From contig NW_025964279.1 in the NCBI RefSeq assembly GCF_023055435.1, positions 2,666,001 to 2,730,000 on the forward strand: 64,000 bases of DNA, given 5' to 3'. This document shows, one piece after another, positions 1 to 64,000 of this stretch. How positions within the stretch are numbered: position 1 is the first letter of the stretch; each line of letters starts with the position of its first letter. Below the pieces are notes generated by a model, which was given only the letters and a program-made list of their open reading frames with translations, was not told where the DNA came from and did no database searches. Made by a program: the position numbers and the translations under genes. This stretch comes from Haliotis rufescens. Taxonomy: Eukaryota.

Positions 1-500
1 ACCTGTCGAATGGAATGTTTCACGCGATGTCCAGTCATTTTGATGAATTATTTCATGACGTTGACACCGTGTTGAAAACAATCGGTTTTGTCACGTGGAA
101 TAACTGATTGTCCAGTCAACACTCCGGACATGGCAAGAACCATCTGCTGGACACTACGACCTCGTGCATCAGAATGCCACCACGTGCAGTTCCCCGCTGC
201 TTGTAGAGAAGGTGGCTCCCCCTATCGGAATAATTAACGGTTTCCTTATGACCGGCAACTGACACTAACGACTTGGCCTTTCAGCAACTAGTTATGGGGC
301 AACTGATTGTAATTATCAGACAATGCGGGTGATTATTTGACACCAAACTGTTATCATAATAATGTCTGGGTGCGAAAGTACCAACATAAAATTGACAAGA
401 TGCTGAGACAGCCGAAATGATTGAGAAAGAGTAACTTAGTATGCCATGTAGTTTCAGCAATGGCACCTTATTTAACATCCCATTAATAATTATCCTCATT
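1..500 (-). promoter_or_regulatory. Duplicated non-coding module A (inverted relative to the copies at 5895-6372 and 13400-13757)
   Basis: Reverse complement aligns end to end with 5895-6372; no TIRs, TSD or SINE hallmarks seen; rich in E-boxes, GATA and TAAT motifs. Confidence 0.6.
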
Positions 501-1728
501 ATTCCTCCACCCACTCTTGGCATTCATTCCAAATCTCAAAATTATATATTAGGCCAGAACGAAAACGTGAGGCGATATGTAATCATAAAACTGTAATCAC
601 TATGCATTATATTGTCCACCTATCTAAAACGAGATCGCAATAGACTTGGATGATTTAGATAGAGGATTATGAAACTAAACAAGATTACATTTTTCCAAAA
701 CCTACAATCAATGCCAGAGACTAACACTTAGTCCTAGAAATAAAGTCATCTCTTTAAGAAATATACACCCGCAAAATAAAAAAAGTAAATTTCAAATGGA
801 GCCCAGAACAATGGTTAATTTCAGCTAAGGCAATCTAGACTTGACAACTTATTCTAGACTTGAGTTGGATTCCTCATTTAAATATTCTCTAGGCTCTGGG
901 ACAGACAATGTCAATATACAGAGAGATCCAGAGAGATTGATACATGGTGCTCTGGGTGTACATGTCTCTCTCCTGCCATAGCACATGTCTGGCATTTTAT
1001 TTAACAAACAATGTGTACATGTGAATGGGAGGATAATTCATGCAGTAAATTAATCCGTGAATATGAAAACACCGGAACATAACATCACCTTAAATGTTGA
1101 TTTACACTGTTAAACAAGACCTGTGTTGTTAATGACCTGTGCTACGGTCTTACGAGATCTTAAGCTTATTGTCGCAAAGAGAAACAACCCACATTATTAT
1201 GGTGCCGTGATTCCAGTGGCACCTGACAGGTTCTTGCTGTGTTATCCATTGAGAAGGATGGAGATTTAATAAGCGTCTAGAGTTTGCGGTACTGAGTAAA
1301 GACATTTTAGTTTTCGTTCGGATAAAGAAAATATTGACAAACACAAACAATGTGAAAAACATTTAAAACGTCTGATAAAAACAATACACATATATCAATA
1401 TGGAATATTGTATAATATTTAAACTACAATACTGAATATTACAAAATTTGGATAGAATAAAATATTGCTGCCTTTCACATGCATTGTGTATTTGCATTTG
1501 TTATTTCCTACTGAATTATACAAATATACATAATACAAAAGTTAAAACCTGTCACGCGTTTACAATTCGTTTTTACAGATGTTGTTGGAAGATAGGTGAA
1601 GAGTACAAAAGAACTGGTTTTCAGTAAAACATTAAACTCAACTCACTCAGGCATATGGGTTGGCATAGTGGTTGAAGCGTTCGTAAATGGGTGTGAGGCC
1701 CAATTCTGGTCTCCTCTGTCGTGAGACA

Positions 1729-1890
1729 GTGAGTGAGTATGGTTTTACGCCGCTTTTAGCAATATTCCAGCAATATCACGGCGGGGGACACCAGAAATGG
1801 GCTTCACACATTGTACCCATGTCGGGAATCGAACCCGGGTCTTCGGTGTGACGAGCGAACGCTTTAACCACCAGGCTACCCCACCGCCCC
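1729..1890 (-). mobile_element. tRNA(Asp-like)-derived SINE, family A
   Basis: Reverse strand has an A-box-like GGTAGCCTGGTGG, B-box GGTTCGATTCC, 3' tail GCTGGAATATTGCTAAAAGCGGCGTAAAACC and (ACTC)n. Confidence 0.88.
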
Positions 1891-2464
1891 TCTCCCCTTT
1901 CGTGACCTTGCTGAAATATTTATTATTATTAAAAGGCAACTTTAGTCTAAAGTCACATTAGCTAAACGGCTGTCTGTTTTAAATTTCAATTGGTTGTTTT
2001 CACACTGGAGAGAAGAGGGCAGGAGAGGCGAGGGGTACAATTAATTTCTCATAATTCTTTCGAAGCAGCGTCCAGCGAACAAATATATTTTGAATAAACT
2101 TGACATACTGTATCTCTTAAGAAAATAAGAAGAAACCAGAATATTAAAGGGCCGTTCCTTAATCAGTAAACAGCAGTTTCATATCGATGATAACATTTTA
2201 GTTTTCGGACAAAGTTGTCATTTGAATTAAATTCGTTATATATGCCATTGTGATCGAATCTGATTACATACAAATGCAAAAGATTAAACAATCAGATTCT
2301 TATATTTACATGACATATCGTCAGTACAAGATGGAAATCTCTTGTAAATGCAATCATCGTCATCAGGCACTTGACACCGCTCCCAGGTAACTGAAGGCGA
2401 CATGGCGTGCCCTAAATAGATGGAAATAAACTTTTATTGAATGAAACACTAGATAATAATGAGA

Positions 2465-2746
2465 CTGTTGACAGGCCGGAGCTCGTCCACGTGACTCTTC
2501 GTGTCACGCCAAGCAAGATGAATATCTGTCTCCGGGTGAAGTTGAACGAGAGCCGGCGCGTGCCACCACTTAACTAGGCGTGCGCTGATTGGCTGTGTGT
2601 ATCGGATCGCGCCGGGCTATTCAGATGTCAAAACATAACTGTACATAGATTAGCGTGGGTAGGGGAATGTTGGGGGTATAAAGGCGGGTCGGGAGGCTGC
2701 GTTCCATCACACTAACTTGTCCCTCAGAGCTGAACACATCGCAGTG
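2465..2746 (+). promoter_or_regulatory. Proximal promoter/5'UTR of Hes paralog 1
   Basis: TATAAA 2677-2682; reverse CCAAT (ctgattggc); class-C Hes site GGCGCGTGCC 2555-2564; TGACAG. Lacks the 44-bp block with CGTGAGAA found in the other four copies. Confidence 0.8.
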
Positions 2747-3966
2747 ATGGAATCTTACTTTGATAACATGGAATCTGACAGTGAATATATGGGCCGAAGA
2801 AAGGTAAGCATCAATTTACTCTTTTAAATAACTTTCAAATGGACTGCTTACAACTTATAAATAACATGTGCTTGTTTACATTTAAAACACGTGGCTAATT
2901 TAATATTCATGAGAAATGGGAATAGACTGTGTTTGTCCCTTTTCTCAGCACACAAGAGTTCTTTCAAAACTTATATTTTGATATTCTGAAATATTGTATG
3001 CAAATATGAAGGAATTTCTCATCAATCTATTTATTTTCTCCAGGGTCGAAAGATGATGGCCGAAAAACGTCGACGAGCCAGAATCAACCAAAGCCTGTCA
3101 AAAATCAAAAGCATCGTGTGTGCGGCACATCAACGAAATGTAAGTGGCTCCCTTTGATCAAATCCATGTTCACCATCTATTTTCCCAGCAAGATTACTCA
3201 TTTAAAAAAATAAATATATCTATTTCTTTTTCATTTACAACAGAAGTTGCGTGTTTTAAAATATACAATTTAATAAGATGAAATATTTTCTTCAATTTCT
3301 CAGCCTTGTTTATTTATTGTTATTAAATTTTTCCAGGACCCAAACTATGACAAGATGGAGAAGGCCGAGATTCTGGAGACGACTGTAGATTATCTGAGGA
3401 ATGTCAGGAAGATCAACACCACACATCAACACGTGAAAGAAGCAGTTCAAGCCAGATTCCATCATGGCTTCTCCAAATGTGCTGAAGAAATACTCTCCTA
3501 CATTCAGTCTCTGCCAGGAGTGTCGGACAATGTACACCATCAGCTGAGAAAACACATCTCTCGACGTATGACGCACATTCAGCAGGTGCCCGCGACGTCA
3601 TCAACAGATGATGTGACGTCATACACAAGTCAGTGCTCCGAGCGACTGAGAACAGTACCTTCCCACAATTCCAAATATCAACATCCTGCTGCACATGCGT
3701 ACATGAACAGGACAGTGTGCACTTCCCCCGTGAAGGAGGACAATAGTTTTTCAGACAGTGGATATGCTGGTTCTCCTGAAAGTGTCAAACAATCCACCCC
3801 AAGAACCGGACGCTATCACTCCAGTCTCTCGTATTCAGAACTTAGATGTAAAGTACCGTCAGAAATGGTTGACAAAGACTCGAGAGTGAGAGCGTGGCTC
3901 CAGAGCACGTGGTCCTACTCACAGCAGATTAGGACGGAGCAACAGGTTCCATGGAGGCCCTGGTAA
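2747..3966 (+). CDS. Hes: HES-family bHLH-Orange-WRPW repressor, paralog 1; exons 2747-2803, 3044-3139, 3337-3966; 260 aa
   Basis: GT-AG phase-0 introns join MESYFDNMESDSEYMGRRK / GRKMMAEKRRRARINQSLSKIKSIVCAAHQRN / DPNYDKMEKAEILETTVDYLR. This is followed by an Orange domain (RFHHGFSKCAEEILSYIQSLPGVSDNVHHQLRKHI) and C-terminal WRPW. The 96-nt exon 2 and intron positions match the HES1-type layout. Confidence 0.96.
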
Positions 3967-4041
3967 AATGCTCCATGCAACTTTATATTTTGGACACGTC
4001 ATAATGGTGCTTCTTTATATCGGTCTTTTCATATACATTGT

Positions 4042-4049
4042 CTGTGATA
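4042..4049 (+). promoter_or_regulatory. K-box (CTGTGATA, miR-2-family seed match) in paralog 1 3'UTR; also at 11914-11921, 29233-29240, 42830-42837
   Basis: Exact cTGTGATa 47-114 nt after the stop codon in four paralogs. Confidence 0.65.
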
Positions 4050-4451
4050 AATTATATTTGTAGATAAAGATGTATTATTTAACTCTTGTATCCTTCGTTG
4101 TTTTTACGGATTCATGATGCGCCTATTCTAATCAAGATGTACTGGTGTATGTACTAGTGCACCTTGGTTAGAATAGTTTTCCAAGAATCAGGTCTGCTAG
4201 CTGTCGATCCATAATAAATACGAGTTAAGTAGTAAAATATTATTATCCTTTGTTCTGTCGTCACCTATCAGAAGGAAAACAGATTCTGACAATGAGCATC
4301 TGAAACATCTGAGCATTTTATCCAACAACAGTTTGTTTTAACCACAAACACGTGTGTATTGTTCAGACATGTGGATACACAGTTACACAATTAAATATTT
4401 CATTGTTTGATAGGCATTACTTAGAAGTTGACGGGAGACAAGAAAGACACA

Positions 4452-4637
4452 ATTTTATGGATAACAACTTCCTTAATACTGTGAAAAGCGACGTTTCGGT
4501 CAACTGCGTGACAACGGTGTAAGGATCTATTCCGAAACTGCGTGACAGCGGTATAAGAATCAATTCCGAAACTGCGTGACAACGGCATAAGGAAACGTCG
4601 CTTTTCACAGTATTAAAGAAGTTGTTATCCATAAAAT
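4452..4637. repeat. Palindromic element with ~45-bp inverted arms and three internal ~35-bp units; related to 21058-21395
   Basis: ATTTTATGGATAACAACTTC...AAAAGCGACGTTTC / GAAACGTCGCTTTT...GAAGTTGTTATCCATAAAAT. Confidence 0.8.
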
Positions 4638-5194
4638 AGTATCCACCTAAATATTTCGTTTCGGACAAAATTCAAAACGCACTTGCTTATCTCTCTAACA
4701 ACATTCCCAGCATTCCACTCAATGGCTGACTGAAAGGTGGTAAACATCTCTACAGTGGTAACTGATCCTATTAATAGCTCATCTACGTTGAAAAGGTAAC
4801 TGTTTTCCCTGGTGAATTGGGTTTACTGTTTTGAACAGTAAATCAGATGTGTCTGGAAGCGTATTGTTAAGAAAAAGTCAGGAATGAAGTAGAAATGACA
4901 GCAAAAAGAACCAAAGTCTTAGAATGAATACATGGGTGAAATTTAAATTAAATTCAACTGGTTTCGTTTAATCAGATGATAAGACCCGGCGAACAGACTG
5001 GTTTACCAGATGTCAGCTTAAACACTGGGAAACTTTGAAACAGGCCTGGCGTCGACATGATATCCATTAAAGTATCTCCATAAAAGCACAACTCCGTCCG
5101 TCCGTCGCTTTGAATAGACACAAACAGTGAAAACACAAATGAAAGTATATAAAATCCGTGTAGGGTCATTATAAACGACCTCCACCCAGCTCCT

Positions 5195-5295
5195 GCACGC
5201 CTCGAACTGGGACAGGCGTTAGTTGTGACACTGATCACCACAGGTGCCCGTATGTCACGTGATCTTACCAGAGCGTGACGACGCGAAGTGTCACA
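5195..5295 (+). promoter_or_regulatory. Conserved 3' module B core (other copies 12874-12975 +, 22198-22298 +, 44702-44802 -)
   Basis: Ordered motifs CACGCCT...TGACAC...CAGGTGC...GTCACGTGA...CGTGACGACGCGAAGTGTCAC, retained downstream of paralogs 1, 2, 3 and 5. Confidence 0.65.
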
Positions 5296-5894
5296 CAGCG
5301 AACATTGAGAAGTAGAGTGGCGGAATGTGACTCAAAGGCCGAAATTATCACTGGGATATTAATTTAGGTGTCAATACTGAAAGCACATTCCTGGGGCATT
5401 TCAGAGGAATGTGTCGCCATTTGTATAACCGCACTTTCTGCATTCAAAGCGTTTTTAAAAAAAACCGATTTCCTGGGTGTGAATGAGTTCAATATTATGA
5501 CGGAAGGTCTATCGCATATAGAACCCTGGTCTATCTCTCAGACCCTGGAGAATGTATTGAAAAGGGAAAATCAGAATAGAGTAGAATCATTTGACAAGTC
5601 TAGATTTTGTGTGTGGATATATGTATATATTTAAATGACTAAATTTAAGTCATATAGACTGCCCGATTATGATTACAATTTAGTGCACACTCGTAAATAC
5701 TTAAAAAAGGAAACCAACTCAAGTCTAGATTGCCTCAGCTCTGAATGTAAACGTTGCTCTGAGCTCCTTTGGATACACATATATATTTTTTTCTGGGTCT
5801 CTCCGGACAACACGTGCAAGGGTTTCGCTATACAACGCAATAATCTTGAACGCGATCTCTTTTAAAAGTCTCACCTTTTGGTTCCAGCCTCATA

Positions 5895-6372
5895 TATGAC
5901 GATAATTATTAATGGGATGTTAAATAAGGCGTCATTGCTGAAACTACATGGCATAATAAGTTACTCTTTCTCAACTATCATTTCGGATGTCTTAGCCTCT
6001 TGTCAATTTTTATTTCTACTTTCTCACCAAGACATTATTATGATAACAGTTTGGTGTCAAATAATCACCCGCATTGTCTGATAATTACAATCAGTTTCCC
6101 CATAACTAGTTGCTGAGAGGCCAAGTCGTTAGTGTCAGTTGCCGGTCATAAGGAAACCGTTAATTATTCCGATAGGGGGCGCAACCTTCTCCATAAGCAG
6201 CGGGGAACTGCACGCTTAACATTCTGATGCACGAGGTCGTAGTGTCTGCAATGTCCGCAGTGTTGACTGGACAATCAGTTATTCCACGTGACGTGTTTTC
6301 ACCTCGGTGTCAAGGCACGAAATAATTAATCAAAGTTACTGGCGATCTTGTGAAACATTGCATTCGACAGGT
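5895..6372 (+). promoter_or_regulatory. Duplicated non-coding module A
   Basis: High similarity to 13400-13757 (same orientation, same position downstream of a Hes gene) and to 1-500 (inverted). Confidence 0.6.
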
Positions 6373-6579
6373 GGCAGTGTGTGAGTGAGTGAGTTTGGTT
6401 TTCGGCTTTGAACAGTATTTCAGTTATGTTACGGCGTGTCAGCTTAATCTTGGGAGAAAGCAAAATGGTGGGGAGATTCGGAGATGTTTTTCCACCTTTT
6501 TTAGCTCACGAGCATGGTCAGGCTCACCACAGATCTTACTGCACTTTTATGAATAATACTGACAATATTTAATCACATT

Positions 6580-6727
6580 GAGTGAGTATTGTTTTACGCC
6601 GTTTAGCAATATTCCTGCATTATCAAGGTGGGAGACACCAGAAATGGGCTTCACACATTGTACCCATGTGGGGAATCGAACCGGGTTTTCGGCGTGACGA
6701 GTGAACGCTATAACCACAAGGCCACCC
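6580..6727 (-). mobile_element. SINE family A, degraded
   Basis: Same consensus with deletions. Confidence 0.8.
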
Positions 6728-7639
6728 TTGATCAAATTGAACCTTATTGAATCATAATGATCATGTTGAACCTTTGGGAATAATATAATATAATATGGAT
6801 GAATGTATTGGAGTCGTGTTGTATATGGTTCGCTCGAACCTATGCGCACTATTTCTTGTTTCAAAACTGCTCCATTTTAAACTGTCCAGTCGATCCGAAA
6901 GCACAGATATCACAAGTTTGCCCTTCTGTTATTTAGTGTCTGTAGTTTAGAACAATTTCTAAGGTTGCAGTCATAAGTTTCTAATACTTCAGGTGGGACG
7001 AGATCAGAGAGATAGTTCAAAGTTATTGTTTATTTATTAAAACGTAGTCAATTCAGTTTTATGGTTTCTTTCTCTAAAAGGCACAAAAGCTGTTGGCACT
7101 AGTGGCACGAACTGCGCTACAAAAAGGCCAAAGAGCATCAAAGTATAGTTCTTCAAGCATCAGTGACTGCCCTTTGGAACATTCATCCCCGATATGACAT
7201 ACACTTAAGACATGTTGTTTTATATTTGAACTATAGTTAAAATTTCTGGGAGAGTTTATCATAAGACTAACTTTTTAACTATTTCACTGGAATACTCTTA
7301 CTCCAGGACCACTCGTAATGGAGAAAAAATCCAAATTGTTTGTGTGGTTGAACTTCCTTTTAAAAGTTTCATCATTATGATTATAATGTAAAACATATTT
7401 GGGTTTATTTTTCATTGTGTGAAATCCAACAACAGACCTGATCTTAGGTCACTTTTCTCAGTCTTAGCAACTGTTTCGTCCACGAAACTTGTAACTGTGA
7501 TTTGAGTAAACATAAACAGTATTTGAGTAAACATAACAAGTTCTGTTCACTTCGCTCAAAAAGAAAACAAATAATTAAATCCACATTTTCGTGGTTTTTT
7601 CATTGTGTAAAATCCACAATTCACAGATCTGGTCATAGG

Positions 7640-7935
7640 TCACTTTTCTCGGTCTAAGCAACTGTTTCGTCCACGTGTGGGAGTGTCCGCGCCTTGTAAA
7701 TGTGTCCAAACATGCTTACCTAGGAATAAACACAGCATGTGGAATTCTTGATACCTTGTCATCCTATTATTCCCTATCATCTGTTTTGTCCAGCCTAGAG
7801 GGGGTTCACCACCAGATAGACCATTACAAACAATCTCCATCACTGGATGGTTGGCCGTGAACAATGACGTTACGTCACAGACCTCAGCATGACGTCATGA
7901 TAATCTGTGATATATCCTAGTGTTTATGGACAGTG
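7640..7935 (+). promoter_or_regulatory. Duplicated module C with CRE cluster (other copies 14230-14540, partial 36830-37030)
   Basis: Shared ATGACGTTACGTCACAGA...TGACGTCAT...ATCTGTGA core in three places. Confidence 0.55.
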
Positions 7936-8969
7936 TTAAAACTAAAGTGCAGACTTCACTCATTCCGGTAAGATACCATTTTTTGACGAAACGAAAGAAC
8001 TGATCAGATATGATAGAGAGTTTAACAATTTCGTAAATATCATATCAAAGTCAAATATGGATATGAGTGTAAATAACAAACAATTTTCGTTCGTTTTACA
8101 GACTAAAGCGGATTTTTTTGCAAATCTACTTGCGCATGATTATTGATATATGCCCAAACATGGACATGGCTGAAATTTCTATGCATGGATACACTTATTA
8201 ATATGAAGGAATATCGCTATAAACGCAAGATTGAAGCAGTTTCAATAGTTTGACACTCTGGGTTCTTAAGTCCCAAGGTTTCGTTTTAATGTCATTGCCC
8301 TTAGTGACGGATGGGTGATAACTTCCTGAAGTGTTCTGATTCACTTTCTCAGGCGGCTGAGCTGACAACATTAGATATCACGTGACCCTGTGTGTCTGAC
8401 AACGTGTTCGTGGCGACGTGTAGAGTAATACGTGTAAAGTAGATTAATCAAAGGCTGTTTAGACACTGCAGAAACATTAATATCAAAAGATATACAAAGT
8501 CTGTCATAATGGAAAATATTGAAGGGGGTGAAATTTCACAGTAGATTGATAGGGAGTACAGAAGATGGAAATGTTTATGGAATAACGACAGTATTTAATA
8601 GTAACATTCGTAATAATTGGTTAAAAGTGCACCCAACAAGAATGTAATGATTTATAACTGACCACAAAGTATATTTTGTGTAAATATAATGATTGTTTAC
8701 ACCTTGACTATCTTTGTTACCTGACTTCTTCTATGTGTGAGTGAGTGAGTCTGTGTGTGTGGGGGGGGATTCAAATAAGTCTTGTTTACCGATCCCAGTT
8801 TTCCGGTGATTTGATATTCTGGTTGGGGGCCTAGGATTTTGTATGGAGACTTGGGACTTCTCCATGTACAGCTGCAAAACAAGATTGAAATTGTTTTTGA
8901 AACTATGAGCCTGTTGATATGTTTCTACACTTTGTTTTGGTGATGCGCTCATAAGGAGACGTGTACAGA

Positions 8970-9260
8970 CTAATAAAGGAACACATTATCTACCTGTTCT
9001 GACACTAACGACTTTCATTCTGAGTAGATGGTTAATTATCAGATTGTGATAATAAGAATTACCATTTGACACATAATCGCTATCCAAACCATGTCTGGCC
9101 CCAGGTCTGAGTGGAGAATGACACAACGCGATTCGTGAAATATTAAAGAAGGGTTCTGTGCACAAGGTATGTTTCTTGTAAGTTACTGACACACTCACGT
9201 TAATTGACATAGAGATGAGTAACAGCCTTGGCTCACCACTGTGTGACAGTGACTTTAATT
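8970..9260 (+). promoter_or_regulatory. Duplicated upstream module D (other copy 16398-16830 with an internal insertion)
   Basis: TAATAAAGGAACACATTATCTACCTGTTCTGACACTAACGACTTT... 1.5-1.9 kb upstream of paralogs 2 and 3. Confidence 0.55.
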
Positions 9261-10139
9261 CTCTAAAATTGATAATATTGACAGTTATTTCATTCCATTA
9301 TAATGTTTGTAATTGAGAGAGCATCATGGAAAAATAATAATAAATGATAAACATATCACGAAAGTCATTAGATTTCCAAATGATAAAAAACAGCGACTTG
9401 CTCGCACGTCTCTCATCTTCAGGGTGAGATGCATTTCCGCCCTTGTCCAACAAAAAACACTGTGTTGCGGTGAATTTTCTCCATGAATACTACTAATTAT
9501 ATCTTTCCCCATTAATGAAAAAATAATTTAGCAGCGTTGTATTTTACAGCAATGTACACAAGTGCTTTTTTTAACCGAAAGCACGTCATATTTCAGCTAG
9601 ATACCATATTCCAGTCAGATAATAAACTTAGATTTCCAAATAATAAGTAAGATGTGTCTGACAACATCATCTTCGCGGCGACAGCTACAGTGGATTACAA
9701 GGATTAGCTGGCTTAATAATAAAAGCGGAGAAAGTAAACGACCAACTGATAATGACACAACTTGTTCACAAAATGAACGGCAAAGACGTTATATAAAATA
9801 TTTTTCAGGATTATTTCTTCTGTGAACTTAAAAGAGTGAAGTTAGCACTAAAAGGGACTTTGGAAAGAAATACAATTAATGTCTAGTTATACTGATAATT
9901 ACACTGTTTCAGTAACACCGAAATAATTTCAATATGTTAATATTGTGGTTGCATGTCAGCACCGTCAATACAGGTAATATGTGATGTAAATCCAAGAGAA
10001 ATCCAATCACCTTCGTGTTTCACCTGGTTACTGTTCAAGGTTGCGGTTGGCGACGGAATGCGACACAGCGCGTGTCACGGGCCAAGAAGGGGTGGGAATA
10101 CACTTTAATTGAATGAAACACTGGATCAAAATTACTCAG

Positions 10140-10467
10140 ATTGTTGACAGGCCGGGTGCTCGGCCACGTAACTCCTCGTGTCACGCCAAGCAAGAAGCTC
10201 TCTGCTCCTGAAGAAAATCATCCCTGTCGGGTCGTGAGAAGAACATCTGTCTCCGGGTGAAGTTTAACGCGATCCGGCGCGTGCCACCACTTAGCAAGGT
10301 GTGCGCTGATTGGCTGCGTGTATCGGATCGCGCCGGGCTATTCAGATGTCAAAACATAACTGTGCATAGATTAGCGTGGGTAGGGGAATGTTAGGGGTAT
10401 AAAGGCGGGTCGGGAGGCTGCGTTCCATTACACCAACTTGTCTCTCACAGCTGAACACATCGCAGTG
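10140..10467 (+). promoter_or_regulatory. Proximal promoter/5'UTR of Hes paralog 2
   Basis: TATAAA 10398-10403; Su(H)/CSL site CGTGAGAA 10233-10240; class-C site 10276-10285; N-box (CTCGTG); reverse CCAAT. Confidence 0.8.
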
Positions 10468-11822
10468 ATGGAATCTTACTTTGATAACATGGAATCTGAC
10501 AGTGAATATATGGGCCGAAGAAAGGTAAGCATCAATTTACTCTTATAAAAAAAGTTTCAAATGGTCTGTTTATAATGTGTAAATTACATGTGCTTGTTCG
10601 TGACTGAAACACGTGGCTAATTTAATATTCATAGGTATGGGAATAGACTGTGGGTTTTTCCCTTTCTCAATACTCTAAATAAGTATTCTTTTTGTCTGTC
10701 TTACATTCAAGTCTATAATAATTGGCAAGTCTAGATTACTGCAGTACCAGGGTGAAGAGAGTCTCTGGTCTTTTTATTATATTTTTATTAAGATAATTTA
10801 ACAACTGTTTTCTGTAGGATATGTTCATTTCAGAGACTAGAGTCATGCGAAGCGTTCTTTCAGAACATATATTTTGATAACCTGAAATATTATATGCAAA
10901 CATGAATACATTTCATATGAAACTGTTTTTTTCTCCAGAGTCGAAAGATAATGGCTGAAAAACGGCGACGAGCTAGAATCAACCAAAGCCTGTCAACAAT
11001 CAAAAGCATCTTGTGTGCGGCACATAAACGAAGTGTAAGTAGCTCCCTTTGATGTTTACAATCTATATTCACATTCACATACTCCTATTTCAAATTAAAG
11101 ACGGAAATAATATCTTTCTTGTTTTTAAAAATAATTTCTTAAATATCACGATGTATGCCTTGGTTATTTATTGTTATTAATTTTTCCAGGACCCCAACTA
11201 TGAGAAGATGGAGAAGGCCGAGATTCTGGAGACGACTGTAGATTATCTGAGGAACGTCAGGAAGATCAGCACCACACATCAACACGTCAAAGAAGCAGTT
11301 CAAGCCAGATTCCAACATGGCTTCTCCAAATGTGCTGAAGAAATCCTCTCCTACATTCAGTCTCTGCCAGGAGTGTCGGACAATGTACATCGTCAGCTGA
11401 GGAAACACATCTCTCGACGTATGATGCACATTCAGCAGGTGCCCATGACATCATCAACAGATGATGTGACGTCATACACAAGTCAGTGCTCCGAGCGACT
11501 GAGAACAATACCCTCCCTCAATGTCCAATATCAACATCCGGCTGCGCCAGCGTACATGAACAGGACAGTGTGCACTTCCCCTGTGAAGGAGGACAATAGT
11601 TTCTCAGACAGTGGATATGCTGGTTCTCCTGATAGTGTCAAACAATCCACCCCCAGAGCCGGACACTATCACTCACTTAATCTCTCAGATTCAGAACTTA
11701 GTTGTAAAATACCATCAGAAATGGTTGACAAAGACTCGAGAGTGAGGGCGTGGCTCCAGACCACGTGGTCCTACTCACAGCAGATCAAGACGGAGCAACA
11801 GGTTCCATGGAGACCCTGGTAA
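10468..11822 (+). CDS. Hes: HES-family repressor, paralog 2; exons 10468-10524, 10939-11034, 11190-11822; 261 aa
   Basis: Same structure as paralog 1; exon 2 SRKIMAEKRRRARINQSLSTIKSILCAAHKRS; Orange domain; WRPW; no frameshifts or stops. Confidence 0.95.
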
Positions 11823-13399
11823 AATGCTCCATGCAACTTTATATGAACAATAGCTGTGATTTTGTATACGATATAAAAGTGCTATTTCATACAAGACATT
11901 TCATATTCATTGTCTGTGATAAATTATATTCGTTGATATATGAAATATAATTTAACTCTACTATACTTCGTTGTTGTAATTGTTTTTTTCGAGTTTATAT
12001 CAGTAGAATGCACTAGTACACCTTGATTAGAATAGGTTACCAGGAATCTGTTCTGCTAGCTACTTGGGATTGAAGTGACGATGCATAACGATTAAGTTAC
12101 TATCAAAGTAGTAAAACATTATGATCCTTTATACTGTCGTCAGCTTGCTTCTGAAAGAAAAACAATCTGGCAATGAGCACTTAGACATGTGTACAAACAG
12201 AATCACAAATAAATATTTGATATTGAACTAAAATCAAAACTCACTTGCTTAATAATTTTCCTATCATTCGACTTGCCATATGGCTCGCTATAACACAACT
12301 GCCATGGTGGTAAACCTGTGTTGCAATAGTCTTGCCGTGGTGCTATACAGACTGTTGCAAAAGTTAAAATGTCAGCACAAAGTTAATCACATCTAATGGT
12401 CATACATGGCTACAGTGAGCGTCAACTTTTCCTATTAAAGGTCTCTACGAAAATGTAATCCCCAGAATTGGGTTAACCGTTTTGTACAATACTTCACAGT
12501 TGTTGTGGAACGTATTGGTAAAGAATAGGCAAAAATGACGCAGATGTGTTCCACTGACAAAGTCCCTGCAAAACAAACACAGGTGAAATTGCATATCACA
12601 GAAGTTGAATTTTTAGAATTAAATTTAACTGGTTTAATTAAATCAGATGGTAAAACCTGGTGAACAGACCATGTGTTTACCAGGTGCAAGCTTGAACCTT
12701 TGCAACTTTTAAAATGCCTGGCGGCGACATCATATCCATAAAGGTACTCCATTAAAGCACAACTCCGTCCAAACTCCTCCTGAATAGACACAAACAATGA
12801 ATACACAATTGAAAGTATATAAAATCCGTGTGTTATCCGTGTGTTCATTATGAACGACCTCCACCCAGCTCCTGCACGCCTCGAACTGGGACAGTGGGAA
12901 TGTTGTGACACTAATCACGACAGGTGCCCGTATGTCAGGTGACCTTACCAGAGCGTGACAACGCGAAGTGTCACATAGCTGTACATTGAAGGGGAGTGGC
13001 GGAATGGGCCCCTTGTCCGAAATTATTGATGTGATATTATTTGTGGGGACATTACTGAAGCACGTTCCTTGGGCCAAATCTTGGCGCCACATCCAGCACT
13101 GCGCCATACAATTTGTACATTAGACCAATTTTTCTTGCATAAGTAAGTTCAACCTGCTCAATATTTTGACGGTGTGGTGTGATCAATCATCGTTCGTTTT
13201 GACTGCTAGTTACAGTCAGCTACTCTATACTCAATGCACACAAGCATATTATTCGCATCACGGGATATTCAAGCCAAGTACCATACAGTTTTATAATCTG
13301 TCACTCCTTCTAAACTGTTATTAATATTACAGCTTTCTTAGCGATTCTCACAGGGTGCATTTTGCACCGTGTTCGTTCACAACTATCTGGTAGCACCCT

Positions 13400-13757
13400 C
13401 ACACCCAGACATTATTATGATAACAGTTTGGTGTCAAATAATCACCCGCATTGTCTGATAATTACAATCAGTAGCCCAATAACTAGTTGCTGAAAGGCCA
13501 AGTCGTTAGTGTCATTTGCCGGCCATAAGGAAACCGTTAATTATTCCGATAGGGGGCGCCACCTTCTCTACAAGCAGCGGGGAACTGCACGTGGTGGCAT
13601 TCTGATGCACGTGTTCGTAGTGTCCAGCAATGTCCGAGTGTTGAATGGACAATCAGTTATTATTCCACTTGACAAAAAAGGTTGTTTTCCCATCGGTGTA
13701 AAGGTCACGAAATAATTCAACAAAGTGACTGGACTTTGTGTGAAGCATTCGACAGGT
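13400..13757 (+). promoter_or_regulatory. Duplicated non-coding module A
   Basis: Paralogous to ~6025-6372. Confidence 0.6.
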
Positions 13758-16700
13758 GGTAGAGAGTGAGTTGGGTTTAACGCCGCTTTGAACAATATTC
13801 CAGTTATGTCATGGCGTGTCACCTTTATGGAATACTGTAAGGGACATTCTCGCGCTCTCGCATTCATCTTGATGTTGAAAGAAAGCAAAATATGTTTTTT
13901 AAACCTGCGAGTATTGTAACATTTTGACTGACCACAGATAATATTAAACCTTGGTAATCCTCAGAGGTTTAGGGACTGGATGTTTTGAAATGTTATAACA
14001 ATTCACAATTGAAATATATCGCTGTTTGAGTCGCGCGCACACTGTGCACACTTATTTGTTTCTTGAACTGATCTATTCAAAACTGACCACACTTGTATCT
14101 GTGACTTGCAATATTTGAGTAAACATGAGAAGTTTTGTTCACCTCGCTCAAAACGAAAAAAAATAATTAAATCCACATTTTCGTTATTTTCTTTTTCATT
14201 GTGTGAAATCCAACAACAGATCTGGTCAAAGGTCACTTCTCAGTCTTAGCAACTGTTTCGTCCACGAGTGGGAGTGTCCGCGCCTTGTAAATGTGTCCAA
14301 ACATGCTTACCTGGAAATAAAGACAGCATGTGGAATTATTGATACCTTGTCACCCCATTATTCCCTATCAGCTGTTTTGTCCAGCCCAGAGGGGATTCAC
14401 CACCAGAAAGACCATTATAAACTGGATGGATGGTCGTGAACAATGACGTTACGTCACAGATCTCAGCGTGACGTCATAATGATCTGTGATATACCATGGT
14501 GTTTATAACACAGACAGTGTCGTGAAGTGTTGACACTAATGGACTTTTTTCACTCTTTGAGAAAGGGATATTCAGAATACATACCGTTCTTCAACACTTC
14601 ATGAGCCGGACAGAGAGTTGAGTACCTGTTAGCCTTGCTCCAGGTTACACACAACCAAATGTTTTCCCATAGACTTCTATAGTAACGTTATATTTTTTTA
14701 GAAATAACTAAGCATTCATCAGCTATTACCTGTACGTGTGTGCACAGTTTGGCCTTAGAGCAGCAATAAAAAAATAAAAAATGACTAGCTTAGCCGGCTC
14801 CTTTTCCGAGTACAGGAAGCTAAACACACCACCCCCAGTTTCGCACCAAATGTCACCTACTTGAAAATAGCTGTGGTCACATTCAGCATAAGTCATCATG
14901 TTGAAAAAGACTGTACTAAATATAGAAAAACATGGTCAGTTTTAATAACTGGGTGGATGTACATTTGAAAGACATTAAAATCTTACAGAATATCCTCCAA
15001 TCACAGCCTGCAGATATCTCTCGATCTGCACTGAGGGCTTACGAAAACCGCACTGGCCAAACTGGTTCTGATTTGGTTTAGTAGAACCTCCAAGGTCGAA
15101 CTGAAAGATAAGACCATGGATGTGTAATAATTCTTTCTACGGAAGTCTAGATAATTTGACAGGAAGCCTGTCTCTTATTGGGACAACTTGTTCTTATTAT
15201 TTATATTCATGTAATCTAGAAATTATGATTTAAACTAATAATTACTGCCTTAGAGACGTGTGCACGTTTAAATAATTGTGATCACTGTAAGATTTGTGGT
15301 GTTATAATGGGTGCATGTGCTAGTATGCAAAAAATGTGCATTCTTTATATTATAAAATATTAGACCAGGTGTATTGGTTTGGCAATTAAAGTAGGACGTA
15401 ACTTATCTATGGTGTTATAGAAAAATGGACATGTTAATTTATTAAACACGACTACGTATAGACTAAAACTAAGTCTATGGGATCTTACATGACAAAACAC
15501 CCTTCTCGACTCTAAAAATAAAATAAATAAATTTCCCTATGCTGATTTCATAGACTGTGCTAGAGCATAGAGCTAGCTAGAACCGGCTAGACTTTTGTAT
15601 ACGTTTCTAGATTGTTTCTTTTTCATAAAATAAATATACCCTACAGTCATGACTAGACTACGTATAACAAGCACATATACGCTGACTCTATAGCGATATG
15701 AGTATTATTTCGTAGCGTGTGTGTAAGAATTGGTTTAAAGGGACATGGCTAAGTATAATATAATGAAGGCTATTAATAAAGAAAATTACAACAATAATTC
15801 TTCAAAATATAGAATGAGATTATACTATATCTGTGAACGCTGGTGTTTAAGAGGTTGGGGTCTTATTACTGCGTGGAAACCGTTTTCCCTGATTACAGAC
15901 AGATTGATAGTTTATAACAGTCTCACCATATGTGTACAATACATTAAGAATAAAAAATACAGTGAAGAATGAATGATATGAAATCACCCGTGGATCTTTA
16001 AACTTTTATAAGTATTGACGGTATATTTATCATGAGAGAAGGAGAGGGATTTGGTGTTTTACGTGCGCTTTCCGACTTAATGCGTATTTCGCACACGGGC
16101 CCGCCAGGCCAATTTGTGGTTTTACCAAGGAGGGTATGTCCGAAAAGGAAGGGCAACCTTGGGGACTTTATTTTATTTTATTTTTTTAAAGGTTTTAGCG
16201 TGGTATAAGTGATTTTGTTGTTTATTAGATGCATTATTTATCATCTGTAGTGATGCAGGTCATAGGTCATATTGGACTTCGCGACACCCTACACCTTAAT
16301 ATGTGGATTTCCACACTGCACAACACGTAACATCATTCCAGAAACGTATGCGTCTATACTATTACGTACCGATGCGTCAATACGGTGACGTGTAAGTCTA
16401 ATAAAGGAACACATTATCTACCTGTTCTGACACTAACGACTTTCACTCTGAGTAGATGGTTAATTACCAGGTTGTGATAAAAAGAATTACCACATGACAC
16501 ACAATCGCTATCCAAACCATGTCTGAGTGGAGCGTGGCACAACGGGGTCGTGAAATATGTTATATGTATATTTTTATGGTGCTATTGTGTCTCATTAGCC
16601 GTTATAGAATTGACTTTGTATTTTTACGTGTATGTGTAATAATATTATTACATTTGTATCCAATCTTGTTTTAGTGCAAAGTGTGACCCATTAATGAAAT

Positions 16701-17014
16701 AATGTTCTTCTTCTAATATAAAGAAGGGTTCTGTGTTCAAGATGTGTTTCTTGTAAGTTATAGACACAGTCACATTAATTGACATGGATGTGAGTAACAG
16801 CCTTGGCTCACCACTGTGTGACAATGAATTTACTTGTGATGCTTGTGATATGTTTTACATATAATTGAGCAACTTCATACTTTACAGCAAAATATACCGG
16901 ACAGGACTATTAATTCATATAAACAAGTATCATATTTCATGTATTAGTTAGTATCCAGATAATAAGAAGACAGGCAGATATACCCTAGTTTATGTTTGAG
17001 TCTCACTTTCGCAA

Positions 17015-17180
17015 GGGGCGGTCGGGTAGCCTCTTGGTTAAAACGTTCGCTCGTCACGCCGAAGACCCGGGTTCGAATCCCGACATGGGTACAATGTGTG
17101 AAGCCCATTTCTGATGTCCCCCGCCGTGATATTGCTGGAATATTGCTAAAAGCGGCGTGAAACCAAACTCACTCACTCAC
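17015..17180 (+). mobile_element. SINE family A
   Basis: Full-length GGGGCGGTCGGGTAGCC...(ACTC)n. Confidence 0.9.
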
Positions 17181-17919
17181 CTTCACAAATATGAAACATA
17201 CACAAAAACATTACAGTATTTGACCCATTCGCCAAGGAATTATGAGAGACTTTTTGCCAGTAATAATATACACGTTGAATGCTTAGACACACATAAAACA
17301 GCACCTGTACATTATAGTAATACATTAAATATTGACTTTATACACCCCTGTACATATATTTACATTTCGCTGTTTTGAGTATAAAATATATTGGGTCTTA
17401 GAAGACACATATCAGGGCTGAGAAAAAAACCTGTAGTTTTCCCTCAATCAGTGAAATTAAGTTAAAATGTCATTACACATGTTCACAATAGAAACACGTG
17501 ACCGTCTATACGTCCGTCAACGTCATCTACACGACGGCAGCAAAAGTGGATTAATACGGATTAGCATGTCTACACGCGATTATGGTATTTCCGTTGGTAA
17601 CATTCAGTTATTAGCTTGTTCACTGAAAATAAGAGAGCAAATAAAGTGGAAACCGATCAACGAGACCACGTGGTTACCTTATTCTTTTTCAAGAATGGGT
17701 CTGGCATTGAAAACAAACACTTAAAAGCAATAACATTTAAGATTGTTGCTAATACGTGACAAATAACGTTTTAAATTATGATAAGACTGTTTCAGTCAAA
17801 CTGAAATTTATTTGTATATATAATAAATGAAACTTCATGTAACGTTAAACGACGAATGCGACTTTGCGAGTGTCACACTCACTCCAAATAGGTGGGAAAA
17901 TTGATTGAATGAAACTCTA

Positions 17920-18264
17920 AATTGTTGACAGGCAGATTGTTGACAGGACGGGTGTTCATTTACGTTAGGCCTCGTGTCACGCCAAGCAAGATGCTCCCTG
18001 CTCCTGAAGAATATCATCCCTGTCGGGTCGTGAGAAGAACATCTGTCTCTTGGTGATGTTTAACGAGAGCCGGCGCGTGCCACCACTTAAGCTAGGCGTG
18101 CGCTGATTGGCTGCGTGTATCGGATCGCGCCGGGCTATTCAGATGTCAAAACATAACTGTGCATAGATTAGCGTGGGTAGGGGAATGTTAGGGGTATAAA
18201 GGCGGGTCGGGAGGCCGCGTTCCATCACACTAACTTGTCTCTCAGAGCTGACAACATCGCAGTG
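17920..18264 (+). promoter_or_regulatory. Proximal promoter/5'UTR of Hes paralog 3
   Basis: TATAAA 18195-18200; CGTGAGAA 18029-18036; class-C site 18072-18081; locally duplicated ATTGTTGACAGG. Confidence 0.8.
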
Positions 18265-19624
18265 ATGGAATCTTACTTTCAAAACACGGAACCTGGCAGT
18301 GAATATATGGGCCGAAGAAAGGTAGGCTTGCTCATATCATTAAGTTTCAAATGCACTGTTTACAACCTCTAAATAATATGTGCTTGTTTACACCACGAAC
18401 ACGTGGCTAATTTCATAATCATGAGAAATGGGAATAGACTGTGTCCCAGTCGTTATATTTGATAGAATCACGTGTCGTGATCTTCATTGCATTTACATTC
18501 ACATCGTTGTTTCATTCTGATCTGGGTTTTTTCAGGGTCGAAAGTTAATGGCTGAAAAACGGCGACGAGCCAGAATCAACCAGTGTCTGTCAGAAATCAA
18601 GGGCATCGTGTGTGGAGCTCATCAACAAAATGTAAGTATTCTTACTTATATTTAACTAAGTATTTACATCTCATTTTAATGTCAGTTTACTTGTTGATAT
18701 ATATGAAAATTTTCACGAATGTTTTTTTCTATAGACCCAAGGGATGAAAAACGTATGATAGTTTTGGTGATAATAGCTGAACCACAAAATACGCTCATCT
18801 TTAAGCGATCACCTGGTGTCATCACTAATTGATATATAAAATATATTGAAATATAAACACTTATTTCTGACATTGGTATGTTTATCGTCGTTGGCTTGAT
18901 TTTCAAACTATCTATATTTTGAAACAATTTACGCGTCTTTTATATTACTATAATTCAATTACATAATTTATTGTCATTGTTCAAGGACCCAAACTATGAC
19001 AAGATGGAGAAGGCCGAGATTCTGGAGACGACCGTAGATTATCTGAGGAACGTCAGGAAGATCAGCACCACACATCAACACGTCAAAGAAGCAGTTCAAG
19101 CCAGATTCCAACATGGCTTCTCCAAATGTGCTGAAGAAATCCTCTCCTACATTCAGTCTCTGCCAGGAGTGTCGGACAATGTACACCGTCAGCTGAGAAA
19201 ACACATCTCTCGACGCACGACGCACATTCAACAGGTGCCCGTGACGTCATCAACAGATGATGTGACGTCATACACAAGTCAGTGCTATGAGAGACTGAGC
19301 GCAGCGCCTTCCCACAGTTCCCAATATCAACATCCGGCTGCGCCAGCGTACATGAGAAGGACAGTGTGCACTTCCCCCGTGAAGGAGGACAATAGTTTCT
19401 CAGACAGTGGATATGCTGGTTCTCCTGACATTATCAAACAATCCACCCCCAGAACCGGACACTATCACTCATCCAATCTTTCAGATTCAGAACTTTGTAA
19501 AATGGAGTCGAGCAGAATCCACAAAAACTTTGATGACTCGAGAGTGAGGGCGTGGCTCCAGAGTACGTGGTCCTACTCTCAACAAATCAAGACGGAGCAA
19601 CAGGTTCCATGGAGGCCGTGGTGA
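18265..19624 (+). CDS. Hes: HES-family repressor, paralog 3; exons 18265-18321, 18536-18631, 18986-19624; 263 aa
   Basis: Exon 1 MESYFQNTEPGSEYMGRRK; exon 2 GRKLMAEKRRRARINQCLSEIKGIVCGAHQQN; exon 3 acceptor is ttcaag (AAG rather than CAG); WRPW. Confidence 0.94.
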
Positions 19625-20250
19625 ATTGCTTTATACAGAATATGAACTTATGATTCACAGTTACATAAATAAATATTATGGTGCAACAATCGCATCACAT
19701 AGTGCTTATTCTATTCATATACTTTCATATAAATTGTCTGTGGTATATTACACATGTTGATGAATATAAATGATTTATTTACGAACATCTTTTTGCGTTA
19801 TATATTTTCATATTATTGGCGACTTTCCATTCAATGGATAACATGCCCGTGTTTAACACACGGAATAGACCTTCTTGAGTTATCATGCTATCAACCACTT
19901 GTTTGTGATGGACCGGATCCAGTTGTTCCGTAAAATTATGTTGCATAGTGAAATTGAAACACTTGCATTGGAAACTATGAAAAAGGGCAAGATAGACACA
20001 TGAACTTGTGGATAACACTTGATGAATTGTTATTAAAACGTGAAAGTGTATCAGAAAAAGTATGTAGCGTGATAAGAAAAAGAAAGTATACACCCAAGTT
20101 TTATGGCTAAAAATGAAACATGAATGGTTATTAGATGGTGATGTATTTCATACGGGTATCATAGTTGTGTGTCTTCAGCCTTGTAACATTTGTAATTGTT
20201 TTGTCAATCTAATTTACAAGTGTATAGCTCAGAAGAATTTATGACTCTGT

Positions 20251-20505
20251 CCGTTAAGATCCGGGACAGAATAGGTCTTCAGCAGCAACCCATGCTTGCC
20301 GAAAAGGTGACTGCTTGCCGTAATGGGCGCCTAACAGGATCGGGTTGTCGGACTCACTGACTTGATGCAAGTCATCGTATCCCGATTGTGTGGATCGATG
20401 CTCATGGTGATCATCACTGGATTGTCTGGTCCAGACTAGACTCTTTGCTGACCGCCGCCATAAAGCTGGAATATTGCTGAGTGCGGCGTTAAACAACAAA
20501 CCAAG
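20251..20505 (+). mobile_element. Short retroposon family B
   Basis: Consensus match. Confidence 0.8.
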
Positions 20506-21077
20506 ACTCAAGCGTCTGTAACCAGCAATGGCTGTCAGACATGTTTCAAGATGGCGCCATCAACACGAGAGACGCTTTTTCAATATATATTTTTTTCAGG
20601 TTTCATTTAGTCAAACGACCTTGATCTGTGCAATGTATATCTTAAGGATTCAATGATCCCATCGCTACAAATTCAAAAAAACTAATATGTTTACATTTCC
20701 CTTTGTTTTTTGTTTTTGCTTACAAAACCATCCGCACTCAGCATTATTCCAGCTATACAAGTTGCCTGTAAATAATCCAGTGATCATGCGATTCAATCTA
20801 CGCAGTTGGGGTACGATGACAAACATCAACCAATTCCTATTATATAGTGAAGCAGTGGTAAAAGCGTTGATTATTCAGACCGAAGGCCCGGGTTCGATTC
20901 CCTACTTGGATACAGTAATGATTTCTGCCGTGATATTAGCTTGAACCTTTATCCTTGTGGTTCTTAGTCACGAATCTCGTGGATTAGGTCACTACAAACA
21001 AATATAAATAACACTTATAACACGTTAGTACATTCCCCATATGCCCGAAGCAGGGAGTTAATGGATAACAACCTTTT

Positions 21078-21236
21078 TCGGTCGGGTAGCCTAGTGGTTA
21101 AAGCGTTCGCTCGTCACGCCTAAGACCCGGGTTCGATTCCCGACTTTGGTCCTATGTTTGAAGCCCATTTCTGGTGTTCCCCGCCGTGATATTGCTGGAA
21201 TATTGATAAAAGCTGCGTTAAACCATACTCACTCAC
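21078..21236 (+). mobile_element. SINE family A inserted in a palindromic Penelope-like repeat
   Basis: Consensus match; interrupts the element at ~21058-21395. Confidence 0.88.
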
Positions 21237-21669
21237 TATTTACTGTAAAGGCGACGTTTCGGTATAGATCCTTATAGCGTTGTCAAGCCTTGCCGAAAAC
21301 CAAAATGTCGCTTTTACGGTAAATAAATAAGCTGTTATCCATAAATTGTGTCCATTTTGTCATCCGCCAACTTGTGATAATGCCTATCAAACAATTTAAG
21401 GGAGTTTTTTTAAGTCAGTTAACTCCCTTGCCTCGGGAAGATGTACATCCCCAAACATTTAGTATATTTTGCATTTATTCATGAAGTTGATCTGGTTACT
21501 TTCAAAAGTAGAAAACGCACCCAAATTTAATTTTAAATGTTTTTATATTGCGATTTCATTTTCGTCCGAAGTTTCAGGCATACTTGATAACTTCTAAACG
21601 AGAAGTTAAATTCTTGTGTAAGATATTAAATATGGTAGAAAATAACCTTTTTGTCACAGCAACACCATT

Positions 21670-22080
21670 CGTCACCACTCGCCCCTTTTCAAGAAGACTC
21701 GTCCCTCTATCGATGAATGTTATGTGCGAAAATACGACAAACCAATCAGAATGCGCGCATGATTTCAAGTTCTTCGTCAAAGGATCCCTCAGAAATAATT
21801 TTTGATTTTACATACGTCTTGCATCTAAAAATATACCCAAGACACAGTTACATGTGTTCAAATCATACTGTATTTATTCCGCATGTCCCGATGTGATTTA
21901 AATTGCATCTGTAATATATATAATATAAGGGGAAATATGTTAACCATTACGCAACGAGTTGACAATTGTTTTAGCTTTGCCCGTTGCGCTAAGACGGAAC
22001 CCGGTCGCAAAAATGGCCATGAGAGGGGCACGAGTCGCTATTCGGCTTGTCCCGGAATAACACGAGTTGGTCACGAATGA
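21670..22080 (+). repeat. ~400-bp direct duplication with 30750-31170
   Basis: Near-identical blocks 1.6-2 kb downstream of paralogs 3 and 4; either a transposon or part of the duplicated unit. Confidence 0.75.
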
Positions 22081-22989
22081 CAGCAACACATCTTAATAAA
22101 AAAATACGACGTCAGCACCAAAGAACACACAAATGCAAGTATTTAGAAACATTGCCCAAGAAGGTATAATAAATAGTATCTCTCCACCAAAAAGCCCGCA
22201 CGCCTCGAACTGGTGAAGTCGGAAGTCGTGACACTAATCACGGCAGGTGCCCGTATGTCACGTGACGCTATTAGCACGTGACGACGCGAAGTGTCACATC
22301 GCGATACACTCGGAATCATTGTGAAGGTATGCCGTGGGAAGCGGGCCGTTACAAAACTGTAGTCGTAGATAATTGGAATTTTCATTGAAGTGTCACACTG
22401 GCCGCGCATGGCCCGTGGCTGATAAAACCACAGCTGATACTCTCGTTTATATTGTCTGTTGGTGTACATTATGTTTTCTTGTTTTGAGAAATGCGTATTG
22501 AAGTGGCAATTTCCTCAACTTTATGTGGTCGCTTATAAAACTACTGTTTATAAATATCACGTATTGTCCACTTTCCCGTTTCCACAAACACTTGGAAAAT
22601 CTTCACCATGACCTCAGCGCTGCGTTCCACCGTTTTCCCAATATGTCATCACTTGAAAAATGTATATATTTATTGGTCGATAATAAGTAAATATCATATT
22701 GTTGATTCGAATCGTTATATTCAAAGATGATTAAATTATAAAGATACAAATTGTAAATACGTATAATATTATTTACTTCACAAATTGATAATAACCTGGG
22801 ACGCGACGTTAAACCCCATTTCAAATAACCTCAAAATTGCTAACAAACACATTTTGTTGGCAATTTTGAGGTGATGTGAAATGGGGTTTAACGTCGCGTC
22901 CAAGCTTATTATCAAATATATATATATATAAGCGTTGCTCTGAGCTCCATTTGGATATATAATTTTAGCGTTGCTCTGGGCTCCATTTG

Positions 22990-23300
22990 GATATATATGT
23001 CCAAATGGAGCTCAGAGCAATGCTAAAATTCAGAGCTGAGGCAATCTAGACTTGACAAGTCCTTCTAAACTTGAGTTGGATTCCTTTTTAAAGTATTTAC
23101 GAGTGTGCACTAAATTGTAATCATAATCAGGAAGTCTATTAGACTTAAATTTAGTCATTTAAATATATACATATATCCACACACAAAATCTAGGCTTGCC
23201 AAATGATTCTACTCTATTCTGAGTTTCCCTTTTCAATATATTCTCCAGGGTCTGAGAGATAGACCAGGGTTCTATATGCGATAGACCTGCCGTCATAATA
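22990..23300 (+). mobile_element. Interspersed repeat family E (TCCAAATGGAG...TCTAGACTTG); close inverted copy 5493-5775, fragments at 792-910, 37230-37330, 43250-43340
   Basis: Multi-copy in both orientations; class not determined. Confidence 0.6.
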
Positions 23301-24282
23301 TGTGCTCTCCTCACGGATATAATGCCTAAAGTATTTATTTATTCACGTATACAAGAACCATAAGAACAAAATTAACTATTCTCTTCACCTTCTACTTTAG
23401 TTAAGCTAAAACCGATCAACAATACAGAAACTATGCTCATTTATTATTACTTTCGTTGCTTTGAATAAGAAAAAAAGATAAAGATGTTCTGTATTAGAAA
23501 TATGAAATATGGAATGGTCCACATTCTAGGATTGTTTTTGATTTGAAGATCCATCAGTTCTATTTTTTTAAACATATTTTACAAACAATAATGCCACTTT
23601 GACATCATATATTGTAACTAAAACCCAATCCATTTTGTTATCCTATATGTAATAAGTGTTATATGCAAAAATACCCGTGAAGGTCCGGGTTAGAATAGGT
23701 CTTCAGCAACCCATGCTTGCCGTCAAATTCGACAAGGCTTTTCGTAAGAGGCGACTAACGGGATTTAACAGTCCTTAAATTAAGTTAGGACGTAGATTGA
23801 ATCTCTTTGGTTTGGACGCGACTTTGTAATAAATATGGCTGAAGAAAGATAAAGCTGTCCTGTTTTTTTTTTAGTGTGCAATGTTTCATGACGTATAATT
23901 TTCCACAGTGAAATTGTGGTAAGAAAAGTTTTTTATCATTTCACGTCGGAGCGAAAACTAAGAGCGCGCGGGAGATGGGAATAGAATACGGACACCCTCA
24001 AGAAACTACTGAAATTTTGTCTCGGCGACTGTTCCGTAGTATTGATTATTGTTTGCCGCCACTCTCAGCAATATTCCAGCTATATGCTGGTGGTCTGTGC
24101 ACAGTCGATACTGAACCGGACAAGCTAGTGATTGATATTATGAGCGATCCACGCCGTCAGGATACGATGACACGCAATAAACCAAATCGTCGAGCCTGAC
24201 CACAACTCGCCTCTAACAACAAGCATTGTTGTGCTGGGGGACAAGTCGAATTCACAACCCCAGCAGGGCCCGTCAAATAGGA

Positions 24283-24550
24283 TTGGTTGGTTGGTTTGTT
24301 GTTTAACGCCGCACTCAGCAATATTCCAGCTATATGACGGCGGTCTGTAAATAATCGGGTCTGGACCAGACAATCCAGTGATTTATATCATGAGCATCGA
24401 TCCACGCAATTGGGATCGATGACATGTATCAACCAAGTCAGCGAGTCTGACTACCCGATCCCGTTAGTCGCCTTTTACGACAAGCATAGTCACCTTTTAC
24501 GGCAAGCATGGGTTGCTGAAGACCTATTCTACCCCGGAATCTTCACGGGT
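24283..24550 (-). mobile_element. Short retroposon family B (~270 bp, no tRNA head)
   Basis: TSD CCGTCAAATAGGA; 5' end ACCCGTGAAGAT; same 3' tail as family A, ending in an (AACC/AAAC)n repeat. Confidence 0.85.
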
Positions 24551-24902
24551 CCGTCAAATAGGAAAGATGGGTGTGAAAATCATATTTAATATGCATACTT
24601 TTCTTTTTATTGTCTGGATGGTCTGATCACTTAATTTGTCTATCTAAAAATGGGACAGCCTATATTGTTGACTAAGAGAATGAATGATGTTTGTCTCCGC
24701 AAATAGGATTGGTTGGTTGGTTTGTTATTTAACGCCGCACTCAGCGCCATTCCAGCTATATTCCGACGCAATGTAAATTTGTCGAGTCTGGGACATTTAC
24801 AATATTTAAAACAATCTGAGAATAAATAAAATTAACTCGGCACATGTTGGCAAGGCTGTGTTGGTTTATATTGTTTGATTATTTGTTTTTTGTTTGGGGG
24901 AG

Positions 24903-25170
24903 CCGTGAAGATTCCGGGGTAGAATAGGTCTTCAGCAACCCATGCTTGCCGTAAAAGGTGACTCTGCTTGTCGTAAAAGGCGACTAACGGGATCGGGTGG
25001 TCAGGCTCGCTGACTTGGTTGATGCATGTCATCGATCCCAATTGCGTGGATCGATGCTCATGATATAAATCACTGGATTGTCTGGTCCAGACTCGATTAT
25101 TTACAGACCGCCGTCATATAGCTGGAATATTGCTGAGTGCGGCGTTAAACAACAAACAAACAAACAAACA
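24903..25170 (+). mobile_element. Short retroposon family B
   Basis: Near-identical, inverted partner of 24283-24550. Confidence 0.85.
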
Positions 25171-26137
25171 AATGTTGTTTGGGGATATTTCTTTTTACAG
25201 ATATAAACATATAACAACACACGCAACACCATTCTTACACCCCAATATAAACTGTCGGCAAAAGAAAATATTCATGTTTGATGGTGGCGAAAATAAAACA
25301 AACAAGAAATGGTTATTCGATGGTGATGTATTTGATACAGGTATTATCCTGTGAGCTTTAATTGGGCAGTGTTTCGGCGATTGTTTTCAGCCTAGAAACG
25401 TATTGATAATGTTTGTAATTTTGGGGTAAAATCCAACATTCAAGTGCATACTTTCTATAGCCCCGGGTGTTAGGAGCAAGTCTGTTTGTAAGGGGTCGGG
25501 TGTATTCGTGTCTTGGTGTAAGTATTCAACATGTTTTTTGTTGTGATATTTAAAAACAGCTTACGAGTTGAGGGAAAACAATGAGCGTGGCGCCGTCTGG
25601 ACACGAGGGCGTAAGTGGCACCATCTTGTTGGCCAAGGACGGAAGGTTCCAACACTTACTGTACAGCTACAGTAGGTTACTAACGAGGCCTATTAGCGCT
25701 CTCATTGTGTTCTTGTTGTGACACTAACGACTTTGTTTTGTCAGATGATAATTGGTTGGAGCGGATAAGGTCATCAGACGGTTTGATGGTTGTGTTGACA
25801 AGAAAGTAGCTTATGAAAGGTATTATTAATGTGTAGCAACATGTTTCATGCATTAAAACGGAGAGTGGGGATGTAATTTCTCTTGTTAAATATATTTTCA
25901 AATACAAATGTGCATATTTATAATACTTTTTAATTTTAACAATTTTTAATTTTCAGAATTGAAATAAACATTAATCTTTAGTTTTTGAAACTGTATTAGA
26001 TTAAAAACCAAACATTAATATTTTGTTCAAGTCTCATGCAATGTTAGTTAATAAATGTGACGTTACATAGTTACCATCACATCGATGTACTGAGAATACA
26101 TAATATTTTGTGTAATAAGGACATATAACTGATAAAG

Positions 26138-26320
26138 GTTCGCCCCGATCATGTTTCTAGGTTTGTCAGCACCATACCCGTGCTCGTGGGTTTCACCGAA
26201 GTGGTAAACGTCTGAGACCTGCATCACTTCGGGCTTTCCTCCCATATTAAGCTGACACGCCGTGATATAACTGGAATACTGTGAAAAGCGGCGTAAAACC
26301 CAAATCACTCACTCACTCAC
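26138..26320 (+). mobile_element. V-domain-like SINE family C (other copies 53135-53330 +, 29575-29745 -, 55730-55840 partial)
   Basis: CCGTGCTCGTGGGTTT...TTTCCTCCCA resembles the V-SINE central domain; shared tail and (ACTC)n. Confidence 0.65.
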
Positions 26321-26781
26321 TATAACGGGATAAACACTGGAAAACAAGCATTTGCAAAATTTTAAAGCAGCGTTTTCTCTATTACAATATCTTCGCTAAA
26401 TGATCATCTTTCCTATTCCAAATTCAAATAGCCACGTGATCTCCAAATGACTGGCGACAAGTAAAGTGGACCAATTAGGATAAGGAACCATGATGGTGTC
26501 ATAATCCATGTACCATATTTTCTTTTGCTGTCTTGGGCGCCTCGTTGTTTTTTTATTTGGTTTACGTATCAACAGTCGAAAATTTCCAAAAGTGGTTTGG
26601 AATTTAGAATTTAAGAAGAGCTTGTTTTTCCCCGAGTCCAGATTTGTTTACTTGTTTGTCTTTTTACCTTTTTTAAAATCAAATTTGAAATTTGATAATG
26701 GTAAATACAAAGTAGTCATAACAGGTATTAATCAAATGTATTGAACATATGCCTTGTTTTTCGTTCAGCTTTTATACGATA

Positions 26782-27030
26782 TGGGGCGGTCGGGTAGCCT
26801 AGTGGTTAAAGCGTTCGGTCGTCACGCCGAAGACCTGGGTTCGATTCCCCACTTTGGTTCTTTCTGGTGTCCCCCGCCGTGGTATTGCTGGAATATTGCT
26901 AAAAGCGGCGTAAAACCATACTCACTCACTCACCCACTTGGGTTCAAAGTGTGAAGCCCATTTCTGGTGTCCCCCGCTGTGATATTGCTGGAATATAGCT
27001 AAAAGCGGCGTAAAACCATACTCATTCACC
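26782..27030 (+). mobile_element. SINE family A with duplicated 3' half
   Basis: Head plus two tails, all within the TSD TTTTATACGATAT. Confidence 0.85.
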
Positions 27031-27314
27031 CATTTTATACGATATGTTTTAATTTCGTCTAGTTGTATATTATTCATGTTGTTTACAATTACGTGGTATG
27101 ATTTTCAAAAGCTTGGTGTAATCATAAGAAGGATTTGTATATTTGAAGACGTTATTCAGTTATCACAGTTATATGTATATATTATCGCCGTCCGTGGTGT
27201 TTCACCTGGTTACTGGTCCAGGTAACGGTAGGCGACGGAATGCGACACAGCGCGTGTCACGCTCCAAATAGGTGGAAATATTATTCCATTTAATGAAACA
27301 CAAGATCATAATGA

Positions 27315-27647
27315 GGCGGATTGTTGACAGGCCGGGTGCTCGTCCTCGTAACTCCTCGTGTCACGCCAAGCAAGATGCTCCTTGCACCTGAAGAATATCA
27401 TCCCTGTCGGGTCGTGAGAACAACATCTGTCTCGGGGTGAAGTTTAACGCGAGCCGGCGCGTGCCACCACTTAGCTAGGCGTGCGCTGATTGGCTGCGTG
27501 TATCGGATCGCGCCGGGCTATTCAGATGTCAAAACATAACTGTGCATAGATTAGCGTGGGTAGGGGAATGTTGGGGGTATAAAGGCGGGTCGGGAGGCCG
27601 CGTTCCATCACACTAACTTGTCCCTCAGAGCTGACCACATCGCAGTG
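27315..27647 (+). promoter_or_regulatory. Proximal promoter/5'UTR of Hes paralog 4
   Basis: TATAAA 27578-27583; CGTGAGAA 27413-27420; class-C site 27456-27465. Confidence 0.8.
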
Positions 27648-29119
27648 ATGGAATCTTACTTTCATAACACGGAATCCGACAATGAATATATGGGCCGAAG
27701 AAAGGTAGGCATTAGTTTGCTCATATAATTAAGTTTCAAATGGTCTGTTTACCACTTGTAAATTGCACGTGACTAATTTGATGGGAATAGACTGTGTCCC
27801 AGTCGTGTAGTTCATAGAAACTCCGTGTCGTAATTTTTTATAGGATTTACCTTCAAACTGTCATTCTACTTGGAACACGTGGCCAATGCACTATTCGTGT
27901 GAAATGGGAAAAATCCGATCTTCTCTTTTACCTAGAAACATTTTTATCTTCATGGAAATAGGGCACATCTTCAAACAATATTTCATATTTTGTTTATTAA
28001 TTAATCTCTTTATCTTACAGGGTCGAAAATTAATGGCTGAAAAACGGCGACGAGCCAGAATCAACCAGAGTCTGTCAGAAATCAAAGGCATCGTGTGTCG
28101 AGAGCAACAACAAAATGTAAGTATTGTCACATTTCAGTGATCTGGGACAGACTTTGTCATAATCATATACACCCGTGAAGATCCGGGGTAGAATAGGTCT
28201 TCAGCAACCCATGCTTTCGTAAAAGTAAAAGTGACTATGCTTGTCGTCAGAGGCGACTAACGGGATCCCAGTTTCGTGGATCGATTCTCATGATGTCAAT
28301 CACTGGACTGTCTGGTCCAGACTCGATTATTTACAGGCCGCCGTCAAAAAGCTGGAATATTGCTGAGTTAGCAACAAACAAACAAAACAAACACAATAAT
28401 ATCCACCGATACGCAAGTGCTATTTCTCCTCTACACAATATATAACATGTATTTATGTTATTATTATTCCGTTTTTCCAGGACCCCAATTATGACAAGAT
28501 GGAGAAGGCAGAGATTCTGGAGACGACTGTAGATTATCTGAGGAACGTCAGGAAGATCAACACCACACATCAACACGTCAAAGAAGCAGTTCAAGCCAGA
28601 TTCCAACATGGCTTCTCCAAATGTGCTAAAGAAATCCTCTCCTACATTCAGTCTCTGCCAGGAGTGTCGGACAATGTACACCATCAGCTGAGAAAACACA
28701 TCTCTCGACGCATGACGCACATTCAACAGGTACACGTGACGTCATCAACAGATGATGTGACGTCATACACAAATCAGTGCTATGAGAGACTGAGCGCAGT
28801 GCCTTCCCGCAATTCCCAATATCCACATCCGGCTGCGCATGCGTACATGAACAGGACAGTGTGCACTTCCCCCGTGAAGGAGGACAACAGTTTCTCAGAC
28901 AGTGGATATGCTGGTTCTCCTGACATTATCAAACAATCCACCCCCAGAACCGGACACTATCTCTCATCCAATCTCTCAGATTCAGAACTTTGTAAAATGG
29001 AGTCGAGAAGAATCCACAAAAACTTTGATGACTCGAGAGTGAGGGCGTGGCTCCAGAGTACGTGGTCCTACTCTCAACAAATCAAGACGGAGCAACAGGT
29101 TCCATGGAGGCCCTGGTGA
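27648..29119 (+). CDS. Hes: HES-family repressor, paralog 4; exons 27648-27704, 28021-28116, 28481-29119; 263 aa
   Basis: Exon 1 MESYFHNTESDNEYMGRRK; exon 2 GRKLMAEKRRRARINQSLSEIKGIVCREQQQN; WRPW; intron 2 contains a retroposon. Confidence 0.95.
28171..28390 (+). mobile_element. Short retroposon family B in intron 2 of Hes paralog 4
   Basis: Consensus match with an internal deletion. Confidence 0.82.
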
Positions 29120-29849
29120 TTTGTTCCATAAATGGACTTGTTTTGGGATGAACATCTAGATACATATGTATTCTTCCCATCGTACTATCAAATCTTTGAA
29201 CCCTGGTACCACATGAGTGCTGCCATTGACAACTGTGATAAATCCCATAACGGGATTACAATAAAGGCTTTAAATATAATATCGTTTTGTTTGCCTTGTT
29301 GCCTCTATGTAAACTGTTGGAAGATTTTTGTATTTGCATTTAAACTGGGGGAGGTATAGCCTGGTAGGTAAGGTGTTAGCCTGTTGCGCCTAAAACCTTG
29401 GTTCGGTTTTCAACATAAGTACAGTGCCTGTGACCCATTCCTTGTGTTCCCCCGTTGAATATTTTAAAAGCTTAGATTATGTTAAATTTTTATTTTATAT
29501 TGACACAATATTATATAAAACCAAATAATTATAATATAAACCCTTTCCTATTTATGATAGGCATGATATGGTAAGCTGAGTGAATATTGTTTAATGCACA
29601 GTATTTCGGTTATATATCGTGTTATATAAGTGGGGGAAGGCCAGAATCCATACAGATGTTCGACATAAACCACTTTCGTGAAAGACACGAGCACGGGTAT
29701 GGTTCTAACAAACCAAGGCACGTAATCAGTGCGAATCAAGATTCGAAACATCTGCACAGCGAATTGTGAAACCTAAGAGGGTTGATTTGCTTAAATGCGT
29801 CCAAATGAACATATTTATATACTCACGGGCCTATATACTTCTATACAAC

Positions 29850-30390
29850 GGGTAGAGAATAGGACTTCAGCAACCCATGCTCTCCGTAAAAGGCGACTAT
29901 GCTTGTCGTAAAAGGCGACTAACAGGATCGGGTGGTCAGGCTCGCTCACTTGGTTGATGCATGCCATCGTACCCCAATTGCGTAGATCGAGACTTACGAT
30001 GTCAATTACTGGATTGTCTGGTTCAGACTCGAATATTTACAGACCGCCGTCATAAAGCTGGAATATTGAAACAACAAACAAAACAAAGACAGATAAGAGC
30101 TAAGGTTTTATACCAAGGGCCTGATAAAATGGATAAAAATGAATTCTGAATCTGTTCCTGCAAGATCCGGGATAGAATAGGTCTTCAGCAACCCATGCTT
30201 GTCGTAAGAGGCGACTAACAGGATCGGGTGGTCTGGCTTGCTGACTTGGTTGATGCATGTCATCATATCCCAATAGCGTGGATCGATGCTCATCATATCA
30301 ATGACTGGATTGTCTGGTTCAGACTCGAATATTTACAGACCGCAGTCATAAAGATGGAATATTGCTGAGTGCGGCGTGAAAGAACAAACA
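29850..30390 (+). mobile_element. Two tandem family B copies (~29850-30085, ~30160-30390)
   Basis: Consensus matches; both are followed by AAAGACAGATAAGAGCTAAG. Confidence 0.8.
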
Positions 30391-32059
30391 CATACAAAGA
30401 CAGATAAGAGCTAAGCATCAACCACGGACTTGTGTATATATAGGTCCATGCATCAACCAAGTCAAACACATGCAATACAAGTCCTGCCAGTAGTCTTGTT
30501 GTGTGAGCCGCGGGTGTCCCCGGATCACATGCACAAACATTAGGTTTATCACACGTATCAAAATGTCAGTAAACACAAGCATCTCTGTTGAGTTCATGTC
30601 CATTCTGATATTAACACACCGAAACCCAAAGATACCAGGAATGCCACATTTTAGTTCGTTGCGTCATGTACGTTGGAACATGGGGTTTCAATAGGTCGTC
30701 AAATAATCTGATCACGTGGGGAAGAAAGATTGAACATTAGTCGTGCTCATACGTCACCACTCGCCTCTTTCCGTAACCTGCAAGAAGACTCGTCCCCATA
30801 TCGATGAATGTTATGTTCGAAAATACGACAAACCAATCAGAATGCGCGCATGATTTCAAGTTCTTCGTCAAAGAATCCCTCACAAATAATTTTTGATTTT
30901 ACATACGTCTCGCATCTAAAAATATACCCAAGACACAGTTAAATGTGTTCAATCATACTGTATAATTCCGCATGTCCCGATGTGCTTTAAATTGCATCTG
31001 AAATATATATAATATATGGGGAAATATATGTTAACCATTACGCAACGAGTTGACAAATGTTTTAGCTTTGCCCGTTTGCGCTAAGACGGTACCCGGTTGC
31101 AAAAATGGCCATGAGAGGGGCACGAGTCGCTATTCGGCTTGTTCCGGAATAACACTAGTTGGCCACGAATGTAGTCGTGCTCGGGAAACACAAATTCACA
31201 ACGCAGCCCATGCTATCCGAGGTACCGGTGGAGAATGAATGTATCTCACTGCACACCTAATTATATTGCAGGTATGTCTGATGCAAGCATGCCTTGGTCA
31301 AAATCGTTCATTTTTCACATTCATCGAAAAGTTGCAGACGATAGAAAACAACTCTATTTCATTCGGAAAATATCGTAAACATCCGGGGAATGGTGTCGTA
31401 CATAACTAATTCGAGATACAAAATTGCGGACGGTATGTTGCAAATATAATGGTAACAGTTCGGCATTTCGAGCGGGAAAAAAATGTACCTCACACGCTAG
31501 CGGGCGCACTTAAAAGGATAGATTGGGTCTCAGTCAGAGTCCGACATCAAGTGGATCGGTTCCATATATCTGATTTCCGAGTACAAAGTCTCCGTGATCT
31601 CCCGCAATACTGGTGGAAGCGTCCGTAAAACTCATTCTACAGTGAGTCCATTATTACCTCTCATCATCTTCTCGAGGCAAGGGAATTAAAATTAACTGAC
31701 TGTAAAAGTCCATTTTCCACCCTTCCCGAACCTGGCTGGAATTTCTTGGCTCGATCATAGCGCCACCAGTGGCTATTACGATTTATGTCCCTCCTTTTGA
31801 CCAATCAGATTCCACCTTCATGTCACTTCCATTTACTTCAAACAAAATGGCGGCGCCAAGTCAAGACGATCTGATCGATAATCAATATCTATATTATAAT
31901 AGAACGGTTCTTACTTCGCGAAGTGAATCAAATGACTTGAGCATCTTGATTAAAACATGAAAAGATTTAGAAAATATCTGTTGACACATGTGCTCTGCAA
32001 ATCCTGAAATCTGCACGACAAATATCCCAGATACCCCCAACTGCCACAACATCGGAGTA

Positions 32060-32233
32060 CAGTAAACTACGGTTATAACGAACTCAAAGGGACCACTAAC
32101 TTGAGTTTGTTATAACCGTAGTTCGTTATAAGCATATATACAGTATAACAATAGCAAATAGTCGGGACAAAAAATCAGTTCGTTATATCCGTCAGTTCGT
32201 TATAATCGTGTTCGTTATAAACGTACTTTACTG
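32060..32233. mobile_element. Tc1/mariner-pogo-type MITE (second copy 37599-37771)
   Basis: TIRs CAGTAAACTACGGTTATAACGAA / TTCGTTATAAACGTACTTTACTG; TA TSD; internal GTTCGTTATA repeats. Confidence 0.85.
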
Positions 32234-32812
32234 TATTATATTGTGGGCCCTAATCATAAAGACCTCTCTCCATTGTACGATTCAGATTGTGTTTATGATT
32301 TTCATTATCTCAATTAATGTCATTCCATGTTTTCATTCAATAGGAAACTGCATTATCCGTCGATTAAAAAATACATTGCATATTTTTTCCAAATATTTGA
32401 GACGACAGTTTTAAAAATCAGTAAACACAAAGATACGTCCTGTGATTGCATTATCAACTCAACTGTCGGGCAAAAGAATGTACACACCAATGTTTGATGG
32501 TGGCTATTCAAAAAAATGAAACAAACAAGAAATGTTTTTTCCATGGTGATGTATTTGATACGGGTATCATCGTTGTGTTTTGGACATTAGGTTTGAAGTG
32601 TTTCTACAACTGTTTTCAGCCTAGTAACGTTTTGATAACGTTTGTAGTCTTTTGGTGAAATCCAATTATCAAGTGTATACATTCTTTTGCCCAGCACTTT
32701 ATTTTCTCGTTCTGTCACTATAGTTTAACCCGCTTCATAAACCGCAACTTACTTTGTAACACGGTGGCTTTTGCTTGGTAATGTTATCTCCATTAAATGT
32801 CTTCAAGATAAG

Positions 32813-32967
32813 CGGGGCGGTCGGGTAGCCTAGTGGTTAAAGCGTTCGCTTGTCACGCCGAAGACCCGGGTTCGATTCCCGACATGGGTACAATGTGTGA
32901 AGCCCATTTCCGTGATATTGCTTGAATATTGCTAAAAGCGGCGTAAAACCATACTCACTCACTCACT
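32813..32967 (+). mobile_element. SINE family A
   Basis: TSD TCTTCAAGATAAGC. Confidence 0.9.
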
Positions 32968-33329
32968 CTTCAAGATAAGCCATCCCCAGCCCTCTCTGCA
33001 TGATGACAGCACTGTAACTTGAAACTCCACAATCTCTGCTCAGATCCCATCACATTCAGACCACTGGATGATATAGTAAACTGTACACATTGAATAAATG
33101 AGTGAGCGAAGCAAACAAAACTTGTTTAATGTAGTTGAAAACCGTTTGTTTCAAAATATGATATGTCGATTTCTCGATAGTGCCGAACTGCTTCTCTGGT
33201 CCTTGCGAAAACCTTTAATTATTTTAATATTTGACCACTGATAAGTCGAATCGGATTCTTCATTTTCGATTTATTAATACATTTTATTATCTCTTGATGA
33301 TGCATGCCACTGATTGTAGTGATTTTGTT

Positions 33330-33588
33330 TTTGTTTGTTTGTTGATAAACGCCACACTCAGCAAGTTTTCAGCTATATAACGGCGGCCTGTAAATAATCG
33401 AGTCTGGACCATAAAAACCAGTGATTGACAACACGAGCATCGATCCACGCAACTGAGATACGATGACATGCATCAACCCAGTCAGTGAGCCTGACCACCC
33501 GATCCCGTTAGTCGCCTCTTACGACAAGCATAGTCGCATTTTAAGGCAAGCATGGGTTGCTAGAGACCTATTCTACCCCGGATCTTCA
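33330..33588 (-). mobile_element. Short retroposon family B
   Basis: TSD TGATTGTAGTGA. Confidence 0.85.
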
Positions 33589-34789
33589 TTGATTGTAGTG
33601 AAACAAACTAACAAAGCTAGTTTGTTTGTTTTCTAAATTAAACTTCAAGATGTCAAAACGACGATTTGAAGTCATTGTCAAAGAAAATCACATGCGTGTT
33701 TTTCAAAATATAAAGAGAAGCCTCTTACAGAAATATGAATAAGGAAGAGAAATTGTTGATGTCAACTTCTTTATTATGAGGAACACTTACTCTAGATGAA
33801 ACGTTGTGTTCCTCATAATAAAGAAGTCGACATCCACAAATTCTCTTCCTTATGTGTATCACTTCTAAATGCCTTTCAAAGACTTGATAAACATGAATGT
33901 TTTATATTTTCATGCATTGTTCACACATTACCTACGTTGCGTTATTTTTTCCAAATCGTTATTTCAAATAAAAATGTGGATTTCCGAGAAAATTATCAAT
34001 TTTTCCTCTTCTCGTTAAAAAAAGAAGATATAACGCCGGATGTTAGAAGAGATTTATCGTGTATCAAGGTGCAAAGTAACACTTATTCATTTTGTTTCTT
34101 TTTCCGGCAAGCAACGTGGGACAACAAACGTGTTTACCTTGTCCCGTTATCATATTCTTCATTGAACTTTCCCACACTCATCACATCCTTCACCACAACA
34201 GGTGCCCGCCCGCATGCCACGTGACTCAATTGAAGCGAATTCGAATATTACTTGCCCCCATTGTGGAGTATTGTGAAGGAATCTCCTTGAGAAGGGGCTT
34301 TCGTCCGCGTTGATGATAACAGTACATAGCCTCGCATCCAATAACGTTGCGAATTAATGGCGCGTGACGTTTTGACACTTCGCGTGCGCCATCCGTCACT
34401 GTCATTGTTCCTGCGTGTCACAACATCATCAACAGGGTTTTATCGCGGGATGATGACAGTGAGAGTGGAGGAATGTTTGCCGGGGTATTGAGAGATTTAC
34501 CCTGACACAGATTTACACAGCATCGGTGTATTGTTAGGTTGTAGTTGGGGATTTCCCTTAAACACACAGGATCTGACCCATGTTTGACACAATAATACTT
34601 GCACATTCAGACCATTTTCTGATTGGAGGACCCGTCTACCTTCTGGAGTAAACAGCGAGTCAAATATTTTAAAGAATGTATTTCTTTTTAATGTTTTTTG
34701 TTCAACACATAAACTTAGGACAATAAACTTCATCTGATTGTGATACTATTTCTGATGTCAGAATTTCTGCTCGCATTGGCATATCAAAC

Positions 34790-35020
34790 CAAGGGAATAT
34801 TGTCAAGAAGTGTATCTTAATCTTCAGGTATATCGATGATCTGATATCTTCAATGATGGCAAAATAGCCAATTCCATTCCACAAATGTACCCACCTCAGC
34901 TGAAACTGAAAGGGGCCGGTGAAACCACCTCATATGTTACATATTTGATCTATGCAAAAAGATTCAGAATTACCCCCCAAATCCCAACTTGACTGTATGA
35001 CTTCCACTTTCCACTTTGAA
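34790..35020 (+). pseudogene. Frameshifted Penelope-like-element reverse transcriptase remnant
   Basis: FRYIDDLIS at 34823, frameshift, then NDGKIANSIPQMYPPQLKLKGAGETTSYVTYL. This fits the YIDD...YP.(E/Q)L.L...YLD pattern of PLE RTs. Confidence 0.65.
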
Positions 35021-35764
35021 GACGCAATTCACTTTTTCTATACCTGCCAAAAATACGATAATATCAGAAACACTATGTATTTCTACACACATGACTATTC
35101 TTAAATCAGTTCACGATTTCATTGTCAAAAGCAAAAGATTCGAGTAGCTTAATTTTATACATGTAGTAATGGAAAACTGCATTATCTTATTTCACAGACA
35201 CCACTTGTATTGGCTTCATATATTTCATTTGTGCATTAAGTATGTTTATGTTTAGCACTATCTTACATATAATCTTATATATAACCAGCTGTTGTAAAGT
35301 TATTACCTGGAGAGGTATTTACATAAGCAAGTTTTGCTTGTTTACCGATCAAGTTTTCTTTTGAAATAAAAATATGTTTAAACCACTTCGACTTTCCAAT
35401 AGTCGATCTTTCCTATTATATCGAGCAATCCTTCCCTTTATGTCGAACAATATTCCAGCAGTTTAAACCTTTTGTAAATTTTTCAACATTTCACAGGTAC
35501 AAACGAGCATGTTCTTTCTCCGAATATTATAAAAAAATCCTTCATAAATTTGTTTTATCGGGGTTACAACATTCAAAGTCTTATTAATTCTTCCAAGACG
35601 TTTTATGGTAGAGATGTTTGTTACGGGTGCCTTCGATGGAGCCTCACACTTTCGCGAACACCTCGTATTGTCAGTATAACTGACTCAAAAACACATTCTT
35701 ATGATGTAGTCGGAATCGTTCACTGTACTCTGCTTTTAACAGAGATTTCTTATGATAATGGAGG

Positions 35765-36108
35765 TGAGGTAAAATGGGGTTTAACGTCGCGTCCAAGATT
35801 ATTGCACTAATACAGCGACGTGCATGTACATGTGTGTGTGTGTGTGGCTGCTTGTACTTTTCCGGGCTGATGGCGATTTATAGTGCTAGCCCACTGAGAT
35901 ACCATGCCACAGTTTAACATGAATACCCCACTCAGACACAGTATACTGACTCCGATCCGACCTTGTTTTAGCACCTTAATGCCGAGCGCCAGACAAAGTA
36001 ACAACAAGTACCATCTTTTAACGTCTTTTGTTATGACGCTGCCGGGGATCGAACCCCGGTCCTTCCGCTCTCCGGGCGGACGCTCAACCACAAGACCACG
36101 GAGGCGGT
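35765..36108 (-). mobile_element. tRNA-derived SINE with Meta/MESC-like central domain, family D (other copies 61050-61370 +, 49330-49540 - partial)
   Basis: B-box GGTTCGATCCCC followed by GTCATAACAAAAGACGTTAAAAGATGGTACTTG...GGCGCTCGGCATTAAGG; TSD TTATGATAAT. Confidence 0.7.
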
Positions 36109-38024
36109 TTTATGATAATTGAAAGGGCTTTGTCGCTTTTATATTTGCGCATATCACTCTTGGTTAGCGCAGCTTCACGGACCTGAATAACGATAATTTA
36201 AGTCCGTACAGTTTCAATAATATTTATACATGTTTCGTTCCATTCGTTTTCTTTGAACATATCAGTTTCTGTGAATACTGGTAAGGCAGGACATGCTTAC
36301 CCTTTTCGCGAAGGCCTATTGTCATCAATGATTTTCAGTGATCCATTTATATTTCTAGTAGTTTCCACCCCTATTTTGTCTTTGACGCCAAATGGAGTCT
36401 GTAACGTTGGATAATCGAGACTGGTTATCATCTAGCATTGACGTTTAATGTTTATATATATTCAGTGTTATGATTTAACTACACCAGTACATACATTTAA
36501 AAGATATCCACTACAATAGCCTTAACTTACTTACTTACTTTGGAGATTTAACGTGCGCTTTTCGACTGATGCGTATTTCGCACACGGGCCCGGCCAGGCC
36601 ATTTAATGTGTTTCCGAAAGGGGCGAAAGTGGTGTGTGCAACCCAAGAGGGGGCTTTAGGGGTTGCTTATATCGAATTTGGGAATGTTGAGAACAATCGC
36701 CTTAAAGGTTGTAACGAAAATTTATGTTCTTTGATAGTCACTGTGGACAAACACTGACAATAAAACCGCCAATATCACGTACTTTTATTCGCAATATACA
36801 TGTCAATTACTCAATCTCGTTTCATCGAATTTGTTCCCTATCAGCTGTTTTGTCCAGCCCAGAGGGGGTTCATCACCAGATAGACCATCATAAACTGGAT
36901 GGATGGCCGTGAACAATGACGTTACGTCACAGACCTCAGCGTGACGTCATAATGATCTGTGATATACCATGGTGTTTATAACACAGACAGTGATGTGAGG
37001 TGTTGACACTAATGGACTTACTTCACTCTGCCGGACGGGGGAATCAACTACAGCGTGCTACAGTTTCTGATACGAGACTTTCATAAACATTGGATTAAGT
37101 TAGATCAAGTTAGACAAGTGCATATCAGCACATGGATTCACGGATTAACTTTAGAGTGAGTTTATTCTTATCGAATCAGTGGACGACGGCTGCATAGCTA
37201 GACTGTCGGAATAGTCTGTTTCCCAGGCCCAAGAGAATCCAAGGAGTCCAACTCAAGTCTAGAATGATTGGGCATGCTCAGATTGTCTCAGTTCTAAGAA
37301 ATTAAGCATTTTTCTGGGCTCCATTTGGATTTTATTATTGTTATTTTTTTTTATAGATGTATGTTTTAGAATAAGATATCTTTATTTTTAGGACTAAATG
37401 TAAGTCTAAATAGGCAGGTAACGGTCATTTAGATTCAATTAGAAACCATTTTTCGTGTTTAAATTTTGTAGGGCACTGACGTTGGGTGGGGTAATGACAA
37501 GTAGTTGTACAGTGATACTAGTACCTGTATTAAGCACGCAATATGTACGTGACATATAAACCACACAAGTTATGACAAGGGTTGTGAAAACATACAAACA
37601 GTTAACTACGGTTATAACGAACTCAAAGGGACCCAAATTTTAGTTCGTTATAACCGTAATTCGTTATAAGCATATATACAGCATAACTACAGCATATAGT
37701 CGGGACTAAAAAGTTAGTTCGTTATATCCGTTAGTTCGTTATAAGCGCGTTCGTTATAACCGTAGTTTACTTTACTTACAACTGATATTGCACAACATGG
37801 GACCAAGGACACTAGCACAAGTCTCTAAGGCAATAACTATTAGTTTTAATCATAATTTCTAGATTATATCAACAATAAGAACAAGTTGTCCTTATAAGAG
37901 ACTGGAGCCCTCAGATTTACTGTCCATATATCATATCTAGACTTGACTATAGGGGGATAGAATTACTACACATCCAGGGACTTGTCTTCCAGTACAGCTT
38001 AAACACTCTGACTCTGGTACCTCA

Positions 38025-38186
38025 GGGAGGTCGGGTAGCCTAGTGGTTAAAGCGTTCGCTCGTCACGCCGAAGACTCGGGTTCGATTCCCGACATGGGTA
38101 CAATGTGTGACGCCTATTTCTGGTGTCCCCCGCCGTGATATTGCTGGAATATTGCTAAAGCGGCGTAAAACCATACTCACTCACTC
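38025..38186 (+). mobile_element. SINE family A
   Basis: Consensus match. Confidence 0.88.
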
Positions 38187-41084
38187 CAGTACAGCCTTGG
38201 AGCATTGTCAGACACTAGCTCATATAAAGGCTTGTTTGTTTCACAGCCGACCAATTAACCCCCGAAGTTATGCATACGGTTTAAATAATAAAATAAAATC
38301 TAAAAGGGGACTCTCGAGCATTAGGCCTTGAGCTTAGACTGAGATGAGTTTAGGCTGGCAGGGGTTGAGAAAGGGATGAGGGATGGAATGGGGCTGGTTG
38401 TAAGGGCATTTAGTCTATGAAATCTTATATTACACAATATCCTTCTCGACTCTAAAAATTAAACAAATAATTTTCCCCAATGCTGATTTCATATGTAGAA
38501 TAGAGCTAGATAGAGCTGGCTAAACTTGCTTTTGTATACATATCTAGATTGGGTTTTTCTTCATAAAATAAATAAATTCCACAGTCTTGGTGCAGGACAA
38601 GGACGGCCATTGTACATGATATTTTTATTTTTTAAATAATTTTATATTTGCATGTAGAAAAGGGTGAGACAAAAATAAACAATGCCTCTCTCTGACAAAT
38701 ATAGGCTCCGGGATCTGCAAGAGAGACTACTTTCAGAGTCGCATGACAAACAGAAATGAACGAAAGTAAACCAAAATGTGTTTAACAATGTGTTTTCCAC
38801 ATTTACTACGGTAAGTCCACCTCTGTCCGCACTGTAGGATGAAAAATCAAATGTGCAGTTTGGTCTTAAAAGACAATTTCTTTGACCAATTTCATCAGAT
38901 GAAGCTTGTTCCCAGCTGAACAAACAGGTGTACAGGCTTAATGACTGGAAACGTTTTCTTTGCGCCTGCGCTGACCGAGTGTGTTATACAGGACATATCC
39001 CCTGGGGTGAAGCTGTCACCCCGACACCCAACTCAACAGTTTCATTATGACTTGACTGGGTGTCGTGTTTGTCACCAACAGCTCTGGTCGTCGACGCCAC
39101 TTACTGAGTACTTGATTGTAATTACCTGGCCGTGTCACCGGCGACCTACAAGGTGAAGTGGTATACATACAGTGAGGGTTGTCATGTCTTTTATTCAGCA
39201 TGTGAACGTGTCAAAATAGCTACCATTAATGTGAAATATAAATATATTGAATGTATATACTATATTCTAGCAGTTTAGTTCTCTTAACTTGTATTTTACT
39301 TGTGAATTAGTGTCGCATGGGCCGTTTGGCCGGACAGGACCTGCTCAATATGTGAAAATGAAAACGAATGAAACATCAATGAACTGTGTGGTATTTAAAT
39401 ATAATCTTCTTCTTCTTCTATAAATAGAAAACCAAAATGTTAAAGTTTAATGTTAGTCAAATTGATAATTGAAATGTTTAATGGTTCTTGTTTTTGCGTT
39501 CTAATATCAGAGGGAAACTTCATAAAATTTAAAACATATTTATTCCACAGATACCTGGATTGACTGACAGGCAACATTTAGCTTATGTAATACGCTACAG
39601 TAATACATGGCGTATACGCTTCATAATATTTGAACTACTACTACTACTACTACGAAAAAAACAAGAAATCAAAAACAAATTTGAATCTTGTCGACAAATT
39701 ACAGGTGTGATTAACAAGACACATATAATACAAGTCCCTAAAACACGTATATGATATGTGATTTACAATGACACTATATTCATAACATGTGCTACCATAG
39801 TGTTCGATTGGAAATAGCACCACAGTGACCAAAATAAAACTAATTTCATATACCATTTTTGTAAGATTATTTTAGGAGGTATCCTAATCTAAAGTGCACA
39901 GACAAACGGCCCACACGAAACAAGTATGACATAATTATATATTACATAATTCTATAATATTATCCCAATGTTAATATATTTTAAAGTTTTGTAAAAAACT
40001 GACCTTGATTTTTCCGGCTACTTCCAAAGGTGATACCTAAATACCCGAACTTGTTTCCGTTATATTATAAACATTGATGTTTTTCCAAATGAGCATATAG
40101 TTCTATATTTGGTATGGATTTGTACAGATTTACCAATTTTACCAGGGTAGCTGAAGTCTAGACATGATTTATTCAACTATTAACAGCCACATGGCACTGA
40201 TCGGTCTGGCGACTCATTAAGAAGATTAATTAGCAATGTCAAGTAAGATAATGATGTCACTATCGATCTGCGAGTCAGACAGACAGCTTATCTGTGTATA
40301 TCTTATCTTTCAGTGTTTATACATGGATAATGTACGAGATTAACTCTATTGCCTGTACGTTAGGCGACGATCTTAAGTTGTAGGGGTAAAATCAAAATGG
40401 AAATAATTTTTAAAATATACTTTGAAATTCATGTGAAATAAGATTTAATCGAGCAGGATATTAATTGTATCTAGTTATCTCAACATACAGATAATTTAGA
40501 CAAAGTATAATAAAGTAAACAAAAAATAAGGGCAATTATCTGAACCCTAAATATTGAACTGAGACACTTATTCTTGACGAATACTGACTGGGATATTCTG
40601 CATTATTTTAACAGAGGCTTATAGATCAATATTATTTATCTTCAGAAGTACTGGTAGAACGTCATTTTTAGTTTTATAGGTTTTCAATTCACGCTGCCCT
40701 TACTTGCTTTATAATCCAAGAAATTATAAGTAAATAAATGCACTTCTACATGTGAATTTACCATACCCGAATGCATATGAATATTAATTTTGTTTCTTTA
40801 ACAAACCAAATATGATAGTTACACATGTTTGAAATTTGTGCCATTTTGAAAACATTACACCCCAAATTCCTCAATAAAAATATGTGTTTATTCTTCTTCA
40901 TATTCCTTACTTTAAAATAATGCTAGCGACCAAAGTTATATCAAGTCCTCATAAGATATAACGGTATATCGGAATCTGGGCCGCATGTGACGCTATGCCG
41001 CGCGTGACACGTTCTGAATAGAAAGTTGTTAAAAATATTTGAGCATGGAGTCTATTTTATTTAGACACATTAATGGCTGTACAT

Positions 41085-41420
41085 TGAGGCGGATTGTTGA
41101 CAGGCCGGGTGCTCGGCCACGTAACTCCTCGTGTCACGCTGAGCAAGATGCTCCCTGCTCCTGAAGAATATCATCCCTGCCGGGTCGTGAGAAGAACATC
41201 TGCTTCCGGGTGAAGTTTAACGCGAGCCGGCTCGTGCCACCACTTTGCTAGGCGTGCGCTGATTGGCTGCGTGTGTCGGATCGCGCCGGGCTATTCAGAT
41301 GTCAAAACATAACTGTGCATAGATTAGCGTGGGTAAGGGAATGTTGGGGGTATAAAGGCGGGTCGGGAGGCTGCGTTCCATCACACTAACTTGTCTCCCA
41401 GAGCTGAACACATCGCAGTG
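41085..41420 (+). promoter_or_regulatory. Proximal promoter/5'UTR of Hes paralog 5
   Basis: TATAAA 41351-41356; CGTGAGAA 41186-41193; class-C site changed to N-box GGCTCGTGCC 41229-41238. Confidence 0.8.
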
Positions 41421-42783
41421 ATGGAATCATTCGATAGACACACGGAATCAGACTCGGAATATATTGGATATAGAAAGGTACACATTGTTTTTATTTGGTT
41501 TCTGTCAGTGAACAGAAAGTCAATTTTTGGGCTTTTACAAATATCGACGCCCTCCCATATTCACGTAGCTAATGAATTAATCATGAATACTACTGCTATT
41601 TGCATCTTGCCAAATTCACATCTCTCCCCTTTACAGTAATAACTAGTTATAATTCTGAGGAACACGATATTGTCCTGTATATATATTATTTAATTATATA
41701 CTGTAACAAAATACTCATGCTGATATATTATTTTCTCCAGGGTCGAAAACTGTTGGCAGAAAAACGGCGACGGGCCAGAATCAACCAATGTATGTCAGAA
41801 ATCAAGGGCATCGTTTGTGGGGCAGAGCAAAAAAACGTAAGCATATTATTTTAAATTTATTTCAGTTTTCTATTTCTTAAGCTGTGTGAAAGGCAGCGTT
41901 CATCGTTTAATAACCTTAGATACGACATGTATTGATTTTAGGGGTTATTAAATCTTTTTTTATATCTTTGTAATGGAATAGAAGTAATGTACCGGTAAAT
42001 GAAATACAATTCCTAATTTACTTGTATTTGTTTTCAAAATCGTTTATTGTTTTGTATCTATGCTTTTCTATATATACATAACATACAACGTACTAATATT
42101 TTGTCATCCGTTTTTTCCAGGACCCCAACTATGAGAAGATGGAGAAGGCCGAGATTCTGGAGACGACTGTAGATTATCTGAGGAACGTCAGGAAGATCAA
42201 CACCACACATAAACACGTCAAAGAAGCAGTTCAAGCCAGATTCCAACATGGCTTCTCCAAATGTGCTGAAGAAATCCTCTCCTATGTTCACTCTCTGCCA
42301 GGAGTGTCGGACAATGTACACCGTCAGCTGAGAAAACACATCTCTCGACGTATGACGCACATTCAGCAGGTGCCCGTGACGTCACCAACAGGGAATGTGA
42401 CGTCACACCCAAGTCAGTGCCATGAGCGACTGAGAACAATACCCTCCCACAGTTCCCAGTTTCCACATCCGGCTGCGCATGCGTACATGAGCAGGACAGT
42501 GTGCACTTCCCCCGTGAAGGAAGACAACAGTTTCTCAGACAGTGGATATGCTGGTTCTCCTGATTTTATCAAACAATCAACCCCCAGAACCGGACATTCT
42601 AATCTCTCAGATTCAGAACTGTGCAAAATGGAACCTAAAAGTTCCAACACAAACTTTGACGATTCAAGGGTAAGGGCGTGGCTCCAGAGCACGTGGTTCT
42701 ACTCTCAGCAAATGAAAATGGAGCCCTATGGTCGTGCAGCCCTTCGATCGCCAACAACAGGCGACGTTTGGCGACCATGGTGA
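41421..42783 (+). CDS. Hes: HES-family repressor, paralog 5 (most divergent); exons 41421-41477, 41741-41836, 42121-42783; 271 aa
   Basis: Exon 1 MESFDRHTESDSEYIGYRK; exon 2 GRKLLAEKRRRARINQCMSEIKGIVCGAEQKN; distinct C-terminus MKMEPYGRAALRSPTTGDVWRPW. Confidence 0.95.
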
Positions 42784-42919
42784 CAATTACAGCAAATATC
42801 CTCATTCACAAAACAAACCGAGTCTACACCTGTGATATCAAACCAAAGTGCTAAATAAATACAACTATCATATACATTTGTTTTATTTTTAGTTCAAATG
42901 CTGGTTATTTGTTATCTGG

Positions 42920-43092
42920 TTATTTGTTGTTTAACGCCACACTCAGCAATATGCTAGGTATATGACTGCGGTCTGTAAATAATCCGAGTCTGGATCAGAC
43001 AATCCAGTGATTGACATCACGATGTCCCACGATGACATGGGCAACGATGACATTCATCAACCAAGTCAGCGAGCCTGACCACCCGATCCCGC
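42920..43092 (-). mobile_element. Family B fragment just 3' of paralog 5 (further fragments at ~23672, 43955, 46870, 47682, 51265, 54430)
   Basis: Partial consensus matches. Confidence 0.75.
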
Positions 43093-44204
43093 TAGAGGGC
43101 CTGTGGTGCTTCGGCGGTAGCATTGGTCACACGAACATATGCTTGTCATAAGCGGCGATCTAAATGGATCATTTGGTTTGGATTAGATTGACAATTGGTC
43201 CCAGAAAAAAAGTTATTTAAAAATATATATCTACAAAACAAAAACAATAAAATCCAGAACAATTGTAATATCAGGAGGCCAGCCAGACTTGCCAAATCAT
43301 TCTAGACTTAAGTTAGATACAATTTTTAAATTTTTATCCATCTCTAGGATCTGGGAGACATGGTTAATGATTTATCATCGTACACTGACTCCGCAATTTT
43401 GCTGTGACGGGGTTGTATCTCTTTGGCGTGCCAGGATCTTAGGATCGAGAGGCCTGGGTTCGATTCCCTACATGGGAACGATGTGTGAAGCCCCTATCTG
43501 CTCTCTCTCTCACACACACACGCCGTGATGTTGATGGAATATTGTCCAAAGCGGCGTAAAACATATCAATTCGCTCACTCCCATGCGCACGCAACATTAC
43601 AATGATACTTACAGGTATTTCGGTGGACCAAAGCTCGGAAAATATATAATTTTGATAGAAACAAATAACTCCATTTAAATTGTAAAGGAGCCCCAGTGAG
43701 ATGGGAGATTCAGAACCTGAGGAAAATCTAGACTTGCTTAATTCAGGGCTGGGCGGAAGGGAAAATAATCTGGTTTAGAGACCGTGAAACAGACTTTTTT
43801 CAAGGCAGTCTGATGATATACATATCATTATTATTGAACAAGACTTATTATAGAGTAAGTGAGTGAATTACTATTAAAATAATATATAGAGAAACGTCAC
43901 ACTGTGAAGATGACATACAATATGGTCGGGATCATTCCATCTTAAACGATCAAAGCCGACTAACAGGATCGGGTGGTCAGGCTCGCTGGAATGGTTGATG
44001 CATGTCATCGTATCCTAATTGCGTAGATCGATGCTCATGGTGTCAATCACCGGATCGTCTGGTCCAGACTCGATAATTTACATTTTGCTGTAATATTGCG
44101 GAGTATTAAATCTTATCTTACAATAAATGAAAAATACCATCAAAATACAATATTCGATATTGGTTGAAGACTGAAAAATATATCCTGCATATCAAAACAC
44201 GTAG

Positions 44205-44355
44205 CGGGCGGTCGGGTAGCCTAGTGGTTAAAGTGTTCGCTCGTCACGCCGAAGACCCGGGTTCGATTCCCGACATGGGTACAATGTGTGAAGCCCATTT
44301 CTGGTGTCCCTCGCCGTGATATTGCTAAAAGCGGCGTAAAACCATACTCACTCAC
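44205..44355 (+). mobile_element. SINE family A
   Basis: Consensus match. Confidence 0.88.
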
Positions 44356-44991
44356 AACACGGAGAGTTCAGTGCCTAAAAGTTTGTTAGCTGAGCATGTA
44401 TTTAAGATCACTTAACAGCACAGGTGAGACTCTATTAACAGTGTCAATAGAACTCTGAATAGCTGTACAAACATGCCTGCACTCTCAATGTCTCCTCATC
44501 CTGTCATTAAATCCCTACACGATGTTTGACATGGCGAGGAAACAGAAACAGATCCTGTGGACGCGAGATGTCAAAATGCCACGCGCCATTGATATCTCTT
44601 ATCCACGCCAGTGAAACGGTACACCTCTGCTCTCCGGCGTCCTATCAATGAAGGAGGACGTTGTCGGGCTGGACATCCTTGTATCTCTGACAAAAGATAG
44701 CAGTGACACTTCGCGTCGTCACGCCTCGCTGGGTCACGTGACATTACAGCACCTGTTATGGTGGTGTCATAACTTCCGGTTGGTCCAGATTCAGGCGTGA
44801 GCAAGTCATGAGGTGAATGGATGCATATTTTGGATGTAATTGCCACTGGCACAATAGCCTCTCAATTGTGCACAGTCAGCGAATTCCACCTGTCCCAATC
44901 TGATTTTGGTTGTGAATAAAATATCTGACATCCACACACACCAGATACATTCTGGCGCCAAAATTATTTCGAGGTATGCTTCAGGGGGGCA

Positions 44992-45440
44992 TTGGTGTGT
45001 TGCGAATGCATGCAAATTATATATGTTTGTAAACAACATTTGATTTGATTTAGTTCGATTTTTGTATGGGTCTGCCTTCTATATTTTTTTTGTTTGCGGA
45101 TTTTGATAGCGAAGAGTTTGGTGTGTTGCGAATGCATACAAATTATATATGTTTGTAAACAACATTTGATTTGATTTAGTTCGATATTTGTATGGGTCTG
45201 CCTTCTCTCAAGAGCGGAATGTTCCTCCTCATTACGCCTGATATATATTTTTTTGTTTGCGGATTTTGATAGCGAAGAGTTTGGTGTGTTGCGAATGCAT
45301 ACAAATTATATATGTTTGTAAACAACATTTGATTTGATTTAGTTCGATATTTGTATGGGTCTGCCTTCTCTCAAGAGCGGAATGTTCCTCCTCATTAGGC
45401 CTGATATTTATTTTTTGTTTGCGGATTTTGATTTTTGAGT
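44992..45440. repeat. Tandem repeat, ~164-bp unit, about 3 copies (first copy shorter)
   Basis: TTGGTGTGTTGCGAATGCAT... starts at ~44992, ~45117 and 45281. Confidence 0.85.
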
Positions 45441-45966
45441 TTGGTAAAATAATCAATAAATGCATTGTATAGGAAGTGTTTTTTAATCATCTTAAAGTTT
45501 GATTTGGATCGATAGGTGATAAGAATTCTTGGCCTGGCTTGGGTGCTTATAAATATCATAACTCTAACATCTGCAAAATTAATGTACTGACGATTAATCT
45601 TTGGAAAGGTTTCTGTTTTAATCATATCAAAATCATTTGGACTATATTTTTGTGTCAAAGCGATCTTTACCGTTGGCGGTATTAAAACCCAATCCTTGTG
45701 ATTTTATTTTCTCTGAAGAGCAAAAAAAGTAGGGCTTTATTGAAATAATCACACGTGATTTCGTGAACAGAACATTTACAAGTGAAAACTGATAGCATAC
45801 CCTCGACCACAAAGAAATATGTACACGCAACGAAATGTTACACCGAGATTTATAGCCACCCATCTTCATTTCGATGTTTTTCCTGTCAATTACAGATAAC
45901 TGTTAATGCAACATTTTGTGGCAATATTTTTTAGTATTAGATTTATAGTTTAGATTATAAACAAAC

Positions 45967-46118
45967 GTGAGTGAGTTTGCTTTTACGCCGCTGTAAACAA
46001 TACTCCAGCAATATCTCGGCACAAGAAATGTGCTCCACCCAATGTGCCTATGTGGGAATCGAACCCGGGTCTTCGGCGTTACGGCGAACGCTTTAACCAC
46101 AAGGCTACCACACTGCCC
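45967..46118 (-). mobile_element. SINE family A, diverged
   Basis: Reverse-complement consensus match. Confidence 0.8.
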
Positions 46119-46186
46119 TGTCAAAACAGAAAGATACCACTGCGGAAGAGTAACGTACGTACATACAGGTTGTTATAACAGGGAGT

Positions 46187-46343
46187 GGGGCAGTCGGGTA
46201 GCCTAGTGGTTAAAGCGTTCGCTCGTCACGCAGAAGACCCGGGTTCGATTCCCGACATGGGTACAATGTGTGAAGCCCATTTCTGGTGTCCCCCGCCGTG
46301 ATATTGCTGGCGTAAAACCATACTCACTCACTCACTCACTCAC
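46187..46343 (+). mobile_element. SINE family A
   Basis: TSD TATAACAGGGAGT. Confidence 0.9.
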
Positions 46344-47299
46344 TATAACAGGGAGTCTTTTGAGAGGGCTCCTTGTTTAGTCTCCCTGGTAAAAAGACTC
46401 GATGTTTTTAGTTTCATTACGTCATCAACGAACACTCCTGCGGCGAAATTGGAATGTTTAAGATAAGATGTGTTTTTTAGATGATATGTTTTAATGTAAC
46501 GAATATTCCAAGATGTGATTTAGGACTAAAACTAGAAATGTAATTTAGTGTAGTGTAACGAAGAGAATTTATGGATGTCAACTTATTTATTATGAGGAAC
46601 ACAACGTTTCGGAGAATATGCTTACTCCTTCATAAGGTAAATGCCTTTCAAAGAAGTGATAGTGTTATTATTATATCTGAGAAACATTATCGGTATTATT
46701 TTTTAAACTTTTCATTTAAACTAAATTAAGTTGAGGAGAACCTGCGATTCGTCCGACTGTTTCGAGAATGTTATCAAACTTAAAACAGATAAAAAAATTC
46801 CTTACTTTCACTCTTTCACTTTGGCAAACAAGAATACTTTTAGTCTGTATTTGTACTGTGTGTTATTGTTATTTGTTGTTTAACGCCGCACTCACCATTA
46901 TTCCAGCTATATGATGGCGGTCTGTAAGTAATCAAGTCTGGACCAGACGATCCAGTGTTTGATATCATGAGCATCAAACTCTCGATTGTCTGTTCCAGAC
47001 TTGATTTTTAGTCGCCATGCTTGGTGCACGTGGAATTTGTTTAGTGTTGCTGATGCACGTGCGACAACTTCCTTCGCGAGTTGATTTTCACAATGCGCGG
47101 AACAGGGCTCTTTTCAATTATTGCTGGGTCGAGGTATTTATCAATCGTTTGCACATTTTTAAAAGTTATAAGGAGATATATGTTTCTGCTTTTTTTTTTA
47201 AAGTGCCTTACTGTAATAGGCCATTTATATTGCTCATATTTCCACAGCACAGACAGGCATGCCCAAAGCGCTATTTTTACCCCGGTCACTGGATCAGTG

Positions 47300-47540
47300 A
47301 ACTCTCAACAATCATTTCCAGCTCTTTGGGGAGTATACAACCCAAGCTGCCTTTGAGGCGCTAGAAGGTTAACATTGCCATCTCATCCTACCGGGTACCC
47401 ACTCACTGCTGGGTGAACAGAGGCACATTTCGAACAAAGTCACTTGCCTAAGGAGACACCACATGTGGTACATGTGCTTCAGTGTGGGGCAGGACCGAAG
47501 CCCTAGAAACTCTCAGGAGCCAAACTGCCGAAACGCGGTT
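47300..47540 (-). mobile_element. Old CORE-like SINE fragment
   Basis: Reverse strand TCCTTAGGCAAG...TGCCTCTGTTCACCCAGCAGTGAGTGGGTACC resembles CORE-type central domains. Confidence 0.45.
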
Positions 47541-48829
47541 TCCCATGTTATCTATAGCTAAGTACATGTTCTTTAACACTATACATATCATTTTCTACTC
47601 CTTTATCATACATAAGGAATTAATTATTTGGCTCTCATTCCAATTCCTACCAAACAACACCAGTGCCTTACATTATTTTCTGACCCGTGAAGATCTGGGT
47701 TAGAATTGGTCTTCAACATCCCCAGCTTGTCGAAAGAGGCGACTAACGGGATCGTTTTGGATGCTCGTGATGTCAATCACTGAATTGTCTGGTCCAGACT
47801 CGAATATTTACAGACCGCCGTCCTATAGCTGGAATATTGCTGAGTGGGGCGTTAAACAACAAACAAACAAGAAAAACACATTTTTTTCTTGTCCTAAGGT
47901 ATGTACAAACGAAGCAGTTGGCTGCGTTTGTTCCCTTCTTCCTTTTCACGTCTATCGATCTACCATTAATTCGCGAGTGAATATTGTTTAACGCCGCTTT
48001 GAACATTATTTCAGTTATATCAAATTGTCTTAACATTCATGAATCATGCGTGTCACAATCAGATGCCTTGAGCAGTTTACTTAAAATTAGAATATATACA
48101 TGTATGTATTCAACCCTCCGCCGAGGAGTTTCACGCGATCAAGTTTCGTTTCCGAGGTAAATGTTCATATTTTATGAGCGCTTCGTTGACTATGATGCAA
48201 ATTGTCGCAAATTGAAATTTTATGTGACCGCTAAACAATTTCTTTTGTAATTTTTTTTAATAATTTCAAGTCAAAGGAATTGTTATACGAAGTTAAACAA
48301 TATTTTAAAGCGCTAATCGTAGATGTGCAAGTGAAATGTTTCAAAGTGACAAGATCGGTGAAATTGTTGGTCGCAAAAATAATCTTAATAAAGCCTCAAA
48401 ACCCTGGGGTTGGGGGTCGAATGCATATATTTTAGAACATTTATTTTTTATGTAATCTCATGAACAGCTTTTTCGTGACAAAAAAGACATGGATGTGTTT
48501 AACAGAACAGTCAGAATGACCTCCCTTGTGTCGAGTAATACTTTGAAATTTCATTACGGAACGTACGAAGTTAACAGTGTCGAAAAAAAAGTAAAATAAA
48601 AACAGCTCTCAAAAAAAATATTTTGTTCCCATAATTATGAAAGTTTTGACGTCAAAAGGTGATCGTAACTCCTATACTTTATGTAAGTTTCCTGATAATC
48701 GCAGCACTAATTAATTAATATCGCTTTGTGGGACGGGTCCTGGCTCTCGGATCACAAGCACCATTCCGCCACTGTGCAATACGTAATTCCTCGCAGCTCG
48801 TTGTGTCTTCTCTAACCTTTCGGAACCTG

Positions 48830-49247
48830 GGCCCACTTGCACTGGGTGGGAATAGTACTTTTAGCTATCGACTCGATAGTTATGTGGTTCACTATCGCAA
48901 TTAACGATATTTCTGACGTTAAATCTGTGGTGCGGTCGTGGTGTTGTTGAAGTGTCGATTCCAAATAATAAAATTGAACAAAATAAAGAGGCAGTGTTTG
49001 AACGTAAAGCCGATTATTAATGTGAAACAAGCCCTGTCTTGCACGCCATTTTGTCAGGGACTACAACGATCTTAGCTACTTAAGATTGGTCCGGACCAAT
49101 TGTAAGTTTCGATTGTAGCTTACAATGATCTTAGCCTACAATCGCTTTGTGCAAGTGGATGGCGATTGTAGCCGAAGCCTAAGATCGCGATCTTAAGGAT
49201 TTACAATAATTGTAGCGCTAAGATCGCTTAAGTTGTGCAAGTGGACC
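48830..49247. mobile_element. PIF/Harbinger-like MITE
   Basis: TIRs GGCCCACTTGCAC / GTGCAAGTGGACC; 3-bp CTG TSD; subterminal GATCTTAG repeats. Confidence 0.6.
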
Positions 49248-49546
49248 CTGGTATTTTCATTTCTTGCTAAATACTTTGAAAGTGTACGTGTGAAATCAAC
49301 ACACACACTCATTCCACGTGACCAGTCTCAGATTATTGCACTTGTACAGCGACGTGCATGCATGGCTGCTTGTACCAGTCCGGACGAATGCCGAGTTTAT
49401 AGTGCTAGCCAACTGAAATACCATGTCGCAGTTCAACATGTATACCCCACTCGGACACAGTATACAGACTACGAGCCGACCAGTCCTTGTTTTAGCCCCA
49501 AATGCCGAGCGCCAGACAGGGTAACAATACCACGATTAACAGCTTA

Positions 49547-49890
49547 CCGTATTCGACGTAATAAGCGCCTCGCTCTAATAAGCGCCCACGGCGATATTTG
49601 CTGATATATTGGCTAGTGAACAATCCCAATTAGCACCCCTTCCGATTGATCAATGTACAGAAGACTTATTTATTCGCGTATAATACGCACTCGTGTGCTA
49701 TATGCACCCTTAATTATTGGGAATTAAATTCTGGAAAAATATATCTATCGTACATAAACATTTCAGGATGTCAGCATAAACCACGAAATTTATCTTTCAA
49801 CTCTGTTTTTTTCACCTAAATAATATTCTAATAAGAGCCCCCTATTTCTAATTTTGAGAGCGCCCTGGGCGCTCATTACGTCGAATACGG
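49547..49890. mobile_element. Tc1/mariner-type MITE
   Basis: TIRs CCGTATTCGACGTAATAAGCGCC / GGCGCTCATTACGTCGAATACGG; TA TSD. Confidence 0.85.
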
Positions 49891-50077
49891 TATATTACAC
49901 GCGGCGAACATACCAGACTGGAATCAACGATGTCTTCCCCGATATCCTATGACTGTTTTCTATTGTCTCGTTTATTTCTTCTTAAAACAGGGACGCTATA
50001 TGTACGTCTTGTGTAGTTATTCAACAGTCTGTTCTGTTTTAGTTTTATTTAAACCCTTATATGTATCACAGTTGTTT

Positions 50078-50245
50078 GGGGGCGGTCGGGTAGCCTAGTG
50101 GTTAAAGCGTTCGCTCGTCACGCAGAAGACCCGGGTTCGATTCCCGACATGGGTACAATGTGTGAAGCCCATTTCTGGTGACCCCAGCCGTGATATTGCT
50201 GGAATATTGCTAAAAGCAGCGTAAAACCAAACTCACTCACTCACT
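50078..50245 (+). mobile_element. SINE family A
   Basis: TSD TCACAGTTGTTTG. Confidence 0.9.
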
Positions 50246-51067
50246 CACAGTTGTTTGAAAGCTTACCGCAATAATCAGAGAGTAACATATCGGTTCATTA
50301 CATACAGATTGCGGCTTGGCCCCATTCCGGCATAATAAGCTGTGCTGTGGAAAGACCGTGTTTGTCGAATTCAGTAAGGGAGGTAATAACATGTCCAAAA
50401 CATGGTGTAAGTTGTAAAACACGGAATCAATTTAATTTAACGAACTGAGGCTTGATTTGCCGCCGTGTTGATTCTCGTATCAACCTTTTCTTGTTCCCAG
50501 CTGAAATGAATGGTGAGATGTACTGTGGCTAGGCTTCGTCTCTAGGTATAGTGATTCCTTGCGCTGCGCAATGCGAGAACCAGCTTTAAAACGCGTCACT
50601 TCCTACCAACACAGTAAACAGCTGCAAGCAGGCGGACAGGTGGTCACAGGTAAACATTCCAGGTAAGAGTTTTATCACAGTTAAAGGTGAGAAATACGCT
50701 GACAGTAGCATCAGGCTATCAAATTGCAATCAAAGCACGATGGTGTCGAGGAAATCATTAATTATAGGAAACGTGAGTTAATATGAAGAAAGAAACGCAC
50801 CAATCGATAGCAGCCAAATTAAGCGCAACAGGGAAGGCTAGGATTTCTGTACAACATAGTCGACGCTAAATGTGCGGCATTCTATGTATGGATACTGGAT
50901 TATTCGTCATGTGGAATAAGATCGCTCTGTACATCACCCACAGAATGTCGCATTTGCACCCATAGGGTCCACTGTAATATCTCCCAAGCGGCAAGGGTCC
51001 AATTTGACGTCCCTTACTAAACAAAACAGATATTTGAGTCTCAACTCAAGCGTGTTCTTAACATAAA

Positions 51068-51128
51068 ACACACACACACACACACACACGCACGCACGCA
51101 CGCATGCACGCACACACACACACACACA
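51068..51128. repeat. (CA)n/(CACG)n microsatellite
   Basis: Direct inspection. Confidence 0.9.
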
Positions 51129-53566
51129 TATCTGTTAGGTTTTAGAAGAAATATTTCAACTGAAAAAATATATTAGTAGCAATTATGAACCAGAAAATAT
51201 TAATTTGAAGGAAATTGTGGCTCATTTGCGTACTGTGTTCTTAAATTAGCCTCCTGACACATCTGTTGATTAACGCCACACTCAGCAATATTCCAGCTTT
51301 TTGATGGCAGTCTGTAATTAACTGAATCTGGACCAGACAACACAGGATATTGTGAACAATAATCAACCCTATTGACCAAGTCACCAAGTCTGACCGCCAG
51401 ATCCACTTGGTCGCCGCTTATGACCAGCATAGGTTGCCTCGGACCTATTCTAACCCAGAATCCACAATCATACTGTAGTATGAGTAAGCGAAAAAAAGTA
51501 AACAATTATAATAATTTTTTAATTTGAAGTGACATACATCTTTTCCATTGGATGAGGGGTCAGTCACATGACGGCGAGATTGACGTTAATAGGTTTTTCA
51601 CAAGACCATGTTCTTGAAATGATGTAAACACTGACGTACTACTTCCACATTCCTGGGGAAACCCCTTGGAATTCCCTAGCACGAATACATACAGAAGCGT
51701 TCTTTCTGATCATTCAGACCCTTTAATCTTAAACTCAGCATTTCAGCATATGTTGAACAACGTCAGAGAGTTTGACTGCATGATTGTTTACAAAAAGCTT
51801 CGCTACGACTGAACTCGGAGTGGACAAAACGAAGAAATGCACATCCAAACTATCGAGTATCGACTTGATCCGTGTCTAGGCTGACCGTGACAGTCTACAT
51901 GAATTTTTTGAATTTATCTTGGTGTCTAATTGACACATCTTTAATCACCTTTCAATGATCGCCTAGTTGATCAATGATGACTTAAACATGTAACCCCCAC
52001 AGGTTCATTAACAACTTTAGAGATCTCTCCTGTCCTGTCGGCCATTTTCATGTCTTGTACTTGATGTAAATGCATTACGACACTCTGTCATTGTGACTGG
52101 TTTTCTGAGGTAGTTCTTAACAGACATTTATTATCTTACGAGGAAATAATTTGAATACATTTGTTGTAAAGAAACTACAGACGTTGTTCCTGTAGAGCAT
52201 GTTGAGCATACATACGTTCATGCCACGTCTCGTTTTCAGGAACTATTTCATTCCGCGATACAGCTGCTTGTTGTATAACTGTCTGTGTAAACATGAAGTC
52301 ACACGTACTAAATATTGCGTACAGATCTAGATCCTTTGAGGTACAAAATAGTGCAAAAAATTATAAGAAGTGACTTTCGCAAGCTCTGACGTTCAAACAG
52401 TTTGGCCCTCACTCTATGAAAGTTCATTCTCCAGTGAACTCACACAAAGTAAGAGATTATCTGTCTTGGGCAGCTATGGATATCAATGCATAAACCTGTG
52501 CAACCTGAGAGGGTCCCAACCCCTGACCTCGGCATCCGGCATACCATTCAATTTGTCTTGGCATCCAAATTTAAGAGTGAGTAAGTAAAAATGCTTTTAC
52601 GCCACTTTCAGCAATATCACGGCAGGGGACACCAGAAATGGGCTTCACACATTGTTCCCATGTGGGGAACCAATTTAGGGCTGAAAATTGTAATAGTCTT
52701 GTTTCTCGGGCATCACCTGCATCATCATAAAGTCTACCGCGTTTTGTTTTTATTTCCATTTTTAAAAAAGATAAAAAAATCCAAATCCTTAAAAACTATG
52801 TGATCCAATATAGCACACAGTTACTTCCCTTTACATGCGTACTGCTTTACTGCACGTCTCGTGTTATGGTCATGGCAGCAAAAGGAGTTTGTATGCTTGT
52901 TTATGTAGGGAGGCCCTTTCCAAGGCTGATGGTACACAACTGTTTATTTGGTTACATTCTAGTTTGAACAAGCAAAAAAAAACCCCCCAAAACTGCCTGC
53001 CCTTACTATATTTTCAAAAGTACTATATTTTTTTTAAGCCCAACAACTCTCGGTAAACACAGCTGGTACAAATAAATTACACTGGGATTTTCTTACAGAC
53101 CATTATTTGTTGCACTATGCAAGAATAAAAAGATCCCGGTTCGCCCCGATTATGTTTCTAGGTTTGTCAGCACTGTGCTCGTGGGTTTCACCGAAGTGGT
53201 AAACGTCCGAGACCTGCATCACTTCGGGCTTTCCTCCCACATTAAGTTGACAAGCCATGATATAACTGGAATACTGTTAAAAGCGGCGTTAAAAAAACCA
53301 AACTCACTCACTCACTCACTCACTCACACACTCAGTCATTGTTTTGTGTTATCAATATGGAACCAATCTACTTTCAGAACAGCTACAATATACTTATACA
53401 TAAGGAGGCAAAAGTCATAATCAGGATATCCAATAACAAATACTGTATTTCTATATATTTCTATTTGTTGGAGTGCTTCATCAATTAATGGCTTTGAAAA
53501 ATAAAACAACAACAAAAATACACACTATTAAATTAAATTTTACATGATTAACTTTCTAAATAAGAA

Positions 53567-53730
53567 GGGGCGGTCGGGTAGCCTAGTGGTTAAAGTGTTC
53601 GCTCGTCACGCCGAAGACCCGGGTTCGATTCCGGACATGGGTACAATGTGTGAAGCCCATTTGTGGTGTCCCCCGCCGTGATATTGCTGGAATATTGCCA
53701 AACGCAGCGTAAAACCATACTCAATCAATC
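53567..53730 (+). mobile_element. SINE family A
   Basis: Consensus match. Confidence 0.88.
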
Positions 53731-54697
53731 CAAATAATAAAGTTATAAAATCCATTGTAAACGGAACAGACTCTTGTTGGAAACGACGAGGCATCAGCCT
53801 CATTGTATCTACAAAACAATGCCTAATATTGCAAGCTTTAGGTCCCAGCAACCTACAGTAATGATAATATGAGGAATTATCCTATTGTTTTCCAGATGTA
53901 AAATATTGGTTCTAGAAGGCTGTTTCTTTCGGTGATAAAAACATTTGGGTCACGTTACCTGAAACCAAAGTATTTTCCTTGGCCTAAAATGATATTTGTC
54001 CTTCGGTTTAAGTCTTTAGGATTAACAATGAGTGTAAACCCAAACGTGAAGATTGTGGACATTGCTAGCTGTGCTGATCTTCTTGTGTTTGTTTTCACTG
54101 GTCGATCTTCGACTTGGTTGGAATGGAATGTGTTTCTGCTAAGTGTGCCACATGGCAACCGAAAAAACATATTAAGTGTACACCTTGCAATTTGTGCACA
54201 AGGAGAATATTTTTATCCATCTTCATATTTAGTGAATTCAATGACCTGAATAATAAACGGGTCAACATTGCTGTCTTCACCAACCCCACATTTTGCAAAA
54301 TCATCATTTTGTTCAGTGAGTACAGCTGGACCAGCTAGGAGATGAGCCAGGAACACTTGTCATCAATTCAACAATAAGCAGCTCATAATAAATCAAAGTT
54401 GCTTCTTCTGGTGTCCTGTGATTTTGTGTTAGAATTTGGATTTAGCAACCAATGCTTTTCATAAGAGGCAACTAACGGGATCGGGTTGATGCGTGTCATA
54501 TGCCAATTGTGTACATCAATACTCATGATGTCAATCACTCGATGAACAAACAAACAAACAAAGAAATGTTATTTGTTTATTATTTATGATCAAACCAAGT
54601 TTCCAAGTTTGCGTAGATTGATTTTGCCTGATGACTGTCAATCACTGGATTGACAGGTAAACAAACAAACAAATGTTATTTCTTTATTGTTCATTAG

Positions 54698-54833
54698 AGG
54701 GGCGGTCGGGTAGCCTAGTGGTTAAAGCGTTCGCTCGTCACGCCGAAGACCCGGGTTCGATTTCTGGTGTCCCCCGCCGTGATATTGCGGCAATATTGCT
54801 AAAAGCGGTGTAAAACCATACTCAGTCAGTCAG
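54698..54833 (+). mobile_element. SINE family A, internally deleted
   Basis: TSD TATTGTTCATTA. Confidence 0.85.
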
Positions 54834-54984
54834 TATTGTTCATTACCAAACCAAGTTTCCAAGTTTGGGTAGATTGACATTCATGATGTCAATCACTGGA
54901 TTGACAGTTAAACAAACAAATGTTGTTCTTGTTTATTATTTATTATCAAACCAAGTAACTTGAGATTCTCTTTTGATCATCTAG

Positions 54985-55183
54985 CAAGAAGCAGAGCTGC
55001 AAGACACAGAAACCAGCTAGCGCAACATCAACGTCAACATCAACATCAACATCAACATCAACCATGAAGAAGCGGGCACCAATTGCGAAGAAGAAGAAAG
55101 TGGCGAAACAGGATATATCCTCGTCGATTTTGATGGACGAGTCATTGATGGAGAAGGCCAAAGTTAATATAGATGAACTGCAG
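54985..55183 (+). CDS. Probable exon of an unannotated gene; possible start ACCATG at 55064 (MKKRAPIAKKKKVAKQDISSSILMDESLMEKAKVNIDELQ)
   Basis: Pyrimidine-rich acceptor ending ctag; open frame with (ST)n and a basic NLS-like stretch; CAG/GT phase-0 donor. Confidence 0.45.
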
Positions 55184-55930
55184 GTACCGCCACGTTCTAA
55201 CACACTAGGGATTGAGTGAGTTGGTTCAGCGCCTCGTTTTAGTTATATCGGGTGTGTCAACTTGATGTAGGTGGAAACAACGAAGTGATGATGGCATAAC
55301 ATTTACCACTTTAATGAAACCCACGACCTTGCAATCCTAGAAACATGATCAGGGGTATCTTGGATTCAAACCCATGATGATAAGCTCCTGGCACGTCAAG
55401 GGGACAGAACTCTGCAGAATAGGCAGCCTGTGACCCCACATACTAATATCGCACCCTAGATATAAAGAAAATTGCTCTTGCAGGCAGGGGGCACATTTGG
55501 CCATGATGTTAAAATAGCTGCAATTTTACTGTGCAGTGTTACCCCCCTTTGCTCTTCCTGGATATGCTGATGCTTGGTTATAAATACAGTCTCATCCTGA
55601 GAATGATGCTTGGTGAGTAATAAGTTTAATAACCTTGTGTCTTAGTGGCTTTCTAAGGTGCTGCAATTCGCTGTGCAGAGTTGCATCCCTTAGGCTCACC
55701 AGTAACCTCTGATCATGGGCTTGAATACCTGTTCGACTCGATTATGTTTCTTGGCTTGTCAGCTCCACACCCGTGCTCTTGGGTTTTATCAAAGTGGTAA
55801 ATGTGTGAAGCCTGCATGATAGTCCCTACTCACTCACTCAGTCTGGTTGTAAACATGACTGAACAGTTCGCTGACTATGCTCTGGCACAATACAAACTGT
55901 CCAACACTTGCATGGATTTATCGATTGACC

Positions 55931-56436
55931 CATCTTCCTGAGGCAAGGGAGTTAACTGACTATGAAAGTCCAGTTTCCACCCTTGCAGAACTAGAATTAT
56001 GGAGTTATATTTTGGCTGGACTAGTGAGTCTATGCATTGTCCAATAAAAATGCATAACAAAATCCTTCCTGGTTTGCAAACTGCTGTGCAGATTTTGGTC
56101 AATTGCAGGACTTGGAAAGCATGTGTACTGCCAACTAGATGACAACAGATATTTTCCAAATCTTTTCTTGTTTTTAATCCAGATTTGGTGCATTTTATCA
56201 CAATATAGATTTTGATTATCAATCAGATCTTCTTGACCCGGCACAGCCATTTAGTTCAAAGCAAATGCAAGTGATATCTGAGGTAGAATCTGATTAGTCA
56301 ATAGGAGGGACTTAGAAGGGACATAACTGGTAATTTCCACTGGTGGCGCTTTGGTCGAGACCAGAAATTCCAGCCTAGTTCGGCAAGGGTAGAAACTACT
56401 TTTACAGTCAGTTAACTCCCTTGCCTCAGGAAGATG
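55931..56436. mobile_element. Non-autonomous TIR element (related pieces at 31663-31990 and 21410-21450)
   Basis: ~31-bp TIR CATCTTCCTGAGGCAAGGGAGTTAACTGACT / AGTCAGTTAACTCCCTTGCCTCAGGAAGATG. Confidence 0.7.
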
Positions 56437-56569
56437 AGATGGACCACATATTGCAAGGAGTAAAACATGGTGTAGAAGCAGCAGGAATATCCTCACGTTC
56501 TTGTATGTCGATGTCAGCTTTCTTTAATATTTGATATTTTTACGTGTCCTACTTTTACTAAGGGCCAGG

Positions 56570-57630
56570 CCATTTGATATTCTGAGGGTTAGGTGAATAT
56601 TCTGATGGGGTAGGGATACTCTGTTTGGGTGGGGATACTCTGATAGGGTGGGTATATTCTCAGGTTGGGGGTATATTCTGAAGGGGTGGGAATATTTTGG
56701 AGAAGGGTGGGGATATTCTGATGAGGTGGGGGATATTCAGAGGGGTTGGGATACTGTGAGGGGTGGAGTTTAGTCTGAGGTGTTAAGGCTATTCTGGAGG
56801 GGTGGGGATATTCTGACAGGAAGGGATATTCTGAGGGAAGTGGGAATATTCTGAGGGGGTAGGGATATTCTGAATGGATGGGGATATTCTGAGGGGGTGG
56901 GGATATTCTGAGGGGAGTGGGGATATTCTGAGGGGGTGGGGATATTCTGAGGGGAGTGGGAATATTCTGAGGGGGTAGGGATATTCTGAATGGATGGGGA
57001 TATTCTGAGGGGGTGGGGATATTCTGAGGGAAGTGGGAATATTCTGAGGGGGTGGGGATATCCTGAGGGGAGTGGGAATATTCTGAAGGGGTGGGGATAT
57101 TCTGAATTGATGGGGATATTCTGAGGGGAGTTGGAATATTTTGAGGGGATGGGGATATCCTGAATGAATGGGGATATTATGAAGGGGTGGGGATATTCTG
57201 AGGGGAGCGGGAATATTCCGAGGGGGCGGGGGTATTCTGAATAAATGGGGATATTCTAAGGGGAAGGGATATTCTAAGGGGTGGGGATATTATGAGGGGG
57301 TGGGGATATTCTGGAGGGTTTGGGATATTCTGAGGGGAGGGGGAAAATTCTGAATGGGTGGGTATATTGAGGAATTGAGGATATTTTGTGGGGGTGGGGA
57401 TATTCTTATGGGGTGGGGATATTATTCTGGGGTGTAGGGATATTCTGAAGGGTAGGTGATATTCTGAGGTATTGAGGATATTCTGAAGGGGTAGGGATAT
57501 TCTGGAGGGGTGGGGATATTCATAGGTGTTGATATTCTGAGGGGTAGGTTTATTCTGAAGGGGTATGGATATTAGGAGGGGTAGGGATATTCTGACGGGT
57601 TGGGGAATTTTCTGAGGGGTTGGAGTTTGG
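56570..57630. repeat. G-rich minisatellite, ~20-21-bp unit GGGGATATTCTGAGGGGGT
   Basis: Direct inspection; most homogeneous in the centre, degenerate at the edges. Confidence 0.92.
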
Positions 57631-57874
57631 GAAATATCAGCCAAAAACACAAAAATCACTTTGACCCAATTTAGTTTCAGTAGCTTGCGTACAAATATGT
57701 ATGGGAAAAAGGACAAAAGTATGGAATAAAAGTCAAATATTATGCATACGGTATTAAATGTTACTAATAAAGGTCAAATACAAAACAAACAGACGCTGAT
57801 TAAAATATACAGTTGAAATACGGTCAAAAGTATGCAATATTAAGAGTCAAATGTAAAGAAAAAGGTCATTTGAA

Positions 57875-58885
57875 AATCTGCTGGTTTGATCAACTGGTTA
57901 GATCAACTGTTTATATCAGCTGCTTTGATCAACCGCTTTAATCAACTAGCGTTATCAGCTGGTGTAATCAACTGGTCTCATCTGCTGGTTTGATCAACTG
58001 GTTAGATCAACTGTTTATATCAGCTGGTTTGATCAACTGTTTATATCAGCTGGTTTGATCAACTGTTTATATCAGCTGGTTTCATCTGCTGGTTTGATCA
58101 ACTGGTTAGATCAACTGGTTAGATCAACTGTTTATATCAGCTGGTTTGATCAACTGTTTATATCAGCTGGTTTGATCAACTGTTTATATCAGCTGGTTTC
58201 ATCTGCTGGTTTGATCAACTGGTTAGATCAACTGTTTATATCAGCTGGTTTGATCAACTGTTTATATCAGCTGGTTTCATCTGCTGGTTTGATCAACTGG
58301 TTAGATCAACTGTTTATATCAGCTGGTTTGATCAACTGCTTTAATCAACTAGTGTTATCAGCTGGTGTAATCAACTGGTCTCATCTGCTGGTTTGATCAA
58401 CTGGTTAGATCAATTGTTTATATCAGCTGGTTTGATCAATTGCTTTAATCAACTAGTGTTATCAGCTGGTGTAATCAACTGGTCTCATCTGCTGGTTTGA
58501 TCAACTGGTTAGATCAACTGTTTATATCAGCTGGTTTGATCAACTATTTATATCAGCTGGTTTCATCTGCTGGTTTGATCAACTGGTTAGATCAACTGTT
58601 TATATCAGCTGGTTTGATCAACTGTTTAAATCAACTGGTTTGATCAACGGTTTATATCAGCTGGTTTCATCTGCTGGTTTGATCAACTGGTTAGATCAAT
58701 TGTTTATATCAGCTGGTTTGATCAACTGTTTAAATCAGCTGGTTTGATCAACGGTTTATATCAGCTGGTTTCATCTGCTGGTTTGATCAACTGGTTAGAT
58801 CAACTGTTTATATCAGCTGGTTTGATCAACTGTTTATATCAGCTGGTTTCACCTGCTGGTTAGATCAACTGGTTAGATCAACCTG
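57875..58885. repeat. Minisatellite built from 13-bp subunits (CTGGTTTGATCAA / CTGTTTATATCAG / CTGGTTTCATCTG)
   Basis: Direct inspection; short degenerate version at ~59800-59940. Confidence 0.92.
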
Positions 58886-58946
58886 AAGAAGACTAGCATT
58901 CAGGTGTGTACTTCAATAATTATCTTTTTCAATTTGTTTTTTCAAG

Positions 58947-59000
58947 GATGACTATTTGACCAACGTCAGTGAACATACATATGGCGCCCCAAGGCTTGAG
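58947..59000 (+). CDS. 54-nt phase-0 exon DDYLTNVSEHTYGAPRLE (unknown gene)
   Basis: tttgttttttcaag acceptor; GAG/gtaagt donor; paralogous to 60001-60054 with synonymous and conservative differences. Confidence 0.7.
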
Positions 59001-60000
59001 GTAAGTTGTCTTCATATCTGTTTATTCCTTGTTTGGTGGTTGGGTTTGGTAGTAGGGTTTGGTAGTGGGGCTTGGTAATAGGGTTTGGTAGTGGGGTTTG
59101 GTAATAGGTTTTGAAGAAGGGTTTGGTGGTAGGGTTTGGTATCGTGGTTTGGTAATAGGGTTTGATAGTAGTGTTTGAAGAAGGGTTTGGTGGTGGCCCA
59201 GATAGCACATTTGGCCTATGTTGGGCCAATGTTATCACTTTCGTTAGGCCAACGTTGGCTGGGCCAGCGTTGGGCCAACGTTTCCTTGCCAACGTTGTAG
59301 CAACGTTCACCCAACATTAATCATGTTAATTACTGTAATCTTTAGCCAACGTTAGGACAATGATCTTTAGCCAATGTTGTTTTTTCAGAAAATATCAAAA
59401 TCAACCTTTGCACTGCACCTCTCCTATTAGGATAGAAAGTGTTCCTTAAATTTGGACAGAATCCATGTGGTAGTCCTCAAGTTATAGGTAGCACAATTGT
59501 TGAATTAAAAATACATTCTGAGTTCAAAACACGTAAAAAATCATGTTGTTTCATAAAATACACATATTAAAATCAAACTTTGCACTTCATCTCTCCAATC
59601 AGTATAAAAAGTGTTCCTTACATTTGGACAGAATCAATGTGGTAGTTCTCAAGTTATAGGTAGCACAATTGTAGCAAAAAGTATTTAAAAAAACCCCCCA
59701 ATATAGGTAATTATGAATGCAGGCATCATGTCCATAAATATTAGCACTACTTAATGCGTCCTACAACATCAAACATATGTAATGGTTTCTGGTTTGATGC
59801 TGATCAACAGGCTTGATCAATTGGCTTAATCAAATGTTTTAATCAACTGGTTTAATCAACCGGTTTAATCAACCGGTGTAATCTGCTGGTGTTATTAACC
59901 GGTTTAATCAACTGGTTAGATGAACTGATTTGATCAACCTGAAGGAGACAAGCAATCAGGTTTGAACTTTAATAATTTTTTAATAATTTGTTTTTTCAAG

Positions 60001-60054
60001 GACGACTATTTGTCTAATATCAGTGAACAAACATATAGCGCCCCAAAGTTGGAG
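60001..60054 (+). CDS. 54-nt phase-0 exon DDYLSNISEQTYSAPKLE (duplicate exon)
   Basis: Same acceptor and donor as 58947-59000; 13 of 18 aa identical; no indels. Confidence 0.7.
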
Positions 60055-60084
60055 GTAAGTCTTCTTCATATCAGTATGTTCCTA

Positions 60085-61042
60085 GTTTGATAGTTGGGCC
60101 TGGTAGTGGGGCCTGGTATTGGGGCGTGGTAGTGGGGCCTGGTAGTGGGGCCTGGTAGTGGGGTTTGGTAGTGGGGCCTGGTAGTGGGGCCTGATAGTGG
60201 GGCCTGGTAGTGGGGCCTGGTAGTGGGGTTTGGTAGTGGGGCCTGGTAGTGGGGCCTGATAGTGGGGCCTGGTAGTGGGGCCTGGTAGTGGGGTTTGGTA
60301 GTGGGGCCTGGTAGTGGGGCCTGGTAGTGGGGCCTGGTAGTGGGGTTTTGGTAGTGGGGCCTGATCGTGGGGCCTGGTAGTGGGGCCTGGTAGTGGGGTT
60401 TGGTAGTCGGGGCTGGTAGTCGGGCCTAGTAGTGGGGCCTGGTGGTGGGGCCTGGTGGTGGGGCCTGGTAGTGGGGTTTGGTAGTCGGGCCTGGGAGTCG
60501 GGCCTGGTAGTCAGGTTTGTTAGTCGGGCCTGGTAGTGGGGCCTGGTGGTGGGGCCTGGTAGTGGGGCCTGGTAGTGGCGCCTGGTAGTGGGGCCTGGAA
60601 GTGGGGCCTGATAGTGGGGCCTGGTATTGGGGCATGGTAGTTGGGCCTGGTAGTTGGGCCTGGTAGTGGGTCCTGGTGGTGGGGCCTGGTGGTGGAGTTT
60701 GGTAGTGGGGCCTGGTAGTGGGGTTTGGTAGTCGGGCCTGGTAGTGGGGTTTGGTAGTCGGGCCTGGTGGTGGGGCCTGGTGGTGGGGCCTGGTGGTGGG
60801 GCCTGGTAGTGGGGTTTGGTAGTGGGGCCTGGTGGTGGGGCGTGGTAGTGGGGCCTGGTGGTGGGGCCTGGTGGTGGAGTTTGGTAGTGGGGTTTGGTAG
60901 TGGGGTTTGGTAGTGGGGCCTGGTAGTGGGGCGTGGTAGTGGGGCCTGGTGGTGGGGCCTGGTATTGGGGCGTGGTAGTGGGGCCTGGTGGTGGGGCCTG
61001 GTAGTGGGGCCTGGTGGTGGGGCCTGGTAGTGGGGCCTGGTA
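60085..61042. repeat. 13-bp G-rich minisatellite (GGTAGTGGGGCCT)n
   Basis: Direct inspection; short degenerate version at ~59030-59200. Confidence 0.95.
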
Positions 61043-62974
61043 CTCTGACTGGAAAGCGGAAGGATTGGGGTTCAATCCCCGGCTGCATCATACTAAAAGA
61101 CGTTAAAAGATGGTACTTGTTGTAACCCTGCCTGGTGCTCGGCATTAAGGGGCTAAAACAAGGACTGGTCGGCTCTGAGTTTGAATACTAGCTGTGTCTG
61201 AGTGGGGTATTCATGTTAAACTGTTGCATGGTGTCTCAGTGGGCTAGCACTATAAATTGGCATCTGTTCGGACAAGTAAAAGCAGCCACACACGTGCATG
61301 CATGTCACTATACAAGTGCAATAATATTGGACTCGACGTTAAATCCCATTTCACCTCACGCCTCCACCTCAAAGCTTTAAGTCCTGATCATAAAGGCAGG
61401 TAGATGTGATGCAAGTCATGTTGTAGAAGACCTTGAATCACCCTACTGTCATTCTTATAAAGGCACGCCCACCTTTCCAGAAGCTGTCACATCACAAAAT
61501 GAACAAGTCTGTTTTGCTCTTGTGGCCAAATTTGTTGCAACCTTCTCAAAGTACCAAAATATTTATCAACTTTCTTTTTTAGAAAACATTTCATGTCACA
61601 AAGTAATTTTTTTTAATTTTGAAGGAAATTAGTTCTTCTTTTAATTCCAATTCCTTTAATTTGAAATCTCTCCCTTCTCTTTCTCGTCCAAGTCTGTTGT
61701 GTTGATTGATACACAAGCAGGGTAGGTAACTCTAATTCACTTGCTGCCAAGGCAACAACCAAAGCTTTGACCACCTCAGTCATTTTATGCCATTTACCAA
61801 AATCTACTGCCACATGACAATATTGACACAATTTTGCAATTACCCAGTTTGGTAACACTGACTGCCATTACCTTTGTGCCTTGTTAGCCGATGGAACATG
61901 AGTGATTTCACACAAAAACTGCACAAACTATCACAATATGTATTGACACGGGAAGTAGATGTATCGTGATACCTCTTCTCTACAGAGTGCTCAGTGCTCA
62001 GAAAATTATGATAATTAGTTATGGCTCTCTGATAATTTCTAATCCAGATAGTTCTTTACCTTGGGGGGCACGGGTGGCACAGTCGTCTAGGGCGCCGCGA
62101 TTTGCTGTGCAGAGTTGCGCCCCTTGGGCACTCCATCCTCTACTAGCAAGAGAGCCGGCGGGTGAAACAAAAAAAATAAAAATTGTTTTTCACTAATTGT
62201 GTAATTTATTTTTTGAAATTTAAAAGTTTAAAAGACTTGACAAAAGTCTTTCAATTAATATATGATATAGATCTAGTAGCTTGGCTTTGGAAACAAATCT
62301 TTCATAAATGTAGCAAACCACAATGAGTGACCAATGGTAGGTGTATTATTTTATCCCATCAGGGCAAAAAATTTCCACATCGGGGAAAATTGAGATTAGA
62401 AAACTTTTTATTGTTTCACGTCAGAATAAAAATTCAGGGCAGGGGGAAGATGGGAAACACAGAAAAGAGTATGGACAGCATTTTTATTTGTAGATCCAAT
62501 GCGGATATATCCGGGACTAAATGTTTGTCTGGAGTCATATTTGTTGTACAGTTTAACTGGTTCTCTTCATCTGAGATGAAATTTAAATTTTAAGTTTGTC
62601 TGAATAGGTTCTCCATATTTATAAATTTTAGAGAATAATATGTATGTGAAATTACTTTGGTTTGGCCACATAGTTGTGTGTTTGTTGTTTCTCATAACCG
62701 ACATTGAAAACAATCATCTTGACTGAAAACTTTACAATTTTTCAGTTACTGCTAAATTTGGCTCCTGTTTCGCATTTTTAGAGTTATTCCTGGGGCCTGT
62801 CCTGATGACCAGCAATATATTGTTTGTAATTTTCCAGAACGGTGGTAATGTTATACTTCTGCATAAATATAATCCAATTGAATATTCATGCATATTTATT
62901 TGTAATAATATATTTGTATGACTCATGCTTATTAAATGACAATAACATGAGTATGATGACATTTTAATTTTCAG

Positions 62975-63010
62975 TCCTCATCTCTACCAGCAGCAAGAGC
63001 TCCAAAACAA
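62975..63010 (+). CDS. Candidate 36-nt phase-0 exon SSSLPAARAPKQ
   Basis: ttttaattttcag acceptor; gtaagg donor; length is a multiple of 3 and the frame is open. Confidence 0.45.
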
Positions 63011-63224
63011 GTAAGGGTATTTCCGGCTGCATTTGTCAGACTGTTAACAACTTGATGTAAAACATGGCAACACTCACTAAAGATGCACATCTCCACTTAA
63101 TCTGCATATATGCTTGAAATACGCAAAATATATCACCATTCACCAATTAATTTTGTGTTGCTTGCCCTCAAATATGCAGAAAAAAACATGGCAGCTTCGA
63201 GTGACAACACTCATTGTTGTATAC

Positions 63225-64000
63225 TCACCAAACACAATCAAGTTGCACCAAACAAAACCAGGTTGCACCAAACATAACCAGGTTGCATCAAACAAAACCA
63301 GGTTGCACCAAACATAACCAATTTGCACAAAACCAAACCAAGTTGCACCAAATAAAACCAGGTTGCATCAAACAAAACCAAGTTGCACCAAACAAAACAA
63401 GAATGCTCCAAACAAAACCAGGTTGCACCAAACAAAACTAGGTTGCACCAAAGAAAACCAGGTTGCACCAAACAAAACCAAGTTGCCCAAAACAAAACAA
63501 GGTTGCCCCAAACAAAACCAGGTTGCACAAAACGAAACCAAGTTGCACCAAACACAACCAAGTTGCACCAATCAAAACCAGGTTGCCCCAAACAAAACCA
63601 GGTTGCATCAAACAAAACCAGGTTGCATCAAACAAAACTAAGTTGCACCAAACAAAACCAAGTTGCACCAAACAAAACCAGGTTGCCCCAAACAAAACCA
63701 GGTTGCATCAAACAAAACTAGGTTGCACCAAACAAAACCAGGTTGCACCAAACAAAACCAAGTTGCACCAAACAAAACCAGGTTGCCCCAAACAAAACCA
63801 GGTTGCATCAAACAAAACTAGGTTGCACCAAACAAAACCAGGTTGCACCAAACAAAACCAAGTTGCACCAAACAAAACCAGGTTGCACCAAACAAAACCA
63901 GGTTGCATGAAACAAAACCAGGTTGCACCAGATAAAACCAGGTTGCACCAATCAAAACCAGGTTGCCCCCCAAAAAACCAGGTTGCATCAAACAAAACTA
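63225..64000. repeat. 20-bp minisatellite (CCAAACAAAACCAGGTTGCA)n running off the window end
   Basis: Direct inspection. Confidence 0.95.

What the first reader, a model, noticed from the sequence alone, without database searches (positions are those of the whole stretch)
2465..42850. E(spl)-Complex-like cluster: five intact tandem Hes repressors sharing Su(H), Hes-box and K-box regulatory motifs
Seen: five co-oriented, intact bHLH-Orange-WRPW genes with ATG spacings of 7721, 7797, 9383 and 13773 bp. The ~300-bp promoter is nearly invariant (TATA exactly 70 bp before every ATG), while introns and 3'UTRs have diverged. Established: a CSL site, Hes autorepression sites and 3'UTR K-boxes are the regulatory signature of the Drosophila E(spl)-C, whose bHLH genes are intronless. 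These genes keep two HES1-type introns. Inference: an independent, lineage-specific expansion in a probable mollusc that uses the same Notch-in, self-repression, miRNA-out logic, possibly as a dosage or pulse/oscillator module. Lineage-specific Hes expansions are known in spiralians, so the novelty lies in the combination of features.
Basis: partly seen in the sequence, partly recalled or inferred. Interest (0 to 1): 0.85.

Follow-up and report, generated by a model that had tools for sequence, protein, structure and literature searches.

The report
Abalone tandem array of Hes repressors
Red abalone carries a real tandem array of seven (five in this window) unusual Hes repressor genes that share an almost unchanged promoter and a conserved miR-2 target site; gene clusters of this kind are already known in molluscs, so only the regulatory details are new.

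Summary
The window is Haliotis rufescens contig C501. It has five intact, co-oriented bHLH-Orange-WRPW genes, with ATGs at 2747, 10468, 18265, 27648 and 41421 and TATAAA exactly 70 bp upstream of each. My gene models equal RefSeq proteins. Two more copies lie just upstream of the window, so the array has seven genes.

- **Promoter:** the 235-bp core is 88-97% identical between copies, while introns and 3' flanks are unalignable.
- **miR-2 site (strongest result):** the 8-mer CTGTGATA lies 29-114 nt after the stop codon in 6 of 7 copies, with different flanks in most. It is the reverse complement of nt 1-8 of the genome's own miR-2.
- **Notch input (weaker):** one consensus CSL site (CGTGAGAA, -235) occurs in 5 of 7 copies, with no paired site and no enrichment. 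Canonical Hes genes of the same genome carry three sites each.
- **Protein family:** a gastropod-wide Hes clade that lacks the basic-region proline. Orthologues of single copies exist in four Haliotis species, so these are not haplotigs.
- **Concerted evolution:** uneven dS along the genes suggests gene conversion helps keep the promoter uniform.

Tandem Hes clusters are published for gastropods, bivalves and annelids. This is a new member of a known kind.

The parts
2512..2746 (+). g1 promoter core and 5'UTR: class-C box CGCGTG 2557, CCAAT block 2584, E-box CAGATG 2622, CGTGGGTA 2654, TATAAAGG 2677. The CSL site and first E-box are lost through a ~55-bp deletion.
2747..2803 (+). g1 exon 1
   Evidence: spliced model = P0001 (XP_046370527)
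3044..3139 (+). g1 exon 2 (96 bp; basic region and helix 1, no proline)
3337..3966 (+). g1 exon 3 (loop, helix 2, Orange, WRPW, stop)
4042..4049 (+). g1 K-box 8-mer CTGTGATA, 76 nt after the stop
10233..10467 (+). g2 promoter core: CSL CGTGAGAA 10233, E-box 10244, class-C 10278, CCAAT 10305, E-box 10343, CGTGGGTA 10375, TATA 10398
10468..10524 (+). g2 exon 1
   Evidence: model = P0030 (XP_046370528)
10939..11034 (+). g2 exon 2
11190..11822 (+). g2 exon 3
11914..11921 (+). g2 K-box 8-mer (92 nt after the stop); a further TGTGAT at 11855
18029..18264 (+). g3 promoter core: CSL 18029, E-box 18040, class-C 18074, CCAAT 18102, E-box 18140, CGTGGGTA 18172, TATA 18195
18265..18321 (+). g3 exon 1
   Evidence: model = P0023 (XP_046370529)
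18536..18631 (+). g3 exon 2
18986..19624 (+). g3 exon 3
19738..19745 (+). g3 decayed K-box (CTGTGGTA), homologous to the g1/g2 site and downstream of an AATAAA at 19668; a 6-mer TGTGAT remains at 19904
27413..27647 (+). g4 promoter core: CSL 27413, E-box 27424, class-C 27458, CCAAT 27485, E-box 27523, CGTGGGTA 27555, TATA 27578
27648..27704 (+). g4 exon 1
   Evidence: model = P0004 (XP_046370531)
28021..28116 (+). g4 exon 2
28481..29119 (+). g4 exon 3
29233..29240 (+). g4 K-box 8-mer, 114 nt after the stop and 19 nt before AATAAA at 29260
41186..41420 (+). g5 promoter core: CSL 41186, E-box 41197, N-box-like CTCGTG 41231 in place of the class-C box, CCAAT 41258, E-box 41296, CGTGGGTA 41328, TATA 41351
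41421..41477 (+). g5 exon 1
   Evidence: model = P0015 (XP_046333673)
41741..41836 (+). g5 exon 2
42121..42783 (+). g5 exon 3
42830..42837 (+). g5 K-box 8-mer, 47 nt after the stop and 16 nt before AATAAA at 42854

Best explanation
This is the downstream five-sevenths of a seven-gene, head-to-tail array in red abalone (Haliotis rufescens, contig C501 about 2,648,900-2,708,800). The genes belong to a fast-evolving, gastropod-specific branch of the Hes family. Each encodes a ~260-aa repressor with a bHLH whose basic region has Leu/Met/Ile where Hes proteins normally have proline, an Orange domain and a terminal WRPW, the Groucho-recruiting motif. Shown here: the genes are intact and under purifying selection. 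Each H. rufescens copy has its own orthologue in H. cracherodii, and two copy types (A and g5) have orthologues in all four Haliotis species sampled. Each copy starts with the same ~235-bp promoter module, holding an E-box, a class-C/N-box, a CCAAT block, a second E-box and TATA. A consensus CSL site sits just upstream of this in five copies. Six copies keep an exact 8-mer match to miR-2 just after the stop codon, ahead of the first poly(A) signal. Inferred: the copies are switched on together by the same activators (NF-Y, class-A bHLH factors, and probably Su(H)/Notch for five of them). Their products repress through Groucho and may feed back on the class-C box. miR-2 trims or clears the short transcripts. 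The uniform promoter is most likely kept by functional constraint together with gene conversion between copies.
For: - **Organism and gene models:** searches give a 100% match to RefSeq H. rufescens proteins on a 3,045,862-bp contig.
- **Seven copies:**
- **Domains:**
- **Purifying selection:** dN/dS 0.17-0.53.
- **Orthologues per copy:** H. rufescens and H. cracherodii copies pair one to one, and orthogroups A (99/94) and g5 (93/41) span four species; species labels are fully interspersed.
- **Promoter:** divergence 0.05-0.12 against whole-CDS dS 0.15-0.53, and above 1 for A-g5 in exons 1-2 and the C-terminus. Homology between units stops at exon edges.
- **Promoter motifs:**
- **K-box:** CTGTGATA is the most shared 8-mer in the first 300 nt of the seven 3' flanks (6 of 7). 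No 8-mer reached 6 of 7 in 2000 shuffles.
- **miR-2:** four tandem mir-2 hairpins above Rfam threshold in this genome contain TATCACAGCCAGCTTTGATGA.
- **Partners present:** Su(H) and Groucho/TLE loci.
- **Clade placement:**
Against:
- CSL consensus sites are not enriched in the window (10 against 8.94 expected). There is one unpaired site at most per gene. It is absent from g1 and B, while four canonical Hes loci of the same genome have three each.
- Because the whole promoter block is nearly invariant, conservation cannot single out any motif within it.
- The missing basic-region proline leaves DNA-site preference, and hence autorepression through the class-C box, uncertain.
- 3' ends are not mapped, so the placement of the K-box inside the mature UTR rests on poly(A) signal positions only.
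- The dS trough over helix 2 and Orange, and the mosaic nearest-neighbour pattern, show that conversion may explain part of the promoter uniformity.
Confidence: 0.72

Rival explanations
1. The near-identical promoter is mainly a product of concerted evolution (gene conversion or unequal exchange between copies), not of base-by-base selection, so its invariance says little about function.
For: Synonymous divergence is very uneven. For A against g5 it is 1.27 in exons 1-2, 0.14 over helix 2 and Orange, and 1.08 in the C-terminus. The C-terminal third groups {A,B,g3,g4}, {g1,g2} and {g5}, whereas exons 1-2 do not. g3-g4 have dS 0.07, yet their introns are unalignable.
Against: Promoter similarity ends sharply at codon 3 in all pairs, and exon 1, which directly adjoins it, is 6-32% diverged. 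Conversion tracts would not be expected to respect the start codon in every pair. Proteins group by orthologue, not by species, so there has been no wholesale homogenisation since the Haliotis species split. The two views are not exclusive.
Confidence: 0.4
2. The array is not a direct Notch target. It is driven by other activators (class-A bHLH at the two CATCTG/CAGATG boxes, NF-Y at CCAAT), and the single CSL match is incidental or vestigial.
For: There is one unpaired site, lost by deletion in g1 and by substitutions in B while the rest of the core stays intact. There is no enrichment. Canonical Hes loci of the same genome carry three consensus sites each, including CGTGGGAA close to TATA in HES-4-like.
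Against: CGTGAGAA is an exact match to YGTGRGAA. About 0.04 matches would be expected in a 330-bp block. It is kept at the same place in five old paralogues, 3 bp from an E-box, an arrangement reminiscent of Su(H)-plus-proneural codes (from memory of the Posakony laboratory's work).
Confidence: 0.35
3. CTGTGATA is kept as a poly(A)-site upstream element or a site for an RNA-binding protein, not as a miRNA target.
For: In A, B, g4 and g5 the 8-mer lies 4 to 25 nt upstream of the first AATAAA/ATTAAA.
Against: All eight positions, including the flanking C and A, match the complement of nt 1-8 of the genome's own miR-2. In g1 and g2 the nearest canonical signal is 160-290 nt away. miR-2 is active in molluscs (PMC12691275).
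Confidence: 0.12
4. The copies are collapsed or duplicated haplotypes or another assembly artefact.
For: None found.
Against: Copies differ by 5-25% in coding sequence, have unalignable introns of different lengths, and one copy lacks intron 1. Each has a separate orthologue in H. cracherodii, and 6-8 copies are annotated in three other Haliotis genomes.
Confidence: 0.01

Closest known systems
Lineage-specific tandem Hes clusters of lophotrochozoans (Lottia, Pinctada, Crassostrea, Capitella, Platynereis; PMC4172395, PMC5381572, PMC8166818)
   Same: Tandem, mostly co-oriented Hes paralogues made by local duplication, with bHLH-Orange-WRPW proteins and two introns at conserved places in the bHLH.
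   Different: Seven genes in one array, against the clusters of three and four reported for the two other lophotrochozoans checked for linkage in PMC4172395. The subfamily lacks the basic-region proline. Promoter and 3'UTR motifs were not analysed in those papers, as far as I read them.
Arthropod Enhancer of split complex (Drosophila E(spl)-C)
   Same: A tandem set of Hes-type repressors with shared cis-logic. K-box 3'UTR sites match the miR-2 seed family, and the promoter holds a CSL site beside an E-box and a class-C/N-box.
   Different: Not orthologous: E(spl) proteins are restricted to myriapods, crustaceans and insects (PMC4575448). The abalone genes nest in a gastropod clade and have introns. 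They show no paired CSL site and no Brd-box or GY-box, and no Bearded-class gene was seen.
Canonical Hes genes of the same genome (e.g. HES-4-like, XP_046369731, C212)
   Same: Same three-exon plan with a 96-bp exon 2. The promoter shares the 14-nt GCGCTGATTGGCTG block, a CATCTG E-box and a TAGGG-TATA arrangement.
   Different: They keep the proline, are about 30% identical over exon 3, carry three consensus CSL sites each, and only one of six has the 8-mer K-box.

Membership tests
Hes (Hairy/Enhancer-of-split-related) bHLH-Orange repressors | bHLH domain | tested here: met
   Pfam HLH on exon 2 scores 22.8 and 24.3 bits against a cut-off of 20.7. PF00010 is precomputed on the full proteins.
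Hes (Hairy/Enhancer-of-split-related) bHLH-Orange repressors | Orange domain after the bHLH | tested here: met
   PF07527 scores 28.4-33.6 bits against a cut-off of 25.3 in all five window genes. All seven loci are above the cut-off in the genome scan.
Hes (Hairy/Enhancer-of-split-related) bHLH-Orange repressors | C-terminal WRPW | tested here: met
   WRPW followed by a stop codon in 7 of 7 copies.
Hes (Hairy/Enhancer-of-split-related) bHLH-Orange repressors | Proline in the basic region (typical but not universal) | tested here: not met
   The position holds Leu, Met or Ile (K-[LMI]-x-A-E-K-R-R-R) in all seven copies. 132 of the 139 other Hes representatives in which the basic-region motif could be read keep Pro. 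I treat this as the mark of a divergent subfamily, because domains and tree place the genes inside Hes.
Hes (Hairy/Enhancer-of-split-related) bHLH-Orange repressors | Phylogenetic placement among Hes proteins | tested here: met
   The proline-less gastropod clade (100/99) nests among molluscan Hes, with supporting nodes of 95/86 and 88/89. The stem is long, so the exact sister group is unsure.
Arthropod E(spl)-C | Orthology to the E(spl) bHLH-O clade | tested here: not met
   The nearest relatives are gastropod proteins only. The E(spl) clade is limited to Mandibulata (PMC4575448).
Arthropod E(spl)-C | Interspersed Bearded-class genes | tested here: inconclusive
   Nine intergenic ORFs of 115-334 aa gave no Pfam match. 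Short Bearded-like genes would escape this check.
Arthropod E(spl)-C | Paired Su(H) sites (SPS) with proneural E-boxes | tested here: not met
   One forward CSL site at most, with no inverted partner within 15-17 bp. E-boxes are present.
Arthropod E(spl)-C | K-box, Brd-box and GY-box in 3'UTRs | tested here: inconclusive
   The K-box is present in 6 of 7 copies. No Brd-box (AGCTTTA) or GY-box (GTCTTCC) lies within 2.5 kb of any stop codon.
miR-2 (K-box family) target | Seed-matched site in the 3'UTR | tested here: met
   An 8-mer complementary to nt 1-8 of miR-2 lies 29-114 nt after the stop in 6 of 7 copies, upstream of the first canonical poly(A) signal in each. Real 3' ends are not mapped.
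miR-2 (K-box family) target | Cognate miRNA encoded in the genome | tested here: met
   Four tandem mir-2 hairpins score 53.7-71.4 bits against a cut-off of 45.5. The mature arm was read directly.
miR-2 (K-box family) target | Site conserved beyond its surroundings | tested here: met
   It is the top shared 8-mer, with flanks that differ in A, B, g4 and g5. 0 of 2000 shuffles reach 6 of 7.
miR-2 (K-box family) target | Repression by the miRNA | not testable with these tools
   Needs reporter or knock-down experiments.
Direct Notch/CSL target gene | Consensus CSL site in the proximal promoter | tested here: inconclusive
   CGTGAGAA at -235 in A and g2-g5, absent in g1 and B. Not enriched in the window. 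Fewer sites than at canonical Hes loci.
Direct Notch/CSL target gene | Transcriptional response to Notch activation or inhibition | not testable with these tools
   No expression data were reachable.

The most novel reading that the evidence does not exclude
miR-2 (K-box) control of Hes-type repressors is not an arthropod peculiarity. It would be either an old protostome regulatory link or a striking convergence. In abalone it is kept as an exact 8-mer in six paralogues whose 3'UTRs are otherwise randomised, within a co-regulated, partly concerted 'Hes battery' built from a proline-less, gastropod-only Hes lineage.
Probability: 0.3. Interest if true: 0.6.

Novelty: new member of a known kind. 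Interest (0 to 1): 0.4.

Why it matters
Hes genes are the main read-out of Notch signalling, and why they are repeatedly amplified in tandem in separate animal lineages is still unexplained. This abalone array offers old paralogues whose neutral sequence has been erased, so the few islands that survive point directly at candidate control elements. These are a 235-bp promoter module and one 8-nt miR-2 site. If the miR-2 site works, it extends the K-box-Hes link from insects to molluscs. That would give a simple, testable case for asking whether such links are inherited or reinvented. For abalone biology it names seven candidate regulators of larval neurogenesis or shell-field patterning. The cluster itself is ordinary for a lophotrochozoan and is already annotated.

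Tried and rejected
- **Cross-species DNA:** Promoters and UTRs of H. cracherodii, H. rubra and H. asinina could therefore not be compared; only their proteins were used.
- **Paired Su(H) site (SPS):** looked for and not found.
- **Brd-box and GY-box:** none near any of the seven genes.
- **Window-wide CSL enrichment:** none.
- **Window-wide K-box excess:** 12 against 2.4 expected. This is partly due to three copies of one dispersed repeat, so I rely on the 3'-flank k-mer test instead.
- **CGTGGGTA at -93 (7 of 7 copies):** considered as a degenerate CSL site. Alignment with the HES-4-like promoter pairs it with an N-box/TAGGG element as readily as with that gene's CGTGGGAA, so no claim is made.
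- **Intergenic ORFs:** no Pfam matches.
- **Word-index protein searches:** they returned almost only Haliotis proteins. The full HMMER scan was needed to find the gastropod subfamily.
- **Haplotig or assembly artefact:** rejected.
- **Structure and complex prediction:** not run, because no claim here depends on them.
Full report
**What is there**

The window is G000:C501:2666001-2730000 of a 1.33-Gb genome. The exon-3 peptide of the first gene is 100% identical to "transcription factor HES-7.1-A-like [Haliotis rufescens]", on a contig of 3,045,862 bp, the length of C501. The organism is therefore red abalone.

GGTATAAAGG occurs at 2675, 10396, 18193, 27576 and 41349. The ATGs lie at 2747, 10468, 18265, 27648 and 41421, giving spacings of 7721, 7797, 9383 and 13773. 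A WRPW codon run ends in a stop at 3966, 11822, 19624, 29119 and 42783. TATAAA starts 70 bp before each ATG.

Each gene has three exons of 57 bp, 96 bp and 630-663 bp, with GT-AG introns in phase 0. Pfam places HLH on exon 2 and Hairy_orange on exon 3, above the curated cut-offs.

**How the spliced models were handled**

Searches were made exon by exon by reference, or with protein ids that the search tools returned. The joined models are identical to RefSeq proteins XP_046370527, -528, -529, -531 and XP_046333673.

**The array is larger than reported**

A six-frame search of the genome finds two more copies on the same strand, just upstream of the window. Copy A has its ATG at window -16766 and equals XP_046370525. 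Copy B has its ATG at -7085 and equals XP_046370526. Both have the same TATA-to-ATG spacing.

Copy A has lost intron 1 precisely. No further copy lies within 23 kb upstream of A or 61 kb downstream of g5. The genome holds 17 Orange-domain loci in all, and the seven here are the weakest matches to the Pfam model.

**Conservation pattern**

In an alignment of the seven units, the block from about -235 to the ATG has 94-96% mean column identity. Pairwise differences there are 3.4-11.5%. Exon 2 and exon 3 are conserved, and everything else is at background.

BLASTN between units shows homology ending within a few bases of exon edges. Only g1-g2 share intron and flank similarity. Jukes-Cantor promoter divergence is 0.05-0.12, against whole-CDS dS of 0.15-0.53 and dN of 0.04-0.14. 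dN/dS is 0.17-0.53, so the proteins are under purifying selection.

dS is very uneven along the genes. The median is 0.69 in exons 1-2, 0.12 over helix 2 and Orange, and 0.40 in the C-terminal third. For A against g5 the values are 1.27, 0.14 and 1.08. Nearest-neighbour relations also change along the gene.

The paralogues are therefore old, and there are islands of low divergence. The coding island has low synonymous divergence, which suggests gene conversion. On the other hand, promoter similarity stops at codon 3 in every pair, which suggests constraint. I conclude that both act, and I could not separate them without DNA from other species.

**Promoter content**

All seven copies have:
- TATAAAGG at -70.
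- An invariant GCTGATTGGCTG CCAAT block at -163.
- A CAGATG E-box at -125.
- CGTGGGTA at -93.

Six copies have:
- A CATCTG E-box at -224, lost in g1.
- A class-C box at -190 in the context GGCACGCGCC. In g5 it reads CACGAG, which is N-box-like.

A consensus CSL site, CGTGAGAA, lies at -235 in A, g2, g3, g4 and g5. It is removed by a ~55-bp deletion in g1 and altered by substitutions in B. There is no inverted partner, so no SPS.

Window-wide, YGTGRGAA occurs 10 times against 8.94 expected. As a positive control I read four canonical Hes loci of the same genome. Each carries three consensus 8-mers within 2.6 kb upstream, where about 0.4 would be expected. In HES-4-like, one of them (CGTGGGAA) lies 55 bp before TATA.

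That promoter also shares the 14-nt GCGCTGATTGGCTG block and a CATCTG box with the cluster promoter. The module therefore looks inherited from an ancestral Hes promoter. The Notch-input reading is plausible for five copies but is clearly weaker than for canonical Hes genes.

**3'UTR**

CTGTGATA lies 39, 29, 76, 92, 114 and 47 nt after the stop codon of A, B, g1, g2, g4 and g5. In an unbiased count it is the most shared 8-mer in the first 300 nt of the seven flanks. No 8-mer reached 6 of 7 in 2000 shuffles. The flanks of the motif differ in A, B, g4 and g5.

g3 has CTGTGGTA at the place homologous to g1 and g2, downstream of an AATAAA at +44. In the six intact cases the motif lies ahead of the first canonical poly(A) signal.

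The genome encodes four tandem mir-2 hairpins (C101:17033819-17034335), all above the Rfam threshold. Their 3' arms read TATCACAGCCAGCTTTGATGA. The reverse complement of nt 1-8 is CTGTGATA. No Brd-box or GY-box is present. Of six other WRPW Hes loci in the genome, one has the 8-mer.

miR-2c is functional in a bivalve (PMC12691275). I found no paper in the held library that reports K-boxes in mollusc Hes genes. That is not proof that none exists.

**Family placement**

A full HMMER scan of 1.84 billion representatives gives only three proteins at E<=1e-30: the Haliotis cluster itself, an unnamed fragment, and Gigantopelta "hairy-like". It then falls to generic Hes at about 1e-19.

Of the 139 other Hes representatives in which the basic-region motif could be read, 132 have the basic-region proline. 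The few with K-L-L-A-E-K-K-R-R include proteins from Aplysia, Lymnaea, Bradybaena and Patella caerulea; one further such representative is an unnamed ENA sequence.

In a tree these, Gigantopelta and all Haliotis copies form one clade (100/99). The Haliotis copies are monophyletic within it (99/96), and the clade nests among molluscan Hes. The stem is long, so the sister group is unsure.

Among Haliotis proteins, copies group by orthologue and not by species. Each H. rufescens gene pairs with one from H. cracherodii. Orthogroups A (99/94) and g5 (93/41) contain all four species. The array therefore predates the Haliotis radiation at least in part and is not an assembly artefact.

Su(H) and Groucho/TLE genes are present.

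**Comparison with what is known**

Many independent, lineage-specific tandem Hes duplications are documented, including clusters in gastropods and bivalves, with the same two bHLH introns (PMC4172395, PMC5381572, PMC8166818). E(spl)-C proteins are confined to Mandibulata (PMC4575448). This array is therefore an analogue of E(spl)-C, not a member.

It resembles E(spl)-C in tandem arrangement, the K-box, and a CSL site next to an E-box. It differs in having introns, no SPS, no Brd or GY boxes, and no visible Bearded genes.

**Verdict**

The finding is a real and well-described feature. It is a new member of a known kind, already annotated gene by gene. The parts worth following up are:
- The conserved miR-2 8-mer.
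- The ultra-stable promoter module.
- The gastropod-wide proline-less Hes lineage.

Noticed in passing
G000:C501:2649235-2650189 and 2658916-2660403 (window -16766..-15811 and -7085..-5597; loci L012, L013): Two further intact copies (A, B) of the same gene family lie just upstream of the window. Copy A has precisely lost intron 1, so exons 1 and 2 are fused.
   Followed up: yes
all seven genes; e.g. window 3337-3546 against 2747-3139: Synonymous divergence is about 0.12 over helix 2 and Orange but 0.7 to over 1 in exons 1-2 and the C-terminus. The C-terminal third groups {A,B,g3,g4}, {g1,g2} and {g5}. This mosaic pattern suggests gene conversion.
   Followed up: partly
G000:C101:17033819-17034335 (L016 1500-2020): Four tandem mir-2 hairpins, each with TATCACAGCCAGCTTTGATGA on the 3' arm.
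   Followed up: yes
L038-L041 (C212:3253001-3263000, C212:3294001-3304000, C35:20860001-20870000, C35:20775001-20785000): Canonical, proline-bearing Hes genes occur in two further loose clusters. Each carries three consensus CSL sites upstream. The HES-4-like promoter shares a 14-nt CCAAT block with the array's promoter.
   Followed up: partly
window 32819-32890, 38029-38100, 46192-46263, 50084-50155 (+): Four weak Rfam tRNA matches (29.5-34.9 bits) that ARAGORN does not call. They are probably tRNA-derived SINE heads in the intergenic DNA.
   Followed up: no
window 56576-57623, 57881-58882, 60091-61042, 63226-63998: Satellite arrays with periods of 19, 26, 13 and 20 bp. They explain the strong GC skew at 56-62 kb and the long spurious ORFs there.
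   Followed up: no
window 7905, 14484, 36957 (+): Three copies of one dispersed repeat (...gtgacgtcat(g/a)ataatCTGTGATAta...) carry the K-box 8-mer and inflate its window-wide count.
   Followed up: partly
window 4460-4640: A 34-bp tandem repeat (2.7 copies, 4502-4593) is framed by an inverted repeat downstream of g1. It looks like a small MITE-type insertion.
   Followed up: no

What the first reader, a model, noticed from the sequence alone, without database searches (positions are those of the whole stretch)
3044..3139. All five paralogs lack the Hes-diagnostic basic-region proline
Established: Hes proteins have KP(I/L)MEKRRRARIN and Hey proteins have glycine at the proline position; this residue is linked to N-box/class-C versus E-box preference. 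Seen: RK-M-MAEKRRRARIN (1), RK-I-MAE (2), RK-L-MAE (3, 4), RK-L-LAE (5). The Pro is replaced by a hydrophobic residue that varies between copies, and M is replaced by A before EKRRR, while Orange and WRPW are intact. Inference: an atypical Hes subfamily with possibly altered DNA specificity, for example towards class-B CACGTG, which is frequent in the cluster's conserved modules.
Basis: partly seen in the sequence, partly recalled or inferred. Interest (0 to 1): 0.75.

Follow-up and report, generated by a model that had tools for sequence, protein, structure and literature searches.

The report
Proline-less Hes repressor genes of gastropods
The abalone gene cluster encodes real, expressed Hes-type repressors that lack the family's hallmark DNA-binding proline, and the same change marks a conserved Hes branch in many snails and limpets, so it is an old natural variant whose effect on DNA recognition is still untested.

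Summary
Window 3044-3139 is exon 2 of the first of five tandem three-exon HES genes. The genome is Haliotis rufescens, and the cluster has seven genes in the whole genome. All five genes encode bHLH, Orange and a C-terminal WRPW. At basic-region position 6, where Hes proteins have Pro, they have M, I, L, L and L. Position 8 is Ala instead of Met, and positions 3-4 are G/S-R instead of S-S/N.

Exon 2 is the true exon. My exon pieces equal RefSeq proteins for paralogs 1, 4 and 5. Contigs of probable RNA runs cover exons only and carry GT..AG joints at 2803|3044 and 3139|3337.

The trait is not an abalone oddity. RKG[RK]KL[LM]AEK[KR]RR also occurs in three other Haliotis species, Gigantopelta, Patella caerulea (five genes with near-consecutive locus tags) and ten heterobranch species. 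These proteins form one clade (100/99) even with the trait columns removed. Of 229 readable basic regions retrieved, 193 have Pro, 35 have L/I/M (all in this clade) and 1 has His. No caenogastropod or non-gastropod member was seen. The same genome keeps seven canonical KP Hes loci.

K5, E9 and R13 are kept, so DNA binding is expected. I found no paper describing this clade.

The parts
2747..2803 (+). Paralog 1, exon 1 (MESYFDNMESDSEYMGRRK; ends with basic positions 1-2, R-K)
   Evidence: GT donor. The piece equals the start of RefSeq protein P0001. Contigs cover it.
3044..3139 (+). Paralog 1, exon 2 (the finding): basic positions 3-17 plus helix 1. The position-6 codon ATG (Met) is at 3053-3055 and the position-8 codon GCC (Ala) at 3059-3061.
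   Evidence: HLH 7-28, E 7.9e-5; joints 2803|3044 and 3139|3337.
3337..3966 (+). Paralog 1, exon 3: helix 2, Orange, C-terminal WRPW and the stop codon
   Evidence: Hairy_orange E 1.2e-7; 100% identical to P0001.
10468..10524 (+). Paralog 2, exon 1
10939..11034 (+). Paralog 2, exon 2 (SRKIMAEKRRRARIN; position-6 codon ATA at 10948-10950)
   Evidence: A contig in run X2 carries the paralog-2 letter at the exon 1-2 joint (table 5c).
11190..11822 (+). Paralog 2, exon 3 with Orange, WRPW and stop
18265..18321 (+). Paralog 3, exon 1
18536..18631 (+). Paralog 3, exon 2 (GRKLMAEK; position-6 codon TTA at 18545-18547)
18986..19624 (+). Paralog 3, exon 3 with Orange, WRPW and stop
27648..27704 (+). Paralog 4, exon 1
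   Evidence: the pieces equal P0004.
28021..28116 (+). Paralog 4, exon 2 (GRKLMAEK; position-6 codon TTA at 28030-28032)
   Evidence: A loose end in X3 before 3337 matches the end of this exon (table 7).
28481..29119 (+). Paralog 4, exon 3 with Orange, WRPW and stop
41421..41477 (+). Paralog 5, exon 1
   Evidence: the pieces equal P0015.
41741..41836 (+). Paralog 5, exon 2 (GRKLLAEK, the form closest to non-Haliotis members; position-6 codon CTG at 41750-41752)
42121..42783 (+). Paralog 5, exon 3 with Orange, DVWRPW end and stop

Best explanation
Shown: the five genes belong to a seven-gene tandem cluster of intact, spliced and transcribed Hes-type bHLH-Orange-WRPW genes in Haliotis rufescens. 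They belong to a conserved Hes subfamily seen only in gastropods. [quoted passage not shown] That form has since been held nearly invariant.

Inferred: K5, E9, R13 and the RRxR backbone-contact residues are all kept. The proteins should therefore still bind CACG(T/C)G-type class B/C sites as dimers and repress through WRPW-Groucho, probably as Notch targets with autorepression. Without the proline the basic helix can run on through the extra N-terminal basic residues. I therefore expect a more rigid E-box reader, more like group B bHLH proteins. It should tolerate the degenerate N-box half-site less well, and it lacks the phosphorylatable serines. This last step is a prediction, not a result.
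For: Gene reality: GT/AG at all ten introns. The exon pieces equal RefSeq proteins P0001, P0004 and P0015. Contigs lie on exons only in X2-X4, with GT..AG joints.

Domains.

Cluster size and canonical Hes in the same genome. Of 17 Orange loci, 7 are Pro-less, 7 have KP, 1 is Hey-type, 1 is Dec/Stich-type and 1 is undetermined.

Distribution. Members occur in Haliotis x4, Gigantopelta, Patella caerulea x5, Aplysia, Elysia x2, Plakobranchus, Lymnaea, Physella, Bulinus, Biomphalaria, Bradybaena x2 and Candidula.

One clade: 24 of 24 Pro-less rows group together with support 100/99 when basic positions 3-8 are dropped.

Constraint: R, K, G, K, L, A, E, K, R, R, R, I and N are invariant across seven sequences from four gastropod subclasses. 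Among the five paralogs, K5, A8, R11, R13 and A14 differ only synonymously.

Helix: the AF2 model of P0001 has helix 14-46 running through the basic region. The model of canonical Patella HES-1 starts its helix at residue 29, two residues after P27.

Regulation: a Su(H)-type site lies at -235 in four of five promoters and a class C site at -190 in four of five.

Against: There is no binding, expression-pattern or functional data for any member. Both AF2 models are of low confidence (mean pLDDT 49 and 57; 49-73 over the basic region), were made without DNA and used shallow alignments. The run kind is only guessed as RNA. The exon 1-2 joints have short sides (19-30 letters), and X1 shows slight depth in intron 1. 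Canonical E(spl) proteins already prefer CACGTG, so the proline may matter little for core-site choice. I recall, but could not retrieve, a Drosophila study reporting that hairy tolerates replacement of this proline in vivo. No caenogastropod member was seen, so 'gastropod-wide' implies a loss or a gap in the data. The stem of the clade is long (2.37). Its sister position next to insect E(spl) is flagged as long-branch attraction.
Confidence: 0.6

Rival explanations
1. The proline loss is functionally silent. These proteins bind the same class B/C and N-box sites as canonical Hes. The clade differs only in expression or partners, and the conserved Leu simply fills the position.
For: The base-contacting K5, E9 and R13 are unchanged. 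E(spl) and Hes already bind CACGTG and CACGCG (passages). The promoters keep a class C site like other Hes targets.
Against: Four positions of the basic region changed together (3, 4, 6, 8). They then stayed nearly invariant across four gastropod subclasses, which suggests a selected new state rather than drift. Pro is kept in 193 of 194 readable basic regions outside the clade.
Confidence: 0.3
2. The proteins no longer bind DNA usefully. They act as dimerisation partners or antagonists of canonical Hes, in the manner proposed for HES6, or as DNA-independent corepressors.
For: Hes proteins can act without DNA binding, and HES6 antagonises HES1 (passages). The genome keeps seven canonical Hes loci that could be partners.
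Against: The whole basic region, including E9, R10-R13 and R15, is conserved under synonymous-only change. That is not expected for a region without a DNA-binding role.
Confidence: 0.07
3. The feature is an artefact: a wrong exon 2, pseudogenes, or assembly duplication of one gene.
For: None beyond the high similarity of the copies.
Against: Spliced contigs join exon 1, exon 2 and exon 3. Paralog-specific letters are seen in those contigs. The ORFs are intact with distinct sequences. Orthologous sets exist in three other Haliotis genomes, and the same motif occurs in distant gastropods.
Confidence: 0.01

Closest known systems
Canonical Hes / Hairy / E(spl) proteins (for example human HES-1, PDB 2mh3)
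   Same: They share bHLH plus Orange plus a C-terminal WRPW. K5, E9 and R13 and the motif EKRRRARIN are the same, and P0001 aligns without gaps to HES-1 (E 2.2e-12). Introns fall at the same two bHLH positions as in canonical Hes loci of the same genome. The genes are tandemly clustered. The promoter carries Su(H)-type and class C sites.
   Different: Position 6 is L/I/M rather than the 'invariant' Pro. Position 8 is Ala rather than Met. Positions 3-4 are G-R/K rather than S-S/N. Helix 1 ends ..xI instead of ..xL.
Hey / HERP proteins
   Same: They are bHLH-Orange repressors that lack the Hes proline, and they bind class B E-boxes (passages).
   Different: Hey has Gly at position 6, EKRRRDRIN, and YRPW plus TEIGAF instead of WRPW, and it does not recruit TLE. 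The abalone Hey-type locus is elsewhere in the genome (L004/L020).
HELT and Dec/Stich/Clockwork-orange proteins
   Same: They are group E bHLH-Orange proteins without Pro at position 6. That detail is recalled for HELT. [quoted passage not shown]
   Different: They have no WRPW, and they are different families in trees (PMC4172395, PMC8166818, passages). The abalone Dec/Stich-type locus L011 reads HRIIEKRRRDRMN.
Group B bHLH proteins (Myc/Max/USF/MITF type)
   Same: They have a continuous basic helix with a basic residue at position 5, E9 and R13, and they read CACGTG. MITF is the only other PDB sequence hit (E 0.0022).
   Different: They have no Orange domain and no WRPW, and they carry leucine zippers. 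They are not relatives in the tree sense. The likeness is only in how the basic region might work.

Membership tests
Hes (Hairy/E(spl)) family | bHLH domain | tested here: met
   exon 2 hits Pfam HLH positions 4-29 above the cut-off in all five paralogs, and exon 3 hits positions 33-51. HES-1 at E 2.2e-12.
Hes (Hairy/E(spl)) family | Orange domain following the bHLH | tested here: met
   Hairy_orange at 28.4-33.6 bits (cut-off 25.3) in all five exon 3 pieces.
Hes (Hairy/E(spl)) family | C-terminal WRPW tetrapeptide | tested here: met
   WRPW is immediately followed by a stop codon in all five.
Hes (Hairy/E(spl)) family | Proline at basic-region position 6 | tested here: not met
   M, I, L, L, L. 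The feature is called invariant in PMC1950541. It is the one hallmark that fails, while phylogeny still nests the clade among lophotrochozoan Hes (96/98).
Hes (Hairy/E(spl)) family | Two conserved intron positions inside the bHLH coding sequence | tested here: met
   Exon 2 runs from basic position 3 to the loop. It does so in the Pro-less genes and in canonical Hes loci of the same genome (L001, L005, L006, L018, L019, L021, L022). Gazave 2014 describes two homologous bHLH introns in Platynereis Hes1-10 (passage).
Hes (Hairy/E(spl)) family | Groucho/TLE recruitment and transcriptional repression | not testable with these tools
   This is inferred from WRPW only.
Hey family | Gly at position 6, with a YRPW/YxxW end | tested here: not met
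   there is no Gly at position 6, and the end is WRPW.
Group B bHLH (as a way of working, not as kinship) | Basic residue at position 5, E9 and R13, with an unbroken basic helix | tested here: inconclusive
   K5, E9 and R13 are present. The unbroken helix appears only in a low-confidence AF2 model made without DNA.

The most novel reading that the evidence does not exclude
An ancestor of living gastropods converted one Hes lineage from the 'proline' class of bHLH repressors into a Groucho-recruiting repressor with a continuous, more basic recognition helix like that of group B proteins. This gave a distinct DNA-site repertoire: strict class B/C E-boxes with new flank contacts, and loss of N-box tolerance. 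It split the Notch/Hes output into two non-equivalent repressor channels. The new channel was then amplified by tandem duplication in abalones and limpets.
Probability: 0.3. Interest if true: 0.65.

Novelty: new variant of a known kind. Interest (0 to 1): 0.45.

Why it matters
Reviews treat the basic-region proline as the invariant hallmark that sets Hes proteins apart. It is the basis of Murre's class VI and of group E. It is also invoked to explain their unusual site preference. A whole conserved clade of WRPW-bearing Hes proteins without it is a natural experiment on what the proline does. The clade spans four gastropod subclasses and sits beside canonical copies in the same genome. Simple swap experiments (L6P, P6L) with PBM or SELEX would test a decades-old assumption. 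It also gives a clean molecular marker for sorting the poorly resolved molluscan Hes expansions noted by Bao et al. 2017 and Gazave et al. 2014. Without binding data it remains a sequence-level curiosity in genes that are already annotated.

Tried and rejected
1. A different, proline-bearing exon 2. The six-frame scan of the whole window found no KP-type basic region, and the contigs join the exons as modelled. Rejected.

2. A trait private to Haliotis. Rejected.

3. A trait common in spiralian Hes. The nearest bivalve (Mya, Dreissena, Mactra, Mizuhopecten), annelid (Owenia), nemertean (Lineus) and unnamed hits all have KP. The third protein search, on the bHLH part of the Gigantopelta protein alone, scored 26 candidates and gave 11 hits, all gastropods already seen.

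4. Literature. Six searches found no description of a proline-less WRPW Hes. I read passages only, not whole texts. 'Proline' occurs 0 times in PMC4172395 and PMC5381572. It occurs once in PMC8166818, in an unrelated sense, and once in PMC8429573, where the proline is named as HES-specific. The supplementary alignments of these papers are closed and could show the residue without comment.

5. The Drosophila study I recall on substituting the hairy proline could not be retrieved by DOI or by a recalled PMC id. It is cited as recall only.

6. AF2 models are too uncertain to carry weight. No fold search was made.

7. The PDB search with exon 2 alone gave only HES-1 plus a chance lectin hit. No solved bHLH-DNA complex is close enough to place residue 6.

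8. In one search, the joints 2811>2886 (X1, CA..AA) and 3779>3892 (X2, AA..GA) are not splice-like. I take them for cross-laid paralogs or errors.

9. For the tree I chose 55 of the 259 proteins in hand. These were 24 of the 35 readable Pro-less proteins and 31 of the 193 Pro-bearing ones, taken as named species representatives and top-scoring unnamed hits. The rest were left out.

10. The basic exon of locus L012 was not found within 10 kb upstream.

Full report
WHAT IS THERE. The window is from Haliotis rufescens: exon 3 of the first gene is 100% identical to a 260-aa RefSeq protein of that species (P0001). A six-frame scan finds five EKRRRARIN sites and five WRPW-stop ends, all on the + strand. 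Each gene has three exons with GT/AG at both introns. Exon 1 is 19 aa and ends in R-K. Exon 2 is 32 aa and holds basic positions 3-17 and helix 1. Exon 3 holds helix 2, Orange and WRPW. The finding's coordinates, 3044-3139, are exon 2 of paralog 1.

I searched the spliced model exon by exon and left the joined step out. Pfam puts all five exon 2 pieces on HLH profile positions 4-29. It puts all five exon 3 pieces on HLH 33-51 plus Hairy_orange, all above the cut-offs. Taken piece by piece, my exons equal RefSeq proteins P0001, P0004 and P0015 for paralogs 1, 4 and 5. Paralogs 2 and 3 had no exact partner among the proteins retrieved.

Numbering the basic region so that the invariant Glu is position 9, canonical Hes read R-K-S-S/N-K-P-I/L-M-E. 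The five paralogs read R-K-G/S-R-K-(M/I/L/L/L)-(M/M/M/M/L)-A-E. HMMER aligns P0001, and also exon 2 alone, to human HES-1 (PDB 2mh3) without gaps, K-P-I-M-E over K-M-M-A-E. Among the paralogs, K5, A8, R11, R13 and A14 differ only at synonymous sites. Amino-acid change in the basic region is confined to positions 3, 6 and 7.

IS EXON 2 THE TRUE EXON? Four coded runs of guessed RNA kind were laid on 2700-4100. In X2, X3 and X4, contigs lie on the three exons, and the bins inside both introns are empty. X1 has slight depth (0.12-2.8) in intron 1. A GT..AG joint equal to 2803|3044 stands in one contig each of X2 and X3, with short sides of 28 and 19 letters. A GT..AG joint at 3139|3337 stands in X2 (two contigs), X3 (one) and X4 (one, side 37). 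One X2 contig carries the paralog-2 letter at the exon 1-2 joint. Loose ends match the exon 2 end of paralog 4 and the C-terminus of paralog 5. So several copies are transcribed and spliced alike. Adapter letters abut position 2723 in X2 and X3, about 35 nt after the TATAAA, which probably marks the transcript start. These are contigs, so they say nothing about expression level.

HOW FAR DOES THE TRAIT REACH? In the genome, the Orange profile finds 17 loci. Seven lie in one cluster on contig C501: five in the window and two upstream (L013 DRKLIAEK, L015 GRKLMAEK), and all seven lack the proline. Seven other loci have a canonical KP basic exon (L001, L005, L006; and, after fetching 10 kb upstream, L018, L019, L021, L022). 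One locus is Hey-type (YRPW, IIEKRRRDRIN), one is Dec/Stich-type (L011), and one stayed undetermined.

Outside the genome, I ran a profile of 19 family members against 1.84 billion representatives. It gave 2102 hits at E <= 1e-3. The scores fall steeply after the family, from 533 to 369, 261 and 186, and then to 137 bits and less. Two word-indexed searches added named proteins. Across all 259 proteins retrieved, 229 have a readable basic region. Of these, 193 have Pro, 35 have L/I/M and 1 (unnamed P0148) has His. All 35 also have Ala8 and R/K4.

The 35 come from Haliotis rufescens, H. cracherodii, H. asinina and H. rubra, and from Gigantopelta aegis (Neomphalina). They also come from Patella caerulea (Patellogastropoda), with five genes bearing near-consecutive locus tags. 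The rest are heterobranchs: Aplysia, Elysia marginata and E. chlorotica, Plakobranchus, Lymnaea, Physella, Bulinus, Biomphalaria, Bradybaena (two genes) and Candidula. Every non-Haliotis member has Leu at position 6 and the motif RKG[RK]KLLAEKKRR. No caenogastropod and no non-gastropod member appeared. The nearest bivalve hits read KRSNKPFMEKKRR.

ONE ORIGIN. I built a maximum-likelihood tree of 55 chosen proteins (24 Pro-less and 31 Pro-bearing). It kept 138 of 195 columns, with the columns for basic positions 3-8 removed. All 24 Pro-less rows fall on one side of a branch with support 100/99. They lie inside a 96/98 group of mostly lophotrochozoan Hes. Within Haliotis, the paralog-5 type (LL, DVWRPW end, like Gigantopelta) branches first. 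The stem is long. The apparent sisterhood with insect E(spl) (85/32) is flagged as long-branch attraction, and I do not trust it. The root was set on two cnidarian rows.

HOW IT LIKELY WORKS. K5, E9 and R13 and the surrounding arginines are kept and constrained, so DNA binding to CACG(T/C)G-type sites is expected. WRPW implies Groucho-dependent repression. Both points are inferred from family knowledge (passages).

[quoted passage not shown] The helix-breaking Pro is gone. A basic residue replaces Ser/Asn at position 4. The serines, whose PKC phosphorylation blocks HES-1 binding (passage), are gone too.

AF2 models agree with a longer helix but are weak. In P0001 the helix runs 14-46, through the whole basic region (pLDDT 49-73). 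In canonical Patella HES-1 the helix starts at residue 29, two residues after P27 (pLDDT about 60). I therefore expect a more rigid reader, more like group B proteins, with less tolerance for N-box half-sites. This is a prediction only.

The promoters look like Notch-target Hes promoters. A CGTGAGAA site lies at -235 in paralogs 2-5 and is missing in paralog 1. GGCGCGTGCCACC (class C) lies at -190 in paralogs 1-4, where paralog 5 has an N-box-type CTCGTG. CCAAT and TATAAA boxes follow.

'Towards class-B CACGTG' is not supported as a shift, because proline-bearing E(spl) proteins already prefer CACGTG. Also, the conserved proximal site is class C. CACGTG is nevertheless enriched in the window, 35 against 11.3 +/- 3.0 in 100 first-order Markov simulations. 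It is conserved in intron 1 of paralogs 1-4 next to a TAATT-like motif.

KNOWN OR NEW. The proteins are already in RefSeq and GenBank under generic names: HES-1-like, HES-7.1-A-like, enhancer of split m7/m8/mbeta/mgamma-like, and protein hairy. Tandem Hes clusters in gastropods are also known (PMC5381572 and PMC4172395, passages). Six literature searches found no mention of a proline-less WRPW clade. I read passages only, and supplementary alignments were closed. I class this as a new variant of a known kind.

VERDICT. My confidence of 0.6 is for the whole best explanation. The shown part (real, expressed, conserved gastropod Pro-less Hes clade) I hold at about 0.9. The inferred change in DNA reading I hold at about 0.3. 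Interest is moderate (0.45). It is a clean, testable exception to an 'invariant' hallmark, but it has no functional data yet.

Noticed in passing
window 2510-2535 versus 10233-10240, 18029-18036, 27413-27420, 41186-41193: A Su(H)/CSL-type site, CGTGAGAA, sits 235 nt before the ATG in paralogs 2-5. It is absent from paralog 1, which lacks about 40 bp there.
   Followed up: partly
window 2557-2562 and the matching -190 positions of paralogs 2-4; paralog 5 at about 41231: A conserved class C site lies inside GGCGCGTGCCACC in four of five proximal promoters. Paralog 5 has CTCGTG (N-box type) at the same place. It is a candidate autoregulatory site.
   Followed up: partly
window 2888, 10610, 18400, 27766: Intron 1 of paralogs 1-4 holds a conserved CACGTG followed by (g/a)ctaatt. 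CACGTG occurs 35 times in the window against 11.3 +/- 3.0 in simulations. Three further copies are simply coding sequence (QSTW) in exon 3.
   Followed up: partly
window 2723: Illumina adapter letters abut this position in contigs of two runs. This is the probable transcript 5' end, about 35 nt after the TATAAA box at about 2680 (table 7).
   Followed up: no
G000:C501:2649680-2660001 (loci L013, L015), upstream of the window: Two more members of the same cluster lie here, so there are seven tandem Pro-less HES genes in about 59 kb, all on the same strand.
   Followed up: partly
window 17991-18029, 27375-27413, 41148-41186: A conserved short ORF, ML(P/L)APEEYHPCRV, followed by GTGAG lies about 270 nt upstream of the ATG in paralogs 3-5. 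It overlaps the Su(H)-type site and is most likely promoter sequence that happens to be open, not an exon.
   Followed up: no
window 56001-62000: There is strong GC skew here (0.49 and 0.33), a GC rise to 0.53 and negative AT skew, unlike the rest of the window.
   Followed up: no
proteins P0024-P0026, P0030, P0173-P0183: Heterobranch and Patella members of the Pro-less clade carry no precomputed Pfam Orange hit, although the region aligns (RYASGFSSCAEE...). Patella members are short (180-218 aa) and have Asn at basic position 14 (RRNRIN).
   Followed up: no
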